Sequence record: PV745554.1 | Reading direction: 5' to 3' (one strand) | Length of the DNA stretch: 64,000 nt | In this document: positions 1-64,000 of the stretch, piece after piece | How positions within the stretch are numbered: position 1 is the stretch's first letter | How the letters are laid out: every line of letters starts with the position of its first letter | Translations under genes and position numbers: made by a program | Notes under the pieces: generated by a model | What the model saw: the letters and a program-made list of their open reading frames with translations, nothing else | The model's database searches: none | Told to the model about the DNA's origin: nothing

Positions 1-97
1 CTTCCGCATGGCTCGTGTTCAGCAGGAACTCAAAGCCCGGATAGCTGATCTTGTCGACGACGTCGCGGATCGACTGCGGGGTGCGCATGTTCGCCAT
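1..97 (-). CDS. hypothetical protein (partial, runs off window)
   Basis: ATG at 97 overlaps the stop of the upstream gene; reads MANMRTPQSIRDVVDKISYPGFEF. Confidence 0.55.
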   Translation of the reverse strand, partial: MANMRTPQSIRDVVDKISYPGFEFLLNTSHAE

Positions 98-561
98 CAG
101 GGCCTCGACTTGATCAGTCGGCGCGGCTTGCGCCGGGGCGACTTGAAGGACATCAGCGGATAGCCACTACCCGCGTACACGGGTTCCGGCGGCGGGTCGG
201 GCAGGTCTTTTGGGCGCTCCAGCGTGAAGCCGTCCAGGTCGAGGTCGTAGATCGACAGGCGCTCGCTGTAGCCGTAGCGGTTGTTGGCGAAGGTGATCCC
301 GACATCGCCCATCGACGAGACCATGATCACCCGACAGGCCTTGCCGCCCTTGCGGCCGTAGAGGGCCGGCATGAAGCCCGCCTCCTCGATCGCCAGGGTC
401 TCGGTGGCGTTGCCGGCGTTGAGCGCCAGGAAGCCCCGGACGATGGCCGGCAGCTTGTAGTCGCAGATCGCCCGGCCGTTGCTGACCTCGTAGGGCATGC
501 CGATCTTGCCTTCGATCACCGCGCCCAGGATTTCGGCGTCCGACATCGTCTCAGCGGTCAT
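97..561 (-). CDS. hypothetical protein
   Basis: ORF trimmed to MTAETMSDAEILG; coupled to neighbours. Confidence 0.7.
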   Translation of the reverse strand: MTAETMSDAEILGAVIEGKIGMPYEVSNGRAICDYKLPAIVRGFLALNAGNATETLAIEEAGFMPALYGRKGGKACRVIMVSSMGDVGITFANNRYGYSERLSIYDLDLDGFTLERPKDLPDPPPEPVYAGSGYPLMSFKSPRRKPRRLIKSRP

Positions 562-808
562 AGGTGATCCTGTAGGGCAGGCCGCCGACGCAAATCTTGC
601 CCCGGAGCCCGCTGGCGGTGGTGAAGGAAAAGCCCTGGCGGCCTTTGGTCCCGGCGCAGCCGAACCAGCGGCGATGGAAGCTGACGATCTGAGAGCCGGT
701 GTCGCGCTCGACAAGCCGCCGGGCGTGGTTGCCTTCCCAGCCGAGCGCCATCATCCCGATCGTCAGGAAGAAAACGCCCAGCGCGAACGTAGCCCAGACG
801 GACCTCAC
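551..808 (-). CDS. small membrane/secreted protein
   Basis: N-terminal hydrophobic helix; overlapping start/stop with neighbours. Confidence 0.65.
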   Translation of the reverse strand: MRSVWATFALGVFFLTIGMMALGWEGNHARRLVERDTGSQIVSFHRRWFGCAGTKGRQGFSFTTASGLRGKICVGGLPYRITYDR

Positions 809-1185
809 GCGGCGACGAACCCGGCGATCACGTCGGCGACGACGCGGCGCTTCTCGACCGGCATGCTGGCCAGGGCCAGGATCGTGCCGGCGCCGATCTG
901 GGCGACGGCGCTTTCCAGGTCGGCGCGACCGTCGGTCATGAAGGTCGGATCATCGACCGGCGGATAGAAGCTCTCGATCGGCTGCTTGAGGAAGCGGGCC
1001 GCGTCGTAGAGCTTGGAGGACGAGATGCGGTTGTCGCCGCGCTCGTACTTCTGGACCTGCTGGAACGTGATGCCCAGGGCGTTGGCCAGATCGCCTTGCG
1101 AATAGCCGGCGGCCTTGCGGGTGTTGCGCAGCTTCTGACCGACGTACTTGTCGACCGGGTGCGGGGTCTTGTCTTCGTCAGCCAT
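805..1185 (-). CDS. XRE-family HTH transcription regulator, Caulobacter type
   Basis: PHPVDKYVGQKLRNTRKAAGYSQGDLANALGITFQQVQKYERGDNRISSSKL is the alphaproteobacterial XRE signature. Confidence 0.93.
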   Translation of the reverse strand: MADEDKTPHPVDKYVGQKLRNTRKAAGYSQGDLANALGITFQQVQKYERGDNRISSSKLYDAARFLKQPIESFYPPVDDPTFMTDGRADLESAVAQIGAGTILALASMPVEKRRVVADVIAGFVAA

Positions 1186-2161
1186 TGGCGGCTTCCTCCT
1201 TCTTTTGCTGGCGGGCCTTGCGGCGGTGCGTGTAGGCCGCGCGCAGGGCCTGGGTGGTGTCGTCGTGCGCGCCCAGGTCAATCCCATCGGGCGCGACGAC
1301 GCTGTTCTTCAGGCCGAACCGGTAGCCCTCGGCCTCCAGTTCGTAGAGCGCCTGCTCTTCGTGCATCTGGGCGAGGTGGCGGTAGTATTCCGCCAGGGCC
1401 AGTTCGTAGTCGCCCAGGAAGAGCCGCGCATTGCGCTCGGTCCCGGCGACCTCGGCGCGGAAGGTGAGCAGGAACCGACCAGGACCGACATGCGTCAGCT
1501 TGTAGCCGGTCTCGGCCAGGACCTCCTCGACGGTCTTGACGACCTCGTAGATGTGGAAGGTCCACACCGACTCGATGTGGGTGTCGTGGTAGAGGTACTC
1601 GTGCTCGGGCTTCTGCTCGCCGATGTAGGGACCCCACTTGTGGTAGCGCCAGCCGCCGCGATCGGGCTGGTGCTCGCGGCGCACCTCGACCATCGAGATG
1701 AAGTAGTTGGTGTCGGGGTCGTCGATCAAATCCGGGATCAGCGCCAGCAGTTGCTCGGGGCCGTCACAGACGCCGTAGCTGTCGATAGGCTCGGCGATGC
1801 GCTTGTAGCCCTCGGCCACCGGCGGCAGGTCCTCGTTCTCCAGGTCGCCGACGACCTCGATCTTGTACTTGTCGTGCAGGAGCTTGATGCGCGCCTCGCG
1901 GCGCTCACCATCGGCCTTGATCCAGGCGCGGAACGCATCGGTGCGCTCCTCCTCGGTCTGGCCGGCCTTGTACTCAGGCCCCCAGCGGCCCCACTTGTCC
2001 TCGATCTTCTCGACGATCTCGTACTCGGGGTTCCAGGAGCCGAGGGCGAAGACGCCCTGGGCCAGCCGCTTGGGAAAGCCCGAGCGCTTGGTGCTCTCGG
2101 CGATCATGCGGGCGATGGGATCGACGGCCGAGGCCGGGCGCGGGGTGATGTCGTAGAGCAT
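1178..2161 (-). CDS. hypothetical phage protein
   Basis: 327-aa ORF, phage-like codon use, GGWRYHKWGPYIG motif. Confidence 0.8.
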   Translation of the reverse strand: MLYDITPRPASAVDPIARMIAESTKRSGFPKRLAQGVFALGSWNPEYEIVEKIEDKWGRWGPEYKAGQTEEERTDAFRAWIKADGERREARIKLLHDKYKIEVVGDLENEDLPPVAEGYKRIAEPIDSYGVCDGPEQLLALIPDLIDDPDTNYFISMVEVRREHQPDRGGWRYHKWGPYIGEQKPEHEYLYHDTHIESVWTFHIYEVVKTVEEVLAETGYKLTHVGPGRFLLTFRAEVAGTERNARLFLGDYELALAEYYRHLAQMHEEQALYELEAEGYRFGLKNSVVAPDGIDLGAHDDTTQALRAAYTHRRKARQQKKEEAANG

Positions 2162-2460
2162 CAGGCGGTGCCCTGGGCGATTTCGTAGACGATCTTGGAG
2201 ATGCCGCCCAGGTCCACGGTGAAGCGGTCCTCCGAGCCGTCGAAGATGTACTTCCCGACGCAGCCGATCGGCAGCATCTTGCCGTTGTCCAGGTAGATGG
2301 CGTGCGGGGTGGCCTCGACCACGCCCCGGATCGCGCCCTGCTCCTCGGTTGGCGCCATGTCGACGAAGGTATCCTTCGCGCCCTTGATGCGGACCACCGC
2401 CACGCGCAGACGCGCGCCGGGCTGGTTGAGCTTGGTGATCAGGTCTTGAACGGTCTGCAC
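2161..2460 (-). CDS. hypothetical protein
   Basis: GTG start after AGGAG, downstream of a promoter cassette. Confidence 0.75.
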   Translation of the reverse strand: MQTVQDLITKLNQPGARLRVAVVRIKGAKDTFVDMAPTEEQGAIRGVVEATPHAIYLDNGKMLPIGCVGKYIFDGSEDRFTVDLGGISKIVYEIAQGTA

Positions 2461-2465
2461 GGGAA

Positions 2466-2533
2466 CTCCTCTATGTCGTCGTCTCGACCCTTCTAGGTGG
2501 AGGTTCCCGTTCTGTCAACACACAACCGCCAAC
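2466..2533 (-). promoter_or_regulatory. sigma70 promoter cassette (leftward copy)
   Basis: Minus strand reads GTTGGCGGTTGTGTG-TTGACA-N17-TAGAAG...GACGACATAG-AGGAG-GTG. Confidence 0.8.
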
Positions 2534-2538
2534 GAGGC

Positions 2539-2571
2539 AAAAAGAAACCGCCGACCCGAAGGCCGGCGGTT
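2539..2571 (-). terminator. Rho-independent terminator
   Basis: Minus strand CCGCCGGCC-TTCG-GGTCGGCGG then TTTCTTTTT. Confidence 0.85.
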
Positions 2572-2591
2572 GGGAGGTGTGGGCTCGGGAA

Positions 2592-4451
2592 CTAGACGTC
2601 GAGGATGAAGAAGCGCTCGCTGGACGGGCCGTCGACCTCGACGATGAAGCCCGCCTCCAGCAGCGCCTCGATCGCCTTGCCGGTGTGGTAGAGCGACAGG
2701 TCGGACGCTTCGCTGATCCGGGCCAGCGAGAAGCCGACGTTCTGACCAACCTTGAGGTCTTGCAGCGACAGTTCGTTCAGGGTGGTGATCACCGCCCCGG
2801 CCGGGGCCAGTTCATACGCGCCTTCGAAGTCGCGATCCTCCGACAGACGCACGAGGCCTTCCTGCTCGATATTGTCGAGCAGCGAGGCCAGGAACTCGGG
2901 ATCGACGAAGCCGACGTGGCTGCGGATTTCGCTCAGGTAGGCCGGGCCGTCGACGTCGACGGCGTTGAGGACCGCCAGCAGGGCGATGCCCGGCATGACC
3001 GCCACGACTTGCTCGGCCTTCTCCTCCTCGGAGATGTCGATCGGCACGCCCCCGCCGTTCGACAGAGGCACGATGGCTTCGTCCGGATGCAGGAGGATGA
3101 AGTCCTTGATCGCCCGCAGCGCCGCCAGGAAATGGTCCTTGGGGATTTCGTCGAGCTTGAAGGTGATGCGATCGTCGATGCCCATGGGATAGAGCGCCCG
3201 CAGATTGGCGACGATGTCCTCGGGCCACGCGGCGAGCACCGTGTCCCAGAGAACCTTGGGCATCTGGAAGGCCCCGAAAGACAGGAACTGGTCGGGGGTG
3301 GCGGCTTCGACCGCAGCGATGGACTCGTCGATGCTGGCGGGCGTGTAGCCGCCCACGACGCCGTTTTGCGTCGCGTGGAGCACCTCGGCGGCTTCCTCGG
3401 CGCTCAGCCCCGTGATGACCTTTTCCACGCCCTCCTCGGGCTCCTGGAGCGGCTCCAGGGTCTTGAGGCGATCGCTCAGGCCCTGGATCGACTCGTAGGC
3501 GTCAGTCGTGTCGACGGCGAGCTTCAGGGTCAGGCGCTCGGGGCGGGCGCTGAACTCCTCGCCCGTGATGGTGTAGACGCCCTCGCGCTCCAGGATTTCC
3601 AGGTTCAGGAAGCGCCCCGTGTCGTTGAGGGCGCGGAAGCGCGCGTAGAGCATGTCCTGCTCAGTCAGATCGGTGAAGATGCCCTTGTCGAGCGCGAACA
3701 GCAGTTCGCTGCTGGAGAGGGTCTGCTCGCCCATGCCGGAGACCTCCTCGGGCTGGTCCTTCGTGAACCTCAGGCCCGGCCCGGTGGTCTCGGTTTCTTG
3801 AGGGATGATGGGGTCTTCGATCACGGGGGCTTTCTCCTTGAAAACGATGGAGGTCAGTTCGCTCAGCGAGACCGACCAGTTGGTGTCGACCTGGGCGGCG
3901 TAGCGGCCCGACATGGGGTTCCAGGCGACCTTGCCGATCTCGCCGCTGACCATCTTGTCCTCCCAGGCCGAGCGGAACATCACGTCGGCGCCGCCGAAGT
4001 AGTCCGTCAGGTGGCCCGCGAAGGTCTCGATGTCCTCGCGGGACGCCGGGCGCACCTCGCGCAGCGGGTAGGAATGGTGGACGCCGGGGCGCGCGTCTTC
4101 GATCTCGACGAAGATCGGCCCGTGGTCGGTGTGGAAGCGCTCGGTGTAGCCGATCATCTCGCCTTGCGGGGTCATGACCATCACCGGCAGGGCCGAGAAC
4201 TTGTGGTTCAGGCGGTCCACGTAGTCGCTGGGATAGGCGGTGGTGGTGTAGATGAGGTTGTCGCCCCGGCGCACGCCGCTGTAGTCGACGACGCAGAGCG
4301 GCGTGGCCACCGCACCGCTCGGGAAGCGCGGCCGATCAACGAACACTTGCCCGTCCGCCACCGGCGGGGAGACGCCGTGAACGTAGGGGACCACCTCGCT
4401 GTAGGTGGCGATCCAGGCGGGCTTGACCCGGTCAAGGAAGGTTTCGGTCAA
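2592..4451 (-). CDS. large hypothetical protein with two C-terminal winged-helix-like repeats
   Basis: 619 aa; LLDNIEQEGLVRL and AIEALLEAGFIVEV helix-wing motifs. Confidence 0.8.
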   Translation of the reverse strand: MTETFLDRVKPAWIATYSEVVPYVHGVSPPVADGQVFVDRPRFPSGAVATPLCVVDYSGVRRGDNLIYTTTAYPSDYVDRLNHKFSALPVMVMTPQGEMIGYTERFHTDHGPIFVEIEDARPGVHHSYPLREVRPASREDIETFAGHLTDYFGGADVMFRSAWEDKMVSGEIGKVAWNPMSGRYAAQVDTNWSVSLSELTSIVFKEKAPVIEDPIIPQETETTGPGLRFTKDQPEEVSGMGEQTLSSSELLFALDKGIFTDLTEQDMLYARFRALNDTGRFLNLEILEREGVYTITGEEFSARPERLTLKLAVDTTDAYESIQGLSDRLKTLEPLQEPEEGVEKVITGLSAEEAAEVLHATQNGVVGGYTPASIDESIAAVEAATPDQFLSFGAFQMPKVLWDTVLAAWPEDIVANLRALYPMGIDDRITFKLDEIPKDHFLAALRAIKDFILLHPDEAIVPLSNGGGVPIDISEEEKAEQVVAVMPGIALLAVLNAVDVDGPAYLSEIRSHVGFVDPEFLASLLDNIEQEGLVRLSEDRDFEGAYELAPAGAVITTLNELSLQDLKVGQNVGFSLARISEASDLSLYHTGKAIEALLEAGFIVEVDGPSSERFFILDV

Positions 4452-4460
4452 GGCGGTCCC

Positions 4461-4925
4461 CTATTCGTTTGGAATGACGGACGCCGGGGCGTCCAGGTCG
4501 AAATTCTCGCCCTCATCGGTGAGGGCGAAGGTGGCGTAGCCGTCAGGGCTCTTGACCATGGTCAGCAGCTTGATCAGGCCGTGCTTCTCCAGCGCCTGGG
4601 CGGCGGGATAGTCGGCGTGCTTGTAGAAGACGTTGAGTTGCCCGCCTCGGCCCAGGATGCGCACGCTGCGCAGCAGCATGGCCTCCTGTTCGCTCAGCCC
4701 CAGCGCGCCCTTGATCCGCACGCGGGCGAGATGGACGTCGATCACGTGCGTCTGGCCCTGGTGCTCGAACTCGATGATCGCCAGCGGGCCGAACGATCCG
4801 TTGGTCACCGCCAGGACGACGCCCTCGAACTCGGTCGTTTTCCGCGCCGTGATGGGCACATAGTAGTCGAAGAAGACCGTCTTGCCCTTCATCACGTGGT
4901 GGGCCTGGGGCGCGACCGTGCTCAT
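4461..4925 (-). CDS. hypothetical protein, C-terminal winged-helix-like
   Basis: 154 aa; AAQALEKHGLIK...FALTDEG. Confidence 0.75.
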   Translation of the reverse strand: MSTVAPQAHHVMKGKTVFFDYYVPITARKTTEFEGVVLAVTNGSFGPLAIIEFEHQGQTHVIDVHLARVRIKGALGLSEQEAMLLRSVRILGRGGQLNVFYKHADYPAAQALEKHGLIKLLTMVKSPDGYATFALTDEGENFDLDAPASVIPNE

Positions 4926-5173
4926 GCCGTGGGGTCCTTCTTGCGGGCGGTGTAGTGGAACTCGTCGTGCATGCGCCCGTCCAGGGTGACCTCGTAGCCG
5001 GGACCCAGTTCAGCCAGGATGCGCGCCTCGATCTCGGAGAAGTCGATGTTGGCCATTGCGCGCTCGGCCGCCACCGCCTGCTCCAGGAAGCTGCTCCTGA
5101 TCTTGGCGCCGGCCTCGGTGCGGATCGGGATGTTCTGGATGGGCGGCTCGGACTTGGACAGACGCTCGCTCAT
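4922..5173 (-). CDS. small hypothetical protein with PolA motif-A-like peptide
   Basis: Start MSERLSK coupled to the gcrA stop; contains IDFSEIEARILAEL. Confidence 0.65.
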   Translation of the reverse strand: MSERLSKSEPPIQNIPIRTEAGAKIRSSFLEQAVAAERAMANIDFSEIEARILAELGPGYEVTLDGRMHDEFHYTARKKDPTA

Positions 5174-5721
5174 CAGGCCCTCTTGATCTTGCCGACGTGC
5201 GAGGGGCGCGTGGCGGCCTTGTAGACGAACGGGCGATAGGCCACGCGGTGGTGCTCGATGCAGTAGACGCCCTGCTCGGTGCGGCACCCGCAATGGCCGA
5301 AGTTCTGGTCGGTCGGATCGCCGTAGGGCCAGCGGCACATGCCGCGCGTCAGCTTCAGCGTCGGGACCACGGTCTCGGGGCGCACCGGGATCGGAGCCTG
5401 ACCCTCGGGGACCAGTTCGATCTTCGGCTTCGACGGCTTCTCGGCCTTGGGCTTGGTGACCTTCTTGGGCTTGGCGACCTTGACCTTCTTGATCTGGATG
5501 CCGTAGCCGCGCGTCTTCTTGCGGCGCTCCTGGAGCGGCAGGACCTTCTCGCCCAGTTCGCCCTTCTGGCGCAGGCGATCGCCCATGCCGCAGACGGCGC
5601 TCTTGCTGCGCGGCTCGCTCAGCATTTCCCCGATCTGCTTGGTCCCGACAGGCTCTGCCCAGAGCTTCTTCAGCAGGGCGATGTCCTCGGCCAGCCAATC
5701 CGACTTACGCTTCTTCACCAC
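5173..5721 (-). CDS. gcrA: GcrA-like cell-cycle transcription regulator
   Basis: N-terminal W...LKKLWAE...QIGEML...SKSAVCG HTH; C-terminal LTRGMCRWPYGDP...FGHCG...YCIEH. Confidence 0.92.
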   Translation of the reverse strand: MVKKRKSDWLAEDIALLKKLWAEPVGTKQIGEMLSEPRSKSAVCGMGDRLRQKGELGEKVLPLQERRKKTRGYGIQIKKVKVAKPKKVTKPKAEKPSKPKIELVPEGQAPIPVRPETVVPTLKLTRGMCRWPYGDPTDQNFGHCGCRTEQGVYCIEHHRVAYRPFVYKAATRPSHVGKIKRA

Positions 5722-5729
5722 CTTGTACG

Positions 5730-5915
5730 CTACTCCTGTTCTGCTTTGGCGGGACGCCGGCTTCTGGACTGACGCGGGACGAACACCAGGGCGACGGTCG
5801 AGCCGCCGGTGTACTTGGTGCGGCGGCTATAGAGCCAACCGCCCTCGATTTCCAGGCGCTCGGTCACCTGACCATCGCCCTCGTCGATCTTTTCCCATTT
5901 CGTCTTCTTGGCCAT
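5730..5915 (-). CDS. hypothetical protein
   Basis: 61 aa, ATG after GAGGAG. Confidence 0.75.
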   Translation of the reverse strand: MAKKTKWEKIDEGDGQVTERLEIEGGWLYSRRTKYTGGSTVALVFVPRQSRSRRPAKAEQE

Positions 5916-5938
5916 GACGCTCCTCGAATTTCGCCGGC

Positions 5939-5967
5939 ACCCTAGAGGAGCGCCGATGTGTTGACAA
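5939..5967 (-). promoter_or_regulatory. leftward sigma70-type promoter of the divergent switch
   Basis: Minus strand TTGTCA-N17-TAGGGT upstream of the leftward operon. Confidence 0.55.
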
Positions 5968-5994
5968 GCGCCAAATGGCTCTGGCTGGCGAGTG

Positions 5995-6052
5995 TTGACA
6001 AGGCGGCGGTGGTCCCTTAGAAGGGCGGCGACGACAACGAAAGGAGGCGCTG
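5995..6052 (+). promoter_or_regulatory. sigma70 promoter cassette
   Basis: TTGACA-N17-TAGAAG, GACGACAACG leader, AGGAGG. Confidence 0.85.
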
Positions 6053-6352
6053 ATGCGCTACGTTCTGGAGTACATGGACTGCGACGACCAGATCGTCCAG
6101 GTCGACTTCGAAGCCCCCACCCGCGCCTCGGCGATCGCCAAGGCCAAGCGCCTCTTCGTGAAGGCGGTCGAGGCCAGCGGCCGGTCGATCTTCACCGGCT
6201 ACATGTTTGAGGACCACTCGATCACCATGAAGGTGAAGCTGGTCCCGTTCGGCACCCTGAGCCGCTACCTGGGCCTGGGCAAGGTCACCGCCGCCAACAT
6301 CTCGTTCGACGACCGCGACGCCAAGATCGCCCGCCAGGACATGGCCGCATGA
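6053..6352 (+). CDS. hypothetical protein
   Basis: ATG after AGGAGG. Confidence 0.8.
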   Translation: MRYVLEYMDCDDQIVQVDFEAPTRASAIAKAKRLFVKAVEASGRSIFTGYMFEDHSITMKVKLVPFGTLSRYLGLGKVTAANISFDDRDAKIARQDMAA

Positions 6353-6561
6353 TCCGGATCGAGGACGTTCAGCCCGGCTTCATCTATCGCGGGGGCAAGA
6401 GCGGCGCGCTGCGCCAAGTGGTCAGCTACGGCGCCAATGAGAGCTTCGTCTGCTGGGCCAACCCGCACGATCGCCTGCCCTATGGCGGCTTCCTGAACAC
6501 CACCTGCACCAGCCGGGCGTCGTTCGCTCGCTGGGCCGACAAGATCGAGGAAGAGGTTTGA
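6349..6561 (+). CDS. hypothetical protein
   Basis: ATGA overlap coupling. Confidence 0.75.
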   Translation: MIRIEDVQPGFIYRGGKSGALRQVVSYGANESFVCWANPHDRLPYGGFLNTTCTSRASFARWADKIEEEV

Positions 6562-6845
6562 TCACCACCTTCCTGCGCTGCACCCATCGCGACGAGGCCG
6601 GCCGCCGTTACCTGGAGTTCCGCGAGCCCGACCTCGTCCAGCGCCTCTATGTCCGCAAGCCGCAGACCGAATGGGAAGAAGGCTTCCCGATCATCCTGGA
6701 GGACTTCTACAACGGCTCCTCTGGCGGCAAGACCCTGTACCGCGCCGGCAAGACCCAGGGCCTGGGGATCAGCGCGTTCTTCCGCGCCTTCCCCGAGGTC
6801 TTCAGCCTGATCGTCCTGCCTCAGGAGGTGCTCGATGCCGCGTAA
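6558..6845 (+). CDS. hypothetical protein
   Basis: TTG start overlapping the upstream stop. Confidence 0.7.
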   Translation: MITTFLRCTHRDEAGRRYLEFREPDLVQRLYVRKPQTEWEEGFPIILEDFYNGSSGGKTLYRAGKTQGLGISAFFRAFPEVFSLIVLPQEVLDAA

Positions 6846-7098
6846 GAAACGCCCCGACCTGCCCGTCACCGTCGCCGACCTCAAGGCGTACCTGGACAAG
6901 TTCCCGGACGACATGAAGGTCGGCATCCGCAGCGGCGGTGGTCGCTTCACCGGCTTCACCGAGGTCGAGGTGTACAACCTCACCACCTATGGCTCGGCGA
7001 GCGATCGCCTGACCATGGAGACCTCGCGTGGGGCCACCATCTTTAAAGGCTACAAGGGTAAGATTTCCGCGCCCTTCGACGCCCTCATTTTCGACTAG
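6835..7098 (+). CDS. hypothetical protein
   Basis: ATG after GGAGG. Confidence 0.75.
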   Translation: MPRKKRPDLPVTVADLKAYLDKFPDDMKVGIRSGGGRFTGFTEVEVYNLTTYGSASDRLTMETSRGATIFKGYKGKISAPFDALIFD

Positions 7099-7106
7099 GA
7101 GGGACC

Positions 7107-7361
7107 ATGAGCAACCGCGTTTGGATCGAACTGGAAAAGCCCAAGACGGCCGAGGAGGGCAAGGCGCGCGCCGCGCTGCTCTGCAAGATGCTCGCCCGCC
7201 TGGGCGTCGAGTACGGCCGCTATCCCGCCGTCTTCTGGAGCGAGCGCGACGGCAACTACGCCTTCACCCTCGACGGCGCCGGCAGCTACGCCGTCTGCGA
7301 GGGGGCCGACCCCGGTCACTGGTACAACCTGGACTACATCGTCGAGGCGTTCGAGGCGTGA
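7107..7361 (+). CDS. hypothetical protein
   Basis: ATG after GGAGGG. Confidence 0.8.
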   Translation: MSNRVWIELEKPKTAEEGKARAALLCKMLARLGVEYGRYPAVFWSERDGNYAFTLDGAGSYAVCEGADPGHWYNLDYIVEAFEA

Positions 7362-7756
7362 CCCAGGACACCTTCCCGCCGATCCGCCCCCGCGACGCCA
7401 GGGACGAGGAAGTCCATGGCTTCGTCGTCCGCTACGGCTGGTTCTGGAACGTGACCCTGCTCAACGGCACGATCCTGGCCTTCGATCCCGACGACGTCGA
7501 CCCCTGCCGCTACGGCGTCACCGACAAGGACGCCTTCCGCAACCTCGCCGGCCCGGTCGAGACCATCGTCTCCTACGAGTGCGTCCAGGGCTGGCACGCC
7601 AAGGCCAAGCACCTGTCGGGCTGGACCGAGAAGCATGACGACCGGCTCGAAGCCCTGCGCACGGCCTACCGGCGCCTGGAGGAGCAGCGCGAACGCAACA
7701 GCCGGGCGCTCGAAGAGCACGGCGGCATCTTCCAGTTCCTGGAGAAGCAGGACTGA
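7358..7756 (+). CDS. hypothetical protein
   Basis: GTGA overlap; trimmed from a longer ORF. Confidence 0.7.
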   Translation: MTQDTFPPIRPRDARDEEVHGFVVRYGWFWNVTLLNGTILAFDPDDVDPCRYGVTDKDAFRNLAGPVETIVSYECVQGWHAKAKHLSGWTEKHDDRLEALRTAYRRLEEQRERNSRALEEHGGIFQFLEKQD

Positions 7757-7757
7757 C

Positions 7758-7946
7758 GTGACCAACGAGGAGATCACCTTCGCGGGCCTGATCAAGGCCA
7801 TGGAGGACGCCCGCCGTGAAGCCCGCGCGGTGGGCGATCTCCTCAAGGCCGCCGAGATCGACGGCTGGTTCAAGGAGCACGCCCGGATCATCCGGGTGAT
7901 CCGCGACAAGGCCGAGGCCGAAGAATTCGACAATCCGTTGGCGTGA
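7758..7946 (+). CDS. hypothetical protein
   Basis: GTG start, typical codon use. Confidence 0.65.
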   Translation: MTNEEITFAGLIKAMEDARREARAVGDLLKAAEIDGWFKEHARIIRVIRDKAEAEEFDNPLA

Positions 7947-8010
7947 GAGTGTTGACAGTCTCGCCGCGCCCGGCTACAAGCCTCCTCGACGACAACGCAA
8001 GGAGCCTGTC
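7937..8010 (+). promoter_or_regulatory. sigma70 promoter cassette with upstream 18-bp element
   Basis: GTTGGCGTGAGAGTG-TTGACA-N17-TACAAG, GACGACAACG, AAGGAG. Confidence 0.85.
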
Positions 8011-9174
8011 TTGACCGATTTCCCGATCATCCGCGCCGCCATCGAAGGCCGCCGCGCCGCTGGTTTCGACACCGTCCTGGCCAACGCCGACGCCTTCGCT
8101 GCCGAGGGCGTGCTGATCAAGGCCGAGTTCGAGGACATCAAGGGCGTCTTCAGCCGCTGCCTCTCCGACGCCTGGGAAGTCGTGCGCAAGCGCCACTTCT
8201 TCATCGACCACGCCCTGCGCTCCAAGGAAGTCGAGGACCTCTTCTGGAGCTTCTCGATCCCCTACCCGCACGTCATGCCGGGCTTCCTGAAGAAGACCCT
8301 GGCGGCCAAGAACATCCCGGCCAACGTCCGCGAAGACCTCGTGGCCCTGTTCAACGAGGGCATCGCCCTCAACGACAAGCTGGTGGCGCTCAAGCCTCTG
8401 ATCGGCAAGCGCGCGCCCAAGAAGACCAAGGTCGAGATCGAGCGCGAGGGCAAGGAACGCACCTGCCAAATCTGCGGTCGCGGCATCCTGGCCGAGGGCG
8501 GCATCATCGCCCACCACGGCTACACCCGCCCCTACGAGGGCTGGCAGACCGCCTCCTGCTCTGGCGCCCGCGAGGTTCCGTTCGAACTGAGCCGCGACGA
8601 ACTGGGCAAAGAGATCGCCGCCCTGAAGGCGTGGCGCGTGCGCAAGGTGAACGAGCGCGCGGCGATCGAAGCCGAGACCGTCAAGCTGATCCTGAAGTAT
8701 CAGGTCTCCGAGCAGGACCCGCGCAAGGCGCAGGGCTTCAAGCTGACCGTCGATCGCCAGATCGAAGTCACCCGCGACACCTTCGAGGCCCTGAAGGTCT
8801 CCACGCCCGAGGCCTTCTCGGGCAAGTACAACCCCCGCAAGGAGGGCAAGTACACCTACGAGGCCCTGACCTTCGACGGCCTGAAAGAGCAGGCCCTGGG
8901 CATGGTCGACATCGAGATCGGCCGCCTGGACAACGACATCCTGCGCCAGCAGGCCCGCTATGACGCCTGGAGCCAGAAGGCGATCTTCGCCAAGGGCCGC
9001 TATTGGTTCATCGGTGATGAGGTCCAGACCGCCGACGGCGCGGTGGGCAGCATCAAGGGCTTCTACCAGCACTATCCGCCGCAGCCGGGCGACGTCGCGG
9101 GCGGCGTGCGTCTCGGGGCCGAGACCAGCGGTTTCGTCTCCTGGAACGTCGAGAGCCTGGAGCCGGTGGCCTGA
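8011..9174 (+). CDS. hypothetical protein with putative Zn-binding motif
   Basis: 387 aa; CQICGR...AHHGYTRP...WQTASC. Confidence 0.8.
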   Translation: MTDFPIIRAAIEGRRAAGFDTVLANADAFAAEGVLIKAEFEDIKGVFSRCLSDAWEVVRKRHFFIDHALRSKEVEDLFWSFSIPYPHVMPGFLKKTLAAKNIPANVREDLVALFNEGIALNDKLVALKPLIGKRAPKKTKVEIEREGKERTCQICGRGILAEGGIIAHHGYTRPYEGWQTASCSGAREVPFELSRDELGKEIAALKAWRVRKVNERAAIEAETVKLILKYQVSEQDPRKAQGFKLTVDRQIEVTRDTFEALKVSTPEAFSGKYNPRKEGKYTYEALTFDGLKEQALGMVDIEIGRLDNDILRQQARYDAWSQKAIFAKGRYWFIGDEVQTADGAVGSIKGFYQHYPPQPGDVAGGVRLGAETSGFVSWNVESLEPVA

Positions 9175-9575
9175 TGCGCTTCGTCTCCCCAAACCAACCC
9201 TACTGCCGCTGCTGCGGCAAGCCGATCAAGAAGTTCACGCTCCGGCACTCGTTTGGCAAGAGCGAGTACAAGGACCATGGCTGGTCGATCTCGCGCACCG
9301 AGAAACCGATGTCCAAGGAGGAACTCCAGCGCGCGGTCAACGGCCGGATCATCTCGTTCACCTGGGACCACGAGACGACCTACGACGCCAACTACGAGCC
9401 GATCCGCACGAAGACCTTCATCGGCGAGGCCAACGTCTGGGACGGCGAGACCTACGAGGCGCAGTTCTTCTGCACCATGCGGTGCGCCGCCGCGTTCGGG
9501 GAAATGGCCGCCCGTGAATATCCGGGCCTCCACACCCAGACCTACGCTGACGCCATGAAAAAGAGGGAGGGCTAA
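9174..9575 (+). CDS. hypothetical Cys-motif protein
   Basis: CRCCG near N-terminus, FCTMRCA near C-terminus. Confidence 0.75.
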   Translation: MRFVSPNQPYCRCCGKPIKKFTLRHSFGKSEYKDHGWSISRTEKPMSKEELQRAVNGRIISFTWDHETTYDANYEPIRTKTFIGEANVWDGETYEAQFFCTMRCAAAFGEMAAREYPGLHTQTYADAMKKREG

Positions 9576-10297
9576 TGTCCGACGAGATCAGGAAGACCCA
9601 CGAAGCCTTCGGCGTGATCGGCTACAGCCACACCCAGGGCGACACCGATCTGGTCGGCGTCGACTACGCCCAGGGGCACTACGTGTCCCTGACGATCAAG
9701 ACGGCGATCGCCTACGAGGGCGAGACGCACGATCGCTTCCACGGCGACAAGTACATCTGCAAGGTGTCGATGAGCGAGGTCCAGTGGGCCTCCTTCATCG
9801 CCAACCCCAACCGGGGTGACGGCGTGCCCTGCACCTTGCAGTTCTACCGTGACCCGCTGACCGGCGAGCCCAAGCAGCCGAGATACCTGCGCGAGCGCCT
9901 GACCCGCATCGACCGCACCCGCGAGGCCGTCACCGCCCGCGCCAAGGGCCTGTCGACCAAGGTCAAGGAAGCCCAGGCCGAACTCCAGCGGCTGATGGAC
10001 GGCGGCCCGATCAAGAAGGGCGATCTGAAGGCGCTCAAGGACCTGCTCTACTTCGCCAACCAGGACATGGACATGAACCTGGGCTACTTCGTCGAGCGGG
10101 TCGAGGAGACCATCGACAAGGCGGTGGTCGACGCCAAGGCCCAGGTCGACGCCCACGTCGACTTCGTGGTCCGGGAACTGGGCGTGCGCGCCCTGGGCTC
10201 GCGGCTGCAAGCGGCGATCGACGCGGGCCATGAGCCGGGCGCGGTCGGTCAAGCCCTGCTCGACGCGATAGCCCCACCCCAGGAGCCGCCGACGTGA
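9575..10297 (+). CDS. hypothetical phage protein
   Basis: 240 aa, coupled start. Confidence 0.8.
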   Translation: MSDEIRKTHEAFGVIGYSHTQGDTDLVGVDYAQGHYVSLTIKTAIAYEGETHDRFHGDKYICKVSMSEVQWASFIANPNRGDGVPCTLQFYRDPLTGEPKQPRYLRERLTRIDRTREAVTARAKGLSTKVKEAQAELQRLMDGGPIKKGDLKALKDLLYFANQDMDMNLGYFVERVEETIDKAVVDAKAQVDAHVDFVVRELGVRALGSRLQAAIDAGHEPGAVGQALLDAIAPPQEPPT

Positions 10298-10536
10298 GGA
10301 CGCCCCGCTTCCTGAACCGCTGGCGCGACCGCGACCTCGCCGAGGAGAAGGCCTTCCAGACCAAGGGTCTGGCCTTCGCCCACGCCGCGCGCATCGCCAG
10401 CCGCCTGGGCGAGATCGTTCGTGTCGAGCATCAGGAACCCATCAGCCAAGCCTCCCCGAACTGGGCGGTGGTCGAGAAGTGGAGCTTCCACCCCGACGGC
10501 CGCATGACCCGTGACCTCAAGAAGGAAGTCCTATGA
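10294..10536 (+). CDS. hypothetical protein
   Basis: GTGA overlap. Confidence 0.7.
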   Translation: MRTPRFLNRWRDRDLAEEKAFQTKGLAFAHAARIASRLGEIVRVEHQEPISQASPNWAVVEKWSFHPDGRMTRDLKKEVL

Positions 10537-11027
10537 CCCGCAGCACCACCGAGATCATCGCCCGCATCAAGTCCCTGGAGAACGACACGTCGGACTTCTT
10601 CGGCTTCCAGACGGGCGATCTCGTCTGCTATCTCCCCTTCGCCGACGCCAAGCCCTGGCTGAACGAGAACGCGACGGCCGAGGCCTGGACGCCCAGCGTC
10701 AACACGCCCGAGGCGATCAAGTCGACCATCCACGACTACATGTCGTTCGCCTGGGACAAGGCCAACAACTGCCGGGGCCTGTCGGCCGGCCGCTCACTAG
10801 ACCACATGAAGGCTTGGCTCTGGCTCTACGGCGCCGACGAAGCCTGGATCGAGGCCCTGCGCCTGGACAACTACACCATGTACGGCAAGCCCCAGCTTCG
10901 CGCGATCTGCGAGCACTTCGGCTGGGACTGGACCCAGTGGGATGACGGCTGCTGGACCAACAACGAGGGCGCGGCCGGCTACAGCCCGGACGAGGTCGAG
11001 CGCGTCGGCGTCCTGGCTGACGCCTAG
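10533..11027 (+). CDS. hypothetical phage protein
   Basis: 164 aa, RBS AGGAAG, ATGA overlap. Confidence 0.8.
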   Translation: MTRSTTEIIARIKSLENDTSDFFGFQTGDLVCYLPFADAKPWLNENATAEAWTPSVNTPEAIKSTIHDYMSFAWDKANNCRGLSAGRSLDHMKAWLWLYGADEAWIEALRLDNYTMYGKPQLRAICEHFGWDWTQWDDGCWTNNEGAAGYSPDEVERVGVLADA

Positions 11028-11098
11028 TTGGCGTTAGAGTGTTGACAGTCATTGGGGCCTCCTCTATATCCACCCTCGACGACAACGAGGAGGCCCCG
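11027..11098 (+). promoter_or_regulatory. sigma70 promoter cassette with upstream 18-bp element
   Basis: GTTGGCGTTAGAGTG-TTGACA-N17-TATATC, CCTCG-ACGACAA-CGAGG hairpin with SD. Confidence 0.88.
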
Positions 11099-12847
11099 AT
11101 GACGACCGAGACCATGACCCTGAGCTTCCGTATCGAAGGCGCCGCCCTGGTGGAGCGCGCCCGCGACCGGGTCATCGAAGGCGCCTGGGAGCATGGCCTG
11201 CGCATCCTCGTCGAGGGTCTGCACGGCATGACCTACGAGATCGCCATCGACATCCTGATGGGCAAGTACACCCTGGGCGGCTGGTCCTCGGACCCCGAGG
11301 GCGTCTACCTCACCGAGCAAGACCCCGAGGACGAGACCTTCAAGCGCTACAAGGAGACGTTCGACTTCCAGTTCGCCGGCGTCTTCAAGGACGAGACGGG
11401 CCGCATCATGCGCCCCTACGCCATCGTCGACAGCTACGGCAAGAAGGACTTCGACTCCAAGTACCGCTACGACCACGCCCGCGCGCGCGGCTCGGACGAG
11501 TTCCTGTCGCGCCCGGTGCGCTACCACGACATCCTGGGCAAGGACCCGATCGACTGGGCCTATCGCGCCCTGCATTACGCCAACCTGCCGCAGCAAGACA
11601 TCGTCAAGCGGGTCAAGAACCCCGGCGAATACCACGGCACGATCCAGGAGATGGCCGCGCTATTCGAGGTCATCCACGACTACCCCAAGCTCCTGCTGCC
11701 CTACGTCACCAACAGCGCCCAGGAGGCCGTCGACAAAGCGGTCGCCTCCGGCCGCCGGATGGAGAAGCGCGGCTATGTCCACGAGTACGGCCCCAATGAT
11801 CCGTTCGCTGAGTTCCACGCCGTGACGACCACGGCGATCGACAACTTGCCGCCCCAGTGGGTGATCGAGAACCAAGCCTATGAGCCCCCGGCGCCGGTCA
11901 AGGCCCTGGAGGACTTCAAGCAGGGCGTCGCGAGCGCCCCTGATGAGGTCTCGGCGATGAACCGGATGATCGTCAAGGAGGTCAACGCCGGCACGAGCAT
12001 GTCGACCGCCATCGCCCTGGCCCGCGCCAAGATGGCGCTGATGGGTGGCATGGCCGAGGACCCTGAAGAGCGCATGTCGGCGATTAACGCCCACTTGGCG
12101 GCGGAGGCCGAGCGCGCCGAAGGCAAGTCCAACGAGACCTACCGCAAGGCGATCCAGGAGCAGGCCGCCGGCGACTACTTCGATCTCGTGTACACGGGTA
12201 AGGGTGGCGAGGAGGTGACCCTGAAGGTCCCGACCGCGCCGTTCGAGAAGTGGTGCCTGTGGCGCACCGCCGGCGCTCACCTCGCCAAGCCGTGGAAGCG
12301 CGTCACCTATTCGGGTCTGAAGTGCTTCGGCGACGACCCCTATCACACCGACTGGGTCATCGGCGCGGGCCTGGAGCCCGAGGATTGGCCGACCCGCAGC
12401 GACGACCCGCTGCACAAGGCCGCCTGGGACAAGCGCTTCGAGGTCGCCCAGAGCAAGATGGGCGGCAATCTGGTGGTCCTGCTGGGCACGGGCTTCGTGA
12501 CCGGCAAGATCAAGCACCTCAAGCCGGGCGAGACCCTGGAGCGGGGGCAGATCGGCGTGATCCGCAACGCTGGCCCCGACTACGTCCAGGCCGCCGTCAG
12601 CGCGATCGACAACAACGCCGCCCTGATCACCGAGAACGGCGGCAACGTCGCCCACCTCGTCACCGAGTTCCGGGACAAGCCGCTGCGTCTGGTGCGCATC
12701 GCCGACGCCCGCAAGATTTTCAAGGACGGCATGGAGGTCGACCTCGACCTGGATAAGGCATGGCGCCGTATCTACGAAGGCTCGCGCGGTCCCGCGCCGG
12801 GTGACCTCTACCTGCCGCCGGAATGGGAGATTCAAGATGACGCATGA
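11099..12847 (+). CDS. protein with C-terminal PEP-utilising-enzyme mobile (phosphohistidine swivel) domain
   Basis: GTGFVTGKIKHL...IGVIRNAGPDY...ALITENGGNVAHLVTEFRD...IFKDGMEVDLD matches the ITExGGxxSH signature. Confidence 0.75.
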   Translation: MTTETMTLSFRIEGAALVERARDRVIEGAWEHGLRILVEGLHGMTYEIAIDILMGKYTLGGWSSDPEGVYLTEQDPEDETFKRYKETFDFQFAGVFKDETGRIMRPYAIVDSYGKKDFDSKYRYDHARARGSDEFLSRPVRYHDILGKDPIDWAYRALHYANLPQQDIVKRVKNPGEYHGTIQEMAALFEVIHDYPKLLLPYVTNSAQEAVDKAVASGRRMEKRGYVHEYGPNDPFAEFHAVTTTAIDNLPPQWVIENQAYEPPAPVKALEDFKQGVASAPDEVSAMNRMIVKEVNAGTSMSTAIALARAKMALMGGMAEDPEERMSAINAHLAAEAERAEGKSNETYRKAIQEQAAGDYFDLVYTGKGGEEVTLKVPTAPFEKWCLWRTAGAHLAKPWKRVTYSGLKCFGDDPYHTDWVIGAGLEPEDWPTRSDDPLHKAAWDKRFEVAQSKMGGNLVVLLGTGFVTGKIKHLKPGETLERGQIGVIRNAGPDYVQAAVSAIDNNAALITENGGNVAHLVTEFRDKPLRLVRIADARKIFKDGMEVDLDLDKAWRRIYEGSRGPAPGDLYLPPEWEIQDDA

Positions 12848-13133
12848 ACTGATTATGGTCCAGGTGGGTGGGCAAGCCCATTCGCACTTCTCGATCGAGA
12901 CGCGCGAGGCCGAGGTGCCGGGCGGAAAGCTCTACATCACCACGGCGCATGCCGGCGAGAACTGCGAGGCCATATCGGTCGCCCAGACCTTCGTGCCGAC
13001 GCCGCCGCCGTCTAAGGTCGTGACCATCCCCGACGAGGTGCTGCGCGACCTGATGAGCCGCAAGGACGTCGCCAGCGGGCGCTCGCTGCTCAAGAAGTGG
13101 CTGTTCGCCCACGGCCTGGAGCTTGAGGCCTGA
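12837..13133 (+). CDS. hypothetical protein
   Basis: ATG after GGGAG. Confidence 0.7.
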   Translation: MTHELIMVQVGGQAHSHFSIETREAEVPGGKLYITTAHAGENCEAISVAQTFVPTPPPSKVVTIPDEVLRDLMSRKDVASGRSLLKKWLFAHGLELEA

Positions 13134-13312
13134 TGCCGCTCTTCAGCTTCAAGGCTACGGTCACCTACCACGACGACGTCGTGATCGACGCCGAGGACGA
13201 GGACCACGCCCGCGAACTGGTGGCTGAGTCTGGCTTCACCGGAAGCCACATCGTCAGCCACGACGCCGACCTTGACCCCGAGATCAAGCTCCACCTGGAC
13301 GAGGAGGACTGA
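13133..13312 (+). CDS. small acidic hypothetical protein (absent from ORF track)
   Basis: 59 aa MPLFSFKATVTYHDDVVIDAEDEDHAREL; TGATG coupling. Confidence 0.7.
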   Translation: MPLFSFKATVTYHDDVVIDAEDEDHARELVAESGFTGSHIVSHDADLDPEIKLHLDEED

Positions 13313-13313
13313 C

Positions 13314-13820
13314 ATGGCCGATTTCAGTGAGGCCCGGCGTGCGGTCGCGACCGAGGAACTGATCACGCGCCTGAAGGCCCTCAAGGACCTGGAGGACGCC
13401 CGCGACATCCCGGACGAGGAGACCAAGTCGGCGCTGGCGGCGGCGATCCTGCGCCTTGGTGAGTACGAGGATGAGGTCCAAAGCAACAAGGCCACGATCG
13501 CGCGCCTTATGGGAGCCATCCATGCCTGGAGGACGATGGTCACCCAGGACCAGGGCGCGCCCGACTTCAAGCGCGCCGCCGCCCATCTGCACGTCTTCTC
13601 CACCTTCTACGACCGCATGTGGGCGATCGTTCGCACCTTCGAGAAGGCCGTGGATGAGACGGGCCTGCTGAACAAGACTGGTCCTGATCCGATCCGCCGG
13701 CTGATCTGGAAGTACATCCGCCACGATCTGGCCGGCGAACTGGGCTCGTCCATGCTCTGGTCGCACCGCAACGCCGTCGCCGCCCTCAAGGGCCTGGAAG
13801 ATGCGGAGCCGAAGGTTTGA
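13314..13820 (+). CDS. hypothetical protein
   Basis: ATG after GAGGAGG. Confidence 0.75.
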   Translation: MADFSEARRAVATEELITRLKALKDLEDARDIPDEETKSALAAAILRLGEYEDEVQSNKATIARLMGAIHAWRTMVTQDQGAPDFKRAAAHLHVFSTFYDRMWAIVRTFEKAVDETGLLNKTGPDPIRRLIWKYIRHDLAGELGSSMLWSHRNAVAALKGLEDAEPKV

Positions 13821-14029
13821 GCCGCCGCTACACCGGCCCGCGCTTCTGGGTCTCCGAGGACGGCCACGTCCACCAAATCCAGGACGGCGTCACCAACGTC
13901 GTCGCCACCCTCTCCCCGGACGAGATGAAACGGCTGCGCAAGTGCGGTTGGAACATCGGCTCGTCCACCCGCCGCTACGCCTACAACCCCGCCTCAATTC
14001 TCCGCAACGCCCTGGGAGCCGCCCGATGA
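13817..14029 (+). CDS. hypothetical protein
   Basis: TTGA overlap. Confidence 0.65.
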   Translation: MSRRYTGPRFWVSEDGHVHQIQDGVTNVVATLSPDEMKRLRKCGWNIGSSTRRYAYNPASILRNALGAAR

Positions 14030-14598
14030 TCGACCCGAAAGCCACGCTCGCCCAGCAGACCGAGTCGTTCCTCGGCGACGGCCGGGCGCTCGCCGAGGTC
14101 TGCCAGCGGGAGGGCACCTATAATCTCGCCGACCAGACCCTGGCCTACATCGCTGACGCCGAGGCAATCATCGAGGCCCAGCGCGCGCGGATCGTCCAGT
14201 TTCAGGAAGAGAAGCTGCGCAACTGGGGGACCAACAACGCCTACCTGCGCGTGATCCAGGAGTTCATCGCCGGCCGCGCAAACCCGCATCTCAAAGCGCT
14301 GCAAGACCTCGGCGGCATGACGATCGTCCAGGGACGGCAACTCCAGCAGACCATCGACAAGTTCAACGCTACGCTGCGTGCCGAGGGCATCTCCGGGAAA
14401 GAGTTGACCGGCAAAGGCAAGCGGCTGATGGACCTTGTCGAGTTCTTCGTCTTCCATGAACTTCATCGCGTGGCGTGGTACATCGAGAAGTTCGTCGGCC
14501 GCGACATCCATTTAGCCGTCGCCGGCCTGACGCCGGCCGACATCAAGGACCTTCCCAACCCCGACCCGCCAGCGCAGGCCCAGGAGATGCCCTCGTGA
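14026..14598 (+). CDS. hypothetical protein
   Basis: ATGA overlap after GGAG. Confidence 0.75.
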   Translation: MIDPKATLAQQTESFLGDGRALAEVCQREGTYNLADQTLAYIADAEAIIEAQRARIVQFQEEKLRNWGTNNAYLRVIQEFIAGRANPHLKALQDLGGMTIVQGRQLQQTIDKFNATLRAEGISGKELTGKGKRLMDLVEFFVFHELHRVAWYIEKFVGRDIHLAVAGLTPADIKDLPNPDPPAQAQEMPS

Positions 14599-14822
14599 TC
14601 GACTACGTCTACCGCAAAGACCCGCGCGGCAGCGACTACGGCGCCCAGCGGATGGACCTGAGTGAAGCCCTGGCGGTGGTCGCGGCCGAGAAGCAGGACT
14701 TCCTCATTCGCTTGGTCGAGGTCCTGCACGAGAACAACCTCCTGCGCGACGCCGACGTGCTGGAGTTGCTCGGCAAGGGCTGGGGCCTGGAGGCCTACGA
14801 CGTCCTGTACGTAGACGATTGA
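14595..14822 (+). CDS. hypothetical protein
   Basis: GTGA overlap after AGGAG. Confidence 0.7.
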   Translation: MIDYVYRKDPRGSDYGAQRMDLSEALAVVAAEKQDFLIRLVEVLHENNLLRDADVLELLGKGWGLEAYDVLYVDD

Positions 14823-14876
14823 CAACACTCTCGCGCCAGCATAGAAGCCTTCTCGACGACAACGAAGGAGGCTTCC
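14819..14876 (+). promoter_or_regulatory. sigma70 promoter cassette with inverted 18-bp element in the spacer
   Basis: TTGACA-ACACTCTCGCGCCAGCA-TAGAAG, GACGACAACG, AAGGAGG. Confidence 0.88.
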
Positions 14877-15248
14877 GTGAAGCTCGCGACCCAAGACCGG
14901 ACCGATCCCCGCCTGAACGCCGACTACCGCCTGATCAAGGCGGTCTTCTACTACGGCGGCCCGGCCGAGTACCCGATCCACCTGGACGAACGCTGGAGTG
15001 CGGTGACGCCGGCCCAGGTCGAGGACCAGATTTCGGTCCTCTGCCGCGACCTCGCCAAATGCGCGGGCAACACCCTGGCGCCGGCGACCTTCTACGAGCG
15101 CGCCAAGCTGAGCTTCGCCGAGGTGCCGCCGGTGTCCGACGAGTTCTGGGGCCTGATCTCCGAGACCACCAAGCAGAACATCCTCGCCCTGAAGGATCGC
15201 TTCACCGTCCACGGCAGCGGCTTCATGCTCTCGTGGGCCAAGGTCTGA
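14877..15248 (+). CDS. hypothetical protein
   Basis: GTG after the cassette SD. Confidence 0.8.
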   Translation: MKLATQDRTDPRLNADYRLIKAVFYYGGPAEYPIHLDERWSAVTPAQVEDQISVLCRDLAKCAGNTLAPATFYERAKLSFAEVPPVSDEFWGLISETTKQNILALKDRFTVHGSGFMLSWAKV

Positions 15249-15586
15249 TGTGCCATCTGGCTCACACCCAGGGATGCCGCGAGTGCCCGTTCAAGCGCAC
15301 CGCCGCGCCCGGCTGGCTCGGCGCCGACACCCCCGAGGGCTTCCTGCGCGCGACCATGTCGGGTAGCGTCCAGATGCCCTGCCACATGACCGTCGACTAC
15401 GACGCCGACGACTGGCGCGAGCAGGCGGCCGACGCGCCGTTCTGCGCCGGCGCGCTGATCTTCCTCAAGAACATCTGCAACCTGCCGCATGATCCGAAGA
15501 TCGTCGCGGCCCGCGCGCAGGTCGAACCCAACCGCGAGGACTACTTCGCCCGTCCGGACGAGTTCCTGGCCCATCACGGAGGCTGA
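15248..15586 (+). CDS. Cys/His-rich hypothetical protein
   Basis: CRECPF...MPCH...FCAGA motif; TGATG coupling. Confidence 0.75.
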   Translation: MCHLAHTQGCRECPFKRTAAPGWLGADTPEGFLRATMSGSVQMPCHMTVDYDADDWREQAADAPFCAGALIFLKNICNLPHDPKIVAARAQVEPNREDYFARPDEFLAHHGG

Positions 15587-15587
15587 C

Positions 15588-15866
15588 ATGACCAAGCCCG
15601 CCCAGTACCGCGTCCGCGCCTTCACGCGCCGCCTGCCGCCCCAGCGTGGCTATCTCGACCACGACATCGTCCACATGCAGGTCCTGGAACTCAAGCGGTG
15701 GTTCGGCTGGCAGACCATCGACGAGGAGGTCGTGCCCGACCACGTCAAGATCAGCAGCGGCGCCCTGGGCGACACCGGCGGCTGGGTCTCGAAGTTCACC
15801 AAGCTGGGGACCTTCGGCCGCGACGGCGTCTTCACCCTGCACCCGCACGTGGAGGCCAAGCTCTGA
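15588..15866 (+). CDS. hypothetical protein
   Basis: ATG after GGAGG. Confidence 0.75.
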   Translation: MTKPAQYRVRAFTRRLPPQRGYLDHDIVHMQVLELKRWFGWQTIDEEVVPDHVKISSGALGDTGGWVSKFTKLGTFGRDGVFTLHPHVEAKL

Positions 15867-16288
15867 TGCGCCTGTTCCTGATCATCTTGGCGACGATCCT
15901 GTGGCTGGGCGACACCGCCCGCGCCCAGTCCTTCCGCCTGTCCCAGCCGCTCAACTACGGCAGCGATCTCCACTACACCGAGACGCGCGACGCCTCGGCC
16001 TCACGTGATCCGCTCAAGCGGGTGATCGCCGACCTGTCGCGCTCGCCGACGGTGACGATCGAGCGGGCCTGGACCTATGCCGAACTCGCCGGCGCCCAGA
16101 CCACCTGCGGCGAGATCATCCTCAACGGCCGCCACCAGAAGTTCGTCCTCCAGCAGGGGCCGAAGACCGCCGTGATCGGCCCCGCCATGCCCACCGAGTT
16201 CTGGAGCCTGGATGTCCAGGACTACCAGTTCCGCAACGCCGGGTGCCTGCGCGACCGCGCCGCCCAGATCATCCCGCCGCGCTTCTGA
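15866..16288 (+). CDS. putative secreted protein
   Basis: Sec-type signal MRLFLIILATILWLGDTARA-QSF. Confidence 0.7.
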   Translation: MRLFLIILATILWLGDTARAQSFRLSQPLNYGSDLHYTETRDASASRDPLKRVIADLSRSPTVTIERAWTYAELAGAQTTCGEIILNGRHQKFVLQQGPKTAVIGPAMPTEFWSLDVQDYQFRNAGCLRDRAAQIIPPRF

Positions 16289-16305
16289 TCCTTGGCCGTC
16301 TTGTG

Positions 16306-16362
16306 TTGACAAAGGCAGGTTCGCCGGCCTAGAACGTCATCGACGACAACAAAGGAGGCCCC
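16306..16362 (+). promoter_or_regulatory. sigma70 promoter cassette
   Basis: TTGACA-N18-TAGAAC, GACGACAAC, AAGGAGG. Confidence 0.85.
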
Positions 16363-16719
16363 ATGCCGCTGTATGATTTCCCGACCGGCCCGACCACGAT
16401 GGAAGACATCGAAGCGTTCGTCGCCGGCGCCCAGGCGGTGGTCAACGCCCAGATGGCGAAGACCTTCCCGAACGTGAGCCCGCCGGTCCTGACGATCGAG
16501 CCGGTGCGCGCCAACAGCCAGTTCGCCAAGATCGTGGCAAGCGACCGCGCCCAGCGCTCGGTCTGGGCGTTCGTTCGCCTGGAGAACGGCCTGATCTACA
16601 AGCCTTCCTCCTGGAAGGTCCCGGCCAAGCACGCGCGCGGCACCATCCACTCCGCTGGCCACGGCGCCGAGTACGTCGACTGGACCGGCCCGCGCTACAT
16701 CAAGGACATGCGCCCGTGA
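16363..16719 (+). CDS. hypothetical phage protein
   Basis: SVWAFV...GLIYKPSSWKVPAKHARGTI motif. Confidence 0.8.
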   Translation: MPLYDFPTGPTTMEDIEAFVAGAQAVVNAQMAKTFPNVSPPVLTIEPVRANSQFAKIVASDRAQRSVWAFVRLENGLIYKPSSWKVPAKHARGTIHSAGHGAEYVDWTGPRYIKDMRP

Positions 16720-16985
16720 GCATCTTCACCGTGATCTTGTCGCAGTACGATGAGCAGCGCGTCTACATCGTCGAAGCCGGCAACAACATCAACGCCCTGG
16801 CGCACGCCAAGCGCGTGGCGGAGTCGCACGACGAGAAGGGCTCGACCTGGAACCTCAACGTGATGTTTGTCGGCGCGTCCGACATCGCCATGAAGAGCCA
16901 GGGGCTGAAGGTCATCGACCTGCGGGTCGACGAGACCGTCGCACCCATACGCCTGCCCACGGCCGAACGCGTCGGGGGCTGCTGA
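16716..16985 (+). CDS. hypothetical protein
   Basis: GTGA overlap. Confidence 0.7.
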   Translation: MSIFTVILSQYDEQRVYIVEAGNNINALAHAKRVAESHDEKGSTWNLNVMFVGASDIAMKSQGLKVIDLRVDETVAPIRLPTAERVGGC

Positions 16986-17527
16986 TGCCGGACCTGATCG
17001 ACGCCCGCGCCATCAACGTCGACCCCTTCGCGATCGTCACCGATCGCCTGGAGGGCTCGATCACCCTGGTGCGGCTGGCCGAGGCCGGCCGCTACCGCCA
17101 CGGCGGCGCGCTCCTCTACTTCCGGGGTCGCCAGATCGACACGGGTCTGAAGGGCGTCTCCTACGTCTACGATGACGAGACCAACGCCAGCCACCTCGAA
17201 TACTGGGGCGGCTACGAGGATCGCATCCTCGCCCGCTTCGCCTCCAAGGACGACGCCATGAAGGCCCTGCACGATGGGCTGGCGGCGCGCGCCGAGGTCG
17301 ACATCCTGGTCAAGCAGGCCCAGGCCATGCTCCAGGCCCTGACCGACCTGCGCGACCGGCGGTTCAAGGAGACCGTCCAGGCCCAGGAACGCGACGGCGT
17401 CCAGCGCGATGGTTGCGAGGTCTGCAACGGCTCGCGCGGTGGTGTGCCCGGCAACGAGAACGTCGTCGACGGCAAGGTGGTCTGCGACTACTGCCACGTC
17501 GACATCATGGACGCGAGGAAGGGCTGA
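16985..17527 (+). CDS. hypothetical protein with C-terminal Zn ribbon
   Basis: CEVC...CDYC. Confidence 0.75.
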   Translation: MPDLIDARAINVDPFAIVTDRLEGSITLVRLAEAGRYRHGGALLYFRGRQIDTGLKGVSYVYDDETNASHLEYWGGYEDRILARFASKDDAMKALHDGLAARAEVDILVKQAQAMLQALTDLRDRRFKETVQAQERDGVQRDGCEVCNGSRGGVPGNENVVDGKVVCDYCHVDIMDARKG

Positions 17528-17748
17528 TGGGCTCCTACACCTACTGCCCCAACCGCACGTGCGGCGCCGGCCTCGGGCCGCCCTCGATCCGTGAGGTCGT
17601 GGAGAACGAGCGCAAGTGCCCGCACTGCGGCGGCGACGTGCCGGTCTACGACTCCCTGGCCGACGTGCTGGAGCGCATGGAGGGCAAGATCGAGGAACTC
17701 CAGGAGGAGGTCCGCGTGCTGCGCGAAGGAGACGACCTTGGGTCTTAG
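17527..17748 (+). CDS. small Zn-ribbon/coiled-coil protein
   Basis: CPNRTC...CPHC then heptad-like tail. Confidence 0.75.
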   Translation: MGSYTYCPNRTCGAGLGPPSIREVVENERKCPHCGGDVPVYDSLADVLERMEGKIEELQEEVRVLREGDDLGS

Positions 17749-18094
17749 AAAAATCCCGCCCGCCCATTCGTGGTTCTCGGCGATGGCCTTCCGGACGGCG
17801 TTCAAGAAGCCGGGCCACGAAGAGCGTCTCAAGCGCCTTCAGGCGGTCCAGGCCGCCCGGCTCTCGGGCTCGGAACTGCGCGACCCGCTGATGAAGAAGC
17901 TGGTGCGCGAGGGCCTCGTGCGCCTGCACCGGCCGGCCAACGCCGAGTTCTACAGGCAGTCCAAGGGCGGCTTCATGAAGCGCACCCAGGCCTTCCTTAC
18001 GCCCGCTGGCGAAGCCTATCTGGCGGACCCGGCGCATCATCCCGTTCCGAAGTCGGAGCGCACCGAGAAAGCCAAAGGGGTTCGCGGCAAATGA
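17738..18094 (+). CDS. hypothetical protein, winged-helix-like
   Basis: TTG after GGAG; LMKKLVREGLVRL...FLTPAG. Confidence 0.6.
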   Translation: MGLRKIPPAHSWFSAMAFRTAFKKPGHEERLKRLQAVQAARLSGSELRDPLMKKLVREGLVRLHRPANAEFYRQSKGGFMKRTQAFLTPAGEAYLADPAHHPVPKSERTEKAKGVRGK

Positions 18095-18540
18095 TCAACT
18101 GGAAGGACCCCTTCGGCTTCGAAGCCCGCCGCCTCGCGCGTGAAGCGCTCTGGGCAGAGCAGGCCAAGGAGACGCGGGCGCGCAACCTCAAGCGCGCCCA
18201 GGAGACCGGCACGCACTGCATCAAACAAGTCGCCGCCGATCGGTTCTTCGTGCTGTTGCGCGACACGAACGGGCGGTATCGGACGATCCAGCGGGACGGC
18301 AAGGTCGCGTCGCAATACCCCTGCAACGCCCACGTCATCCGCACCCTGGAGCAGGCCAAGGACTTCGGGCGCATCGCCGAGCGCAACTTCCGCGAGGAGG
18401 TGGCCGAGGAGGTCGAGCGCCTGACCAGCCACGAGAACTTCTACCACCCGACCGAGTACGAGCCCGTGCCGGCCAAGGAGGCGCGCGCCGAGGACATCGT
18501 CTTCGTCGAGGCGGTCTCCACGTGCTGGAGCCGCCGCTGA
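18091..18540 (+). CDS. hypothetical protein
   Basis: ATGA overlap. Confidence 0.7.
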   Translation: MINWKDPFGFEARRLAREALWAEQAKETRARNLKRAQETGTHCIKQVAADRFFVLLRDTNGRYRTIQRDGKVASQYPCNAHVIRTLEQAKDFGRIAERNFREEVAEEVERLTSHENFYHPTEYEPVPAKEARAEDIVFVEAVSTCWSRR

Positions 18541-18737
18541 TGGAGACCCGCGCAGACGCCGTCCAGGCCGTCGCCAAGGCCCTCTACGAGCGTCAGTGGG
18601 CGCGCGGCGGACAAGTCGTCCCGCCGCCCTGGGAGACCTTGCCGCCTCGGTTCAAAACGCCGTTCCTGGAGACGGCCGAGCTTTGCGTCGACATCATCAT
18701 CGAACACGTCAGGAACACCAGCCATGAACCGTCGTAA
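18522..18737 (+). CDS. hypothetical protein
   Basis: Fills the gap in the operon; start could be 18540. Confidence 0.6.
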   Translation: MLEPPLMETRADAVQAVAKALYERQWARGGQVVPPPWETLPPRFKTPFLETAELCVDIIIEHVRNTSHEPS

Positions 18738-19365
18738 TCTCCTGCTGGGCGCCGGCGCGGCCGTCATCGCCGCCGGGGTCGCCCAGGCCCAACCGGTCCA
18801 CGTGTCGGAGGTCAAGCCGACGGCCTATTCGTGGTACTCCAGCTACGAGACGGGCATCCGCCAGCGCGACACCCACGACACCCGCTACACGATCCGCTGG
18901 GAGCAGGGCGCGATGCAGCACCCGCATGCCGCGCTCGTCAGGAAGTGGGTCCGCGAGACCATCGACAGCGGCTACCTCTACTGCTTCGGCGACATCCACT
19001 GGATGGATCGCAAGGTCCGCCTGGAAGACGTCCACATCGTCATCCGGCCGGGCAAGAAGGTCTGGAACCACGTCACCGGCTACACCGACGAGGAGGGCCT
19101 CCAGATCGAGGTCAACGAGGCTGGTGCGGTCTTCGCGCCGTTCGGCCTCGCCTCGACCCATGGCCTGACCTACGTCCGCGAGTCGATGCGCGACACCTAC
19201 TATGTCCGCAAGCCGTACCTGCGCTACGACGAGGAGCGCGAGCTTCGCTTCGCCCTGGGCGACGACCCGCAAGGCTACCGCGCGCCGAACTCCAAGGTCG
19301 GCTTTGACGACCGGATGTGGACCGAGGTCCTGAAGGACCTGGAAGCCAAGAAGGCCCAGGCCTGA
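18724..19365 (+). CDS. putative Tat-exported protein
   Basis: MNRRNLLLGAGAAVIAAGVAQA twin-arginine signal with AxA site. Confidence 0.75.
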   Translation: MNRRNLLLGAGAAVIAAGVAQAQPVHVSEVKPTAYSWYSSYETGIRQRDTHDTRYTIRWEQGAMQHPHAALVRKWVRETIDSGYLYCFGDIHWMDRKVRLEDVHIVIRPGKKVWNHVTGYTDEEGLQIEVNEAGAVFAPFGLASTHGLTYVRESMRDTYYVRKPYLRYDEERELRFALGDDPQGYRAPNSKVGFDDRMWTEVLKDLEAKKAQA

Positions 19366-19862
19366 TGATCCGCTCCCGCAACGAGCCGCCCGAGGTCACC
19401 GCCGGCAAGATGCAGGAGCGGTGGGCCGCCCAGAGAGCGAGCATCCATGGGATGCTCTGCCTACCACACACCCTGAACGCCAACTGGCAGCAGGTCAGCG
19501 CGATGATCTGGGCGCACTGCGACGGGCGGGTGGTCGGCGAGTGGCAGGACCGCCCGGTGCCGGGTTGGACAGCCGAGCATATCCAGGCGCCGTTCGACAT
19601 CTGCATGGTTCAGGACCCGAACGCCAAGACCCTCCAGGACGCCGATCTGGCGCTGCGGATGATCACCACCCTCCTGCCCGACGCGGCCCTTGAGATCAAG
19701 AAGTGCAAGGGGCGGGACGGCGAGTGGGAGACGCTGATTGACACCCGTTGCGCCCAGGTCGCCAAGCATCGGGGGATGATCTGGGGCTTTGGTCCTGGCA
19801 TCGCCCTGGCGACGTGGCGCGCCTACTTCAGCTACCTTCAGAAGGAGCCCACCTATGACTGA
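19365..19862 (+). CDS. hypothetical protein
   Basis: TGATG coupling. Confidence 0.7.
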   Translation: MIRSRNEPPEVTAGKMQERWAAQRASIHGMLCLPHTLNANWQQVSAMIWAHCDGRVVGEWQDRPVPGWTAEHIQAPFDICMVQDPNAKTLQDADLALRMITTLLPDAALEIKKCKGRDGEWETLIDTRCAQVAKHRGMIWGFGPGIALATWRAYFSYLQKEPTYD

Positions 19863-20076
19863 CATCTTCGACGAGGTCGAGCGCCGGCTGAACCGCAAGC
19901 GTCCGACCTTCTGGCTTCACCGGATCGCGATCGTGATCATCGTCGTCATCGGCCTGCTGGTCGTCGCCGGCGCCGCCATCCAGGTCTTCAATCCGACCCT
20001 GGCGATCCAGTGGCAAGCTCGTCAGGACGCGGCCTACGACCGCGCCTACGAGGAAGCCCGGCGGCGGGGCGAGTAA
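19855..20076 (+). CDS. small membrane protein
   Basis: One TM helix IAIVIIVVIGLLVVAGAAI. Confidence 0.75.
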   Translation: MTDIFDEVERRLNRKRPTFWLHRIAIVIIVVIGLLVVAGAAIQVFNPTLAIQWQARQDAAYDRAYEEARRRGE

Positions 20077-20558
20077 TGGCCGGCCCGCAGTACAACTGGG
20101 AGCCGGCTTCGACCGCCGACGGCGTCAAGCTGACCGAGCACGTGATCCGGGGCGAGATCGTCCCGATCTGCGTCGGCGCGTCGCTGCACGCGATCGAGAT
20201 GCACGCCATCATGGGCGAGCGGCTCTACCGGGCCTTTGGGACCATGTCCGGCGACGCCGACTGGACCCAGGCCGAGATCGGGACGCCCCAGACCCATCCG
20301 CTCGACGGGCAGGACCTCAACGCGCTGGATTACCACACCAGGGTCCGCGAGGAGTACCGCCGCGACATCGCCACGGCCGGCGGCCGGCACCTGATGATCT
20401 GCCGCAAGACCGACGATCTCCAGGAACTGCTCGCCCTGATCCCGATGGACCTGCGACGGCGTCACGAGATGGCCAACCTGATCACCCTGGTGGCGCGGAT
20501 GCTGCTCATCGAGAACACGCCGCGCACGCTCTCCGACTCCAAACTGAAGCGCTTCTGA
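20076..20558 (+). CDS. hypothetical protein
   Basis: TAATG coupling. Confidence 0.7.
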   Translation: MAGPQYNWEPASTADGVKLTEHVIRGEIVPICVGASLHAIEMHAIMGERLYRAFGTMSGDADWTQAEIGTPQTHPLDGQDLNALDYHTRVREEYRRDIATAGGRHLMICRKTDDLQELLALIPMDLRRRHEMANLITLVARMLLIENTPRTLSDSKLKRF

Positions 20559-20559
20559 C

Positions 20560-21099
20560 ATGATCTCCAACCGCCTCGACTTCACCAGCAACGATCTCTG
20601 GCCGCCCAAGGTCGACTACGAGATGAAGAAGCTGCGCTACGACACCGCGCTCGACGCGCTGGAGATCGTCCATCCCAAGAACCGCCTGGGCAACCGGGTC
20701 GACGTCTCCCACATCTGCTCCTACCTGATGAACGGCCGCGTCAAGGGCGTGCTCGACCACATCGCCAGCACCGGCGTCGAGGACCCGCGCGAGCAGACCT
20801 TCAAAATCCTGCGCATCCTGGAGAGCCAGGAGTTCGTCACCAATGACGGTGGCGATTGGTCGCTGACCGCCACGGGCGCGATCTGGCATCTGGTCGCTGA
20901 CAACCACCCTTCCGGCTGGGCCGAACTGGGCGCCCTGCTCCAGGACATCCGCCTGCAATGGTGGTCGCGCGCCGCGATCACCAAGGCCATCCAGGAAACC
21001 CGCTATTTTTCGCTGCGTCCGGGGCATGATGTGCTGAGCGTCGCCTTTGATCTCACGGCGCTTCAACAGCCGCTCGACGGGTGGAACGGATGGCGCTGA
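20560..21099 (+). CDS. hypothetical protein, winged-helix-like centre
   Basis: ILRILESQEFVTNDGGDWSLTATG. Confidence 0.7.
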   Translation: MISNRLDFTSNDLWPPKVDYEMKKLRYDTALDALEIVHPKNRLGNRVDVSHICSYLMNGRVKGVLDHIASTGVEDPREQTFKILRILESQEFVTNDGGDWSLTATGAIWHLVADNHPSGWAELGALLQDIRLQWWSRAAITKAIQETRYFSLRPGHDVLSVAFDLTALQQPLDGWNGWR

Positions 21100-21629
21100 G
21101 CGAGGAGGCCTGGGACAGCCTGATCCTCGACCTGCGCAACGCTGTCGAGGCCGAGGATCGCGAGGCCTGGGACGAGGCGATCCAGGCCCTGGAGAACGCC
21201 TTCGACGAGCATGTCGACGGCCCGCTGGAGACCCACCCCAACACCCTGGCCTGGAAGAAGAGCGCCGACGAACGCAAGCGCTTCCTGGCGGGCTGGTCGT
21301 ACTGGGGTAGCGGCGCCCGCGATGTGCCGGCCGAGTACAAGGGCGACATGGTCTTCAACCGGGGCCGCAGTGCCGCCGCCACCGCCCAGGACATGAGCGG
21401 CCTGCACCGGACCCTGGCGTCCTGCAAGCATCCGCAGTCCTACCGGATCGAAGGCGGCGACAATCTGCACCTGCCGCGCTACCCGGCGGTCTACGGCTCC
21501 TACGAGGTCCACATCTGCCGCCTCTGTCGCGGGTGGAAGACGATCGGCCACGGCGAGCGCCAATGGCACGAGGGGCCGTATTTCGACGCCTACGAGAAGG
21601 CGATGCGTGAGGAAGAGGAGCGCTGCTGA
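21090..21629 (+). CDS. hypothetical protein
   Basis: ORF coupled to the phosphatase gene. Confidence 0.7.
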   Translation: MALSEEAWDSLILDLRNAVEAEDREAWDEAIQALENAFDEHVDGPLETHPNTLAWKKSADERKRFLAGWSYWGSGARDVPAEYKGDMVFNRGRSAAATAQDMSGLHRTLASCKHPQSYRIEGGDNLHLPRYPAVYGSYEVHICRLCRGWKTIGHGERQWHEGPYFDAYEKAMREEEERC

Positions 21630-22321
21630 TGCTCTACGTGTTCGGGGACATCCACGGCCGCATGGACCTGCTGGAGAAGGCGCGCCACGCCATCCGTGTA
21701 CGCGGCGACGCCACGCGCATGATCTTCCTGGGCGACTATGTCGATCGCGGCCCGCAGAGCCGCGAGGTGGTCGAGGCCGTGATGGAGCTTCACCGCCAGG
21801 GCGAGATCGCCCTCAAGGGCAACCACGAGCAGATGATGGTCGATAGCTGGCGAATCGCCAACTACGGCGCGCTCTCCAAGATGTGGGTCAGCAACGGCGG
21901 CAAGCAGACCCTGAAGTCCTACGGCGCCGGCGACAACGCCTGGAACGCCCAGTGGGACATGATCCCCCAGGAGCATATCGACTGGATGGATGGCCTACCA
22001 ACCATGCACGTCACGCCCGGCCGGGTCTTCGTGCATGCCGGGCTGATGCCGGGCGTCCCGCTTGAGCAGCAGGACGAGGAGTGGACCCTGTGGATCAGGG
22101 ACCGCTTCCTGCTGGGCAAGCCGGGCGACTTCACCCACCACGTGATCCACGGCCACACCCACACCGTGCCGGTCTTCAAGGAGGAGCCGTCCGAGCCGGA
22201 GCTTCTGCCCCACCGGACCAACCTCGACACCGGCGCGTTCTTCACCGGCGTCCTGGGCGTGGGCGTCTTCGATCCGGACGAGACGGCCGGCCCGGTCGAG
22301 GTGCTCAAGATCACGGTGTGA
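21629..22321 (+). CDS. calcineurin-like metallophosphoesterase (Ser/Thr protein phosphatase, lambda NinI/PrpA-like)
   Basis: GDIHG, GDYVDRG, GNHE, FVHAG, HGHT, NLDTG motifs. Confidence 0.95.
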   Translation: MLYVFGDIHGRMDLLEKARHAIRVRGDATRMIFLGDYVDRGPQSREVVEAVMELHRQGEIALKGNHEQMMVDSWRIANYGALSKMWVSNGGKQTLKSYGAGDNAWNAQWDMIPQEHIDWMDGLPTMHVTPGRVFVHAGLMPGVPLEQQDEEWTLWIRDRFLLGKPGDFTHHVIHGHTHTVPVFKEEPSEPELLPHRTNLDTGAFFTGVLGVGVFDPDETAGPVEVLKITV

Positions 22322-22323
22322 CG

Positions 22324-22938
22324 ATGTCGTTTCTGGACCGCATGCGCGAGTACATCACGGCCGACCTGAAGATCGTGGAGCACCTCACCCGCCGGTTCAG
22401 CCGGAAGCCGGAGGAGCCCGTGACCGGGATCGCGCCCCAGCCGATGACGCCGAACTGGGGCAACGTTCTTCCGCAATTGCCTCTGGCCGGCGTCGGCGGT
22501 GGTGGCGGGACATCGCACTTCTACTACCCCGGCGTCGGCGGTGGTGGCGGCTATGTGAGTGGCGGCGGTGGCGGCGGGGCCAGCGGCTCGTCGGGGCAGG
22601 TCCTCGCCTACGACAGCGGGAACGCGGCCTGGGTGCCCGCCCCGCCCCCGACGAAGGTGAAGGCCAACAAGCCGGCAGGGAGCTTCAAGGACCTCAACGC
22701 GACCGAGGAAGCGGTGGTCCACAATGTCGCGCAGTACGAGGGGACCGAACTCGTGCGCGAGAAGGACGGGACGTTCTCCTATTGCCGCAAAAGCGTGGCC
22801 TTGGGCAAGGACCGCGTTCGATCCCGCACGGTCAACGTGTTGATCAAGAAGAAGTTTCTGGACGTGATCGAGTTCGGGGAGCGCGGCGAGGCCCTAGTCT
22901 GCGGGCTCGGCTCCAACATCATGGTCCACGGCCGCTAG
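22324..22938 (+). CDS. hypothetical protein with Gly-rich linker
   Basis: Poly-Gly tract, C-terminal RSRTVNVLIKKKFLDV. Confidence 0.7.
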   Translation: MSFLDRMREYITADLKIVEHLTRRFSRKPEEPVTGIAPQPMTPNWGNVLPQLPLAGVGGGGGTSHFYYPGVGGGGGYVSGGGGGGASGSSGQVLAYDSGNAAWVPAPPPTKVKANKPAGSFKDLNATEEAVVHNVAQYEGTELVREKDGTFSYCRKSVALGKDRVRSRTVNVLIKKKFLDVIEFGERGEALVCGLGSNIMVHGR

Positions 22939-22945
22939 AAAGTGT

Positions 22946-23002
22946 TTGACAACACTCTCACGCCAACATAGAACCCTCCTCGACGACAACGAGGAGGGCC
23001 GC
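22946..23002 (+). promoter_or_regulatory. sigma70 promoter cassette with inverted 18-bp element in the spacer
   Basis: TTGACA-ACACTCTCACGCCAACA-TAGAAC; perfect CCCTCCTCG-ACGACAA-CGAGGAGGG hairpin. Confidence 0.9.
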
Positions 23003-23422
23003 ATGGCTTACGTAATTCCCGACCTGAGCACCTTCACCTTCACAGACCCGTCGGTGGAAAGCTTCGCCAGGGCCATGATCTCGATGATCGAGGCCAACCA
23101 AGCGATCATCGACGAGTTCGCCAAGAGCCTGATCGAGAACCCCGTGCGCGCGCTGGAGCGCAGCCTGTCCGTCAAGCTGGCCGCCGTCCGCCAGAGCGAA
23201 GCCAACGATGCCCTGGGCCACGTCCTGGACACGATGCTGCACGGCGACGACAAGACCTGGGCCTACATCAAGCTCGAAATTCAGCAGTCGCTGACCTATC
23301 ACGTGGTCTATGCCGCTTCCCATCCGTCGCGGTCGACCTGCGTCGAGACCAACGACATGGCGCGCTTCGAACTGCAAGCCAAGGCCGAGATGCTCGACCG
23401 CCTGACGAAGGGCCGCTTCTAA
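23003..23422 (+). CDS. hypothetical protein
   Basis: ATG after the cassette SD. Confidence 0.8.
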   Translation: MAYVIPDLSTFTFTDPSVESFARAMISMIEANQAIIDEFAKSLIENPVRALERSLSVKLAAVRQSEANDALGHVLDTMLHGDDKTWAYIKLEIQQSLTYHVVYAASHPSRSTCVETNDMARFELQAKAEMLDRLTKGRF

Positions 23423-23664
23423 TGCGCGGCGTCGAGGTCAACGAAAGCTATCAGACCGAGCAGCGCTCGTTCGATGGCCAACTCGCCGGCAAGTACGGCG
23501 CTGCCTCGGGCGGCCCGGACCTGACCCGTGAACAGTGGCAGGCGATGCAGCGGGCCGACCGCAAGCGCTTCGCCGGCTTCATCATGGGCGCCTTCGTGTT
23601 CATCTTCTGCCTGACCTGGGTGATCAACGATCTGACCCACTTCGGCGCGGCCCTGCCCTTCTAA
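23422..23664 (+). CDS. small membrane protein
   Basis: TM helix FAGFIMGAFVFIFCLTWVI. Confidence 0.7.
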   Translation: MRGVEVNESYQTEQRSFDGQLAGKYGAASGGPDLTREQWQAMQRADRKRFAGFIMGAFVFIFCLTWVINDLTHFGAALPF

Positions 23665-23675
23665 GCGAGGACCCC

Positions 23676-23981
23676 ATGACCCAGGCGCTGACCTTCGAAA
23701 CCACGTCGTCCCGGCTCGCCGTCGAGGTCAGCAGGGACGACTTCCTGGCCCTGACCGTCGCCGAGGAAATCCTGGCCAAGGGCAACTACTTGTCGCCCCA
23801 TCTCAGCGCCCGGCTGGAGAACATCAACGGCGTCTGGGAGGTCGAGTACAACGGCCACTTCGGGGCCTACATCCACCTGACCCTGGACACCGAGGACGAC
23901 ACGCCCGAGGTGCGCCAGCAGATCGCCGACATCATCACCGACCAACTGGCCAAGGCCAGGGTCTGGAAGCGGGAGCGCTAG
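23676..23981 (+). CDS. hypothetical protein
   Basis: ATG after GAGG. Confidence 0.75.
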   Translation: MTQALTFETTSSRLAVEVSRDDFLALTVAEEILAKGNYLSPHLSARLENINGVWEVEYNGHFGAYIHLTLDTEDDTPEVRQQIADIITDQLAKARVWKRER

Positions 23982-23982
23982 G

Positions 23983-24366
23983 ATGCAGAGCCACGATCAG
24001 CGCCTCGCCGAGGCCCTCGCCATCACCACCCAGCGCCCGGCCTGGATCGAGAAGAAGGGTGATCGCTACCACGTCATCACCAAGGGCGTGCTGTTCCCCA
24101 ACACGCGCAATGCCATCCACAAGACCTGGAGCCGCCGCGCCGGCGCCCTGGCCTGCATCCAGCAGGACGGCTACACCCTCCTCGACGGCGACTGCCCGCT
24201 GCCGGAGGTGACCCAGGCCCAGCGCGACGCTTATCAGTTCCAGGGCGCCGAGCGGCGCGAGGCCGTCGAGATGCTGAGCCGCGAACTGGGCATCCACCAG
24301 GACGAAATCCGCCGCGCGCTGCGCAACCTCGAAGGCAAGGGCCTGATTCAGTTCGGAGACCGCTGA
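23983..24366 (+). CDS. hypothetical protein with C-terminal HTH
   Basis: LSRELGIHQDEIRRALRNLEGKGLI. Confidence 0.75.
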   Translation: MQSHDQRLAEALAITTQRPAWIEKKGDRYHVITKGVLFPNTRNAIHKTWSRRAGALACIQQDGYTLLDGDCPLPEVTQAQRDAYQFQGAERREAVEMLSRELGIHQDEIRRALRNLEGKGLIQFGDR

Positions 24367-24677
24367 TGAAGATTCTGACCTTCGCCCAGTTCGTCGCCCT
24401 GCCCGACGGCGTCCTCTACCAGGAGGTCGACGAGTACGGCAATTTCATCGGAAGCCTGTCGATCCGCCAGGGCGTCTATTACGACCCCGCTGACGGCCGC
24501 CCGATGGACTTCGTCTACGAGGAAGTCCTCGCCGCGATCGCGGACGCCGAGATGGGCGCGCCGCTGACCGTGGAGCAGCCGGGCACGCGGCGCTGGGGCC
24601 TGTTCGACTACGAGACGCGGTTCATCGTCTATGAGGACGACGACCGCAAGGCCCTGGCCGCCAAACTCCTCGGCTGA
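24366..24677 (+). CDS. hypothetical protein
   Basis: TGATG coupling. Confidence 0.75.
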   Translation: MKILTFAQFVALPDGVLYQEVDEYGNFIGSLSIRQGVYYDPADGRPMDFVYEEVLAAIADAEMGAPLTVEQPGTRRWGLFDYETRFIVYEDDDRKALAAKLLG

Positions 24678-24682
24678 GCAGC

Positions 24683-24753
24683 TTGGCGTTTGTGTGTTGA
24701 CAGCATCAGTCCGGTTCTGTAGACCTCTGCTCGACGACAACGAGGAGGCCCCC
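24683..24753 (+). promoter_or_regulatory. sigma70 promoter cassette
   Basis: TTGGCGTTTGTGTG-TTGACA-N17-TAGACC, GACGACAACG, AGGAGG. Confidence 0.85.
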
Positions 24754-24960
24754 ATGCCGCATCTGAGCAAACAGTCCTACAGCTTCGACTACACCAGCGA
24801 CGCCCTGGCGGCGGCCGGCGAGTTCGAGGCCCTGACGACCGAGTTCTACCGCTACGAGACGCGCTACCTCTACGACGCGGCGCGCGCGATCGTCGGCGTC
24901 GAGGTCCGCGTCATGGACGAGGACGGCTTCTTCGTCGGCTACGTGGCGGGCGAGGCCTAA
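24754..24960 (+). CDS. hypothetical protein
   Basis: ATG after the cassette SD. Confidence 0.75.
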   Translation: MPHLSKQSYSFDYTSDALAAAGEFEALTTEFYRYETRYLYDAARAIVGVEVRVMDEDGFFVGYVAGEA

Positions 24961-24963
24961 GCC

Positions 24964-25359
24964 ATGATCACCCACAACATCGATCCGCGCATCGGCGTCC
25001 TCAACTCGGGCGTCTACTATGCCTACGTCAACGGCTATCACCAGCCCGAGACGCGCGGCACGCTCGAAGAGGTCGAGATCGCCCTGGGCGTTCGCAAGCC
25101 CAAGCCCGCGCCGGCTCCCCTGGTGGAAGTCCAGGGCCGGGGCGGTCGCGTCTCGGTGCAGTTCGGCACCATCAACGGCAAGCCCCTGACCCTGACGATC
25201 AGCGAGGCCGACAGCGTCTGCGCCGACGTCGAGTGCGGGCGCCACGGCTGCTCGCTGTCACTGCTGGACGACTTCGGCACCATCGGCGAGGACGGCCCCA
25301 AGGTGTCCCAGAAGACCATCGACAAGATGATCGACTGGGCGCTGACGAAGGGCTGGTGA
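24964..25359 (+). CDS. hypothetical protein
   Basis: 131-aa ORF, typical codon use. Confidence 0.75.
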   Translation: MITHNIDPRIGVLNSGVYYAYVNGYHQPETRGTLEEVEIALGVRKPKPAPAPLVEVQGRGGRVSVQFGTINGKPLTLTISEADSVCADVECGRHGCSLSLLDDFGTIGEDGPKVSQKTIDKMIDWALTKGW

Positions 25360-25568
25360 TGAGCAGCACGCGCATCGCCGCCGAGGTCCTGGAGGCCATG
25401 AAGAGCACCAACGACCCGGCCCTCCAGGAGCGCCGCGTCGGCGCGGTCCTGGCCGAATATGCTGGCGATCCCGACACCTTCGATCTCGAAGGCCTGAGCC
25501 CGACGTCTCGGCGGATCGTCCACGAAACCACGCTGCACTGGCGGGCGTACCTGCGCCTCCGTGCATGA
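25359..25568 (+). CDS. hypothetical protein
   Basis: TGATG coupling. Confidence 0.65.
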   Translation: MSSTRIAAEVLEAMKSTNDPALQERRVGAVLAEYAGDPDTFDLEGLSPTSRRIVHETTLHWRAYLRLRA

Positions 25569-25594
25569 AATTTTAATCTGGAGAGGGCCTTAAG

Positions 25595-27631
25595 TTGCTG
25601 AATTTCCAACCGTTTAAGACGGCCGTCGCGGCGCAGTTCGCCAAGATGTCCAAGGGCCAACTCTACCGCGTCGAGGTCGACAAGGACCTCCTGTGGCAGA
25701 CCTACCTCGCCGCCTTCCCGCCGGGCACGGACCCGATGTTCCGCGCGCGCACCGAGCACAACTGCTCGTGCTGCCGCGCCTTCGTGCGCCAGGGCGGCGA
25801 CGTCGTGGCCATCGTCGACAACAAGATCGTCACCCTGTGGGACATCACCGTTCCGGGCGAGCCGGCCTACCAGCAGGTCGCCAACAGCCTCGCGGGCCTG
25901 ATCCGCTCGCGGCCGATCGCCGACGTCTTCCTGCACGACCAGAAGTCGATCGGCACCGACCGCAGCGTCGAGTCGCTGCTGGGCGGCGATGACGTGGTCT
26001 GGAACCACTTCTACTGCGACGTGCCCCAGCAGTTCGTCAAGAAGCGCACCGACATCCCCACGGCGCTGCACGGCCCGCGCATGGCGGCCGAGACGCTGCT
26101 GCGCGCGGTGACCGACATCAGCCGTGAGGCGGTCGAGACCGTGCTGGAACTGGTCGCCCAGAAGTCGGTCTACCGGATCGAGGAGCACAAGGCGACCGTC
26201 GAGGCCTTCCGGGCGATGCAGAACAGCTTCGCCGGCAAGACGGGCCTGGACGCGACGCTGCACGCCTGGACCACGGCCACCAAGGGCGAGGTCTGGGGCT
26301 CGGTGATCGGCATCAAGAACACCGTGATCGGCTCGCTGCTGCTCGACCTGTCGGGCGACATGGAGATCGAGGACGCGGTCAAGAAGTACGAGACCAAGGT
26401 CGCGCCGCAGAACTACAAGCGCACCTCGACGATCGCCACCAAGCGCCAGATCGAGGCCGCCAAGAAGACGCTGGAGGACCTGGGTCTGACCTCGGCCCTG
26501 GAGCGCCGCTACGCCGTCCTGACGGACGTGTCGATCAACGACGTCCTGTTCGCCGATCGCTCGGCCAAGGCGGCGCTGAGCGCGGACGTGTTCTCGGAGA
26601 TGGCGGCCGAGGTGGGCGAGAAGACCAAGTCGTTCGACAAGGTCGAGGAGGTCCCGATCGATCGCTTCCTGAGCGACATCCTGCCCAAGGTCACGTCGAT
26701 CGAGGCCCTGGTCGAGAACCGTCTGGCGGGCAACTTCGTCAGCCTGATCGCGCCCAAGAACCCGACGGCCGGCAACCTCTTCAAGTGGGGCAACAACTTC
26801 TCCTGGTCCTATGCCGGCGAGGTCGCGGACTCCATCAAGCAGCGCGTCAAGGCCGCTGGCGGTAACGTCTCGGGCGACCTCTGCTGCCGCCTGGGCTGGT
26901 TCAACCACGACGACCTCGACTTCCACATGTACGAGCCGGGCGGTGGTCACATCTTCTTCCGCGAGAAGGTCTCCGAGCGCACGCGTGGTCAACTCGACGT
27001 CGACATGAACGCCGGGCGCGGCACCACGCGCTCGCCGGTCGAGAACATCTTCTACGGCGACCGCAAGCGGATGAAGGAGGGCGTCTACGAACTGAAGGTC
27101 CACCAGTTCGATAACCGCGACGCCTCGCGCGATCCGGGCTTCGAGGTCGAGATCGACTACCTGGGCGCGGTGACCAAGTTCGCCTACGCCAAGGCCCTGC
27201 GCTACCAGGAATACGTCACGGTCGCCAAGTTCGAGTACAGCCACGCCGGCGGGATCAAAATCCTGTCGTCGCTGCCGTCGTCCTCGGCGAGCAAGGACGT
27301 CTGGGGCGTGAAGACCGAGACCTTCCGCAAGGTCAACGTCGTCATGCTGTCGCCCAACTTCTGGGACGGCGAGCCGGGCGTCGGCAACAAGCACTTCTTC
27401 TTCATGCTGGAGGGCGGCATCAACGAGGACGGCGCGCGCGGCTTCTACAACGAGTTCCTCAAGGACTCGCTGAGCCCGCACCGCCGCGTCTTCGAGATGC
27501 TGGGCTCCAAGCTGAAGCCCGCGCCGGCCGCCGAGCAACTCTCGGGCCTGGGCTTCTCGTCGTCCAAGCCCGACACCCTGACCGTCAAGGTCTCGGGCGC
27601 CTTCACCCGCGTTCTGAAAATCAAGTTCTAG
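25595..27631 (+). CDS. large uncharacterised phage protein with N-terminal HNCSCC motif and C-terminal YfaP/DUF2135-like domain
   Basis: 678 aa; LGWFNHDDLDFHMYEPGG...GQLDVDMNAG...PVENI...EGVY. Confidence 0.8.
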   Translation: MLNFQPFKTAVAAQFAKMSKGQLYRVEVDKDLLWQTYLAAFPPGTDPMFRARTEHNCSCCRAFVRQGGDVVAIVDNKIVTLWDITVPGEPAYQQVANSLAGLIRSRPIADVFLHDQKSIGTDRSVESLLGGDDVVWNHFYCDVPQQFVKKRTDIPTALHGPRMAAETLLRAVTDISREAVETVLELVAQKSVYRIEEHKATVEAFRAMQNSFAGKTGLDATLHAWTTATKGEVWGSVIGIKNTVIGSLLLDLSGDMEIEDAVKKYETKVAPQNYKRTSTIATKRQIEAAKKTLEDLGLTSALERRYAVLTDVSINDVLFADRSAKAALSADVFSEMAAEVGEKTKSFDKVEEVPIDRFLSDILPKVTSIEALVENRLAGNFVSLIAPKNPTAGNLFKWGNNFSWSYAGEVADSIKQRVKAAGGNVSGDLCCRLGWFNHDDLDFHMYEPGGGHIFFREKVSERTRGQLDVDMNAGRGTTRSPVENIFYGDRKRMKEGVYELKVHQFDNRDASRDPGFEVEIDYLGAVTKFAYAKALRYQEYVTVAKFEYSHAGGIKILSSLPSSSASKDVWGVKTETFRKVNVVMLSPNFWDGEPGVGNKHFFFMLEGGINEDGARGFYNEFLKDSLSPHRRVFEMLGSKLKPAPAAEQLSGLGFSSSKPDTLTVKVSGAFTRVLKIKF

Positions 27632-27643
27632 GAAAGGAAGACC

Positions 27644-28060
27644 ATGGAAAACATCTTCGAAGTCGCCTCGCGCGAAAAGTACCGCTACGAGTCCGCCAAG
27701 GGCCTCATCTCGACCGAGGACCTGTGGGACCTGCCGCTGACCAGCGACACGGGCAAGGCCAACCTGAACGACATCGCCGTGGCCCTGTTCAAGCAGGTCA
27801 AGGACCTGGACGACATCTCGTTCGTCAAGCCCAAGACGCTCGACAAGACCGTCGCCCCGCGCCTGGAGATCGTCAAGGCGGTGATCGCCTACCGCCAGGA
27901 CGAGAACCGCAAGAAGCTGGAAGCCAACACCAAGCGCGAGACCGCCCGCATCCTGCAAGAAGCCATCAGCGCCAAGCGCTCCGAGAAGATCGCCGGCACC
28001 CCGCTGGAAGAACTCGAAGCGCAACTAGCCGCGCTGAAGGCCGAGGGCGTCGAGGCCTAA
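27644..28060 (+). CDS. helical hypothetical protein, partner of the upstream gene
   Basis: ATG after AGGAAG; KGLISTEDLWDLPL motif and coiled-coil tail. Confidence 0.8.
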   Translation: MENIFEVASREKYRYESAKGLISTEDLWDLPLTSDTGKANLNDIAVALFKQVKDLDDISFVKPKTLDKTVAPRLEIVKAVIAYRQDENRKKLEANTKRETARILQEAISAKRSEKIAGTPLEELEAQLAALKAEGVEA

Positions 28061-28067
28061 TCGGCTG

Positions 28068-28128
28068 TTGACAACACTCTAACGCCAACATAGAAGGGCC
28101 TCCGACGACAACGCCGGAGGCCTTTTTC
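28068..28128 (+). promoter_or_regulatory. sigma70 promoter cassette with inverted 18-bp element and terminator-like hairpin
   Basis: TTGACA-ACACTCTAACGCCAACA-TAGAAG; GGCCTCCG-ACGACAACGC-CGGAGGCC-TTTTT. Confidence 0.88.
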
Positions 28129-28359
28129 ATGCTCTATCTGACCCCGATCAAGAAACCGGTGACGGACGCCGAGTTCGGGATGTCCGTCAAGGACGTTGAA
28201 CTGAATGGCCGCCGCTATCGCGTGAGCCGCTCAGGTGAGGTGCGTGGCTACGTGCGCAATTCGCGTGTCCTGACGATGCACCACGAAGACCTGCGTCTGC
28301 TGGACTTCCGTGGACCAACCGCTATCCGCGCCCGCGCCGCCTCGGGGTGGTTCGAATGA
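28129..28359 (+). CDS. hypothetical protein (paralogue of 32582-32800)
   Basis: GRRYRVSRSG...RARAASGWF. Confidence 0.75.
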   Translation: MLYLTPIKKPVTDAEFGMSVKDVELNGRRYRVSRSGEVRGYVRNSRVLTMHHEDLRLLDFRGPTAIRARAASGWFE

Positions 28360-28823
28360 GCGACACACCCAAGACCTTCACCGCCGACGAGGTCGCCGCC
28401 GCCATGGCGGCCCAGAACCGCGCCAACCGCCGCCTGGAAGCTCGGGCGGTCGAGAAGGAGCGCGAGGCCGGCGAGCGCCGCCAGCAAATCGCCCTGGACG
28501 ACCTGCGCCGCCAGATGATGGCCGGCGCCCGCGCCAACGTCGAGCGTGGCGTGTACACGCTGTCGACTCTGGAGTGCGACGAGTACCGCCACACCAACGT
28601 GGTGCTGGCCGAGGTCCGCACCCGCGTCTTCGCCGCCCGGCTGTCGTTCTCGGACGAGGACGCGGCCTGGACGATCGAGGCAATCATCCGCCGCTACCCC
28701 GGCGGCTCGGCCCGTGTCTTGGAGAAGGAAGTCCTGACGCAGCAGGCGGCCTGGGACTTCTACAACGAGATCATCGAGCGCTTCTACAACACCACCGGCT
28801 TCATCTGCCGCGTCGATTACTAG
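28356..28823 (+). CDS. hypothetical protein
   Basis: ATGA overlap. Confidence 0.75.
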   Translation: MSDTPKTFTADEVAAAMAAQNRANRRLEARAVEKEREAGERRQQIALDDLRRQMMAGARANVERGVYTLSTLECDEYRHTNVVLAEVRTRVFAARLSFSDEDAAWTIEAIIRRYPGGSARVLEKEVLTQQAAWDFYNEIIERFYNTTGFICRVDY

Positions 28824-28837
28824 GGAGGGACCCCGAC

Positions 28838-29299
28838 ATGATGGCTCACCTGATCCTCAACACCGCCCAGCAGCGCACCATGAACGAGGTGTCCGACGCG
28901 CTGGCCTACCTGATCCGCAACGACGGCGATCCCAACAGCGCCGGCGAGGGCTACTACAACATGCTGCACCTGGACCGGATCGCCGACGACGTCACGGGCC
29001 TGTTCGCCCCCGTCGGCGAGCGTCCCCTGGCCAGGACGCTGTTCGACGTCCAGGCGACCTTCCGGGGCTACTGGAAGGGCCAGTACCCAAAGGTGGACAC
29101 CCTGAAGAAATGGGCCGCCGAGGTCAAGCCGCACTTCAAGAGCCTGGATCGGGTGCGATACATCAACCGCCCGCCGGTCGAGCCCAAGACCGTCCGCGAG
29201 GAGGTCATGGCCAAGCTCTCCAAGAGCTATACCCAGGCCGAGATCGCCGTCTTCCTGGGGAACCTGGAGCAGCACGGCTTCGCGGTGGTCAAGGCCTGA
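28838..29299 (+). CDS. hypothetical protein
   Basis: ATG after GGGAGGG. Confidence 0.75.
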   Translation: MMAHLILNTAQQRTMNEVSDALAYLIRNDGDPNSAGEGYYNMLHLDRIADDVTGLFAPVGERPLARTLFDVQATFRGYWKGQYPKVDTLKKWAAEVKPHFKSLDRVRYINRPPVEPKTVREEVMAKLSKSYTQAEIAVFLGNLEQHGFAVVKA

Positions 29300-29472
29300 T
29301 GCACTTCGTCTTCAACCGTAGGCTGGACGAGTGCGCCGATCGCCTGACCTGGGCGCTTGGAGCCCTGTCCGATGCCCACCGCCGATATGCCGATCGGCGG
29401 GCCGTTGCGGGCCTGGAAGAAGACGCCCGGCTTGCCTGGAAAACCCTGGAGCGCTTCACGCTCTGGTGCTGA
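29299..29472 (+). CDS. small hypothetical protein
   Basis: TGATG coupling. Confidence 0.55.
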   Translation: MHFVFNRRLDECADRLTWALGALSDAHRRYADRRAVAGLEEDARLAWKTLERFTLWC

Positions 29473-29477
29473 ACTTT

Positions 29478-29549
29478 GTTGGCGCGAGAGTGTTGACAGC
29501 ATCGTCCTGACGCCATAGAACCCTCTCGACGACAACGAAGGAGGCCCCG
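29478..29549 (+). promoter_or_regulatory. sigma70 promoter cassette with upstream 18-bp element
   Basis: GTTGGCGCGAGAGTG-TTGACA-N17-TAGAAC, GACGACAACG, AAGGAGG. Confidence 0.88.
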
Positions 29550-29936
29550 ATGGGCGCGCAACTGGAAATCAAGGAAGTCTTCGCCGCCTCGCAGGACGCC
29601 GTCTATTCCTGGCGTGGCGAAGAAGGCGACGAGTACCGCGTGATGAGCCTCGTTCACGTCCAGACGATGGACGGCCGCTGGTTCCTGATGCCGGCCATGC
29701 GGCCCTACTCGGACGTCGAGCGCTTCGACTTCGAGATGGCCTGCGAGGGCGAGCCCCTCTTTGGCATGGCGACCGTCTACTGGGACGCCGAGGCCTTCGC
29801 CGCCAAGGTCCGCGCGCGCGGCGTGATCCGCCCGGAATTCTGGGTCGAGTACGAGCCCGACACCCGCACGACCGCGCAGCGCTTCGAGGACATGTGGATC
29901 GAAGAGCAGTACGACCGCATGGGGTACGCCGCATGA
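29550..29936 (+). CDS. hypothetical protein
   Basis: ATG after the cassette SD. Confidence 0.8.
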   Translation: MGAQLEIKEVFAASQDAVYSWRGEEGDEYRVMSLVHVQTMDGRWFLMPAMRPYSDVERFDFEMACEGEPLFGMATVYWDAEAFAAKVRARGVIRPEFWVEYEPDTRTTAQRFEDMWIEEQYDRMGYAA

Positions 29937-30175
29937 GCGCCCGCCAGAAACAGACCGTGATCGACAAGCTGGAGAAGACCTACAAGTCGATCCAGGCCCA
30001 GCAGGCGCGCGGCGTCAACTGGGGCACCAAGGCGTGCCTCGAACTGGTCGATCGCTACAACGACCTGAAGGCGGAAGCCACCCGCGTCGGAGGCCATAGC
30101 AACCCCGAGTGGAAGGCCTACTGCGAGCGTCACGGCTCCAGCGTCGCCCACGACGGCTACGATCTGTGGGCGTGA
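29933..30175 (+). CDS. hypothetical protein
   Basis: ATGA overlap. Confidence 0.75.
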   Translation: MSARQKQTVIDKLEKTYKSIQAQQARGVNWGTKACLELVDRYNDLKAEATRVGGHSNPEWKAYCERHGSSVAHDGYDLWA

Positions 30176-30177
30176 TC

Positions 30178-30420
30178 ATGTCCCGCACCGTCAAGGTCGA
30201 GCGAGGCAGGACGACCTACTACGTCACCATCGACGAGGCCGGCGAGGTCATCGCCATCTCGGGCTTGGCGGTGGTCGGCAAGGTCCCGCGCCACAAGGGC
30301 GGCAAGCGCCGCGTGCCCTGGAGCGGCGCGCATTGGCACGCCGGCTACAAGACCCCGATCCCACAACAACTGAAGCCGATCGCCGACGAGGCGGTCCAAC
30401 AGAAGGAACCCCAGGCTTGA
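30178..30420 (+). CDS. hypothetical protein
   Basis: ATG start, fills the operon. Confidence 0.65.
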   Translation: MSRTVKVERGRTTYYVTIDEAGEVIAISGLAVVGKVPRHKGGKRRVPWSGAHWHAGYKTPIPQQLKPIADEAVQQKEPQA

Positions 30421-30590
30421 GCCCGCAGCAGCCGATCGCGCCCAAGGTGGGCAAGGCCGAGGTCCTGGAGGAGATCGCCAATCTCGAAGAGATGATGACG
30501 ATCCAGACCATTCGTTTTGGCATGGGACCGCTCAACGCCGACAAGGTGTTGGAGCGCTGCGCCCTCATCCGGAGGTACATCGAACAATGA
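30417..30590 (+). CDS. small hypothetical protein
   Basis: TTGA overlap after AAGGAA. Confidence 0.55.
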   Translation: MSPQQPIAPKVGKAEVLEEIANLEEMMTIQTIRFGMGPLNADKVLERCALIRRYIEQ

Positions 30591-31042
30591 GCGACTCGCT
30601 CCTCCTCATCAATCCCGACGGTGCCAACTTCCAGGCCCAGGCCGTGCTCGCGGTGGTCCGCGACATGCTGGGCGAGGACTTCGAGCCCTCCTGGAGCACC
30701 GACCTGGGCGATTATCTCGCCGAGCCGCGTCTGGCCCGCTTCGACAACAGCCGCGTCGCCGGCTACGTGATCTGGATGCGCGACAGCCGGGCGTGCGCCT
30801 GGATGGGTCCCGAAGGCTGGCGCCAGATCAACATCAATTTCTATCAGCACGGCGTCAGCGACCAGATCATCGTCAACGGCTGGCGCACGGTCTATCGCGA
30901 TGATCTGCCGCCGACCCGCCACGATATGCCCGACGTCGAGGACATGCACCGCCGGCAAATCTTCGAACAACGCGAGATCGTGCCGGCCGCCGAGTACATC
31001 GTCCACCTGCTGACGGAGTTCTGGGAGGAAGGCAACACGTGA
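30587..31042 (+). CDS. hypothetical protein
   Basis: ATGA overlap after GGAGG. Confidence 0.75.
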   Translation: MSDSLLLINPDGANFQAQAVLAVVRDMLGEDFEPSWSTDLGDYLAEPRLARFDNSRVAGYVIWMRDSRACAWMGPEGWRQININFYQHGVSDQIIVNGWRTVYRDDLPPTRHDMPDVEDMHRRQIFEQREIVPAAEYIVHLLTEFWEEGNT

Positions 31043-31347
31043 CGCGGCCCGTCGACCACCACGGCTTCCCGTGCCCCGACCGCTTCTGGCCGCTGGAGGA
31101 CATTGACGTCGTCCTGGCGCTGACAGGCGACGAGATCATCGCCCGGCGTAAGGCCAGGGGCGATTACGTCGCCGGGCGCGCGGCGACGAACGCCAGGAGC
31201 GAGATCATGCGCGGCTACCAGTGGCGCCCGGCCGAGGAGCGGGCACGGATCGACGTGGTGTTCGCCGAGCGGGATGAGGTCATCGAACTGAGGGCCGAGA
31301 ACGCCCGGTTGCGGAAGGAACTGGAGGCGCTACGTGGACGACTATGA
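31039..31347 (+). CDS. hypothetical protein
   Basis: GTGA overlap. Confidence 0.7.
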   Translation: MTRPVDHHGFPCPDRFWPLEDIDVVLALTGDEIIARRKARGDYVAGRAATNARSEIMRGYQWRPAEERARIDVVFAERDEVIELRAENARLRKELEALRGRL

Positions 31348-31666
31348 CGCCTGCCTGACCAACTGGGTCGTCTGCCTCACGCCCATTCCGGTGATCGTCC
31401 GGGGCGGCGCCGCGCCCGAGCCGGGCGTGGTGCTCGTCGGCGAGATCATGCAGGACCGCAAGAAGCGCTGGCCGGACGGTCGTCTCGTTCACACCTCGGT
31501 GCTCCTGAGCGCGCGGGCGCTGATCAAGCCGGGCGAGGTCGTGCGCACCCTGCGCAGCCGTTATCTGCTGGGCCGGCCCGCCGAGGAGATTACCCTGCGC
31601 CATAGCCTGGGGGCGATGTTCGCCCAGGTTATCATCCAACCGCTCGAATGTCCGAAACTTGCGTGA
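31334..31666 (+). CDS. hypothetical phage protein
   Basis: GEIMQDRKKRWPDGRLVHTS...VRTLRSRYLL motif. Confidence 0.7.
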   Translation: MDDYDACLTNWVVCLTPIPVIVRGGAAPEPGVVLVGEIMQDRKKRWPDGRLVHTSVLLSARALIKPGEVVRTLRSRYLLGRPAEEITLRHSLGAMFAQVIIQPLECPKLA

Positions 31667-31684
31667 TTGTCCGAATCTCGGAGA

Positions 31685-32074
31685 ATGTCCGAAATGAAGC
31701 TCGATCACCTCACTCCCGCGCAACGTCTGGAACACCGTCGTGCGCAGAAGCGTGCAAGCTACCGACGGAACCGAGGGCATCACATTCGTCGCGTCTCGAA
31801 GACTGTGAAGTCCAAGCTGCTCGCAGCCAACGAAGAGGCTTGCGGCTACGCACGGCCGGAAGTCTGCGAGGCCTGCGGTGAAAGGGATTCCAAAGACGCC
31901 GCTCTCGCGCTGGATCACAATCATCTCACGGGCGTGATCCGGGGATGGCTTTGCCGACGGTGTAATTTACTACTTGGAAGTGCAAATGACGATGCTCGCC
32001 TGCTGCGCCTCCTAGCCGCTTATCTCGACGAGCCCGGCTATATGCCCAGTCGGAATGGCCCGCACGGAAACTGA
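31685..32074 (+). CDS. endonuclease VII-like (His-Me finger) free-standing nuclease
   Basis: CEAC...LALDHNHLTGVIRGWLCRRCNLLLGSANDD; atypical, lower-GC codons; start may be 31694. Confidence 0.85.
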   Translation: MSEMKLDHLTPAQRLEHRRAQKRASYRRNRGHHIRRVSKTVKSKLLAANEEACGYARPEVCEACGERDSKDAALALDHNHLTGVIRGWLCRRCNLLLGSANDDARLLRLLAAYLDEPGYMPSRNGPHGN

Positions 32075-32078
32075 ATTT

Positions 32079-32150
32079 GTTGGCTTTAGAGTGTTGACAG
32101 TTCTCTAGTCTGGCCACTATATGCTCCTCGACGATAACGAGGAGGCCACG
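32079..32150 (+). promoter_or_regulatory. sigma70 promoter cassette with upstream 18-bp element
   Basis: GTTGGCTTTAGAGTG-TTGACA-N18-TATATG; CTCCTCG-ACGATAA-CGAGGAG hairpin. Confidence 0.88.
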
Positions 32151-32582
32151 ATGAGCTACACCGAAGCCCACATGGAAGCGCTGGTCGCCTTCCACCAAAA
32201 CGAGATGGACGTCGGCGAGGGCACCTGGGGTCGCTACGTCAAGACGCTGGAGAAGCGCCTGGGCATCGACGACCTCGACGGGGACAACTCCGAAGAGGCC
32301 CGGTCCTACTACTGCGACATGGGCTACTCGCTCGACGACACCTTCGAGATGTTCGAGAAGGGCGTATCGGTCGATGACGCCGAGAAGGCGATCCTGCGCT
32401 CGTGCGCAGACGCGGCGGTCCGCGCCGTCAACGCCGGCGTCTCGGGTCTCGTCGAGGCCCAGGAGCGCGCCAAGGCGGCTGGCAAGACCGACTATGTCGA
32501 GCAGCTTGAGAAGCAGATCAACGCCTTGCTCGATGACCAGAGCGCCGCCGCCACGGCGGCCGAGAAAGCGTTCGGCTGCTGA
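32151..32582 (+). CDS. hypothetical protein
   Basis: ATG after the cassette SD. Confidence 0.8.
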   Translation: MSYTEAHMEALVAFHQNEMDVGEGTWGRYVKTLEKRLGIDDLDGDNSEEARSYYCDMGYSLDDTFEMFEKGVSVDDAEKAILRSCADAAVRAVNAGVSGLVEAQERAKAAGKTDYVEQLEKQINALLDDQSAAATAAEKAFGC

Positions 32583-32800
32583 TGAGCTACTTCCGCTCCC
32601 GCATCCCTGGCCCGCCCGAGCAGGCCGAAGAGCGCTTCAAGTTCATCGACATCGATGGCCGGCGCTACAAGGTCTACCGCTCGGGTCACGTGTCGGTCCT
32701 GATCCAGGGCACGAGCAAGCGCGCCGGCTACACCCGCACGCTGACCCACAACAGCATCATCGCCGCCCGCGTGCGCGCCGCCTCGGGGTGGTTCGCATGA
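32582..32800 (+). CDS. hypothetical protein (paralogue of 28129-28359)
   Basis: GRRYKVYRSG...RVRAASGWF. Confidence 0.75.
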   Translation: MSYFRSRIPGPPEQAEERFKFIDIDGRRYKVYRSGHVSVLIQGTSKRAGYTRTLTHNSIIAARVRAASGWFA

Positions 32801-33186
32801 GCAAGCCGTCGATCGCGGTGGTCGCGGAAAGCCCCGCCTCTAACCCGCCAGAGTTCGAGATCATCGATCTGGCGCGCGCCGACGACAGCCACGTCAAGTT
32901 CAACGGCGATGGGACCATGTACGGTTTCAGCCTGGAGACCGACCGAAGCGTTCGCTTCAAGATTGTCCTGGGCGTGTTCCCGACCTTCGAGGATGCCTTC
33001 GCCGCTCGCGCCCTGTCGCGTGCCGCCTACAAGACGGCCGGCGATGAGGTCGAAAAGACCCGTGGTGACCTCGCACGTGTAACTCGTGCCTATGAAGCTG
33101 CCATCCGCGCCAACGAGGAAGCCAAGACCAAACAGCGGCGCGCCACCCGCGAGCCGTTCCTCGGCACGCCCACCGAATATCGCTAG
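32797..33186 (+). CDS. hypothetical protein
   Basis: ATGA overlap. Confidence 0.7.
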   Translation: MSKPSIAVVAESPASNPPEFEIIDLARADDSHVKFNGDGTMYGFSLETDRSVRFKIVLGVFPTFEDAFAARALSRAAYKTAGDEVEKTRGDLARVTRAYEAAIRANEEAKTKQRRATREPFLGTPTEYR

Positions 33187-33194
33187 GAGGTCCC

Positions 33195-33398
33195 ATGACC
33201 AAGTACGTCATCCCCATTCAGGTCGACTTCCTGGTCCCGCCGGCCAGGGGCGATGTGGTGCAAACCCTGCTGTCGCGGATCGAGGCGATCCTCGACGAAG
33301 AGCTAGGCATCGTCCTGACCGACGCGCCCGACCGGGTCATCGCCCTGAGCCCGATCAAGGGTCTGCACCTGCGGACCATGACCACGGAGGAGACCTGA
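33195..33398 (+). CDS. hypothetical protein
   Basis: ATG after AGGAGG. Confidence 0.75.
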   Translation: MTKYVIPIQVDFLVPPARGDVVQTLLSRIEAILDEELGIVLTDAPDRVIALSPIKGLHLRTMTTEET

Positions 33399-33399
33399 C

Positions 33400-33879
33400 A
33401 TGGCCCAGGAATACCAGACCTACACCGTCAAGGGCTCCTGGCCCTTCCCGACCGACATGCTGCGCTACGACGACGCCAAGCCGGCGACCGTCTTCGCCAG
33501 CGAGACGATCAACCGCCTGTCGGGCGACTACGCCCCGTCGCGCGAGAGCATCCGCGACGAGGTCGAGATCAGGCTGATCCGGGTCAAGCGCGGCCAGCCG
33601 GCGATCGACCGCTGGGAGTCGTTCGGCTGGAAGGTCGTCAACGGCGACGAGGACACCCAGTACGCGATCGCGGTGCGCAACCCGCCGCCGCTGGAACCCA
33701 CGCCCTACGAGAAGCTGCGCGCAGCGGTCAAGGACGTGATCGCCGAACTCGACTACACGGCCAAGTACGTCTACGCGCGCGAGGACGACCTGGAGAAGCC
33801 TCTCCCGCCGCGCCTGATGTGCGCGCTGAACGAACTCACCAACACCTACAACGAAACCCCGGAGGCCCGACATGGCTGA
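33400..33879 (+). CDS. hypothetical phage protein
   Basis: YTVKGSWPFPTDMLRYD motif. Confidence 0.8.
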   Translation: MAQEYQTYTVKGSWPFPTDMLRYDDAKPATVFASETINRLSGDYAPSRESIRDEVEIRLIRVKRGQPAIDRWESFGWKVVNGDEDTQYAIAVRNPPPLEPTPYEKLRAAVKDVIAELDYTAKYVYAREDDLEKPLPPRLMCALNELTNTYNETPEARHG

Positions 33880-34240
33880 GACCACCCCCGACGGGCGCTA
33901 CGCCATCGCCGGCTTCACCGGCTGGTCGCCCCAGCACTTCAAGGTCGTCGACCTGGACACCAAGTCCGTCAACGTCAGCGGCTGGGAAGACGAGGAGCAG
34001 GACTTCGCCCTGACCCTGGACGGCGAGCGCTTCTACTACGACACCATCAAGGCGCGCTTTGCGGCCGCCGAGGACGCGGTGGGCAACCTCACCGCCGCCC
34101 AGGAAGCCTACGCCCTCCACAACGTGGAGGTCGAGGCCCTGAGCGCCGAACTGGAAACCCTCAAGCGCAAGCTCGAACTGGCCGTCTCGGCGCGGGGCCG
34201 GGCCTACCGCAAGGCCATGAAGGGCGTCGACCTCGGATGA
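33872..34240 (+). CDS. hypothetical coiled-coil protein
   Basis: ATG after GGAGG. Confidence 0.75.
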   Translation: MAETTPDGRYAIAGFTGWSPQHFKVVDLDTKSVNVSGWEDEEQDFALTLDGERFYYDTIKARFAAAEDAVGNLTAAQEAYALHNVEVEALSAELETLKRKLELAVSARGRAYRKAMKGVDLG

Positions 34241-34512
34241 TCGTCTTCCTGCTCTGCGCCATCCCCTACGTCCTGGTTGGCGGCTGCATCTACGCGGCCC
34301 TGATCGACCGCTACGTCACGCGCGAGACCACCGGAAGCTCGGACGATGAAGTGGGCGCCCGGCTGATCTACGCGATCTTCTGGATGATCGCCATCCCCCT
34401 CCACCTCCTCGCAATCCTGTTTGACATCCTGCGGCATCGCGCCTTCCGTCAGCGCCATAAGCTCCGGACCGGCCACGACATCGGCCCCTGGACCTATACC
34501 GGCTGGCTCTGA
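34237..34512 (+). CDS. two-TM membrane protein
   Basis: Two hydrophobic helices. Confidence 0.75.
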   Translation: MIVFLLCAIPYVLVGGCIYAALIDRYVTRETTGSSDDEVGARLIYAIFWMIAIPLHLLAILFDILRHRAFRQRHKLRTGHDIGPWTYTGWL

Positions 34513-34529
34513 GCCTTGGCTGCGATGTG

Positions 34530-34585
34530 TTGACAAGGCTGCGCGGCCTCCTGTAGAAGACCCTCGACGACAACAGGAGGCCCTC
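34530..34585 (+). promoter_or_regulatory. sigma70 promoter cassette
   Basis: TTGACA-N18-TAGAAG, GACGACAAC, AGGAGG. Confidence 0.85.
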
Positions 34586-35068
34586 ATGCCCGACAACTCG
34601 AACTTCGACGCCGCCGTCCTCGTGGGCGTGGAGATCATCAAGACCAAGCCGGAAGGGCTCACCGCCCTGGAGGCCGTCCAGCGGTTCCAGCACCAGTCGC
34701 CGGACTTCGTCGACCTCGTCACCCGCTTCAACAAGCTGACGGCCGCCTTGCCGGCGGTGGTCAACGGCCATCACCTCCAGTCGACCTGCGCCGAGTGGGT
34801 CCTGGACGAGTCTGAGCAGCGCATCAAGCTGCCGTTCGAGACCATCGCCCAGCGCGTGGAGTTCTACGCCAAGCAGATGACGATCCCGGCCTACGGCTAC
34901 CTGATGGATCGCTACAAGGACCGCCTCGACAGCAAGATCGCCACCGTGCGCGGCTGTCTGGAGGACCAGAACTACCTCGGCGCCAGCTACAACCTCCTCG
35001 ACCTGGAGGAGACCTTCCAGGAGATGGTCGACCGTCACGACGATCTGGTTTCGGACGGCTATCCCTGA
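34586..35068 (+). CDS. hypothetical protein
   Basis: ATG after the cassette SD. Confidence 0.8.
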   Translation: MPDNSNFDAAVLVGVEIIKTKPEGLTALEAVQRFQHQSPDFVDLVTRFNKLTAALPAVVNGHHLQSTCAEWVLDESEQRIKLPFETIAQRVEFYAKQMTIPAYGYLMDRYKDRLDSKIATVRGCLEDQNYLGASYNLLDLEETFQEMVDRHDDLVSDGYP

Positions 35069-35140
35069 TGAGCGCTTGCGCCGTCCCTGGCCCCAGCCTA
35101 GCTTCCGGCCGCCGCGATGTTGCGGCTGAGAGGATTCGGT

Positions 35141-35401
35141 ATGGACAGGCTCAAAGTCAAACTCTTCGCCAGGGGCGTGCGGACCTCGGCCGAAGCGCTG
35201 CTCGACGCGATCGAGGCGCTTCCCGAGGGGCCGGAGAAGGATGCGGTGGTCGCGGCCGAGAAGCAGCTTCACGCGCGCCTGAACTGGGGCGCCTCCAAGG
35301 CCGGCGAGTTCTTCGGGGACGAGTCGATCTCCAGGCTCGCGACCCAGCGCACCGGCGGCGAAGACAAGCCGGACGCGCCGGAAGTTCCGCCCGGCGGCTG
35401 A
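35141..35401 (+). CDS. hypothetical protein
   Basis: ATG after GAGAGG. Confidence 0.6.
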   Translation: MDRLKVKLFARGVRTSAEALLDAIEALPEGPEKDAVVAAEKQLHARLNWGASKAGEFFGDESISRLATQRTGGEDKPDAPEVPPGG

Positions 35402-35411
35402 CGGGTGTCCT

Positions 35412-35936
35412 ATGGGCCTGACGGGGTGCTGCTTTGCGCTCCTGACGGCCGGCTCGGTCGCCTTCGCGGTTGACCGTGGGGGCAGGGCGCTCAAGACGAG
35501 CGGCCTGCTCCTCTTCGCCACCTGGGCGTTTTCGGTGACCGTTGGGTCGACCCTCGTGGCGGGCTACAAGCCCTACATCTACGCCTGGGTCGATGGCATG
35601 TTCGCCGGCGCCATCGGCGTCATGTTGACGGCTCGCTTCCAGCGCTGGCGCGCCGGGCTCTTCGCCCTGGCGATCCTCCAGATGGTGCTCCATCTGGCGA
35701 TGATTGGCATCTGGGACTTCTCGCTGGCGGCGCGCCGCCTTCACGTCTTCTCGCTCAACCTCACCTACGGCCTGGAACTCTTCGTCCTCACCATCGGGGC
35801 GGCGGCCTATCGTCCAGGCGAGCGCGACGACGTGCCGGAGATCATCGAGGTCCAGCACCACATCGTCGGCAAGGATGACGGGACCCTACTCGACTGGCTT
35901 GAGTGTGTTGACAAAGCCAGACGACCCGTCCTATAA
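35412..35936 (+). CDS. multi-pass membrane protein
   Basis: About five hydrophobic segments. Confidence 0.75.
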   Translation: MGLTGCCFALLTAGSVAFAVDRGGRALKTSGLLLFATWAFSVTVGSTLVAGYKPYIYAWVDGMFAGAIGVMLTARFQRWRAGLFALAILQMVLHLAMIGIWDFSLAARRLHVFSLNLTYGLELFVLTIGAAAYRPGERDDVPEIIEVQHHIVGKDDGTLLDWLECVDKARRPVL

Positions 35937-35964
35937 GCACCTCGACGACAACGAGGAGGCCAGC
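35908..35964 (+). promoter_or_regulatory. sigma70 promoter cassette
   Basis: TTGACA-N18-TATAAG; CCTCG-ACGACAA-CGAGG; overlaps the end of the upstream CDS. Confidence 0.88.
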
Positions 35965-36396
35965 ATGCCCACGCCCAAGACCGCAACGATCTCCCGCGCG
36001 CTCGCCTACTTGGCGATCACCGGCGGCACGAACTGCCTCACGATCAACACCCGGATCGCCCTGCATCCCTATCACGATCTGGTCCCGGTCAAGTGCAAGA
36101 TCGGCGACACCGAACTGACTCGCCACGTCTACAAGCTCACCGACGAGGGCCGCGCCCTGGCCGAGAAGAGCAAGCTCTGGAAGGGTCACCAGAAGCTCGT
36201 CGAGATGGGCTTCACCTTCAAGCCGTCCAAGCGCCGCCAGTCCTCGCGCTTCCTGTCCTACGATCACGCCGAGCACGATTGCCGCAAGGATCGTCGCGGC
36301 GCCTTCATCTCCGGCGACAGCCCCTACGCCCAGCCGGCGCCGGGGGAGACGCCCGAGGGCAAGAAGGACTGGGACTACATCAAGGTGGAGGTCTAA
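35965..36396 (+). CDS. hypothetical protein
   Basis: ATG after the cassette SD. Confidence 0.8.
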   Translation: MPTPKTATISRALAYLAITGGTNCLTINTRIALHPYHDLVPVKCKIGDTELTRHVYKLTDEGRALAEKSKLWKGHQKLVEMGFTFKPSKRRQSSRFLSYDHAEHDCRKDRRGAFISGDSPYAQPAPGETPEGKKDWDYIKVEV

Positions 36397-36399
36397 GCC

Positions 36400-36786
36400 A
36401 TGACCCCGCGCACCCCGATCGACATCCTGACCGACGCCGCCGCGCTGATCGAGCGCAACGGCTGGGCTCAAGGCAAAGCAGTCCAGGCCAGCCCCGCCGG
36501 CGCCGCCTGTCCGACCTGCGCCAATCTGGCCCTGGGCGACGCCGCGCGCTTCCGCAGCGAAGTCCTTGGCGTCAACTACCACGCCTACTTGGAAGCCCAG
36601 GTGGCGCTCCTCAAGCACCTGAAGATCAACATCGGCCCGGCCCTGCTGAACCAGACCACCAAGGGTACGCTGATCGTCGACTGGAACGACGCGCCCGAGC
36701 GCACCGCCGCCGAGGTCGTCGCCGCCCTGCGCGGCGCGGCCTACGCGCTGGTGGGCGAAGGGCTGGCGGCGGAGGCCCAGGCCTGA
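36400..36786 (+). CDS. DUF6197-like protein
   Basis: AAALIERNGWAQG...C...WNDAPERTAAEV. Confidence 0.75.
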   Translation: MTPRTPIDILTDAAALIERNGWAQGKAVQASPAGAACPTCANLALGDAARFRSEVLGVNYHAYLEAQVALLKHLKINIGPALLNQTTKGTLIVDWNDAPERTAAEVVAALRGAAYALVGEGLAAEAQA

Positions 36787-37124
36787 TGCCGCGTCCCGCC
36801 AACCGCCGCCATGCCCTCTACATGCTGGTCGTCAGCCACGGCCCGTTTGTGGTCATGAAGGGGCCGGAGGCTTTCACGCCCTGGCCGGTCCTGCGCAAGG
36901 CGATCCTCAAGACCATGCGCGAGCAGCACGGGCTCAAGGCCGCCGAGGTCAGCGCCATCGAAGGCCTTGCTGATCCGCGCGGCGGCGATCAAGACCGCGA
37001 CGCAACGGCGAAGTTCGACGCCGCCTTCGCCGGCTCCGGCAATTTCCCGGCCTTCCACCTCTACGCCTGGAAGGACGGCGACTTCGTGCTGGCCCGCGCG
37101 CCTGTAGCGGAGAAAGTCGCATGA
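36786..37124 (+). CDS. hypothetical protein
   Basis: TGATG coupling. Confidence 0.7.
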   Translation: MPRPANRRHALYMLVVSHGPFVVMKGPEAFTPWPVLRKAILKTMREQHGLKAAEVSAIEGLADPRGGDQDRDATAKFDAAFAGSGNFPAFHLYAWKDGDFVLARAPVAEKVA

Positions 37125-37516
37125 CCGTCGCCCATGACCTCGCCCGCGCCCACCGGCTGATCGAAGTCCATGGCTGGGCGCAGGCCCGCCCGGCGGCCGA
37201 GCGCAACGCAACCGCCGCGCCGGACGGCACGATGGCCTACTGCACCACCACCGCCATCCACGAGTCCTGCAAGTTCGAAGGGCGCTCGGACGATCCGCGC
37301 TTCGTGATCGGCTACGGCAACCGCGTGCGCGACTGCTTCGCGGCCGTGCTCGACATCGTCAAGCCGCAGCGCGACCACCTCTTCGACCGCAGTAATCCGA
37401 TGCTGATCTGGGCCTGGAACGATGCGCCCGAGCGCACCGCCGAAGAGGTCATGGAAACGCTGCACAAGGCCTCCGTGATGATGGCCGACAAGCTGGGCCT
37501 GGGAGACGACGACTGA
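37121..37516 (+). CDS. DUF6197-like protein (paralogue of 36400-36786)
   Basis: LIEVHGWAQ...C...WNDAPERTAEEV. Confidence 0.75.
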   Translation: MTVAHDLARAHRLIEVHGWAQARPAAERNATAAPDGTMAYCTTTAIHESCKFEGRSDDPRFVIGYGNRVRDCFAAVLDIVKPQRDHLFDRSNPMLIWAWNDAPERTAEEVMETLHKASVMMADKLGLGDDD

Positions 37517-38166
37517 TGACCATCACCGAAATGAACAACGAGGCCGTCATCCACAACCCCAAGCACGGGGTGATCCGGTCGGGCACGGTGGTCGTCATCG
37601 ACTATTCCGAGGAGCCTGACCTCGACGGGCTGATCGGCCGCGTCACCATCGCCCAGGGCCGCGAGACGGTCGAGGTCGCCGCCGGCCCTCGCGTCATCTC
37701 GGTCTTCCCGTGCAAGGTGCGTCCGCTGAAGATGGGCGAGCGCGTCGGCGATCCGGAGGCCAACGCCCACCTCAACCAGATCGCCGAGATGGTCGGCGAA
37801 GGCGACGACGTCGGCGCGGCCTGGGAGAGCGTTCAGGCGATCCTCACCGAACGCGATACCCTCAAGGCCGGCATCGAGACGGCCCTGGTCCAGATCAGCG
37901 GTGGTCTCTGCTACTTCACGGCCGACGCCAAGCACGCCCAGTTGAAGGACGCCGAGAAGACCCTGGAGCGGGCGCTGAACGGCGGTCAGGCCCCGATCGA
38001 AAAGCGCCTCTACGTCGAAGAACCGGGCGATGACTGGAGCCTGGAGCTTCACGTCTTCCACGCCGCCAACAACCCCAACCTGCCGGCCGCCACGCGGGAG
38101 CTTCTCAAGACCCTGTGGAAGGCCTACTGCGCCCTGGAACAACGCTGCGAAGGAGCCGCCACGTGA
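37516..38166 (+). CDS. hypothetical protein
   Basis: 216 aa, TGATG coupling. Confidence 0.75.
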   Translation: MTITEMNNEAVIHNPKHGVIRSGTVVVIDYSEEPDLDGLIGRVTIAQGRETVEVAAGPRVISVFPCKVRPLKMGERVGDPEANAHLNQIAEMVGEGDDVGAAWESVQAILTERDTLKAGIETALVQISGGLCYFTADAKHAQLKDAEKTLERALNGGQAPIEKRLYVEEPGDDWSLELHVFHAANNPNLPAATRELLKTLWKAYCALEQRCEGAAT

Positions 38167-38711
38167 ACATCCTGCAAGACCTCCTCGCTCAGCCCGAGCA
38201 CATGACCGACGCCTATGCGTCCTGCATCTCGATGCGCATCGGCGACACCCTGGCCAGCCCCAAGCGTCAGGACCTCTTCGACCTCGCCACGACGCTGACG
38301 AGCATCTCCCACGCCATGCTGGCCCAGGCCCCGCAGGCGACCCGCGACGCCATCATCCACGACAAGGCCGACATGGGTGACCCGATCATGGCCGCCTTCC
38401 GCCTGGGGCAACTCTCGATGGCCGGCGAGATCATGGGCTACGAGGCGACGCGCCGCGCGGACGACGACATCATCGACGTGGTGAAGGCCAACCTCGGCGT
38501 GCTCTGCGACATCCGCGAGGGCCGCAACACGCCGTCGGAACTGGCGATGCAGTTCGGCATGACCGGCAAGGAACTGAAGGTGCTGGTCCGGGTGCTGGAG
38601 CACAAGGGCCTCGTCGTCACCGTCACCAGCAGCACGCCGGGCGTCTACGAGGCGCGCCTGACGCCGCTCGCCCATTCGATCCTCGACATGCTGAAAGAGA
38701 AGGCCGCATGA
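38163..38711 (+). CDS. protein with C-terminal MarR-like winged helix
   Basis: TPSELAMQFGMTGKELKVLVRVLEHKGLV...ARLTPLA. Confidence 0.8.
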   Translation: MNILQDLLAQPEHMTDAYASCISMRIGDTLASPKRQDLFDLATTLTSISHAMLAQAPQATRDAIIHDKADMGDPIMAAFRLGQLSMAGEIMGYEATRRADDDIIDVVKANLGVLCDIREGRNTPSELAMQFGMTGKELKVLVRVLEHKGLVVTVTSSTPGVYEARLTPLAHSILDMLKEKAA

Positions 38712-39313
38712 AGCCGCTCGTCACCCTTCGCGCCTGCCCGCCGGGCGTCTTCCGCTTCAACGGCTCGCTCTTCTGCAAGACCGAGTACGGCACGATCATC
38801 GGCCGCAAGGATGCCGTGGACAAGCCGCACGTCTACGAGATGACCGACCGCTCGGACGTCTACTGCCTGGGCTCTGGCGAGTATTTCTGGGGCGGCGTCG
38901 AGACCGCCGAGGATCGCGAGAATCTGATGGTCGAGCCGATCGCGATCGAAGCGCTCGACGCCATCGCCGAGACCGACAAGATGGTCCAGGCGATCATGGA
39001 GGCGGTGGGCTTTGCCTCGCTCTACGACAACGGCGCGGGCATGTACGCCCGCAACGTCCTGCGCGCCATCCAGTCGGGCAAGTACGCGGCGTTCGAGGCC
39101 CTGCTGCCGCCGCATGTTCCCAGGGATGGAACGGTGGTCCGCGAGGACCCGCTGAAGATCACCCAGGAGACGCGCGACATCGTCGGCGACGCCTTCGGCA
39201 CCGTGGCGCTGATCCAGGTCGAGGACCCCGAGGCCACGCCCATCACCTTCACCCTGGCCGAGGTCGACGCCCTGCTGACCGCCCAGCGCCGCAAGCTGGA
39301 GGCCGACCTGTGA
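38708..39313 (+). CDS. hypothetical protein
   Basis: ATGA overlap. Confidence 0.75.
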   Translation: MKPLVTLRACPPGVFRFNGSLFCKTEYGTIIGRKDAVDKPHVYEMTDRSDVYCLGSGEYFWGGVETAEDRENLMVEPIAIEALDAIAETDKMVQAIMEAVGFASLYDNGAGMYARNVLRAIQSGKYAAFEALLPPHVPRDGTVVREDPLKITQETRDIVGDAFGTVALIQVEDPEATPITFTLAEVDALLTAQRRKLEADL

Positions 39314-39900
39314 GGCTGGATCGCACCCTTTCCGAGGTCGAGTTCCGCGTCCTGACCTATCTGGGCCTGCGCAAAGGCAAGGCCACCACCGTCGGCCAAG
39401 TCGCCGCCAACGTGCCGGGCGCCGGCGGCAAAGCCGGTGAGGTGCTCGAAAGCCTGCGCGATCTGCGCGTGGTGTCCAAGATCGACGCCGAGCACTTCTG
39501 GAGCTTCGTGATCCACGAGCGCGGCGAGGCCTATCTGAAGGGCAAGACCTCCAACGGCGCCAAGAAGCGGAAGAAGGCCCTGCCTCCGCCGCCCGCGCTG
39601 CATGAGCGGCTCCAGACGATCCTCGACGAGAGCATCGCCGGCATCGAGCATCCCTCGCAGGTGGCGATCAACGTCTGCGTGCCCCGCGCCGACCTCCAGG
39701 AGGCCGTCAGGGGCTTGAAGGCCCACGAGGTGTCCACCGGCCTGCCCGAGGACTTCCTGGCCGGCTGGGACGATCTGAGGCGGGCGATCACCGCGATCGA
39801 GACGGCGACCCTTCACTCGATTGGCGAGGCCACCCGCTGGCTCGAAGAGGAACGCCAGAAGTTCGACACCCTGGTCCGCGACACGGCAAGGAACGCATGA
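39310..39900 (+). CDS. protein with N-terminal winged helix
   Basis: LSEVEFRVLTYL...TVGQVAANV...VLESLRDLRVV...IHERGEAYL. Confidence 0.75.
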   Translation: MRLDRTLSEVEFRVLTYLGLRKGKATTVGQVAANVPGAGGKAGEVLESLRDLRVVSKIDAEHFWSFVIHERGEAYLKGKTSNGAKKRKKALPPPPALHERLQTILDESIAGIEHPSQVAINVCVPRADLQEAVRGLKAHEVSTGLPEDFLAGWDDLRRAITAIETATLHSIGEATRWLEEERQKFDTLVRDTARNA

Positions 39901-40223
39901 CTCCCAAGACCTTCATCGACAAGCTGCGCGTGGGCGCCCAGAAGGCGCTCGCCCGCTCCAAGGCCTGGACGCCCGAGGAGAACATCATCCTCCAGACCCT
40001 GGTCTGGGCGCCGGCCAACATCCAGAAGCGCTCGGACCTCTACGTGGCCGGCGTCATGCGGGGCATGCTGGCCCTGATCTCGACCATGAGCGGCAAGGTC
40101 TCCGAGGAGATCAAGACGCTGCTCTGGATGGCCGGCGAGGCGACCGAGATCGACGCGCCCGTCCCGGACGATCAGGTCCAGGCGGCCTTGACCGCGCTCG
40201 ACGCCCTGCACGCAAGGGGCTGA
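39897..40223 (+). CDS. hypothetical protein
   Basis: ATGA overlap. Confidence 0.75.
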   Translation: MTPKTFIDKLRVGAQKALARSKAWTPEENIILQTLVWAPANIQKRSDLYVAGVMRGMLALISTMSGKVSEEIKTLLWMAGEATEIDAPVPDDQVQAALTALDALHARG

Positions 40224-40224
40224 C

Positions 40225-40638
40225 ATGCTGTCGCGTTCGGCGCGCCACGCGCAGATGACCGGCAAGACCGACACGCCCGACCTGATTGCGCGAGGCTACT
40301 GGCACAAGGGCCAGTGGGTGCGCAACACCATGGCCAGCCGGCTCAAGGCCTATATCGACCGCGTGCCCGACGTGCGGTTCTTCGAGGACGAGAAGGGCTA
40401 CTATCCGGGTATCATGCTCGACCTGGGCGGCGATCGCTGGAGCATCACGCCGATCACCGGGCGGTTCAAGCGGGACGGCGAGGAAATCCCCGCCCCGCCG
40501 TTCTCCGACGTCTCGGCCCGGCAGTTCAGCCTCGCCCTGATGCGCAAGCTGGAGAAGGAGGGCGCGCTGGTCGCCGCCGTGCTCGACGTGCGCTATGACG
40601 GCAAGACGACTGTAGCGCGCTTTGATCCCGTGACCTGA
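40225..40638 (+). CDS. hypothetical protein
   Basis: LMRKLEKEGALV helix-wing motif. Confidence 0.7.
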   Translation: MLSRSARHAQMTGKTDTPDLIARGYWHKGQWVRNTMASRLKAYIDRVPDVRFFEDEKGYYPGIMLDLGGDRWSITPITGRFKRDGEEIPAPPFSDVSARQFSLALMRKLEKEGALVAAVLDVRYDGKTTVARFDPVT

Positions 40639-40922
40639 TGCCCAAGCTCTGGAACAAGCCCGTCCCGCTGAAGGCCCAGCCGATCCCCTACCAGATCGAG
40701 CGCTATCTGCTCAACCACCGCGACGTGCGGCTGGTGCGCGGACGCGACGGCTGGTTCCGACTCCAGGGCCGCACGGGGGTCAACCACTTCCGCAGCGTGC
40801 CAGGGTCGGGGCGCTACTCGGCGCGCACCGCCATGCTCTGCGTCGACAGCCTGTGTACGGTCGAGTCGTTCGACGAGTGCAATCGGCCCGACGTGATCGG
40901 CCTGCATCGGGACGTCATCTGA
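40638..40922 (+). CDS. hypothetical protein
   Basis: TGATG coupling at both ends. Confidence 0.65.
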   Translation: MPKLWNKPVPLKAQPIPYQIERYLLNHRDVRLVRGRDGWFRLQGRTGVNHFRSVPGSGRYSARTAMLCVDSLCTVESFDECNRPDVIGLHRDVI

Positions 40923-41287
40923 TGTGGTGCGATCCCAAGGTCCGCGCCCGGCGCCTGATGCTGCCGCGCAACGACGGCAAGGTGCGCTTCAACGGCACCG
41001 ACTTCCCGTCGCTGATCTGCGCGGCGACGGCCTCGGTCCTGCTCGACAAGATGTGGAAGAGCTTTGACCAGCACCCGATCCTGCTGCGGCGGTCCGACGG
41101 CGATTTCGACCTCGACTGCGATCCCATCGGCCTGGAGGAGGACCGGCTGACGTTCGAGGCCGACATCGTGATCTCCCGGCGCATCGCCATGAACTTGGTC
41201 GAACTGGGCTACCTACTCGTCGTGACGAGCACCGAGCGCGGCGCGCCCCAGCGCCTGGAAGTGGCCGACGTGCCGAGGCGGACCTGA
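40922..41287 (+). CDS. hypothetical protein
   Basis: IAMNLVELGYLL motif. Confidence 0.7.
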   Translation: MWCDPKVRARRLMLPRNDGKVRFNGTDFPSLICAATASVLLDKMWKSFDQHPILLRRSDGDFDLDCDPIGLEEDRLTFEADIVISRRIAMNLVELGYLLVVTSTERGAPQRLEVADVPRRT

Positions 41288-41568
41288 TGGCGAGGTCCCG
41301 TGTACGCGTCAGGATCACCCAGCTTCGCTACCTGGAGGTGCGTGCGAAACTCCAGCGCGGGCCGTGGAAGCATCTGATCCGCGCCTATCGCGGCTGGCGC
41401 TGCTACAATCCCGCCACCGGCACGACCGATATGGCCGAGCGCTACAGCGACGACACGGTGCGGCGCATGGTCGCAAGCGGGACGCTGGACGTCCACGAGT
41501 TCGACGAGGACGGCGTGGTCCAGGTCTATCGCCTGGGCAAGGCCTTCGACGGCTGGAGGTCGTCATGA
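41287..41568 (+). CDS. hypothetical protein
   Basis: TVRRMVASGTLDV motif. Confidence 0.7.
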   Translation: MARSRVRVRITQLRYLEVRAKLQRGPWKHLIRAYRGWRCYNPATGTTDMAERYSDDTVRRMVASGTLDVHEFDEDGVVQVYRLGKAFDGWRSS

Positions 41569-41918
41569 AGTACAAGTGGATGGCCAACCCCTACTACGCC
41601 CAGATAGGGTTCTCGCCCCATCAGGCGCGCTACTGGGACGTCGAGAAAGCCATGGTCCTCAACCTGTGGGACGACATCGGCCGCGTCGGCGGGCTCGAAG
41701 ACCCCAGCCACTGGAAGCTTGTCTGGAGGCCCTTGCAAGTGGGCCGCGAAGGGCGATATGTCCTGGTCACCGCCCAGGCTGGAATCGCCTACCCCATGGC
41801 GTACCCAAAGGGCTATCGCGGCGCGATCGTGGAGATCGCCGCCGATGAGGACTGCCGGCTGCGGCCGACGGTGCGGGACGAGACCGGGCGGATTCTGGAG
41901 TATCGGGGCGTCCAGTGA
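41565..41918 (+). CDS. hypothetical protein
   Basis: ATGA overlap after GGAGG. Confidence 0.7.
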   Translation: MKYKWMANPYYAQIGFSPHQARYWDVEKAMVLNLWDDIGRVGGLEDPSHWKLVWRPLQVGREGRYVLVTAQAGIAYPMAYPKGYRGAIVEIAADEDCRLRPTVRDETGRILEYRGVQ

Positions 41919-42538
41919 AGAGCGATTGGCGCGAGACCTTGGCGGCGGCGTTCGACCGGCCCCTCCCCGTGGAGGAGCCGGTGGCGGACCCCTATGCCTT
42001 CGATCCCAACGCGCCGCCGCTGATCCTCGACCTCACCCCGGACGAGAAGCTGTCGCTGACCGAGTACCGCTGGGCGGCGCTGGACGCGTCGGGCGCGGTC
42101 ATGGGCGAATTCTGGGCGATCTCCCAGGCGGCCGAGGCGCTCGCCACCTTCCTCTACCCAGGCTTGGCCAGCTACGCGCGCGGCGGGCACACCGGCCGGC
42201 TCAAGGCCAACCGCCTGCGCCGGCTGAGCGAGGCCCAGAACTGGCGCTGCTGCTACTGCCATGGGCAGATGCGCATGCCCCACGACTGCGACGGCCCCAA
42301 CGAGCCGGACATGGCGACGCTGGAGCACGTCACCCGCGTCACCGATGGCGGTGGTAGCACCTGGGACAACCTGATCGCCGCCTGCCAGACCTGCAACTCC
42401 CATCGCGGGAGCGTCATGCCCCTGAAGTGGTGGAAGCTGCGCCAGAAGCTCCTCCCCGATTGGCCGGCCTGCTCGCCGATCACCGACGCGGCCCGCTACG
42501 CCCTGCGCGGCTATGGGCTCTTGCGGCGCGGGTGGTGA
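41915..42538 (+). CDS. HNH endonuclease
   Basis: CCYCH...ATLEHV...GGGSTWDNLIAACQTCNSHRG. Confidence 0.9.
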   Translation: MKSDWRETLAAAFDRPLPVEEPVADPYAFDPNAPPLILDLTPDEKLSLTEYRWAALDASGAVMGEFWAISQAAEALATFLYPGLASYARGGHTGRLKANRLRRLSEAQNWRCCYCHGQMRMPHDCDGPNEPDMATLEHVTRVTDGGGSTWDNLIAACQTCNSHRGSVMPLKWWKLRQKLLPDWPACSPITDAARYALRGYGLLRRGW

Positions 42539-42584
42539 CAACCGTTTTTGGTTGTAAAGTGAGTTCACAACCTTTTTCGGTTGT
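42538..42584. promoter_or_regulatory. two palindromic operator-like sites
   Basis: ACAACC-N6-GGTTGT at 42538 and 42567, just upstream of a promoter. Confidence 0.6.
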
Positions 42585-42596
42585 AGCGCGACTGTG

Positions 42597-42657
42597 TTGA
42601 CGAGGTAACGAAAGCGGACTAAATGTAGGGCCTCGACGACAACGAAGGAGACCCCGC
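42597..42657 (+). promoter_or_regulatory. sigma70 promoter cassette
   Basis: TTGACG-N17-TAAATG, GACGACAACG, AAGGAG. Confidence 0.8.
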
Positions 42658-42846
42658 ATGCCTAAGACCTGCGTCAAGATGGGCGATCTTGGCCTCGGCT
42701 GGTACGCCAGCAGCTACAGCGACGACTCGATGACCGTGCGCAATCCCGAGAAGGGCCTGCGCATCGACCTGGAGTCCGAGAGCGTCGAGCGCCTGCGCCA
42801 GTTCTTCGCCCAGGCCAAGGCCGAAGCCGCCGGGCGCGCCGCATGA
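42658..42846 (+). CDS. hypothetical protein
   Basis: ATG after the cassette SD. Confidence 0.75.
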   Translation: MPKTCVKMGDLGLGWYASSYSDDSMTVRNPEKGLRIDLESESVERLRQFFAQAKAEAAGRAA

Positions 42847-43052
42847 CGGCGATCGGCGCGGTCTTCACCTACTTCATGTTCTTCTGCTTCCTGCTGGTCC
42901 TGGCCTGCCTGATCGAGCGCGACGGCGACTACACGCCGCCCGACAAGGCCGAGAAGCTGTCGCTGCCGGTGATCGTCCTGCTGGCGATCGTCGCGGGCGC
43001 CGCCACCATGGGGCTGGCCTGGGCGATCCGCTATCATCGGGGCTTTTGGTGA
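42843..43052 (+). CDS. small two-TM membrane protein
   Basis: Two hydrophobic helices. Confidence 0.75.
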   Translation: MTAIGAVFTYFMFFCFLLVLACLIERDGDYTPPDKAEKLSLPVIVLLAIVAGAATMGLAWAIRYHRGFW

Positions 43053-43513
43053 CCTCGCACGTCTCGCTCAAGAAGGTGACCACCGGCTTTGGCCTGACGC
43101 CCTCGGCGATCCCCGGTGTGACGATCGTCCTGCCGACGATTTCGCAGGTCATCCACCCGCGCATCCAGGCCCGCATCGACAAGCTGACCCTCCAGTACAA
43201 GCAGGCCAAGGACCGCGCCCGCCGGCGCCAGAGCTTCAAGCTCCAGGCCCTGCTTGACGAGACGCTGCCGGGCAAGGTGGTCTTCCACCGCACCGCCGGG
43301 GGTTTCTACAAGGCCGACTTCACCGGCACGGTGGAAGAATTTCAGGCCATGAGCCGGCTGCTGCTGCATCCGCTCTTCCTCCACGCCTGGGGCATCCGCT
43401 CGCTCAAGCCACTGATCGCCGACGGCGCCCTGGTGGTCGAGGCGATGGACGAATACTGCCGGCCGCTGACCGTGCGCTTCGTCGACAACATCTGGACCTA
43501 TGATGACGCGTAA
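43046..43513 (+). CDS. hypothetical protein
   Basis: Overlapping start/stop; start uncertain. Confidence 0.7.
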   Translation: MVTSHVSLKKVTTGFGLTPSAIPGVTIVLPTISQVIHPRIQARIDKLTLQYKQAKDRARRRQSFKLQALLDETLPGKVVFHRTAGGFYKADFTGTVEEFQAMSRLLLHPLFLHAWGIRSLKPLIADGALVVEAMDEYCRPLTVRFVDNIWTYDDA

Positions 43514-43883
43514 GCGCAAGTTGACGGTGATCAAGAAGGGCCGGCGCCTCACCGAAGTGGAGAGCGGGGTCACGGTCACCGAGGCCGAGGCCACGGTGAT
43601 CGGCCTGCTCGCGCGCGGCACGCGCCTGAAGTTCGTCGACCTGGGCGACGACGGCTATTATCGGGTCCACTCGCTCTGCACGGCCGATCTCCAGAAGATG
43701 ATGCAGGGCGAGCGATCCGGTGCCCGTGTCTACTTCTACACCACGCGCTTTGCCCGGCCCACGATCGACAGCCTCGTCGCCACCGGCTGGCTGGCGCCGG
43801 TGCTCTCCGACGAGAACGGCCGGCCGCAGATGCTGGTCGCGCCGGGGCTGGCCGGCGCGTTTCTCCAGGAGATGTTCGCTTGA
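43500..43883 (+). CDS. hypothetical protein, winged-helix-like
   Basis: ARPTIDSLVATGWLAP. Confidence 0.7.
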   Translation: MMTRKRKLTVIKKGRRLTEVESGVTVTEAEATVIGLLARGTRLKFVDLGDDGYYRVHSLCTADLQKMMQGERSGARVYFYTTRFARPTIDSLVATGWLAPVLSDENGRPQMLVAPGLAGAFLQEMFA

Positions 43884-44194
43884 AGCGACTCCAGCCTCAC
43901 GTCCGTCTCGTCCTGCTGGTCCAGAAGATGGGCTACGCCACCACCGAGCCGCTGCTGCGTCGCGAGGCGCGCGGCTGGATCGTCACCTCGGCCGCCCGCG
44001 TGGTCGGGCGCTTCCGGGCCTATGACGCCGAGCCGGGCCTGACGTTTAACCCGCTGGAAGCCACGGGCTTTGCGTTCTCCACGATCGAGCAGGCGATCCG
44101 GTACGAGCGGCTGAAGATCGAGCCCAGCGCCTGGAACCAGCACAAGCGGCCGATCGAGTACCGCATCACCGACTACTTTGGGTCCGGCCGATGA
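43880..44194 (+). CDS. tandem paralogue 1 of 4
   Basis: C-terminal PSAWNQHKRPIEYRI. Confidence 0.7.
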   Translation: MKRLQPHVRLVLLVQKMGYATTEPLLRREARGWIVTSAARVVGRFRAYDAEPGLTFNPLEATGFAFSTIEQAIRYERLKIEPSAWNQHKRPIEYRITDYFGSGR

Positions 44195-44523
44195 GCAGCG
44201 CCATCCACAAGCTTCGCTCCCTGTTCGACCTGATCCAGAAGAGCTACCCGACGGCCGAGATCAGGCTGGAGCATCAGGGCGGCGACGCCTACCGCGTGAA
44301 GATCGTCGAGTATGACGGCGCCGCGCGCGTCGGCTTCTACAGCGACCGCCTCGGCCAAGCCTTCACCCGCGAACTCGTCACGCCCGGCTTGCAGCGCCAG
44401 GGCGCGCGCTATCGCATCGGCACGGTGCGCGAGGCGCTCAAGCGCTGGCCCACCGCCGTGCTCACGCCGACGGCCTGGAACGAGTCGCTCAAGCCCATCG
44501 ACTACCGGCTGCTGCTCGCATGA
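44191..44523 (+). CDS. tandem paralogue 2 of 4
   Basis: C-terminal PTAWNESLKPIDYRL. Confidence 0.75.
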   Translation: MSSAIHKLRSLFDLIQKSYPTAEIRLEHQGGDAYRVKIVEYDGAARVGFYSDRLGQAFTRELVTPGLQRQGARYRIGTVREALKRWPTAVLTPTAWNESLKPIDYRLLLA

Positions 44524-44852
44524 GATCGGCCGGCGCCCAGTTCCTCGACGTGATCAACGCGATCGGGCTCTACCCGTCTGAGACGGCCAAGCTGCTCCAC
44601 GTCGAGGGCGACCGCTTCGTCCTGGAGGTCCCGCGCCGCGAGCGCTGGACGATCGGGGGCGACTACGGCTATGTCGCCCTGAACCCGCAGGGGCGTGTCG
44701 TGTACGCGGCACACCCTGCGCTGGCCAAGCCCTGGCGCCGGCGCACGTTCGAAGAGGCGGTGCGCACCTCGCCCGGCTGGCTGGCCCTGGAGGTCACCGC
44801 GCGCGATCAGAACCTCACCCCGGTCGGCTACACGTTGAGGGCGGTGCGATGA
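44520..44852 (+). CDS. tandem paralogue 3 of 4
   Basis: C-terminal VTARDQNLTPVGYTL. Confidence 0.7.
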   Translation: MRSAGAQFLDVINAIGLYPSETAKLLHVEGDRFVLEVPRRERWTIGGDYGYVALNPQGRVVYAAHPALAKPWRRRTFEEAVRTSPGWLALEVTARDQNLTPVGYTLRAVR

Positions 44853-45262
44853 AGCGCAAGATCAAGGTCCCCAGGTACACCCAATTCGAGCGCGCCTATC
44901 GGGCGCTCCTGATCCTGTCCCAGGACTATGCCGACCAGCCCTGTGACGGGTTCCCCGGCCGCGTCACGCTGGAGCGCCGCGAGTTCGGGCGCTGGGTGTT
45001 CCTTTGGGACAACCTGCCGATGTGGGTCAACAACGACGCGGGCATGGTGCTGGTCGCGCGCGCCGAATTCGGCAAGCCGATCGCCCACTTCACCACCAAG
45101 ACCGTGCGGACCATGATCCTGGCCTCGCGCGGTACGGTGCGCGCCTACGACGGCGACGCCTATTCCACGCGCCAGCCGCTGGGGCTGCTGCTGCCCGAGG
45201 CCTGGGACCAACAGGCGCGCGTGATCTGCTATCGGGTCTTGCCCCTCTCGGTGACTCTCTAG
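44849..45262 (+). CDS. tandem paralogue 4 of 4
   Basis: C-terminal PEAWDQQARVICYRV. Confidence 0.7.
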   Translation: MKRKIKVPRYTQFERAYRALLILSQDYADQPCDGFPGRVTLERREFGRWVFLWDNLPMWVNNDAGMVLVARAEFGKPIAHFTTKTVRTMILASRGTVRAYDGDAYSTRQPLGLLLPEAWDQQARVICYRVLPLSVTL

Positions 45263-45274
45263 TAAGGCTTCATT

Positions 45275-45628
45275 ATGAGCCTGAAAACCCTCCGCCCCGA
45301 TCCTGAAGAGCGCGCCGCGCTCACCGAATTCTTCCGCACCACGCGCCTGTCGTGGATCATCCTGCCTGCCTCGGCCAAGCACTTCGTGGTGCGCCGCCTG
45401 GGCAAGGACGACGACATCAAGCGGTTCCTGAAGTTCATCGGCCACAAGGTGGTCGAGACTGGCGAGGGCCGGCCGACGTGGTTCCACATCGAAGACCTGG
45501 GCGACGCGCTGATGACGAACGCCGCGCGCGGCGACCTGACCGACCGCATCGGCGCCAACGGCTGGGGCTACGCAATCTTCGCGCCCGTGCCGCACGATGA
45601 CGCGATTGACGACCGTCGTGACGCTTGA
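45275..45628 (+). CDS. hypothetical protein
   Basis: 117-aa ORF. Confidence 0.7.
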   Translation: MSLKTLRPDPEERAALTEFFRTTRLSWIILPASAKHFVVRRLGKDDDIKRFLKFIGHKVVETGEGRPTWFHIEDLGDALMTNAARGDLTDRIGANGWGYAIFAPVPHDDAIDDRRDA

Positions 45629-45808
45629 CATCCGCAGGGCGGTCTATTAACCCTCTTCCCCGACATTAACAGTATGCGAGAAATTGAGGTCTAGGGCGCC
45701 GCTTACCCGGCTCCCCGCCTGCGCAGCCCCCAGACCCTGGAAGGGTGTCGCCCGGAGGCGCCGTAGGCGAACGCCGAAAATTTTCGATACAAGAGGGGAA
45801 ATATACCA

Positions 45809-46927
45809 ATGCCCAAGGGTCCCGTGCTCGACAAGTTCGTCAAGGGCAAGCGCTACAGCCAGCGGGAGTTCCTGCGCCTCGTCCTGGACACCGTCACGGC
45901 CATCACCGCCCTGCCGACCTACGAGCGGGGATGCCGCGCCCGCGACGTCGCCGAGCGCTTTGGTGATCCGGCCTGGGGCGAGCGCGATAATCTCCAGATC
46001 ATCGCCGTCACCCTCAACAACCTGAAGAACCGCAACTACGTCCGCTCCCCCGAGCGCGGCCTGTTCCTGGTCAACGAGGGCAAGGCCAGCCTGGGCCTGG
46101 ACGTGCAGGAGCAGATCGAGATCGCCGTCGCCGACGTGCTCACCGCGCAGGGCGGCTACGGCCGGCGCAAGGTGATCGACGTCGCCATGGGGGCCGAGCG
46201 GTGGTCCAAGGAGCAGGTGACGATCAACCGCGTCATCAACCAGAACGACCGCATCCGCCGCGACTACAAGGGCATGGCCTACGCGCTCTACAACCTCGCG
46301 CCCGAGGAACTCGCCCTGCTGCCCCAGCAGGGTCGGTGGCTGCATCTCCAGTCGGCCGCCGGCCTGCGGATGATCACCGGCAAGCCCACCCACGACATCT
46401 ACAATCTGATCGAGAAGGCCGCCCGCCAGCAGTACCGCAACATCGGGGCGATCTTCCGGCTGGTGCTCGACCACATCGACGAGGAGTTCGTCGACGGCCT
46501 GGAGAACGACGACGACCTGCACGACGCCATGAAGGCCTACACGCGCGCCTTCTCCGACATCGACTCGGCCGCGAAGCGGCTTATCGAGGAGCGCTACGGC
46601 CCGGCCGGCGACAAGTTCACCGCCCTCCAGCAGAAGGGCTGGTCGCTCGACGAGATCGACACCGCCCGGCGCGACGCCCTGCTCGACTACGATCGCGACG
46701 CCCCGCTGCGGCTGATCGACCTCTTCTGTGAGGGGGACGCCCATGCGCACGAGCGCGCGCCGATCGCCTTCTATGAGGCCTTCGCCAAATGGGCCGGGCT
46801 GGACGCGCCGGCGCTCAGCCGGGGCATCATCATGGCCGACCTGTCGCGGATCAAGCGGATGAGCAAGCTGGACGCCCTCGAAGACGGGCCGCTGCCTGGG
46901 TATGAGGACGCCGCGCCGGCCGAGTAG
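45809..46927 (+). CDS. winged-helix DNA-binding protein (candidate origin-binding protein)
   Basis: ATG after AGAGGGG; RARDVAERFG...TLNNLKNRNYVRSPERGLFLV. Confidence 0.75.
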   Translation: MPKGPVLDKFVKGKRYSQREFLRLVLDTVTAITALPTYERGCRARDVAERFGDPAWGERDNLQIIAVTLNNLKNRNYVRSPERGLFLVNEGKASLGLDVQEQIEIAVADVLTAQGGYGRRKVIDVAMGAERWSKEQVTINRVINQNDRIRRDYKGMAYALYNLAPEELALLPQQGRWLHLQSAAGLRMITGKPTHDIYNLIEKAARQQYRNIGAIFRLVLDHIDEEFVDGLENDDDLHDAMKAYTRAFSDIDSAAKRLIEERYGPAGDKFTALQQKGWSLDEIDTARRDALLDYDRDAPLRLIDLFCEGDAHAHERAPIAFYEAFAKWAGLDAPALSRGIIMADLSRIKRMSKLDALEDGPLPGYEDAAPAE

Positions 46928-46954
46928 GGCTGGCCGGCCCCTACTCACTATAGG

Positions 46955-47190
46955 TCAAATGTGTACCCATATGTGTAAGCATGTTAATATACCTGTATGG
47001 GCATGCCACCCCTCCTATACTTCTCCCTAATCATTTGTGTATAACTATATAATACACTCTTATTATAACACACCATCTACTCACATTAATAACCAACTTT
47101 TAGATATATAGATACTTCTCCTTAGATGGGGGGTATAGAGAGGAGAAAATGAGCAGGATTGAGGGCTAGAAGTTTAATAGTCCTACTTTC
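46955..47190. other. AT-rich non-coding tract, candidate DNA-unwinding element
   Basis: Strongly AT-rich against a GC-rich background; no ORF. Confidence 0.6.
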
Positions 47191-47241
47191 TGCCGCCGGC
47201 AGGATCGAAACCAGCCGCGTCGGTCCTACCCGGCACTACCT

Positions 47242-47351
47242 GCCGGCCATACCCGACCGAAATCATCGCCCTACCTGACCGATCCCCGTCGCCAGCCATA
47301 CCCGACCGATCCCCGTCGCCGGCCATACCCGACCGATCCCCGTCGCCGGCC
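47242..47351. repeat. 27-bp tandem repeat (three copies plus one partial)
   Basis: GACCGATCCCCGTCGCC starts at 47277, 47304, 47331; partial copy at 47255. Confidence 0.9.
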
Positions 47352-47445
47352 GAAACCACCGCCCAACCCGGTAGCCGATAGCTGGTGACGCGCGTTCAGG
47401 TCCCGGAGGGAGAGCGCAGCGTTTCCAGGCCGCGTCGGCGGGGAG

Positions 47446-47474
47446 TTGACAGTCGTGGTTAACGACGCTAGATG
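47446..47474 (+). promoter_or_regulatory. sigma70-type promoter
   Basis: TTGACA-GTCGTGGTTAACGACGC-TAGATG; the spacer is itself palindromic. Confidence 0.65.
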
Positions 47475-47554
47475 TCGTGAATCTTGACATGCGGTGGTCT
47501 GCATGAGAGACATGGTTAACGAGATGGACCCACTTGGTCCCTCGGGAGCCGCTC

Positions 47555-48265
47555 ATGATCACCGCCCCCACCCTGCGTTCGACCAACCCCCAAGACCCGC
47601 GCCCGACCCATGTCGACCGCGATGTCCAGGTGCTGGCCATCAGCACGGCCCTGCCGGCGATCCTCGACTGGGCGCGCCTGCACCAGCCGGGCTTTGACGA
47701 GACCCACGCCGAGCACGCCCTGATCATCGCCCTGGAACTGGGCGGCGCGGACGCCTTCCGCATGGGGGTGGTGCTGGGTACCAAGTTCAACTGGCCGGTC
47801 GACTACACCCTGGTGCGGGCGATGAGCGCGGTGGTCGAGGCCCTGCCCACCGCCTACCGGGCGGTGACCGGCCGCTGGGTCGCCCGCACCGGCATCCGCT
47901 TCCCCGCCAAGGAAGGCGACACCATCGAGTTCCTCTCGGCCGCCGGCAAGCGCCTCGTCGGCAAGGTGGTGGGCGTGAGCGCCCTGACCGCCAGCGCCTA
48001 CGTCCAGCCCTCGAACGGGACCGAGTTCACCGATCCGCCGATCGAGATCGCCGCCGAGGCGGTGGTCGCCAACGTCACCCAAAACCGCTTCACCCCGGAG
48101 ACCCCGATCCTGGGCGCGCGCTACGACGATGCGCCGGCCCTGGGTGCGGCGGCCGAAGCCGCCAGGGTCAAGACGGCCGCCGGCGCGGCTTCGCCGCAGA
48201 CCCCGGCGCCCTTCCCTCATCTCACTGACTTCCGCCCGGACCCCGACGGGCCGGCCATCGCCTAG
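47555..48265 (+). CDS. hypothetical protein
   Basis: ATG after GGGAG. Confidence 0.8.
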   Translation: MITAPTLRSTNPQDPRPTHVDRDVQVLAISTALPAILDWARLHQPGFDETHAEHALIIALELGGADAFRMGVVLGTKFNWPVDYTLVRAMSAVVEALPTAYRAVTGRWVARTGIRFPAKEGDTIEFLSAAGKRLVGKVVGVSALTASAYVQPSNGTEFTDPPIEIAAEAVVANVTQNRFTPETPILGARYDDAPALGAAAEAARVKTAAGAASPQTPAPFPHLTDFRPDPDGPAIA

Positions 48266-48274
48266 AGCAGGACC

Positions 48275-48451
48275 ATGAGCCTTTCCTACATCGACGATCC
48301 CGAGGAGTGCATCAAGGACGCGCTCGACCTCGATTTGCACGAGGTGGCGGTGGTTTGCCGCGACGCGTCGGGCGAACTCTACGTCCTGACCAATGTCAAG
48401 GGCCGGCGCCTGGAGCGCCTGATGGCCGACGGCGTGGACGTGACCGAATGA
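48275..48451 (+). CDS. small hypothetical protein (absent from ORF track)
   Basis: 58 aa MSLSYIDDPEECIKDALDL; ATG after AGGA. Confidence 0.65.
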   Translation: MSLSYIDDPEECIKDALDLDLHEVAVVCRDASGELYVLTNVKGRRLERLMADGVDVTE

Positions 48452-48729
48452 TCGCCGCCCACCAGCGCCCCTGCATGACGCCCGGCTGTCACTACCACAT
48501 CCATGACAGCCCCGGCCGCATCCAGATCACCATCGACCTGCCGGCCGGCGTGTCGCTGAAGACCAACCAGCACGAGGTGCTGCACCTGATGGCCGAGATG
48601 GGCGTCGCCGCTGCCCTGGCCAATGACGGACAGGTCGAGCGCATCGATCTGGCGAGCATGAAGCTCTACCAGGGCGCGTTCGAGAAGATGGCCGCCGAGC
48701 CCGATGACGACGCTGGCGGTGGTGCATGA
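48448..48729 (+). CDS. hypothetical protein
   Basis: ATGA overlap. Confidence 0.7.
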   Translation: MIAAHQRPCMTPGCHYHIHDSPGRIQITIDLPAGVSLKTNQHEVLHLMAEMGVAAALANDGQVERIDLASMKLYQGAFEKMAAEPDDDAGGGA

Positions 48730-49241
48730 AGATCATCGGCGTCGACCCCGGCATCTCCGGCGGCGTGGTGCTGCTCGACACCGAGGCCTGCTCGCTGACG
48801 GTCGCCGACATGCCCACCGAGCCTTCGACCAAGGGGCGCAAGCTCGCCTCCTCGGCCCTGCTCACCGTCTTCCTGCATGACGTCCAGCCTGATCACATCT
48901 TCCTCGAAGAGGTCGGGGTTCGTCCTGGCGAGGGCGCGGTCGGGGCCTTCTCGTTTGGTCGGGGCCTGGGGCGCCTGGAGGGCGTGGCGGCCGGCACCCG
49001 CACGGCGCTGACCACCGTCACCCCGCAGGAGTGGAAGCGCGTCACCAAGACGCCGGCCGACAAGAAGCGCGCCATCGCCCGCGCCTACCAACTCTTCCCC
49101 CGCTGCGTGAAGCTCTTCCAGGGGCCGCGCGGCGGTGAAAAGGACGGGCGCGCCGAAGCCGCCCTGATCGCCTTCTACGGGGCGATGAAGCTCGGCGTCG
49201 TCCCCAAAGCCCCCATCGAACCGGCGGAGTTCCCGGCTTGA
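48726..49241 (+). CDS. ruvC: RuvC-like Holliday junction resolvase
   Basis: IIGVDPG, IFLEEV, AFSFG, TPQEWK, DGRAEAALIA. Confidence 0.92.
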   Translation: MKIIGVDPGISGGVVLLDTEACSLTVADMPTEPSTKGRKLASSALLTVFLHDVQPDHIFLEEVGVRPGEGAVGAFSFGRGLGRLEGVAAGTRTALTTVTPQEWKRVTKTPADKKRAIARAYQLFPRCVKLFQGPRGGEKDGRAEAALIAFYGAMKLGVVPKAPIEPAEFPA

Positions 49242-49894
49242 CCCAGCCCCAGTACCTGACGCGCGCGCAGCTTCCCCGCCAGCGCCTCCCGCTTCGCCGG
49301 TTGTCGTCCGCCGATCGCTCCGGCCCGATCCCGACCTATGACGGCGACTACTCGTTCACCGCCGATCACCTGATCGACGATCCGCGCGAGCCCAACATCG
49401 TGCCGCTCGGCCTGCTGGACGCGCGCGGCGAGGAGTTGCTGAAGGTCCACATGCCCATCAAGGTCAAGATGGGTTTCGCCCTGCCGCCGTCCGATCGCGA
49501 CACCGCCGATGAGGTGGTCGCCTACGTGCCCGAGAGCCAGCTTATCGTCTCCGACATCGGCCTGGGCCAGGGCTACGTGACGCCCAAGGAAGCCGATGAG
49601 GCCGAAGACCTGGAAGCCGAAGATGACGAGGACGAGGAAGACGGCGAGACCACCGTGTCGATCCGCATCCCCGCCACCGAGGGCGTCATCGCCGCGCACG
49701 GCCTGATGCAGGCGGCGGCCGAGGCCGTCGCCGATCAGGTCACTGCCATGCACGTGGCCCTGACCCCCGAGGGCCTCATCGTCCTGCGCGGGCTAGCCTC
49801 GGCCCAGACCGACGCCTTGATCGCCTTCCTCCAGGCCGCTCACGCCGCGCGCCAGGAGGTGGAGAAGGAGCCGGCCGGTGGCGGACAAGCCTGA
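49238..49894 (+). CDS. hypothetical protein with acidic tract
   Basis: TTGA overlap after GGAG. Confidence 0.7.
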   Translation: MTQPQYLTRAQLPRQRLPLRRLSSADRSGPIPTYDGDYSFTADHLIDDPREPNIVPLGLLDARGEELLKVHMPIKVKMGFALPPSDRDTADEVVAYVPESQLIVSDIGLGQGYVTPKEADEAEDLEAEDDEDEEDGETTVSIRIPATEGVIAAHGLMQAAAEAVADQVTAMHVALTPEGLIVLRGLASAQTDALIAFLQAAHAARQEVEKEPAGGGQA

Positions 49895-50171
49895 CCTCAC
49901 CAGCCGCGTGGGCGCGGCGCGTCATCACCGCGCCCACGACGCCGCGCTCGACGCCTCGGTCAACGCCTTCCATGAGGCGGTGCGGATGTACACCGGCCTG
50001 ACCGCCCAGGTGGACCTCAAGAAGGTCCGCCCCGCCATCGTCGAGGACTACAGGCTGGGCGCGATCGCCGCGTTCGAAGCCCTGCTCGACAACATGAAGA
50101 ACGCCAGCGACGCCCTGGCCATCCTCAATGCAGTGCGCGCGGCCGAACCGCCCAAGCGCCCGGAACTCTAA
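49878..50171 (+). CDS. hypothetical protein
   Basis: GTG after AAGGAG. Confidence 0.7.
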   Translation: MADKPDLTSRVGAARHHRAHDAALDASVNAFHEAVRMYTGLTAQVDLKKVRPAIVEDYRLGAIAAFEALLDNMKNASDALAILNAVRAAEPPKRPEL

Positions 50172-50175
50172 ATCC

Positions 50176-50982
50176 ATGCCTCGCCTCGCCAACGACCGCC
50201 AAGAAACCTACGCCATCATGCGCGCCAAGGGCATGAAGCCTCCCCAGGCGGCGGCGGCGGCCGGCTATGTCGCGGGCTCGGCCGTCTACAGCGAACTGGA
50301 GAAGGACCCCGACATCAAGGCCCGCGCCCAGGAACTACTCGACGAGAACAACCTCAAGCGCGACCAGATGCGCACCGCCGCAACCGAGGCGGCCAAGGTC
50401 GTCGGGCAGATGAGCGGCGTGTCCAAGTCCTGGGTGCTCCAGAAGCTGGCCGAGAACGCCCAGATGGCGGCCCAGGATGGCGACTACAAGGAGAGCAACG
50501 CCGCCCTCAAGCTGATCGGCGATGAGTTCGGCATGTTCACCGGCGCGTCCGGCGAGGGTTCCGACCAGGGCGATGGCAAGCGCTCCTACGACCTCGACAC
50601 CATGAGCGCCCTGCTCGACAAGGCCGCCGAGACCCTGCCCGCGCCGGCGCCCAAGGTCGACCCCAACGTCGCCTTCGATCTGATCGCCGGCCAAGGCGAG
50701 GCCGCCAAGCGCGCCCGCCAGAGCCGTGCCTTCTCCGACGGCGAGGAAGCCGACATGGCCTTCACCGAGGCGGCCGACATCGACGCCGTGCCCGACGGCC
50801 CCTGGTCGGGTCCCGCGCCCGAGGACTTCTTCTCCGAGGATGAGCCCGAGGCGATGGTCGGCGAATCGTTCGAGAAGATCGACCCCCAGACCTCTCCCGA
50901 AGAGATCATGGCCCGCATCGCGCAGGCCGACCAATCCCCGACTTCCAGCGACGATCGGCCCAAGCGCCGGTCCTCGCGCTGA
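50176..50982 (+). CDS. terS: terminase small subunit (probable)
   Basis: N-terminal HTH with AAAAAGY motif; directly upstream of terL. Confidence 0.7.
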   Translation: MPRLANDRQETYAIMRAKGMKPPQAAAAAGYVAGSAVYSELEKDPDIKARAQELLDENNLKRDQMRTAATEAAKVVGQMSGVSKSWVLQKLAENAQMAAQDGDYKESNAALKLIGDEFGMFTGASGEGSDQGDGKRSYDLDTMSALLDKAAETLPAPAPKVDPNVAFDLIAGQGEAAKRARQSRAFSDGEEADMAFTEAADIDAVPDGPWSGPAPEDFFSEDEPEAMVGESFEKIDPQTSPEEIMARIAQADQSPTSSDDRPKRRSSR

Positions 50983-50995
50983 CCACTGAACGTCT

Positions 50996-52780
50996 ATGAC
51001 CTTCTACCCCATGGAGGACCGGGCCAAGGCCCGCTCCGTTGTCACCAACCTGCTGGACCTCCAGCGCGAAGCCGTCAAGGTCAGCCGCCAAGGTCTAATC
51101 CTACCGCCTGAGCGCAAGCAGTTGATCACCCAGTTGACCGAGACCGAGGATCACACCCGCTGGGTTGACCTGCTGGGTCAGTTCGCCGATCGCGTCCAGA
51201 CCGATCACCTGAGCCGTCTGAAGCCGATCGCCAAGGACGACTTCAACGCCTTCTGCGAGTACGTCAATCCCGACGAGCCGCCGGCCTCCAAGTGGCACGT
51301 CTTCCTGACCGGCACGCTCCAGGAGATCGAGAACAACCCCGAGCTTGAGCGCTTCGTGCTCAACTGCCCGCCGGGCCACGCCAAGCCGCTGGACGTCGAC
51401 ACCGAAGTGCTGATGGCTGATGGCGCCTGGAAGCGTCTGGGCGACATCCAGGTGGGCGACTACGTGGTGGGCGAGAGCGGCGCGCGCTGCAAGGTCACCG
51501 CCGTCCATGAGCAGGGCGACCTCGACACCCTGAAGATCACCACCGCCCACGGCCGGCAGATCATCGCCGCGCCCGACCACTCGTTCCGGGTCGGTGACGG
51601 CTGGAAGCCGGCCGGCAAGCTGCGTCCGGGTGACGCCCTGTCCGTCGTCGGCGCCGCCAACCTCAACTACGACGCCAGCGGCAAGTCGATCGACCACTTC
51701 GAGCTTGCCGCCTACCTCCAGGCCAAGGGCGGGCGCTCCTACTTCCACCGCGTCCACAAGAGCGGGCCGAAGACCTACCGCAACGTCTATCTGTGGACGT
51801 CCGACCACCGCGAGGCCAGCCAGATCAGCACGTGCCTCAAGCGCATGGGCGTGGCCTTCAAGGGGCGGCTGGCCAAGACCGAGAAGGTCTGGAAGATGCG
51901 CCTCTCGACCGAGTGGGGCGACGCCCTGGCCGAGGAGTACGGCCTGGACGCCAAGATCGACGCGCGTCGTGTTCCGGCCTTTGTCACGAAAGGCGACGAG
52001 GAGCAGATCGGCCGCTACCTGTCGACCCTGACCTCGCTGGCCGGCGAAGCTCCCGAGCGCTACACCATCCCGCGTCTGGTGCTCTACTTCAAGAACCCCG
52101 ACTTCGCCACCGACGTCCAGCGCCTGTTCGCCGCCGTCGGCGTCAACGCGCGCATCGAGCCGCGCAAGACCGGTCGCACCCGGCTGCACATCTCCGGCGC
52201 CGATCTCGAAGCCTACTTCGCCGCCGGCCTGACCTACACCGGCCCCAACGCCGACAAGCTGCCGGCCAAGCGCGCGGCGTTCCCGACCGCGCCCTCGACG
52301 CTGGCCGATCACGTCACCTGGATCGAGCCGCATGGGGTGCGCCCCTGCCGCTGCCTGACGGTCGAGAACGAGCACACCTTCATCGCCCAGGGCGTGGTGG
52401 TCCACAACTCGACCTACGCCTCGCGCCTGTTCGTGGCGTGGCGCCTGGGCCGCGATCCGCGCCAGAAGATCATCGGCGGCGGCCACTCCCAACGCTTCGT
52501 CGAAAACGAGTTCAGCGGCAAGATTCGCAACCTCGTGCGGACGCCCCAGTTCAAGGACGTCTTCCCCGGCGTGGTCATCGACCATGCCACCTCGGCTAAG
52601 GACATGTGGGCGATCGCCGGGCACGGCGGGCAGTATGCCGCCAAGGGCGCCGGTCAGGCCATCCACGGTCTGCGCGCCAACTTCGTCTGCGTCGATGACC
52701 CCTATCCGTCGATCCAGAAGGCCGAGAGCGGGGCCTACCGCGAGGAGCGCTCTGGGCGAAGTTTTGTGGGACTACTATGA
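50996..52780 (+). CDS. terL: terminase large subunit, ATPase part with intein (truncated by frameshift)
   Basis: Walker A PPGHAK|ST split by the intein; Walker B FVCVDDP; frame closes 12 codons after AYR. Confidence 0.9.
   Translation: MTFYPMEDRAKARSVVTNLLDLQREAVKVSRQGLILPPERKQLITQLTETEDHTRWVDLLGQFADRVQTDHLSRLKPIAKDDFNAFCEYVNPDEPPASKWHVFLTGTLQEIENNPELERFVLNCPPGHAKPLDVDTEVLMADGAWKRLGDIQVGDYVVGESGARCKVTAVHEQGDLDTLKITTAHGRQIIAAPDHSFRVGDGWKPAGKLRPGDALSVVGAANLNYDASGKSIDHFELAAYLQAKGGRSYFHRVHKSGPKTYRNVYLWTSDHREASQISTCLKRMGVAFKGRLAKTEKVWKMRLSTEWGDALAEEYGLDAKIDARRVPAFVTKGDEEQIGRYLSTLTSLAGEAPERYTIPRLVLYFKNPDFATDVQRLFAAVGVNARIEPRKTGRTRLHISGADLEAYFAAGLTYTGPNADKLPAKRAAFPTAPSTLADHVTWIEPHGVRPCRCLTVENEHTFIAQGVVVHNSTYASRLFVAWRLGRDPRQKIIGGGHSQRFVENEFSGKIRNLVRTPQFKDVFPGVVIDHATSAKDMWAIAGHGGQYAAKGAGQAIHGLRANFVCVDDPYPSIQKAESGAYREERSGRSFVGLL
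51386..52408 (+). mobile_element. intein (341 aa), class-3-like, with degenerate LAGLIDADG endonuclease
   Basis: Starts with Pro (PLDVDTEV), ends VVHN before Ser+1; block F CRCLTV; LAAYLQAKG and YLSTLTSLAG motifs. Confidence 0.9.
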
Positions 52781-53525
52781 CTTGCATTACTTCAAACGGA
52801 AGCGCTCCGAGTGGAAGTACCAAAGATTTACTTTGGTTTATCAACAACTTGCGGACGCCGCCTCGGACACGTCGATCGCGTCCAAGTTCCAGACCTACCA
52901 GCACCTGCCGCACCTGGACCCGAAGGTCCTCAAGGCGCGCATGGACGCGGGGCATGTTGACGATCGCGGCCGGCCGATCCCGGACCGCAAGGAGCACTTC
53001 CGCCGCATCGTGACCTCGGTCGACGCGGCCCAGAAAAAGGGCGCGCGCAACGACTACACGGTCGTCCAGGTGTGGGGCGAGACCCACGATCGCAAGCACT
53101 ACCTGATCTACCAGGAGCGCAAGAAGGTCGAGATCAACGACCTGATCGAGATGGTCGAGCGCATCTCCAAGCGCTTCGACGTCGACTCCATCCTGGTCGA
53201 GGACAAGGGCAACGGCACCGCCTACATCCAGGCGCGGGGCCAGACCGACAACCAGCGGCGGCTCGCGCCGGCCCCGATCGAGGCGATCCAGGTCCCCAGC
53301 ACCTACTCCAAGGAGTTCCGCTTCAACGAGGTCATCCCGATGATCGAGGCCCAGGAGGTCTACCTGCCCGACAAGGCGCCGTGGCTCGACCTCTTCATCC
53401 GCGAAGTCGGGCAGTTCCCCGAAGGCGCCCACGATGACCAAGTCGACGCCATGACGCAGTACCTCCGCTGGGCCAAGTCCAAGCGCACGCGGTTCGGCGC
53501 GCGCAAGGTCGGCTCGATGGGCTGA
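52749..53525 (+). CDS. terL: terminase large subunit, C-terminal RNase H-like nuclease part (in +1 frame)
   Basis: LGEVLW...YQQ...TSVDAAQK...NDYTV...ILVEDKGNG...HDDQVDAMTQ; no clear start of its own. Confidence 0.88.
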   Translation, partial: ALGEVLWDYYDLHYFKRKRSEWKYQRFTLVYQQLADAASDTSIASKFQTYQHLPHLDPKVLKARMDAGHVDDRGRPIPDRKEHFRRIVTSVDAAQKKGARNDYTVVQVWGETHDRKHYLIYQERKKVEINDLIEMVERISKRFDVDSILVEDKGNGTAYIQARGQTDNQRRLAPAPIEAIQVPSTYSKEFRFNEVIPMIEAQEVYLPDKAPWLDLFIREVGQFPEGAHDDQVDAMTQYLRWAKSKRTRFGARKVGSMG

Positions 53526-53551
53526 TTAACCATCTTCGTTCACCCTGTCCG

Positions 53552-53588
53552 GGCCTGTTAACCTTAACACAACGAGGGTTAACAGGCC
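53552..53588. repeat. inverted repeat with TTAA motifs downstream of terL
   Basis: GGCCTGTTAACC...GGTTAACAGGCC. Confidence 0.75.
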
Positions 53589-53716
53589 AGGGACCCATCG
53601 AAATTAACCCTTGGGGACCCAGGGAAATCATCAGCCGGGGACCCTGCCAAATTCAACGCTGGGGACCCACCAAAATCATCCCTCGGGGACCCTAGCAAAT
53701 CGTGGCTCGGGGACCC
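53589..53716 (+). repeat. six GGGGACCC motifs with exact 24-bp period
   Basis: Copies at 53589 (AGGGACCC), 53613, 53637, 53661, 53685, 53709, each followed by AAAT. Confidence 0.92.
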
Positions 53717-53737
53717 TGGCAAATCAAGGAGCCGGCG

Positions 53738-53971
53738 ATGGCCGAACTCATGAGCCTGCTGTTCAACCTCGCCCCGTTCCTGCTGCTGGCGATCGTCGTC
53801 TACCACGTCCTGGAGGCCTTCTGGGCGGTCTGCCTGTGGGTCTACGGCCTGCGTACCCTGTGGAAGCTCCACCGCGACGACCTGTGGGAGGCGCTGAGCC
53901 TGGAGCGCGCCCTGAGCCCGTTCACCCATCACCGGGACATGAACGGCAACCTGCCGCGCCCGCCGACCTGA
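53738..53971 (+). CDS. small membrane protein
   Basis: ATG after AAGGAG; hydrophobic N-terminal half. Confidence 0.7.
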   Translation: MAELMSLLFNLAPFLLLAIVVYHVLEAFWAVCLWVYGLRTLWKLHRDDLWEALSLERALSPFTHHRDMNGNLPRPPT

Positions 53972-54043
53972 TGCCCCAAGTCACGGACTGTAGGTTTCAT
54001 GACAAGGTGGATTATTCCACAACGAAATCAAAGGCTTATCGCC

Positions 54044-54292
54044 ATGTCATTCCGCGCGTTCCTCCACGACCTCGCCGTCCGTTTCGTAGTTTTGGGGTGG
54101 ATTTTTGCCCAAAAACCCCAGAAATGGGCTCCAAAAGGGCATAATTTTCAGCCCATCCCGCCGGCCCAGGTCGAGCGGCAGGACCTCCGGGGGCGCGTGC
54201 TCCTCCTGAGGAGCTTCGGCGTCCTCGCCGCCGCATGCACAACCATGGGCCTGTGTCAATACCTGCTCTGGCGCCGCGCGGCCATGTCATAG
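54044..54292 (+). CDS. possible small membrane protein
   Basis: Two hydrophobic stretches; atypical codons. Confidence 0.4.
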   Translation: MSFRAFLHDLAVRFVVLGWIFAQKPQKWAPKGHNFQPIPPAQVERQDLRGRVLLLRSFGVLAAACTTMGLCQYLLWRRAAMS

Positions 54293-54339
54293 ACTAGGGC
54301 TTTCGTGACGACCTCACGTTTACGTTACCGGATAACCCC

Positions 54340-54495
54340 TTGCCGCACCTGCTCTTCTGGCTCTCGGCCGCCTGCATCGCCCTGGCCTGGGTGATCTGGG
54401 CCGCCGCCCGGCTGATCCGCCGCGATCGCCAGCGCCGCGCCGCTGGAGCGCGCCTGGGCCGGCGCACCGCAGCCGCCCATATGCGCCATATCTGA
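54340..54495 (+). CDS. possible small membrane protein (absent from ORF track)
   Basis: TTG start; PHLLFWLSAACIALAWVIWAAA then Arg-rich tail. Confidence 0.5.
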   Translation: MPHLLFWLSAACIALAWVIWAAARLIRRDRQRRAAGARLGRRTAAAHMRHI

Positions 54496-54541
54496 GCCCT
54501 TATCGCCCTTTAGGGCTCAGATACGCGACATTACGGCCCTC

Positions 54542-54700
54542 TTGACGCCCCCGCGTTCTGAGGAACACGGGGGCGTTTTGACGTCGGCGCATTTCAGACT
54601 TGACGCGCGAGCATTTCAACGCCGGAGCGTTTTGACGCGGGCGCATTTTCGATTCAACGCGCGAGCGTTTTGACGTCCGAACGTTTTTCAACTTGACGTC
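54542..54700 (+). repeat. degenerate array of TTGACG/TCAACG-containing units
   Basis: TTGACG at 54542, 54578, 54600, 54632, 54670, 54693; units end GC(A/G)TTT. Confidence 0.75.
54545..54580 (+). terminator. terminator-like hairpin
   Basis: ACGCCCCCG..GTTC-TGAG-GAAC..CGGGGGCGT then TTT. Confidence 0.55.
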
Positions 54701-54725
54701 GTTTCATTTACCACGAGCGCCTTAG

Positions 54726-54952
54726 GGTTAACCGCCGAGCCTGGGAATGGTTAAGGCCCGTTAACCATGTTTGTTAACCCTCAGGCCGTTAACCTATCAC
54801 CCGTTAAGGTTAACGCACCCCGGCCATTAACCCTGAGCGTGTTAAGGTTAACACCCCGTTAAGGTTAACAATTAAGGTTAACGCCCCCGGTAACCCTGCC
54901 GCCGTTAAGGTTAACAAACATGGTTAACGGGCCAGACCGGCGTTAACCTTAA
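54726..54952. repeat. dense TTAA cluster
   Basis: 19 TTAA in about 225 bp; TTAAGGTTAA five times plus one reverse copy; one perfect TTAA-N7-TTAA at 54848. Confidence 0.85.
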
Positions 54953-55011
54953 CGGCCAGAGCCCAGGCCCTACCGGGTATGACCTGCCGGCCATACCCGG
55001 TAGGGCGCGCC

Positions 55012-55269
55012 TCACGCGTCCGCGTCGGGCGACGCCGCCGCGCCGTATTCGTGGTCATTCCAGAGTATGCCCAGAATTTCGTCAGGCCCGAACGAAGGAA
55101 GCAAGGTTTGCAGGGCGTCGTATGTCTCGCGAAAGGCGCTCGCGTCGTCGTCCTGCATCCAAACCGACTCCTTGCCGGCCTTGTCGCGGAACGTGTACGC
55201 CGCGCCGTTCCCGTAGCTGTCGAGGGCGAAGCGTTCGCCCTCAGAAATGCGAATCGGTCCTGAATACAT
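55012..55269 (-). CDS. hypothetical protein
   Basis: ATG after GGAG on minus strand (MYSGPIRISEG). Confidence 0.7.
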   Translation of the reverse strand: MYSGPIRISEGERFALDSYGNGAAYTFRDKAGKESVWMQDDDASAFRETYDALQTLLPSFGPDEILGILWNDHEYGAAASPDADA

Positions 55270-55326
55270 GGGGCGATCTCCAAGGGCGCGGGGTGCGCCG
55301 ACCCGTGCAATCTGGACCCCCAATTC

Positions 55327-55392
55327 TTAACAAAACGTAAACGCCAGAGCCTTTTCCGTGTTTACGTTTTGTTAAGACTTTGCCGCTAGTGT
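55327..55392. promoter_or_regulatory. divergent pair of CtrA-box promoters
   Basis: TTAA-CAAAACG-TAAA (55327) and TTTA-CGTTTTG-TTAA (55361), then GCTAGTGT. Confidence 0.8.
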
Positions 55393-55432
55393 TCCTTGTG
55401 CCGGCGCATCCCGCGCCCTTGGAGCCTGGATC

Positions 55433-55726
55433 ATGTCCAACCGTTACGACGTTGAATATACAGACACTTTCGCAGGCGAGGCGAATTATTCTGGGGTCCG
55501 CCGCGCGGCCGTGACCATGCCAGAGCTAACCCATTATGGGTACGATGGCGGAACAAACTACGCCAAGGCGAACAAGGTTTTTAACCGCGAACTCATGAAG
55601 CGCGCCAAGGCCGCCATGGGTCTAACGGGCGTTCGCGGCGTTTCGGCCGCGCACGGTGACGGGCTGGAATTTCGGCCCTATAGGTCCGCGACGGTGCTTT
55701 TCGTGACCTATCGCGACGCCGACTAG
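55433..55726 (+). CDS. hypothetical phage protein
   Basis: EYTDTFAGEANYS...RAKAAMGLTG motif. Confidence 0.8.
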   Translation: MSNRYDVEYTDTFAGEANYSGVRRAAVTMPELTHYGYDGGTNYAKANKVFNRELMKRAKAAMGLTGVRGVSAAHGDGLEFRPYRSATVLFVTYRDAD

Positions 55727-55887
55727 GCAAGCCGCCCGGCGCCCTCCAGAGGACGCTGGGCGAACGCTTGCCCAGCGCGTTAACCATGTTTTTGAAAAGC
55801 GCCCAGCCCCGCCGTAGCGCCCCTACGGTTCGAAGAGCCCGGCCCTGCCGGTCCTGCCGGCTACAGGTCCAATCTAGCGGCCAATCC

Positions 55888-55963
55888 TTAACAAAACGTA
55901 AACGCCAGAATCTTTTTCGGGGGCTTTCGCGTTTACGTTTTGTTAAGAAATAGGGTCTAGTGT
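55888..55963. promoter_or_regulatory. second divergent pair of CtrA-box promoters
   Basis: Near copy of 55327-55392; boxes at 55888 and 55932. Confidence 0.8.
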
Positions 55964-56011
55964 CCCTCTTGTCGGGGCCACCCCCGGCGCTCTTTGACAT
56001 TGTGAGGCAAC

Positions 56012-56200
56012 ATGATTCCCTCTGAAGTTCTGAATCCGCGCGAGCACTGGACTCCCGTCGCCTCGCGCGAGGAAGCCGAAAAGATCGCCGCGCGCTGCAC
56101 CGAAGGCGACCCCGTCGGCCGCTACTACGTCGAGGAAAAGGGCGCCGGCTACGCTGTCGCCTATGACGACGAGGCGGGCGAATTCGTCGCCTACCTGTAA
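56012..56200 (+). CDS. small hypothetical protein
   Basis: ATG after GAGG. Confidence 0.75.
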   Translation: MIPSEVLNPREHWTPVASREEAEKIAARCTEGDPVGRYYVEEKGAGYAVAYDDEAGEFVAYL

Positions 56201-56228
56201 ACCTTTTGTTAAGACCTGACCTCTAAAC
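56198..56228 (+). promoter_or_regulatory. CtrA-box promoter
   Basis: TAAA-CCTTTTG-TTAA-N10-CTAAAC. Confidence 0.8.
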
Positions 56229-56262
56229 CGGGGTCAGGTTCAACCCCTGGAGGCCCTGCCCC

Positions 56263-56649
56263 ATGCCCAACCCCGGACTCTTTCGCGCCATGGCCAAAGC
56301 CGCCAAGCCGGTGATTAAGGCCTATCACGCCGACTTCGAAATTCACGACGCCAAGGTGATTCACGGCCTAAAGGACGGCGATGTCATCTTGTGGGCGCCG
56401 GACGCGCACGGAACGACTCTTATCGTCCTGGCGCGGGCTGGACGGCCCAACCATCGCGCCGCCGAACACTTCGAAGCCGCCAAGGCCCGCAACGCCCCCG
56501 CGTGGTTTGTCGCGTCGCTGTACCATGACGGCGAGTCGGGTCACTGGAGCCTTTCGCCGGCGCCGGACGCGCCCGAAATCGTCGCCCGCTTCGCCGAACA
56601 AGCCGCCCGCGACACCGCCCCGGACCCGGTGCGCGAGCTACACCTTTAA
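56263..56649 (+). CDS. hypothetical protein
   Basis: ATG after GGAGG. Confidence 0.8.
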   Translation: MPNPGLFRAMAKAAKPVIKAYHADFEIHDAKVIHGLKDGDVILWAPDAHGTTLIVLARAGRPNHRAAEHFEAAKARNAPAWFVASLYHDGESGHWSLSPAPDAPEIVARFAEQAARDTAPDPVRELHL

Positions 56650-56676
56650 CCTTTTGTTAAGACTTGACCTCTAAAC
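56646..56676 (+). promoter_or_regulatory. CtrA-box promoter
   Basis: Perfect TTAA-CCTTTTG-TTAA-N10-CTAAAC. Confidence 0.88.
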
Positions 56677-56711
56677 AGGGGTCAAGTCCAACCCCCTGGA
56701 GGCCCTGCCCC

Positions 56712-57251
56712 ATGTCCGTTATCGAAACCGCCAACCTCTCGCGCGGCCGTGTTCTCACCGTCGAAATCGACGACTGCGCCCAAGAGCCCTACGCCGACGA
56801 CAAGGGCGTGCGAATCGTCGTCCTGCATCGCCATTGGACGAACCCCGCCGCCGGCCTGCTGGACTCGGTCGAGGACGTTCAAGCCTTCGAGGCGCAGAAC
56901 GCCGCGCCCGACTCTGAATGGGCGATCTTTGAGCTATGGGTGATGGACCATAGCGGCCGGACCTTCAAGGCCGGCGCGCTGGGCGCCGGAAACCCGTTCG
57001 GCGCCGGACCCTACGCCCAATGGGATAGCGGCCGGGTCGGAGTCATCGCCCTGGCGCGCGCCGAGTGGCCCGCCGCCGACCTCAAGACCGCCCAAGGCGT
57101 CGCCGACACCTACGGCGCATGGGCCGAAGGCGAGGTTTACCAATTCGTCATTTCGAACCGCCGGGGCGACGTGCTCGACTCGTGCGGCGGGTTCTACAGC
57201 GTCGCCGAAGCCCTGGCCGCCGGCCGCGACGCCGCCAAGGTGAAAGCGTGA
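56712..57251 (+). CDS. hypothetical phage/plasmid protein
   Basis: WDSGRVG...W..GEVY...DSCGGFY motif. Confidence 0.8.
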   Translation: MSVIETANLSRGRVLTVEIDDCAQEPYADDKGVRIVVLHRHWTNPAAGLLDSVEDVQAFEAQNAAPDSEWAIFELWVMDHSGRTFKAGALGAGNPFGAGPYAQWDSGRVGVIALARAEWPAADLKTAQGVADTYGAWAEGEVYQFVISNRRGDVLDSCGGFYSVAEALAAGRDAAKVKA

Positions 57252-57442
57252 GAGTCGCCCGCGAAAGCTTCGCCGTGTTCTGGACCCGCCCCGGCTGGCG
57301 CGTCCAGTTTCACGCCGACATGAAACGGGCGCTGTACCCGACCGCCAAGGCCGCCGCCGACGCCTTCGCCGCCATGTTCCCGGCTGATCAGGTCAAGAGC
57401 GTGCGCGACGGCTCCGGCCGCTTCCTGGCCTTCAAGCGCTAG
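57248..57442 (+). CDS. small hypothetical protein
   Basis: GTGA overlap. Confidence 0.65.
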   Translation: MRVARESFAVFWTRPGWRVQFHADMKRALYPTAKAAADAFAAMFPADQVKSVRDGSGRFLAFKR

Positions 57443-57447
57443 ACCAG

Positions 57448-57482
57448 ACGCCCCGGAAAACTTTTCCGGGGCGTTTACTTTT
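57448..57482 (+). terminator. Rho-independent terminator
   Basis: ACGCCCCGGAAAA-C-TTTTCCGGGGCGT then TTACTTTTT. Confidence 0.75.
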
Positions 57483-57505
57483 TGTTAAGGAATGGCGTCT
57501 AGTGT
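57474..57505 (+). promoter_or_regulatory. CtrA-box promoter
   Basis: TTTA-CTTTTTG-TTAA-N10-CTAGTGT. Confidence 0.8.
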
Positions 57506-57550
57506 CCCTCTTGCCGCCGGGCAATCCCGCCCGGCCTTGGAGTTCTTCCC

Positions 57551-58069
57551 ATGCCGGAATTTGTCCTAGATACGTCGGGCCAAGTCGCCCCGCCCGCCGC
57601 CGCCAAGCTTTGGCCGCACCCCCTGGCCTGGAATCAGTTGAGCGATTTTGCTCAAGGCTACATCGAGGCCCTGTTTTTCACCGAGTCGTCGCCGGCCTAT
57701 GACCGCGCCGAATGGTTCGGCGCCGAGTGTCAAGAGGCCCTGGAGGAAGGCACGGCGGACGGGAACATTCCGGGCGATGTCGGATTCGCCGACCTCGCGC
57801 CCGCCACCCTGGCGCGCATCGTCGCCGATTGCGCCGACTTCCAACGCCAGCACGCCGACGCCCTGGCCAAGGCCTATGACCACGGCGGCGCGTCGGGCGA
57901 CTATGACGACGCCGCCGCCGGCCGTGATTATTGGTATACCCGCAACGGCCATGGCGTCGGGTTCTGGGATCGCGGACTCGGCGCGATCGGTGAGGCCCTG
58001 AGCAAGGCCGCCCGCTACAGCGAGCAAAACGCCTCTTTCGAGGATGACGAAAAGGTCTATCTCTCTTAA
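57551..58069 (+). CDS. hypothetical phage protein
   Basis: GRDYWYTRNGHGVGFWDR motif. Confidence 0.85.
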   Translation: MPEFVLDTSGQVAPPAAAKLWPHPLAWNQLSDFAQGYIEALFFTESSPAYDRAEWFGAECQEALEEGTADGNIPGDVGFADLAPATLARIVADCADFQRQHADALAKAYDHGGASGDYDDAAAGRDYWYTRNGHGVGFWDRGLGAIGEALSKAARYSEQNASFEDDEKVYLS

Positions 58070-58097
58070 CCTTTTGTTAAGACTTGGCCTCTAGGGT
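58066..58097 (+). promoter_or_regulatory. CtrA-box promoter
   Basis: Perfect TTAA-CCTTTTG-TTAA-N10-CTAGGGT. Confidence 0.88.
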
Positions 58098-58161
58098 CAG
58101 GTTGTCCCGGCGCCGGGGCTGGAACCCCCGGCGCGTCCATTCCGTGAAAGGAATCCATACC

Positions 58162-58908
58162 GTGTCTTTTGGTCAATTCTCCGCCGACGCCCGCGCCCCG
58201 CTGTCGAAATCCGCCATGCTGGACGCCCTCCCCGCCGCGCGCCGTGACGCTCTGGTCAAGTCCAGCAAGCCGGCGCGAAACACGCTCGATTACACAACCG
58301 CCGACGGCGTGCGCCGCGTGCGCTTGCATGACACCGACGTTTTGACGTTCCACGTTAACGGCGCCGTCGAGATCAACACGGGCGGCTGGAATACCCTAAC
58401 CACGCGCGACCGAATCAACACGTTCGCCCCGCCTCACGTGCGCGTCTACAGCGACAAGGGCCGCGCCGTGGTTCGCGCCTTGCCGGCCGGTGACGGCGCC
58501 GTCACGTGGTCCAGCCCCGCCGCGTCCAAGCCGTTCGCCAAGCGCGCCACCGTTCACCCGGACGGCCGAATCGAAGTGGACGCGACCGTCAAAGAACTGG
58601 AGGCGATTCCTAGCCTCATCCGCCGCTATCTGGAGGCCTTCAAGGCCGGTTTCCCGTTCAACTCGTCGGGTGACCCGTGGATGACGCCCGGCGCCCTTGT
58701 CGCCCCGGAAACCGCCCTTGACTGGCTGGGCGCCGACAGCGGCAAGCCGTACCTGTTCGACTCGATCCTGTTTCACGCCCATGTCGCGGCCGGCCTGACC
58801 GAAGAGGGCGCGGCGTTCTACATGCGCGAGGCCGCCCGGCGCGGCGTCGACAAATTCAATCTCGGCCGCATCCGGCGTTACCTCAAGCGTTGCCTTCGCG
58901 AAGCCTAG
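58162..58908 (+). CDS. hypothetical phage protein
   Basis: GTG after AAGGA; LHDTDV...INTGGWNTLTTRDRIN motif. Confidence 0.8.
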   Translation: MSFGQFSADARAPLSKSAMLDALPAARRDALVKSSKPARNTLDYTTADGVRRVRLHDTDVLTFHVNGAVEINTGGWNTLTTRDRINTFAPPHVRVYSDKGRAVVRALPAGDGAVTWSSPAASKPFAKRATVHPDGRIEVDATVKELEAIPSLIRRYLEAFKAGFPFNSSGDPWMTPGALVAPETALDWLGADSGKPYLFDSILFHAHVAAGLTEEGAAFYMREAARRGVDKFNLGRIRRYLKRCLREA

Positions 58909-58917
58909 ACCCTGCCC

Positions 58918-58950
58918 GGCCGCGCCGCCCTGGCGCGGCCTTTCTTTTCC
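58918..58950 (+). terminator. Rho-independent terminator
   Basis: GGCCGCGCC-GCCCT-GGCGCGGCC-TTTCTTTT. Confidence 0.8.
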
Positions 58951-58959
58951 GTGTACGCG

Positions 58960-58992
58960 TTAACTTCTTGTTAAGACTTTACGCGCTAATGT
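58960..58992 (+). promoter_or_regulatory. CtrA-box promoter
   Basis: Perfect TTAA-CTTCTTG-TTAA-N11-CTAATGT. Confidence 0.88.
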
Positions 58993-59044
58993 CCCCTTGC
59001 CGCCGGGCAATCCCGCCCCGCCGCCTCTCAAAGGATCGCCACCC

Positions 59045-59665
59045 ATGGCCCGCCTGATCAAAGCCAAGTCCACCGCCGAACAAGCCGAAGCCCTGGCCAG
59101 CCTGCAAAAAATGCTCAAGCCGGGCGACACGGTTTATCCCGTGCTGCGCCACGTCTCGACCTCCGGCATGATGCGAGTCATTGACCTGATTATCCCGGTC
59201 ACGGTCGAGACGTCGCAAACCCTGCCGGCCGGCGCGCGCGGCTTCAAGATCGGCGTTCAAGCCTATGCGACCCCGCCGGAGCGCAACGCCCCCCGCGCCT
59301 TCTCAACCGGCGCCGTGACGGCTTTCGACGCCGACACCGTGACCATTGCCTATCAGGCCACCGCCGACGGCCGGGGCGAGGCGGAATCGGTGACGTGGCC
59401 CCGTGGTCAGGTCAAGTTCTACGCCAAGAGCAAGCGCCCTGGCGTCCGCTCGATCGGCTGGCTTGCCGCGAAGGCTATGGGCGACACTTTCGACGCCGAC
59501 CGCCAAGGAATCAAGGTCGGCGGGTGCGGTATGGATATGGGCTTTCACCTCGTTTACAGCCTGGGCCGCACGCTCTGGCCAAAGGGAACGAAAAAGCCGC
59601 ACGGCTCGCGCAACGGCGAGCCCGACCGCGACGGCGGTTATGCGCTGAAACATTCCTGGCTTTAA
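59045..59665 (+). CDS. hypothetical phage protein with internal insertion
   Basis: LRHVSTSGMMRVI...GCGMDMGFHLVYSL motifs. Confidence 0.85.
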   Translation: MARLIKAKSTAEQAEALASLQKMLKPGDTVYPVLRHVSTSGMMRVIDLIIPVTVETSQTLPAGARGFKIGVQAYATPPERNAPRAFSTGAVTAFDADTVTIAYQATADGRGEAESVTWPRGQVKFYAKSKRPGVRSIGWLAAKAMGDTFDADRQGIKVGGCGMDMGFHLVYSLGRTLWPKGTKKPHGSRNGEPDRDGGYALKHSWL

Positions 59666-59694
59666 CTTTTTGTTAAGAGTTTAGCCGCTAATGT
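59662..59694 (+). promoter_or_regulatory. CtrA-box promoter
   Basis: Perfect TTAA-CTTTTTG-TTAA-N11-CTAATGT. Confidence 0.88.
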
Positions 59695-59743
59695 CTCCTT
59701 GCGGCCGGGCAATCCCGCCCGGCCGCACCCGGAACCAAAGCCC

Positions 59744-60016
59744 ATGACCCGCGCTCAAGTCCTCGCCGAAATCGCCGCCCTCGAAGGCGTCCAAGCCCGT
59801 TTCGTCACCGAAACCAAGGAATTCCGCGTCACCCTGACTTTTGGCCCGCTTCCCATGGGGCGCGGCTCGCAAGCCTGGATGAACGCCCGCCGGGAAGCCG
59901 TCGCCTACTACACCGAAGACAAGGCCGACGCCCTGGCCACCGCCCGCGACATGTCGGCCCGTTGGGTCGCCATGACCCCGGCGCAACGTGATCACCTGTA
60001 CCGCAACGCCGCGTAA
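59744..60016 (+). CDS. hypothetical protein
   Basis: ATG downstream of the promoter and leader hairpin. Confidence 0.75.
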   Translation: MTRAQVLAEIAALEGVQARFVTETKEFRVTLTFGPLPMGRGSQAWMNARREAVAYYTEDKADALATARDMSARWVAMTPAQRDHLYRNAA

Positions 60017-60044
60017 CCCTTCGTTAAGACCCGGCCGCTAGAGT
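60013..60044 (+). promoter_or_regulatory. CtrA-box promoter
   Basis: GTAA-CCCTTCG-TTAA-N10-CTAGAGT. Confidence 0.75.
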
Positions 60045-60080
60045 GGCCGGGTCATCAACCCCCCGCAAGGATCGCCCGAC

Positions 60081-60359
60081 ATGCGCAAGCCCCTGACCCA
60101 AGAGCAAAAGGCCCGCCGCCGCGCGCAACGCCGCGCCGCCCGCCTGACCTGGAGCGACGAACGCCGCGCGGCCGAATACGCCCGCCAATCGCGCTTTTTC
60201 CTGATGATCGCCGAACGCGCCCAAGTCGCGGGCGACCGCACCGAAGCCGCCCGCCTCGCCACCGTCGCGCAACGCAAGGTGACCAACTGGCGCATGGCGG
60301 AGGCGTGCGCCCGCATCAACGCCCTTTCCGTCCACGCCTGGGCCGCTGTCGCGGCCTAA
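60081..60359 (+). CDS. basic helical hypothetical protein
   Basis: ATG after AAGGA. Confidence 0.75.
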   Translation: MRKPLTQEQKARRRAQRRAARLTWSDERRAAEYARQSRFFLMIAERAQVAGDRTEAARLATVAQRKVTNWRMAEACARINALSVHAWAAVAA

Positions 60360-60376
60360 CTGGAGAACCCCGCCCC

Positions 60377-60700
60377 ATGCCCCCGATGACTCACCCTCAC
60401 GCCCTGGCCTTGATCGCGCTCGCCGAAAAGGTCCTGCCCCTGACCAAGCTGCACCCGCTGGACCAAAGGGCCGCCGCTGTCGATCTTATCGGCGACCTCT
60501 ACAGCCTCGCCGACTCCATCGACGCCACCGCCGGCCACTTGGTCGCCGCTGTCAACGGCGCCTTGCGCGACGGCTGCGAGGGTTACGCGCCCAAGAGCCG
60601 CGCCGCCGCCGCTGTCGCCACCGTCCGCGCCGACGAACTGCGCTCCGCCCTGGAGGCGTACACCGAAGCCGCCGCCCTGGCCCTGCCGAAGGTTGCCTAA
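60377..60700 (+). CDS. hypothetical protein
   Basis: ATG after GGAG. Confidence 0.7.
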   Translation: MPPMTHPHALALIALAEKVLPLTKLHPLDQRAAAVDLIGDLYSLADSIDATAGHLVAAVNGALRDGCEGYAPKSRAAAAVATVRADELRSALEAYTEAAALALPKVA

Positions 60701-60701
60701 C

Positions 60702-60845
60702 GTGACCGCCCTGCAATGCGCCGGCTTCGCCGCTCAACGTCGCGGCGTCAAATGGTGGAATAACCCGCATCCGGCCGGCTCTCCCGCCGCCTATCAATGG
60801 GATCAAGGCCACACTTTCGCCCGCCGCTCGATCACCGCCGCCTAG
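60702..60845 (+). CDS. Rmf/CrpP-fold-like miniprotein (absent from ORF track)
   Basis: 47 aa: GFAAQRRGVKWWNNPHPAGSPAAYQWDQGH fits G..A...G.....NP.......W..G. Confidence 0.65.
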   Translation: MTALQCAGFAAQRRGVKWWNNPHPAGSPAAYQWDQGHTFARRSITAA

Positions 60846-60858
60846 GAAAGGCCCCGAC

Positions 60859-61440
60859 ATGTCGCAACGCTACCGCCTCGCGCCCGCCGCCCGCGTCTCC
60901 AAGGCGCTTTCGGACCTGCTTTATGCGGCGTCGGAAGTCGTCGCCACGGCGGCGCAATATGAGACGACGCCCGCCGGTCAAACCAAGCTCGCCAAGATGC
61001 GCGGCGACCTGATCACCGAAAGCGCCGGCGCCCTCGTGCGCAAGCCGCCTAGCGCCGTCCTCGCAACCCTCGTTTGGGTTGTCGAAATGGCGCAAGCCCG
61101 CGCCACGGATGCGGATTTCAATTCCGCCCAAGAGGGGCTGGACGAACACGACGCTCTAGCGTTCGTCGCCGATTGGCTGGAAGCCGAAGGCGTGGACGTG
61201 ACCGTCATTCGCAACGCCGCGCCCTCGGCCGAAGCCTTGGCCGAACTCGTCGCCCGCCGCGACGCCGAACAAGAGGCGCTGGACGCCCTGGAAGCCGTCC
61301 AGAGCCCCGAAGACCCCGCCGACGTGATCACCGACGCCTTGCGGGGCTATCTGGGCGCCACGCTGGCGGAAAACCACGCCGACGACGTGCTAGACGCCCT
61401 CACGCGCGCCGGCTTCCAAATCACCCGCAAGGAGGCCTAA
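60859..61440 (+). CDS. hypothetical protein
   Basis: ATG after AGGAAAGG. Confidence 0.8.
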   Translation: MSQRYRLAPAARVSKALSDLLYAASEVVATAAQYETTPAGQTKLAKMRGDLITESAGALVRKPPSAVLATLVWVVEMAQARATDADFNSAQEGLDEHDALAFVADWLEAEGVDVTVIRNAAPSAEALAELVARRDAEQEALDALEAVQSPEDPADVITDALRGYLGATLAENHADDVLDALTRAGFQITRKEA

Positions 61441-61445
61441 AGCCC

Positions 61446-62273
61446 ATGACCAAAGCCCGCCACGCCTTCGAGGCCGTCCGCGTCGAATCGGCCGGGGAGT
61501 CGATCCTTGATCGCTTCACCGTGACCAAGAAACGCACCGCCGAACAAGCCTATGACGCGGCCGAAGCCCTTTGCGAGGCCGCCCGCGCCCTCGCGCCGGG
61601 TCAAGCCCATTTCGTCCGCGAAGTAAACGCGCCGGGCGAAGAGACGCCCGCCCAAGCCCTGGACCTCGCCAGCGTCTCGACGGCCGACCTCATCGCCGAA
61701 CTCTACCGCCGCCCGGTCGCCGTCTGTGTGTTCGAAGGCGTGGACGTGCTCGCCGAAGCGGGCGGCGCCTTCGATGACGCCGACGACGCCGCCCAATGGC
61801 TGGCCAGCAAGTCCAGCTATATCGGCGACGCGATGAGCGGCGCCGGCTGGGACTCGGTGCGCTATCACCTGACCGCCGACGGCCGCGCCACCGACGAGGG
61901 CGACGACGAGGAAGAGCCCGCCGACGCCCTCCCCGTCGCCGTGACCCTGGAGCAAGGCGACGCCGTCCGCGTGGTCGGGCGCTTCGCCACCGTGGGCGAA
62001 GCCGTCGATTTCCTGGCCTCTCCGATCCGCGATCAAGACGCCCTCGCCGCCGGCCGCTACGGGATCGACGCGCCGCACGGCGTGGCCAGCGACGCGGACG
62101 CCGTGACCCTGGCGAACAAGCTGGGCTTTCAAGTATTCCGCTCCATGGGGTCGGTCTACTACGCCCCGCCCGGCGTGGCGGTTTCCGGCAACGCCGACGG
62201 CCGGGGCTGGAAAGGCGGTTTCGACGACATCGCCGCCGCCGCCCTCGCCGCCCTGGCCACCGTCGACCCCTAG
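61446..62273 (+). CDS. acidic hypothetical protein
   Basis: ATG after AGGAGG. Confidence 0.75.
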   Translation: MTKARHAFEAVRVESAGESILDRFTVTKKRTAEQAYDAAEALCEAARALAPGQAHFVREVNAPGEETPAQALDLASVSTADLIAELYRRPVAVCVFEGVDVLAEAGGAFDDADDAAQWLASKSSYIGDAMSGAGWDSVRYHLTADGRATDEGDDEEEPADALPVAVTLEQGDAVRVVGRFATVGEAVDFLASPIRDQDALAAGRYGIDAPHGVASDADAVTLANKLGFQVFRSMGSVYYAPPGVAVSGNADGRGWKGGFDDIAAAALAALATVDP

Positions 62274-62462
62274 CCGCCTAAGTCATCATTCCTACCGTCT
62301 ATGACATGTCACGGGCTGAATACTTGGCCCGTGACGACTTCCCCTAGTAAAGCTCACGCCTGTTTTCGTGACATAGCGCAAGGAACTGAAATCGTTGGAA
62401 AAACTCCTAGAGGGTCACAAAGTTCTGGTTTGGCTGCTGCTGCTGGCGTGCCTCTGGCGCTT

Positions 62463-62495
62463 TTAACCCTTTGTTAAGACTTTACCCGCTAGGGT
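62463..62495 (+). promoter_or_regulatory. CtrA-box promoter
   Basis: Perfect TTAA-CCCTTTG-TTAA-N11-CTAGGGT. Confidence 0.88.
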
Positions 62496-62550
62496 GACTT
62501 TGCGGCCGGGCAATCCCGCCCCGCCGCCTTCCTTCTCTGGAGCCGCTACC

Positions 62551-62991
62551 ATGCAAACCGCTTCCGTGATTCTCCCCGCCCAAACCCTGGCCGGCGCCGA
62601 CCTTGGCCCCGTGCTGATGGTCTTCGCCCTGGAACTGTCGCAGCACTTCGGCGACGTCGCCCAAGCCCCGACCGTCGAGCGCTGGACCGATGAGGCGACG
62701 GGCGCCGAATTCGTCGCCGACTGTGTGGCGTTCACGGTGTCGGCGGACTGGACCGCCAAGGGCGGACGCATGGCGCGCCGCCTGGAGAACATGGCCGCCC
62801 GCTACGCCGCCCCGTGCGAGGCCCCGGCCCTGACCGTCCAGCACGCCGACGGCTCAACCGTCTACGTCGCCGCCCTGGAGGCCCTGGCGCGCCCTGCCCC
62901 GGTGCAAGGCCCCTCGCGCATCGCAGACCCGGCTTTCCTGCCCCGCCAGCGTGAGGACAAGGCCGCCCGCTTCGAGCGCCTGACCGCCTAG
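62551..62991 (+). CDS. hypothetical protein
   Basis: ATG after GGAG. Confidence 0.8.
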   Translation: MQTASVILPAQTLAGADLGPVLMVFALELSQHFGDVAQAPTVERWTDEATGAEFVADCVAFTVSADWTAKGGRMARRLENMAARYAAPCEAPALTVQHADGSTVYVAALEALARPAPVQGPSRIADPAFLPRQREDKAARFERLTA

Positions 62992-63015
62992 GCCCTGGCC
63001 TAGCCTCTCCCCTTG

Positions 63016-63048
63016 GCGCACCGCCTCGCAAGCGGTGCGCTTTTCTTT
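63016..63048 (+). terminator. Rho-independent terminator
   Basis: GCGCACCGC-CTCGCAA-GCGGTGCGC-TTTTCTTT. Confidence 0.85.
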
Positions 63049-63053
63049 GCGTA

Positions 63054-63086
63054 TTAACTTGTTGTTAAGAGTTTAGCTGATAGTGT
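63054..63086 (+). promoter_or_regulatory. CtrA-box promoter
   Basis: Perfect TTAA-CTTGTTG-TTAA-N11-ATAGTGT. Confidence 0.85.
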
Positions 63087-63136
63087 CTCCTTGTTGGCGG
63101 CGCATCCCGCGCCGCTCCTCTCTTGGATCGCTCGAC

Positions 63137-63529
63137 ATGGCCCGCCCTTCTGACCTGCTCAACGTCAACGCCGCCCGCGTCCTGGCTTGCCTCGAAGCCC
63201 TGGCCGGCGTCGTCAAGACCGCCCCGGAAGCCGACCGCGCCGCCTTTTCCTTCCTGCTGGACGCGGCCGAATTCGTCGCCTCCTGGCGCCGCAACCATAC
63301 GGAAACCGACCGTCGCCGCGCCTACGGTGCGGCGTGCGCGGCGCAAGCCCTGGCCCTGACCAATGCCTATCAGCCCGCGACCATGCAAGGCGGGGCGGTG
63401 CGCCGCGCCCTGGGCGCCTATGCCGCCGCCCTTAAGCTGCTGCTGGACGGCGAGCCGGTGCAAGCCGTGCGCGCGGCCGAAGGCGCCGCCCAAAGCGTGC
63501 GCGGGCGCTTCGCTAACACCCGCATCTAG
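63137..63529 (+). CDS. Ala-rich hypothetical protein
   Basis: ATG downstream of the leader hairpin. Confidence 0.75.
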   Translation: MARPSDLLNVNAARVLACLEALAGVVKTAPEADRAAFSFLLDAAEFVASWRRNHTETDRRRAYGAACAAQALALTNAYQPATMQGGAVRRALGAYAAALKLLLDGEPVQAVRAAEGAAQSVRGRFANTRI

Positions 63530-63561
63530 TAACCTTTTGTTAAGACCCCCTGGCCTATAGT
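63529..63561 (+). promoter_or_regulatory. CtrA-box promoter
   Basis: GTAA-CCTTTTG-TTAA-N11-CTATAGT. Confidence 0.8.
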
Positions 63562-63587
63562 CAGGGGGTCGCAAGGAGACACCCGAC

Positions 63588-63779
63588 ATGACCCGCCCCG
63601 GCCCCGCCTCGCTCCTCTCGCCCGCCGCCACCTTCTCGGCGCATAACCTGACCCTTCCGGGCGCTCGCCCTATGCCCCTGCCCAAGGCGCAAGGCCTGAC
63701 CTATGGCCAGTGCATCGCCCTGGGCGCGAGCCTGGGCTTGCTGGGCTTCCTCGCCTTGCGCGTGTTCGGTCTGGTCTGA
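63588..63779 (+). CDS. small protein with C-terminal TM helix
   Basis: ATG after AAGGAG; IALGASLGLLGFLALRVFGLV. Confidence 0.7.
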   Translation: MTRPGPASLLSPAATFSAHNLTLPGARPMPLPKAQGLTYGQCIALGASLGLLGFLALRVFGLV

Positions 63780-64000
63780 CCAGACCCCCGGCGCCCCCGG
63801 TCGCCTCGCGGTAGGGCTGTCCCATATTGAGACGGCCCTACCGGGGTAGTGTTTCTTTTTGGGACGAGGGACCCAAAGGCCCCCTACGTTAACCATTTTT
63901 GGCGGCGCCCCCCGGCGCCTCAGGATAGCATTGAACTTTTCGGTTGACATAATCAGACCCTCAGGCGAAGAAGGGCGCGTTCAGGCCGAGCGGCGCCCCC

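Follow-up and report, generated by a model that had tools for sequence, protein, structure and literature searches.

Introduction

To judge by analogy, the closest known systems to the promoter cassettes described here are the promoter-early stem-loop (PeSL) cassettes of T4-type phages (Arbiol 2010, PMC2839356; Comeau 2014, PMC4122927) and the hairpins of the T4 genes e, soc, 49 and I-TevI. Early mRNAs of T4 are also targets of RegB, which cuts them at GGAG (PMC3014915). In Caulobacter, the RpoD (sigma-73) promoter consensus is TTGaCgS / GCtANAWC (PMC8144410), and in its phage phiCbK the gene tgrL (gp216) is, by experiment, early and highly expressed, while early transcripts drop after 15 min (PMC10688885). 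Repeated cassettes acting as boundary devices are known in T4-type phages; for the phiCbK-like phage family, they have not been previously described. Here we analyze the final 64 kb of the phiCbK-like Caulobacter phage BL64 (record positions 160635-224634, hereafter the window).

Anatomy and distribution of the cassettes

The window contains 14 cassettes and the BL64 genome at least 21, with the downstream gene co-oriented in every case. Beyond the window lie seven further full cassettes, at genome positions 116-203 kb, and, on top of these, about eight promoter-only copies. A cassette profile searched with nhmmer returned exactly 14 sites in the window (E values of 6e-19 to 3e-12), and the next-best match (E = 0.0085) was the inverted upstream element belonging to one of the cassettes. 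The order of the elements is an upstream element (TTGGCG-N3-GAGTG), GTG-TTGACA, a spacer of 17-18 nt, TAGAAG (with variants TAGAAG/C), a CCTC discriminator, the leader GACGACAAC, a strong Shine-Dalgarno (SD) sequence, and the start codon. The upstream element is conserved and adjoins the -35 box; three of the window copies have it in inverted orientation, inside the promoter spacer. Table 1 compiles the coordinates.

The promoter layout proposed in the initial annotation was reproduced throughout: all 14 -35 hexamers, from 2513-2518(-) through 42597, a TAGAAG-like -10 box 17-18 nt after each of them, the leader G 12-13 nt past the start of the -10 box (15 at 42597), and a GGAG-type SD after the leader. 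The start codon is 20-25 nt away from the G. The -35 box at 42597 is TTGACG, not TTGACA. The two leader variants that it listed, GACGATAAC at 32130 and GACGACGAC(ATA) at 2475-2483(-), and its example stem, CCCTCCTCG-ACGACAA-CGAGGAGGG at 22974-22998, are likewise present. The upstream element, its inversion in three copies, the additional genomic cassettes, and the arms located in the spacer had escaped that first reading.

Table 1. Coordinates (window positions) and computed SD opening costs of the cassettes and of one divergent promoter. P, probability that the SD is paired to upstream sequence.
Position	Strand	Type	-35	-10	Leader	Start codon	Stem (5' arm / 3' arm)	SD opening cost (kcal/mol)	Remarks
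2458..2532	-	cassette; upstream element 2519-2532	TTGACA 2513-2518	TAGAAG 2490-2495	GACGACGAC 2475-2483	GTG 2458-2460	spacer anti-SD arm GGGAACCTCC 2499-2508 / GGAGTTCCC 2461-2469	3.9 vs 1.4	P = 0.99, yet cost only 3.9; by sequence, putative driver of BL64_228c, 227c and 226c (226c, tgrL homolog)
5913..5981	-	divergent promoter without GACGACAAC; 17-nt spacer	TTGTCA 5962-5967	TAGGGT 5939-5944		5913-5915	spacer CGCTCCTC complementary to SD region GAGGAGCG	5.7 read-through vs 0.3 native	
5981..6055	+	cassette	5995	6018	6030-6038	ATG 6053	no SD-masking stem	1.9	opens the rightward array, in divergent region
7938..8013	+	cassette	7952	TACAAG 7975	7988-7996	TTG 8011	weak/bulged, CTCCT 7982-7986 / AGGAG 8000-8004	BL64 3-4.7, BL10 8.6, phiCbK 2.9	
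11028..11101	+	cassette	11042	TATATC 11065	11078-11086	ATG 11099	11 bp, GGGGCCTCCTC 11054-11064 in spacer / GAGGAGGCCCC 11087-11097 over SD	19.3	22-nt loop; orthologs retain the stem with altered arms (GGGACTCCTCT / AGAGGAGTTCCC in phiCbK)
14819..14879	+	cassette, inverted-element type; spacer ACACTCTCGCGCCAGCA	14819	14842	14855-14863	GTG 14877	GAAGCCTTCT 14844-14853 / AGGAGGCTTC 14866-14875	14.2	BL64_252 stop codon inside the -35 box
16292..16365	+	cassette	16306	TAGAAC 16330	16342-16350	ATG 16363	no specific stem in any of five lineages	2.8 (BL64); 2.0-3.9 across lineages	
22946..23005	+	cassette, inverted-element type	22946	22969	22982-22990	ATG 23003	8 bp (9 with C-G closing pair), CCCTCCTC 22974-22981 / GAGGAGGG 22991-22998	16.1	orthologs in phiCbK, Karma, BL57: upstream half of standard type, homology from -15 on
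24683..24756	+	cassette	24697	TAGACC 24720	24733-24741	ATG 24754	moderate, interrupted	7.1	
28068..28131	+	cassette, inverted-element type with terminator-like hairpin	28068		28104	ATG 28129	GAAGGGCCTCC 28093-28103 / GGAGGCCTTTT 28116-28126, then T-run (T5)	18.4	SD-ATG spacing lengthened to 13 nt
29479..29552	+	cassette	29493	TAGAAC 29516	29528-29536	ATG 29550	no SD-masking stem	4.4	P = 0.03
32080..32153	+	cassette, leader variant	32094	TATATG 32118	GACGATAAC 32130-32138	ATG 32151	6 bp, CTCCTC 32124-32129 / GAGGAG 32139-32144	9.6	
34516..34588	+	cassette	34530	34554	34566-34574	ATG 34586	8 bp, GGCCTCCT 34545-34552 in spacer directly before -10 / AGGAGGCC 34575-34582	18.0; orthologs 11.5-16.1	
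35894..35967	+	cassette	35908	TATAAG	35944-35952	ATG 35965	weak	8.2; orthologs 2.5-3.3	in 3' end of BL64_303, whose stop TAA lies within the -10 box
42583..42660	+	cassette	TTGACG 42597	TAAATG 42620	42635-42643	ATG 42658	no stem	0.8	last and most degenerate; directly after HNH endonuclease gene

The leader GACGACAAC is exact in 12 of the 14 window copies. Unbiased scans found 18 exact and three one-mismatch copies in BL64, 10 exact and one one-mismatch copy in phiCbK, and nine exact and two one-mismatch copies in BL57, with two more-degenerate copies in each of the latter two phages. Allowing up to one mismatch, the 9-mer gave 46 matches against 17.4 expected, a count reached in none of 100 shuffles; its recurrence is far above chance. 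A 9-mer scan of the window located no additional copies outside the cassettes. Bajun, a phage of Brevundimonas, and contigs from freshwater metagenomes also have the same cassette, while the 185,579 bacterial and archaeal genomes scanned yielded chance-level singletons only, none of them in Caulobacter.

The boxes match the host RpoD consensus, and tgrL is the third gene downstream of the orthologous cassette in phiCbK; on these two grounds, the reading of the cassettes as promoters is well supported by their sequence. The intergenic gaps between units measure about 70 nt and a canonical terminator is present in almost none of them.

Proposed function of the cassettes

The overall best explanation, to which we assign a probability of roughly 0.55, is that the cassettes are both the start points of early transcription units in this phage and boundary elements between these units, through masking of the ribosome binding site (RBS). 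Host RpoD (sigma-73) would recognize the promoter in each cassette, with the upstream element flanking the -35 box, and transcription would begin at the G of GACGACAAC, producing an unstructured leader of 20-25 nt that offers a strong GGAGG to the ribosome. Because the short gaps almost never hold a canonical terminator, the RNA of the upstream unit is expected to continue into and past the cassette that follows. Ahead of the predicted +1, about half of the cassettes have sequence (the discriminator and some of the -10 box, or a piece of the spacer) that complements the SD region, and the read-through RNA would fold over the RBS. RNA started locally would lack this 5' arm, which would make the cassette a boundary element that keeps expression of the promoter-proximal gene tied to the promoter of that gene. 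For the paralogous pair at window position 28104 and genome position 137054, a U-tract would convert the stem into an intrinsic terminator. Masking of the first gene alone would provide partial insulation only, unless, speculatively, translational coupling or Rho polarity extends the effect.

Computed folding of the SD region

In read-through RNA, opening the SD costs 14-19 kcal/mol in six window cassettes, above the top value among 78 other genes (13.1), and the mean cost is 9.7 kcal/mol for cassette genes vs 4.6 for these other genes (MWU p=0.008). When the RNA begins at the predicted +1, the cost falls to 0.4-6.7 kcal/mol. The probability that the SD is paired to sequence preceding +1 is at least 0.9 in 14 of the 21 cassettes, compared with 0.49 for shuffled upstream sequence. 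The two arms of a cassette also suit each other: in BL64, own-arm duplexes reach -18.1 vs -16.0 for swapped arms (p=0.002), and own arms outperform swapped ones in BL57 (p=0.001) and phiCbK (p=0.045). Strong stems are retained in the orthologs of five lineages; in the 11078 group, the sequences of the arms have changed.

The 5' arm is not in every case the discriminator, being located in the spacer that separates the -35 box from the -10 box at 11078 and 34566. Such spacer-type arms, with loops of 22-25 nt (11078, 34566, and the metagenomic cassette L131), fit RBS masking and not termination. Around the predicted start of a leaderless promoter at genome position 145684(-), the arms are CTCCATCA/TGATGGAG, of unrelated sequence, with costs of 12.6 vs 2.1 kcal/mol.

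The hairpin confined to read-through transcripts, which the initial annotation had proposed, is thus borne out computationally for about half of the cassettes, by opening costs, own-arm pairing, and orthologs, and not for all 14. The cassettes with leaders at 6030, 16342, 29528, and 42635 fold without a meaningful stem, and approximately 8 of the 21 (~40%) have no stem better than swapped controls.

Alternative explanations

The cassettes could be merely strong host-type early promoters with an optimized discriminator and initial transcribed sequence, whose anti-SD complementarity has no RNA-level function and is a by-product of a pyrimidine-rich discriminator lying beside a purine-rich SD in a genome of 66% GC. 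We consider this unlikely, although several results point that way. Pairing in the fixed register (0.54) does not exceed that in slid registers (0.48-0.54); CCTC at -4 to -1 is kept in 67-89% irrespective of the partner base, the C at -1 in ~89% even where +10 is not G; shuffled upstream sequence already pairs the SD with a probability of 0.49; and a specific stem is missing in some 40% of the cassettes. The core pairing matches a run of pyrimidines with a run of purines, and that between CCTC and GAGG could be incidental. Stem covariation among relatives is weak column by column, with compensatory pairs detected by RNAalifold in 0/15 and 1/10 on the ortholog sets, and the compensatory changes cited for the stems come from inspection of shifted registers, not from RNAalifold. 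Finally, the promoter at 5913-5981(-) has an anti-SD stretch though no co-directional gene lies upstream. Against a by-product stand the preference for own arms in three genomes, the six cassettes whose opening cost tops that of all 78 other RBSs, and the leaderless promoter that repeats the design using different sequence. Moreover, the spacer arms are perfect complements of 8-11 bp to the SD region, in a stretch where RNA polymerase reads little sequence, and they persist in diverged orthologs and in one unrelated metagenomic cassette.

That the stem-loops chiefly stop or attenuate transcription arriving from upstream, with RBS masking secondary, is quite unlikely in our estimation. In T4-type phages, PeSL stem-loops overlap the -35 box, the spacer, or the -10 box, or closely precede the start site, and one of them is an effective terminator by lacZ assay (PMC2839356). 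The cassette at 28104 looks like a true terminator: in its group and at genome position 137054, a GC-rich stem of 11-13 bp precedes a T4-5 run in all lineages, the group has a lengthened SD-ATG spacing that makes room for the stem, and the stem has an opening cost of 15.2 in all lineages. Its phiCbK ortholog is called by TransTermHP and appears as a 'predicted rho-independent terminator' in JX100813. The T5 tail and this annotation make attenuation a real alternative. However, the U-tract is limited to the pair 28104/137054, the other strong stems being followed by CCCC or GCCG; two of the strongest stems have loops of 22-25 nt, unlike intrinsic terminators; and a generic terminator scan showed no excess (11 found vs 9.9 expected).

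The invariance of the leader may have a different cause, namely that GACGACAAC, with or without the flanking CCTC/GAGG inverted repeat, is recognized by a factor specific to the phage. It could serve as an operator at +1, comparable to the stoperators of Cluster A mycobacteriophages, through which a repressor shuts off the early units all at once; or it could mark early mRNAs, as an RNA tag, for a factor acting in translation or decay, for which T4 RegB (PMC3014915) offers a precedent. The nine bases stay invariant or nearly so in BL64, phiCbK, and BL57 while spacers and coding flanks diverge by 20-30%, and the fall of phiCbK early transcripts after 15 min would suit such a factor. In CcrColossus, a phage of the same host, the GAGTTGACAGCCG promoters do without the leader save for one copy, and the leader is therefore not required by the host RNA polymerase. 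We nevertheless regard a recognition site as improbable: no candidate protein was found, the motif is non-palindromic and confined to the cassettes, and its conservation is also explicable by an optimal initial transcribed sequence or by a leader that is A/C-rich and unstructured.

On top of any expression role, the cassettes may be homology patches for modular gene shuffling, as in the PeSL model, which we hold to be possible but doubtful. Across BL64, BL10, phiCbK, Karma, and BL57, the gene that follows the 28104-group cassette is a different one each time, five in all, and in BL57 and phiCbK, the modules of genes led by the 29528 and 32130 cassettes come in another order. The upstream half of the cassette before BL64_272 is a different one in phiCbK, Karma, and BL57, with homology starting at -15. 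Of the suggestion in the initial annotation that the cassettes act as recombination points, one clear crossover inside a cassette stands, while the enrichment of breakpoints is a trend only: they occur at 46-54% of cassette-led gene starts vs 29-32% of other starts (Fisher p=0.25 and 0.08, not significant). Besides, gene boundaries are breakpoints in these phages generally, and only about 20-30 nt of identical sequence is shared, a short stretch.

Comparison with known systems

The promoters of the cassettes resemble the housekeeping promoters of the host: -35 TTGACA and -10 (C)TAGAAC/G fit the Caulobacter RpoD consensus TTGaCgS / GCtANAWC (PMC8144410), which, in contrast, includes neither the GACGACAAC leader nor TTGGCG-N3-GAGTG.

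Like PeSLs, the cassettes bring together a stop codon, a near-consensus sigma-70-type early promoter, an overlapping stem-loop, an SD, and a start codon in one short gap, are repeated many times in regions rich in small genes of unknown function, vary in stem position (in the spacer, at the -10 box, or immediately ahead of the start site), and have insulation of units and shuffling as proposed roles. They differ in lineage and host, these being prolate siphoviruses of Caulobacter and Brevundimonas, and in that the BL64 stem straddles the predicted start site with the SD itself as the 3' arm. Furthermore, BL64 has an invariant 9-nt leader at the predicted +1, an upstream element that is conserved and GC-rich in place of an AT-rich region, and a U-tract in just one cassette type.

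The hairpins of T4 e, soc, 49, and I-TevI (PMC3014915) similarly enclose the SD or AUG of long transcripts in a helix, and a promoter within the region encoding the 5' strand gives transcripts that lack this strand and are translated. In T4, single genes are involved and the contrast is temporal, between early read-through and late-promoter RNA, whereas in BL64 the design would recur at about 10-12 units. There, the upstream and downstream promoters belong to the same host-type class.

The SAS/ESAS of Cluster K mycobacteriophages (Pope 2011, PMC3203893) are also short, asymmetric, SD-containing repeats. They directly precede the start codon in 11-19 non-structural genes, in a single orientation; roughly half have an additional inverted repeat upstream, and their presence is conserved per gene family. 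SAS are not linked to a recognizable promoter, whereas the BL64 repeat is found where a consensus promoter has its predicted +1; the complementary arms, which on the SAS side are conserved 17-bp repeats, vary in BL64.

Architecture and position of the cassettes

The analyzed stretch matches positions 160635-224634 of the BL64 record (PV745554.1) with 100% identity and forms its right-hand 64 kb. BL64 is a member of Poindextervirus rogue, a phiCbK-like prolate siphovirus, and the GC content of the window is ~66%. Small genes of unassigned function extend in both directions from a divergent point near 5.9 kb, over about 40 kb on the rightward side; Pfam and PHROGs searches of the first genes behind the cassettes classified all of them as function-unknown.

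The initial annotation had listed fourteen cassettes in this region, and reading the sequence at each site confirmed all of them. Each consists of a -35 box (TTGACA, or TTGACG at 42597), a spacer of 17-18 nt, a TAGAAG-like -10 hexamer, a nine-nucleotide leader, a GGAG-type Shine-Dalgarno (SD) sequence and a start codon located 20-25 nt from the leader G. Cassettes are named here by the position of this G or, where stated, of the -35 box. The leader is exactly GACGACAAC in 12 window copies, GACGATAAC at 32130 and GACGACGAC at 2475-2483(-). Its G lies 12-13 nt past the start of the -10 box (15 nt at 42597), as originally noted, which places it 6-7 nt downstream of the hexamer. A profile built from the 14 cassettes recovered exactly those 14 in the window, with E values from 6e-19 to 3e-12, while the next matches, at E >=0.0085, corresponded to the inverted upstream element described below. 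The promoter cassette with an invariant leader at the predicted +1 is, in our judgment, solid.

The cassettes are compact. The stop-to-start gap measures 54-77 nt in 10 of 12, and the -35 box, the spacer or the -10 box often overlaps the 3' end of the preceding gene (Table). The annotated start of BL64_304, at 35908, is the TTG of a cassette -35 box TTGACA, which creates an overlap with BL64_303 (window 35908-35967); the cassette SD and the orthologous genes point to the ATG at 35965 as the true start. The last and most degenerate cassette (42583-42660) is directly preceded by an HNH homing endonuclease gene (41915-42538) and has the longest gap, 119 nt; in its phiCbK counterpart (L065, about 41477) the leader has been lost. 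The right copy of the annotated long terminal direct repeat, which occupies the final 11,252 bp (window 52749-64000), is cassette-free. In the divergent region (window 5913-6055), the rightward cassette promoter at 5995 stands back to back with a leaderless leftward promoter, TTGTCA-N17-TAGGGT, whose -35 DNA is shared with a rightward-reading TTGACA (5961-5966) that has no -10 box.

Coordinates of cassette features in BL64 and related phages. "Genome" refers to the whole BL64 record and "window" to the stretch analyzed; stem arms are given as 5'/3'.
Feature	Sequence	Position	Detail
Stem arms, cassette 11078	BL64 window		GGGGCCTCCTC/GAGGAGGCCCC; 5' arm in spacer
Stem arms, cassette 34566	BL64 window		GGCCTCCT/AGGAGGCC; 5' arm in spacer
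Stem arms, cassette 14855	BL64 window		GAAGCCTTCT/AGGAGGCTTC
Stem arms, cassette 22982	BL64 window		CCCTCCTC/GAGGAGGG
Stem arms, cassette 28104	BL64 window		GAAGGGCCTCC/GGAGGCCTTTT
Standard upstream element, examples	BL64 window	7938-7951, 11028-11041, 29479-29492	
Inverted element in spacer	BL64 window	14824-14841, 22951-22968, 28073-28090	
Stop codon of BL64_252	BL64 window	14819	inside -35 box
Stop codon of BL64_303	BL64 window	35932	inside -10 box
Full cassettes outside the window	BL64 genome	117111(+), 137054(-), 144126(-), 149336(-), 151143(-), 152672(-), 158734(-)	7 copies
Predicted +1 positions	phiCbK (JX100813.1)	160270, 162722, 165856, 169635, 171151, 178500, 179903, 183517, 186003, 188475, 189844, 156524(-)	
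Promoter-only copies	BL64 genome	near 53797(+), 116040(-), 123070(+), 141508(-), 145684(-), 154376(-), 157268(-)	
Repeated promoters of the (A)GAGTTGACAGCCGRCA type, examples	CcrColossus (L066)	19865, 25025(+); 36470, 31121, 12914(-)	
SD-less variant	phiCbK (L065)	about 30967-31060	
SD-less variant	Karma (L007)	4498-4570	
SD-less variant	Rogue (L014)	4392-4460	
SD-less variant	BL10 (L025)	824-900	

A conserved upstream element and the genome-wide set

Most cassettes contain a conserved TTGGCG-N3-GAGTG, which had escaped the initial annotation; it abuts the -35 box and makes GTG-TTGACA nearly invariant. In an inverted type, represented by 14855, 22982, 28104 and genome 152672(-), the upstream block is missing and its reverse complement is found within the spacer (TTGACA-ACACTCTCGCGCCAAC). 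Standard and inverted elements have in common a near-palindromic core, GTGTTGACAACAC, and a variant, TTGTCC-N3-GAGTG, is present in Brevundimonas phage Bajun and in metagenome contigs. Depending on the type, a factor bound at the element would be placed as an activator or as a repressor.

Several known signals were compared with these sequences by eye and rejected. A sigma-54 -24/-12 promoter has a different spacing, and GC is lacking at -12; the spacing is also wrong for the CtrA box TTAA-N7-TTAAC; GANTC/GcrA methylation sites are absent; and TTGGCG read as the -35 box of a second promoter has no -10 box. Base pairing between the leader and the 3' region of the 16S rRNA was likewise dismissed, as it covers 5 nt inside helix 44. 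A search of the window against Rfam gave no family match.

The whole BL64 genome was assembled from the record and scanned. The stretch from 116 to 203 kb contains 21 full cassettes, distributed over the two strands and each oriented toward its downstream gene. About eight additional copies are promoter-only, with the upstream element and the -35 and -10 boxes followed by another leader, which makes the promoter and the leader separable modules. The full and promoter-only copies outside the window include the promoter of the rIIA/rIIB operon and a cassette 5' of a tyrosine recombinase gene.

Distribution among phages

A BLAST search with the consensus cassette matched every phiCbK-like genome at 12-15 places; CcrColossus and CcrPW gave two matches and Bajun three. 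Reading the Bajun sequence raised its number to at least 10 cassettes with the same upstream element and the leaders GACGACAAC, AACGACGCAAC or GACGACGAC. Related cassettes occur on freshwater metagenome contigs (TTGTCCGTCGAGTG-TTGACA ... CGACGACAAC ... GGAGG), and multi-copy matches in IMG/VR were confined to three phiCbK-like genomes. A scan of one genome per bacterial species yielded no more than expected by chance, 39 singletons in unrelated taxa, and for this reason the cassette is regarded as neither a host nor a prophage element. Judged from this sequence distribution, it is a trait of this phage subfamily and not of the host.

CcrColossus, which infects the same host, has GAGTTGACAGCCG promoters without the leader; its sole leader-bearing exception precedes the tyrosine recombinase gene, which carries a cassette in BL64 too. 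As CcrColossus manages without it in that host, the host RNA polymerase is unlikely to require the leader. The repeated promoters of CcrColossus are of a type of their own, (A)GAGTTGACAGCCGRCA; their -10 boxes vary, and they share no leader.

In some relatives there is a cassette variant that has no SD after the leader and carries a conserved hairpin instead (GACGACAAC-GGCTGTCCGAAATTTGTAGACAGATTTCGGA); before phiCbK gp281, it would give a structured leader of ~57 nt or a small RNA. This variant is absent from BL64, where the gp281 homolog, BL64_286, has an ordinary cassette at 29528. In the metagenome sequences L111, L121 and L122, the upstream element includes CGTCGAG, the exact complement of CTCGACG at -3 to +4, and their read-through RNA could form a long-range stem enclosing the whole promoter, an arrangement not seen in BL64.

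Promoter class and timing of expression

The RpoD consensus of Caulobacter is TTGaCgS / GCtANAWC (PMC8144410). The boxes of 13 of the 14 window cassettes, TTGACA(A/G) and TAGAAG/TAGAAC/TATAAG separated by 17-18 nt (42597 being degenerate), fit an RpoD-dependent promoter at sigma-70-like spacing. A generic promoter scan found 0 promoters because it demands T at the last position of the -10 box, where the cassette boxes have G or C.

With respect to timing, experiments have shown early and high expression of the phiCbK gene tgrL (gp216), and expression peaks by 15 min for 41% of phiCbK genes (PMC10688885). The BL64 homolog of tgrL (window 805-1185, minus strand) comes third after cassette 2483(-), and tgrL itself third after the phiCbK ortholog of this cassette, a position that lends indirect support to the predicted cassettes being early promoters.

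Predicted masking of the ribosome binding site

The initial annotation had proposed that a stem hides the ribosome binding site (RBS) in read-through RNA only, leaving RNA from the local promoter free. For all 21 BL64 leaders, the span from -45 to +40 was folded. The probability that the SD is paired to nucleotides preceding +1 was at least 0.9 in 14 of the 21; when the upstream 45 nt were dinucleotide-shuffled, the mean probability was 0.49, and nine cassettes exceeded at least 98 of 100 shuffles. In the read-through context, the energy needed to free the SD averages 9.7 kcal/mol for the 13 rightward cassette-led genes (six at 14-19, three at 7-10 and four at 2-4 kcal/mol), compared with 4.6 kcal/mol for 78 other genes of the same region, whose maximum is 13.1 and second value 8.9 kcal/mol (Mann-Whitney p=0.008). 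For RNA starting at the leader G, this cost is 0.4-6.7 kcal/mol. Duplexes between the upstream (-40 to -1) and downstream (+8 to +32) segments were also stronger for own than for swapped pairs (BL64, -18.1 vs -16.0, permutation p=0.002; BL57, p=0.001; phiCbK, p=0.045), an advantage driven by 11 or 12 cassettes, with about eight being worse with their own partner. The computed contrast between the two transcripts is real, but the values are bimodal, and cassettes 6030, 16342, 29528 and 42635 lack a useful stem.

Cassettes were also collected from phiCbK, BL57, Karma, Rogue and BL10, and in this set the strength of the stem seems to go with the orthologous cassette. In the 11078 group the opening cost is 10-12.4 kcal/mol in all lineages, although the arms change to GGGA(C)CTCCTCT / AGAGGAGTTCCC (on inspection, a bulge and one double change from G:C to A:U are among the differences); the 28104 group reaches 15.2 kcal/mol everywhere, the 34566 group 11.5-16.1 and the 117111 group 9.8-13.5 kcal/mol, and the 16342, 6030 and 42635 groups are weak throughout. 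Comparable stems were found with different sequences: the costs for read-through vs native RNA are 15.9 vs 1.9 kcal/mol in a metagenomic cassette with an unrelated spacer arm (GGCCCTCCTGG/CCAGGAGGGACC), and 12.6 vs 2.1 kcal/mol in the leaderless BL64 promoter at genome 145684(-), where CTCCATCA-CCTGC-TGATGGAG surrounds the predicted start.

Other observations weigh against the hairpin. Column-wise covariation, a check that the initial annotation had proposed, is weak: RNAalifold detected compensatory changes in 0 of 15 and 1 of 10 pairs of two ortholog groups, in alignments where MAFFT misplaces shifted stems. Across 75 unique cassettes, pairing at the true register (0.54) showed no gain over registers slid by 1-4 nt (0.48-0.54), which pair equally well because the CCTCCTC run matches the GAGGAGG run at many offsets; mutual-information values over the cassettes are confounded by shared ancestry. 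The C at -1 is kept in ~89% of cassettes, even where +10 is not G, and CCTC, the discriminator, probably serves the promoter or the start site in its own right. Also against the hairpin, the spacer of the divergent leftward promoter contains CGCTCCTC, opposite GAGGAGCG, although there is no co-directional gene upstream.

Termination has to be weighed as well. Directly after the 28104 stem (28093-28126) comes TTTTT, and the paralog at genome 137054(-) has TTTT in this place; all lineages retain the T-run, which stretches the SD-ATG spacing to 13 nt, and the phiCbK record annotates the 28104 ortholog as a predicted rho-independent terminator. From these sequence features, the 28104 hairpin is very likely a terminator, in which the -10 box and discriminator would provide the 5' arm, the leader the loop, the SD the 3' arm and the SD-ATG spacer the U-tract. 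Only these two sites combine a GC-rich stem, a short loop and a U-tract. The remaining strong stems have no U-tract, and two of them have loops of 22-25 nt, which suits RBS masking and not intrinsic termination. In a generic terminator scan, terminator-like sites were at chance level.

According to the folding predictions, roughly half of the units have a stem over the RBS that is specific to read-through RNA, conserved and particular to the cassette; its effect on expression, as well as the start at the leader G, is what we infer. The original observation is upheld and extended, and its interpretation holds in part: firmly for promoter and leader, and for about half of the units as regards the stem.

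Cassettes and possible gene shuffling

In each of five phages, the gene that follows the 28104-type cassette is a different one, and BL57 and phiCbK differ from BL64 in the order of the modules behind 29528 and 32130. The upstream half of the cassette before BL64_272 is of the inverted type in BL64, Rogue and BL10 and of the standard type in phiCbK, Karma and BL57, with homology resuming at -15, which corresponds to one crossover within a cassette. The earlier suggestion that cassettes act as recombination points finds a trend in its favor, with breakpoints coinciding with 46-54% of the gene starts led by a cassette and with 29-32% of the others, but the difference is not significant (p=0.25 and 0.08).

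A possible regulator and significance

The phage phiCbK is a standard tool in Caulobacter cell-cycle research. Three quarters of its genes are of unknown function, and its transcription programme has, to our knowledge, no described promoters. Our search of the phiCbK literature found no description of the cassettes; the genome paper uses the word "promoter" once, on phage T5, and describes no phage promoters. With the cassettes, at least 21 transcription units predicted to be early can be mapped, and one or more gene starts are corrected; the cassettes are also predicted to be strong, compact host-type promoter and RBS parts for Caulobacter engineering.

The most promising leads come from the leader and the upstream element, and the invariance of the leader suggests a step at which the early genes are controlled globally. 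Speculatively, and with a probability that we place near one in four, GACGACAAC at the predicted +1 and the orientation-flexible TTGGCG-N3-GAGTG may be putative sites for a dedicated factor of the subfamily, either phage-encoded or co-injected, or an RNA-binding or RNA-cleaving protein, that would turn the entire early regulon on or off together, more than 20 units over ~85 kb, with the variable anti-SD arms adding unit-by-unit insulation. If true, this would represent a genome-wide code for early-gene control in a jumbo-size siphovirus, conserved from Caulobacter to Brevundimonas phages. If the stems work as predicted, the T4 device of a promoter inside an RBS hairpin would be usable genome-wide as a boundary element, and PeSL-like composite cassettes would extend to an unrelated, high-GC phage lineage.

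Comparison with known systems

The PeSLs of T4-type phages, for which promoter and terminator activity has been shown, recombine mutually (PMC2839356, PMC4122927). Like them, the BL64 cassettes join a stop codon, a sigma-70-like early promoter, a stem-loop variably placed over the promoter, an SD and an ATG, and they repeat a near-consensus early promoter between stop and SD/ATG in an ORFan-rich region, with 21 copies in BL64. However, the PeSL stem is upstream of the start site, whereas the BL64 stem straddles the predicted +1, has the SD as its 3' arm and is found in about half of the cassettes.

In the T4 genes e, soc, 49 and I-TevI, the 5' strand of an RBS-masking helix is skipped by an internal late promoter (PMC3014915). 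The likeness to e and soc is that the SD is predicted to lie in a helix in the long transcript, most clearly in the six window cassettes at 14-19 kcal/mol. Going by the predicted +1 and its low native cost, the local promoter may start RNA inside or past the 5' strand. In contrast to T4, where the promoters belong to different temporal classes, the flanking cassettes of BL64 are of one promoter type. A third parallel is offered by the SAS/ESAS repeats of Cluster K mycobacteriophages (PMC3203893): as with stoperators and SAS, the repeat is short and asymmetric, and all 21 BL64 leaders are co-oriented with the downstream gene. The BL64 cassettes resemble a fusion of a PeSL and a T4-type hairpin and are strictly neither, because the stem straddles the start site and the flanking promoters are of one temporal class.

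Follow-up and report, generated by a model that had tools for sequence, protein, structure and literature searches.

An 18-bp element lies on the -35 region of a family of predicted early promoters in Caulobacter phage BL64, where it takes one of two mirror-image placements, either upstream of TTGACA or inverted within the spacer. The element is real and under selection, and in all likelihood a regulatory protein docks on it. The explanation that we tentatively prefer, and that may well have to give way to another, is that an asymmetric, protein-read site of ~21 bp has been built into early promoters of the sigma-73 type and that both promoter classes are regulated alike.

BL64 is a giant phage of the phiCbK type. 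Work on the Caulobacter cell cycle uses phiCbK as its standard phage, yet the promoters of phiCbK have so far been undescribed: the phiCbK genome paper mentions promoters once, and a full-text literature search for the motif found nothing. What is gained here is the definition of an early-promoter module together with a selected cis element.

Results

Copies of the element in the window

We analysed the rightmost 64 kb of BL64 (PV745554.1), referred to below as the window. The exact degenerate 18-mer matches it five times (7937+, 11027+, 29478+, 22950- and 28072-), and no exact match was found in 100 shuffles of the window. When up to three mismatches are allowed, there are nine matches, exact ones included, against 0.15 expected; these include single-mismatch copies at 14823- and 32079+ and three-mismatch copies at 24682+ and 2516-2533-. 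The recurrence described in an earlier note on this DNA is thus far above the chance level of 0 to 0.15, and both of the registers given there are correct: upstream copies end in a TTG that is the TTG of TTGACA, and inverted copies start at the CA of TTGACA and take up all 17 nt of the spacer as far as the -10. The weak copies that it listed are present as well, but at 16291, 34515 and 24682 rather than at 16292, 34516 and 24683, and those at 16291 and 34515 keep the consensus solely at TTGGC and GTGTTG (6-7 mismatches). Further copies had been overlooked at 5980+ and 35893+, with four mismatches each, as had a weak inverted copy in a minus-strand promoter at 5939-5967. Every copy lies in a gap between genes, of 55-78 bp. 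The predicted modules and the genes discussed below are as follows.

7937-8013, plus strand: upstream-class module with an exact element (7937-7954), -35 at 7952-7957, 17-nt spacer and -10 TACAAG, then a leader with CGACGACAAC, a ribosome-binding site and the start of BL64_241.
11027-11101, plus strand: upstream-class module with an exact element (11027-11044), -35 at 11042, -10 TATATC and the BL64_246 start; the spacer contains the complement of the ribosome-binding site.
14819-14879, plus strand: spacer-class module with -35 at 14819-14824, a spacer made of the inverted element (14823-14840, one mismatch), -10 TAGAAG and the BL64_253 start.
16291-16365, plus strand: upstream-class module whose element is degenerate, with TTGGC and GTGTTG retained; 18-nt spacer.
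22946-23005, plus strand: spacer-class module with an exact inverted element (22950-22967) and a partial left half, AAAGTG, 8 bp from CACTCT; the orthologous phiCbK promoter is of the upstream class.
24682-24756, plus strand: upstream-class module, element with three mismatches.
28068-28131, plus strand: spacer-class module with an exact inverted element (28072-28089); in the leader, the hairpin GGCCTCCG/CGGAGGCC has a T run behind it and so looks like a terminator.
29478-29552, plus strand: upstream-class module with an exact element (29478-29495).
32079-32153, plus strand: upstream-class module, element with one mismatch, 18-nt spacer; in phage Rogue the promoter before the same gene is of the spacer class.
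34515-34588, plus strand: upstream-class module, element degenerate, 18-nt spacer.
35893-35967, plus strand: upstream-class module with a degenerate element (four mismatches).
5939-6055, both strands: divergent promoter region, with an upstream-class promoter on the plus strand (element 5980-5997, -35 at 5995) and, on the minus strand (5939-5967), a weak spacer-class form (TTGTCA, spacer ACACATCGGCGC..., TAGGGT) that feeds an operon with the GcrA-like gene.
2458-2533, minus strand: upstream-class module (element 2516-2533) that feeds an operon with the TgrL-like XRE gene.
805-1185, minus strand: XRE regulator, ortholog of phiCbK TgrL, a former candidate binder.
5173-5721, minus strand: GcrA-like protein, a candidate binder.
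38163-38711, plus strand: BL64_309, annotated as a winged-helix HTH DNA-binding protein, a candidate binder; its HxlR/MarR matches are weak and lie under Pfam's cut-off.

Promoter architecture and distribution across the genome

Across the whole BL64 genome there are 17 matches with up to three mismatches, all between genome positions 117 and 193 kb. In 16 of them the element is joined to a -35 hexamer (TTGACA, TTGACG or TTGTCA). The structural, lysis and replication modules and the terminal repeat have no such match. Outside the window we found about ten more upstream-class promoters and one of the spacer class, all at 116-159 kb, and the search beyond the window that the earlier note had proposed also found copies in phiCbK and in Brevundimonas phages. 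In total, the upstream class comprises about 20 promoters over genome positions 116-203 kb, with elements at ~-50 to -33 that range from exact to degenerate, and the spacer class comprises four or five, with the mirror-image element at ~-32 to -15. Of 20 upstream-class promoters, 16 have TGGC in register and 19 have the GTG adjoining the -35.

Each module runs in the same order: element, TTGACA, spacer, TAGAAG, conserved leader, ribosome-binding site and start codon. A -35 of TTGACA is shared by 23 of 24 modules, the exception having TTGACG; the spacer is 17-18 nt throughout, and the -10 is TAGAAG/C or TATAAG in most, with weaker forms (TAGATG, TAGACC, TATAGG, TAAAGT and TAAATG) in several. 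For Caulobacter sigma-73, the housekeeping factor, the consensus is a -35 of ~TTGACG/TTGACA and a -10 of GCTANAWC with a spacer of 16-18 nt, and the modules agree with it, so that we predict them to be sigma-73 promoters. Generic E. coli-type promoter scanners missed every one. If the prediction is right, the modules would be ready-made strong promoters for Caulobacter engineering. The leaders were folded individually, and RNAalifold found no consensus structure among 18 of them because the stems shift from leader to leader.

Conservation of the element in both placements

We compared six pairs of orthologous upstream-class promoters in BL64 and phiCbK. The element is identical at 75 of 90 positions (83%) versus 60 of 104 (58%) for the spacer (Fisher P=1.5e-4), and the farther flank at 12 of 30. 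The spacer-class pairs have the reverse pattern: spacers are identical at 16/17 and 15/17 positions (91%) and the upstream 15 nt at 3/15 and 6/15 (~30%). Selection therefore tracks the element in both placements.

The modules are paralogous cassettes, with leaders and spacers common within sub-families, which might suggest that the element is a functionless relic of duplicated promoter cassettes homogenised by gene conversion. Such a relic is scarcely credible given that conservation differs between parts of the same cassette, and that the same consensus persists where proteins are ~40% identical and in the unrelated context of prophages.

It is also very unlikely that the element simply adds intrinsic strength for host RNA polymerase, as a GC-rich UP-like sequence or extended -35 whose inverted copies are a by-product. 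Upstream copies do occupy the proximal UP-element position with a T-tract on the flank, they grade continuously from exact to degenerate across strong early promoters, and they are kept across phages of two host genera. However, the core is GC-rich and the T-tract short, the spacer copies, fully conserved and indeed the best conserved of all, could not be read by the alpha C-terminal domain, the upstream element is wholly absent from spacer-class promoters, and the prophage arrays described below, read towards the following operon, are not promoters.

Exchange of promoter class between related phages

The class of promoter serving a given gene is not fixed. It differs between BL64 and phiCbK for the MAYxIPD gene and between BL64 and Rogue for the MSYTEAHME gene; in the latter case the whole upstream block has been replaced, so that the exchange demonstrates tolerance, not equivalence. 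One mosaic junction falls exactly at a module.

These exchanges bear on the suggestion of the earlier note that one protein might activate the upstream class and repress the spacer class, giving a two-state switch; the activation would be from a class II position. The placements (-50 to -33, and the spacer) match textbook rules for activation and repression, the two are never combined at one promoter in BL64, and the site is asymmetric and marbox-like. Nevertheless, activator-dependent promoters are usually poor in their -35, and the modules, with their near-invariant TTGACA and optimal spacer, do not have the defective, activator-compensated -35 of class II promoters. Moreover, related phages serve the same gene by either class, and the two classes are intermixed along one strand, where no functional grouping is evident. 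On balance we consider such a switch unlikely.

The element in Brevundimonas phages and prophages

Brevundimonas phages share proteins with BL64-type phages that are ~28-58% identical, and they carry the element as well: Bajun has at least six copies with the same consensus, and the exact 21-mer is present in Kikimora. In phage Papperlapapp the unit is followed, 11 bp on, by a second and functional TTGACA, which indicates that the TTGACA within the unit belongs to the recognised site. Brevundimonas-type prophages carry the unit, including its own hexamer, in three-copy arrays of two types, one with three direct copies 34-36 bp apart and the other with two direct copies 34 bp apart and one inverted. 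Read rightward towards the downstream operon, copies in the first type have no usable -10 and lie upstream of a separate promoter. From the presence of a ~21-bp unit both in distant phages and in these arrays we infer a recognition site for a protein. A scan of genome contigs for the element gave no Caulobacter or Brevundimonas record among the matches listed.

The arrays precede a homologous primase operon, and the most widely conserved copy, found in BL64, phiCbK, Kikimora and Papperlapapp, precedes the recombinase-to-primase operon. Together with the mosaic junction at a module, this would fit a site for replication or recombination, be it an iteron for the DUF5906 primase-helicase (BL64_148), a half-site for the small tyrosine recombinase (BL64_144) or a patch of homology at which blocks of genes are swapped. 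Bajun (L275:4290) and the window (22946) even have inverted arms around an 8-bp centre, reminiscent of a recombinase core. These two sites are, however, the only ones with two arms; a second half-site residue, as expected for a dimer over the -35, is absent elsewhere, and nearly all copies are single half-sites. Furthermore, about 25 copies over 80 kb, each in register with a -35, are unlike origins or recombination sites, the consensus is unchanged where the primases are 30-38% identical, and one related prophage has the primase and lacks the element. A role in replication or recombination is thus quite unlikely.

Candidate binders

The prediction of the earlier note that the element is a protein-binding cis-regulatory site on the -35 is strengthened by its conservation in both placements and its recurrence in Brevundimonas phages and prophage arrays. 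The binders that it proposed fared less well. We scanned the genome with five published ChIP-seq matrices for XRE proteins (TgrL, RtrA, RtrB, CdxA and CdxB; half-site ACAAC(C)) and found no enrichment of any of them at the element; the published TgrL motif has no match on it. Best near-promoter scores for TgrL, CdxA, RtrA and CdxB were mostly under the genome-wide 99.9th percentile, and the marginal ~10-bit matches of RtrB above that percentile appear to fall on the leader, a position assigned by reading alone. As for GcrA, the GANTC of GcrA/CcrM sites is absent from the 18-mer and from the consensus flanks.

Several other candidates were rejected. Sites for sigma-54, LexA (GTTC-N7-GTTC), DnaA, IHF and CtrA do not fit in spacing or bases, and no opposite-strand -10 that would make the inverted copies antisense promoters was found, in both cases by inspection. 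A half-operator, with a dyad centred on the -35 and one half decayed, was rejected by a spacer test, in which 29 upstream-class spacers were no more like the inverted element than their shuffles (P=0.20). The annotation of a MotA protein in Kikimora pointed to its ortholog BL64_150, a lead that neither sequence nor fold supports: the model is a winged helix of the generic MarR/PadR-like kind (mean pLDDT 64, core >80), and a fold search gave no MotA structure among the best 50 matches listed. No AraC-family protein was found among the phage HTH proteins. The only BL64 proteins common to the prophages are the holin, the DUF5906 primase-helicase and the Holliday-junction resolvase, and a protein of 79-86 aa beside the prophage arrays has no BL64 homolog and no Pfam match.

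Between a conserved host factor and a phage protein, we slightly favour the host. A possible form of this is a Caulobacteraceae factor, perhaps one that rides on RNA polymerase, that would read the 21-bp site with its -35 and into whose circuit both the giant virulent phiCbK-type phages, through about 25 early promoters, and temperate Brevundimonas prophages, through the three-copy arrays before their replication operon, would have wired themselves; such a factor would be a host hub for the timing of early transcription by phages or for their sensing of host state. The predicted regulator could be fished directly with a 21-bp bait. A host protein would tie the early transcription of the phage to the physiology of its host, a model organism, and a phage protein would be an early-gene regulator for a family of genomes of ~200 to 350 kb.

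Discussion

A proposed model for regulation in the same direction

In our preferred reading, the 18-mer would be the specific part of an asymmetric ~21-bp site, with consensus GTTGGCGCGAGAGTG followed by TTGACA, that is read by a sequence-specific DNA-binding protein. In phages of the phiCbK type, this site would have become part of the -35 region of early promoters, which host sigma-73 RNA polymerase reads. Because TTGACAA differs little from its reverse complement, the site fits over the -35 in either of two mirror images, upstream or in the spacer. In either placement a bound protein would sit on DNA needed by sigma region 4, so that regulation in the same direction is the most likely outcome; by competing with polymerase or holding it, the protein could bring about a coordinated shut-off of early genes graded by affinity. 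We infer the same sign of control from the near-uniform TTGACA, the 17-18 nt spacers, the host-type -10 and the service of the same genes by either class. The time course in phiCbK, where the expression of ~41% of genes is highest at 15 min and falls afterwards (PMC10688885), would also fit.

Two positional observations point the other way. Upstream copies are centred near -41, the classic class II activator position, and a core promoter follows both the Papperlapapp unit and the prophage arrays, which places them where activators more typically bind.

Comparison with known systems

The marbox of E. coli, bound by MarA, SoxS and Rob, is an asymmetric site of ~20 bp that has no dyad symmetry and is found in both orientations; in class II activated promoters it covers part of the -35, and in repressed promoters such as that of rob it is placed between the -35 and the -10. 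The BL64 element is likewise an asymmetric, two-orientation site that touches the -35 or fills the spacer, but its -35 is perfect rather than weak and the sequences are unrelated. Lambda cI, bound at OR2 and OR1, activates PRM and represses PR, again with one type of operator that abuts the -35 from upstream or lies inside a promoter. Lambda operators are, however, dyad-symmetric and few and belong to a single control region, in contrast to an asymmetric site at ~25 unidirectional promoters of a virulent phage.

The stoperators bound by gp71 of mycobacteriophage L5 all point the same way with respect to transcription and act by blocking elongation. They resemble the BL64 element as short asymmetric sites with the complement of TTGACA, present in many copies in short intergenic gaps, but the BL64 site is always locked to a -35, within promoters and in two orientations. 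Middle promoters of T4, too, follow one phage-wide plan in which a factor site adjoins the -35 or takes its place; there the MotA box, used with AsiA, replaces the -35 at -30, whereas the -35 of BL64 modules is intact. The promoter/stem-loop cassettes of T4 offer a further likeness, as intergenic cassettes that double as recombination junctions and whose ribosome-binding sites are hidden in read-through RNA.

Halovirus HF2 is an archaeal, AT-rich case, and its abstract does not describe flipping of orientation around a promoter element (PMC8707807). Its intergenic repeats carry promoters, so that there, as in BL64, repeated viral intergenic elements turned out to be promoters (PMC8707807).

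Distribution of the element in the BL64 genome

The element is real, non-random and functional-looking. Within the window, which corresponds to positions 160,635-224,634 of the BL64 genome (PV745554.1, Poindextervirus rogue, 224,634 bp; window 7000-12000 matches genome 167,634-172,634 at 100% identity), the 18-mer has five exact matches and none in shuffled sequences, and nine matches at ≤3 mismatches, against 0.15 expected. The positions listed for it in the earlier note were every one right to within one base, and its overlap with the -35 box in either orientation, in the register described for both classes, was confirmed. All copies lie in intergenic gaps of 55-78 bp. Every annotated gene from window 6053 to beyond 36,000 is small and on the plus strand, and most are hypothetical; left of 5915 the genes are on the minus strand.

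When the rest of the BL64 genome was added, 17 matches at ≤3 mismatches were counted, of which 16 are fused to TTGACA, TTGACG or TTGTCA and all 17 fall within genome 117-193 kb; the structural, lysis and replication modules and the terminal repeat contain none at this threshold. BL64 has about 24 promoter-carrying gaps (modules) of this type, each on the strand of the local genes. Outside the spacer class, in which the reverse-complement element fills the spacer, GTG immediately precedes TTGACA in 19/20 modules and TGGC is in register in 16/20, so the upstream element is graded from exact to degenerate. It is absent from the spacer-class promoters of BL64.

Spacer-class promoters in BL64
Window 14819: spacer-class promoter
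Window 22946: spacer-class promoter
Window 28068: spacer-class promoter
Genome 152.7 kb: spacer-class promoter
Window 5939-5967, minus strand: weak spacer-class promoter

Anatomy of the promoter modules

Each module runs from an upstream region through TTGACA, a spacer of 17 or 18 nt, the -10, 6-8 nt, CGACGACAAC and a strong ribosome-binding site to the start codon. Upstream-class elements finish on the TTG of the -35, and in the spacer class the reverse-complement element extends from the CA of the -35 as far as the -10; because GTGTTG-A-CAACAC is palindromic, the two placements mirror each other about the A of TTGACA. An operator built into promoters, as the element appears to be, is of a familiar kind; unexpected are this mirror placement around the -35, which is unusual, and the reach of the element into prophages.

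The -10 is TAGAAG/C, occasionally TATAAG, TACAAG or TATATC, and matches GCTANAWC, the Caulobacter housekeeping consensus, rather than TATAAT. A scan of window 5800-43000 (37 kb) with a generic sigma-70 consensus returned zero promoters; such a scan is blind to the modules because their -10 hexamers, unlike TATAAT, end in G or C, and E. coli-tuned annotation pipelines will overlook the entire promoter set. CGACGACAAC is invariant at the predicted transcription start in the modules and occurs in the window in 12 exact copies, and in 33 at ≤1 mismatch against about 7 expected. Marginal matches to the RtrB matrix near these promoters probably fall on this leader.

Exact copies of CGACGACAAC
Window 6029, 7987, 11077, 14854, 16341, 22981, 24732, 28103, 29527, 34565, 35943 and 42634

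Conservation between BL64 and phiCbK

Orthologous promoters of BL64 and phiCbK were matched via their downstream proteins, giving six upstream-class and two spacer-class pairs. The spacer-class promoters of phiCbK (NC_019405) are at about 169.6, 183.5 and 186.0 kb.

Identity between orthologous BL64 and phiCbK promoters
Upstream class (6 pairs), 15-nt element region: 75/90 identical (83%)
Upstream class (6 pairs), spacer: 60/104 identical (58%); Fisher P=1.5e-4 vs element
Upstream class (6 pairs), next 5 nt upstream: 12/30 identical
Spacer class (2 pairs), spacer: 16/17 and 15/17 identical
Spacer class (2 pairs), upstream 15 nt: 3/15 and 6/15 identical

Judged by these identities, constraint tracks the element from one placement to the other.

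The element in other phages and in prophages

A blastn search with one module returned 30 Caulobacter and three Brevundimonas phage records. In Bajun (C)TTGGCGCGAGAGTG joined to TTGACA occurs at least six times, and the proteins it shares with BL64 are only ~28-58% identical. In Kikimora the exact 21-mer precedes the tyrosine recombinase, the same place as in BL64 (genome 117,075) and phiCbK. In Papperlapapp (L300) the unit, including its own TTGACA, lies before the integrase, and one helical turn (11 bp) downstream of it comes a second TTGACA with a proper spacer and -10. The recombinase-promoter site of the large Bertelyvirus phages CcrSC and C2 and of a Roseobacter phage bears at most a faint resemblance. 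A metagenome contig of much lower GC (45%; L285:732-800) has the exact element as an upstream-class promoter, with TTGACA-N17-TATTCT, a ribosome-binding site and ATG, and a degenerate second copy upstream.

A pattern scan of viral contigs yielded an unrelated contig, L032, and a metagenome scan a second prophage related to it, L293; both are of Brevundimonas type. In L032 three copies in direct orientation follow one another at distances of 34 and 36 bp, and each has its own hexamer (TTGCCA, TTGACA and TTGACA). Read rightward, none of these copies has a usable -10, so they are not promoters in that direction; on the other strand the third forms a weak spacer-class-like promoter (TTGTCA, 17-nt element spacer, AATCAT). 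The array lies upstream of a distinct promoter, TTGACG-N17-TATATA, whose operon encodes an 86-aa protein (nr record from Brevundimonas diminuta), a 162-aa protein and a DUF5906 primase-helicase. L293 also has three copies, two direct (34 bp apart) plus one inverted, located where the genes diverge ahead of the homologous operon; in L280, a further related prophage, the operon is present and the element absent.

Three-copy prophage arrays (element + hexamer)
L282:14303-14393
L293:3672-3768

The array-adjacent operons encode a small protein of 79-86 aa, a second one of 142-162 aa and the primase-helicase. The small proteins of the two prophage types are homologous (34% identity) and matched no Pfam family. 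Three proteins only are common to the prophages and BL64, namely a holin, a Holliday-junction resolvase and the primase-helicase, a homolog of BL64_148 (30-38% identity). In BL64 the promoter at genome 117,075 is upstream of BL64_148, and another promoter-like site with TTGACA immediately precedes this gene.

These findings show that the recognised unit is ~21 bp, TTGACA included. As it also occurs away from a functional -35, a DNA-binding protein is indicated, not polymerase alone. Both arms around an 8-bp centre are seen at two sites (Bajun L275:4290 and window 22946); across sites there is no general trace of a second half-site.

Candidate binding proteins

BL64 encodes many HTH proteins, and XRE, GcrA and winged-helix proteins had been suggested as binders. 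The published matrices for TgrL, the XRE regulator of phiCbK, and for RtrA, RtrB, CdxA and CdxB give no score on the element (PMC10688885, S2), which speaks against the XRE candidate, and GANTC (GcrA/CcrM) is absent from it, which speaks against GcrA. Between BL64 and the Brevundimonas phages the HTHs have diverged strongly (identity 58% for TgrL, 45% for BL64_151, 42% for BL64_150 and 28% for the GcrA-like protein), yet the site consensus is unchanged, and no regulator common to BL64 and the element-bearing prophages was found. Together these observations mildly favor a conserved host factor.

We also considered BL64_150 as a MotA, as its Kikimora ortholog is annotated. Its modelled core is a generic MarR/PadR-like winged helix, the listed 50 best fold matches include no MotA structure, and neither the Kikimora 'MotA middle transcription regulator' (L216:24869-25459) nor BL64_150 (L004:12503-13102) has a sequence match in Pfam or PDB. 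The annotation is thus supported neither by sequence nor by fold.

Sign of regulation

In the earlier note one protein could activate the upstream class and repress the spacer class, a two-state switch that would follow the lambda and marbox rules. We regard this hypothesis as, on balance, the less likely reading. All core promoters are near consensus, so that an activator is apparently unneeded, and different phages use different classes in front of one and the same gene. For the MAYxIPD gene the promoter is of the spacer class in BL64, Rogue and BL10 and of the upstream class in phiCbK; for the MSYTEAHME gene it is of the spacer class in Rogue and of the upstream class in BL64, where the whole upstream block has been replaced as far as the ribosome-binding site. 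Promoters that match the Rogue one by their long leader are also present in phiCbK, Karma and BL10. Both observations, near-consensus cores and interchangeable classes, argue for two classes equivalent in regulation. Both placements overlap DNA contacted by sigma region 4, and expression of phiCbK early genes is highest at 15 min and declines afterwards (PMC10688885). With modest confidence, we therefore propose that a factor bound to the element would shut off the early promoters together or hold the polymerase.

Leaders and module boundaries

Most modules contain a complement of their ribosome-binding site, placed between the -10 and the invariant GACGACAAC; in modules 11042 and 34530 this complement is inside the spacer instead. 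It is 5' of the expected transcription start.

Modules with a ribosome-binding-site complement (most others have one too)
Window 7975-8013
Window 11048-11101
Window 14842-14879
Window 22969-23005
Window 28091-28131
Window 34536-34588

In predicted folding, 59/72 core ribosome-binding-site bases are paired in read-through RNA vs 28/72, weakly, in RNA beginning at GACGACAAC, which suggests that good translation would be limited to locally initiated transcripts, a situation like that of T4 gene e. At window 28097-28127 the leader forms a hairpin followed by TTTTT, the phiCbK counterpart of which (L003:31510-31537) is annotated in its record as a rho-independent terminator. Since the 5' arm is upstream of the local start, this predicted terminator would end read-through RNA and spare the RNA of its own promoter.

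BL64 and Rogue are one species (~98% identity), and at window 31990-32153 (Rogue L025:4290-4490) homology begins only at the ribosome-binding site and start codon. Upstream gene and promoter have been exchanged as one block, and promoter modules thus serve as mosaic junctions.

Finally, a promoter-like TTGACA-N17-TAGATG at window 47446-47530, some 5 kb before the terminal repeat, has TTAAC motifs within and after its spacer. CtrA-dependent promoters have been reported in the terminal-repeat region of phiCbK (PMC9437464), and this candidate promoter may be CtrA-controlled.
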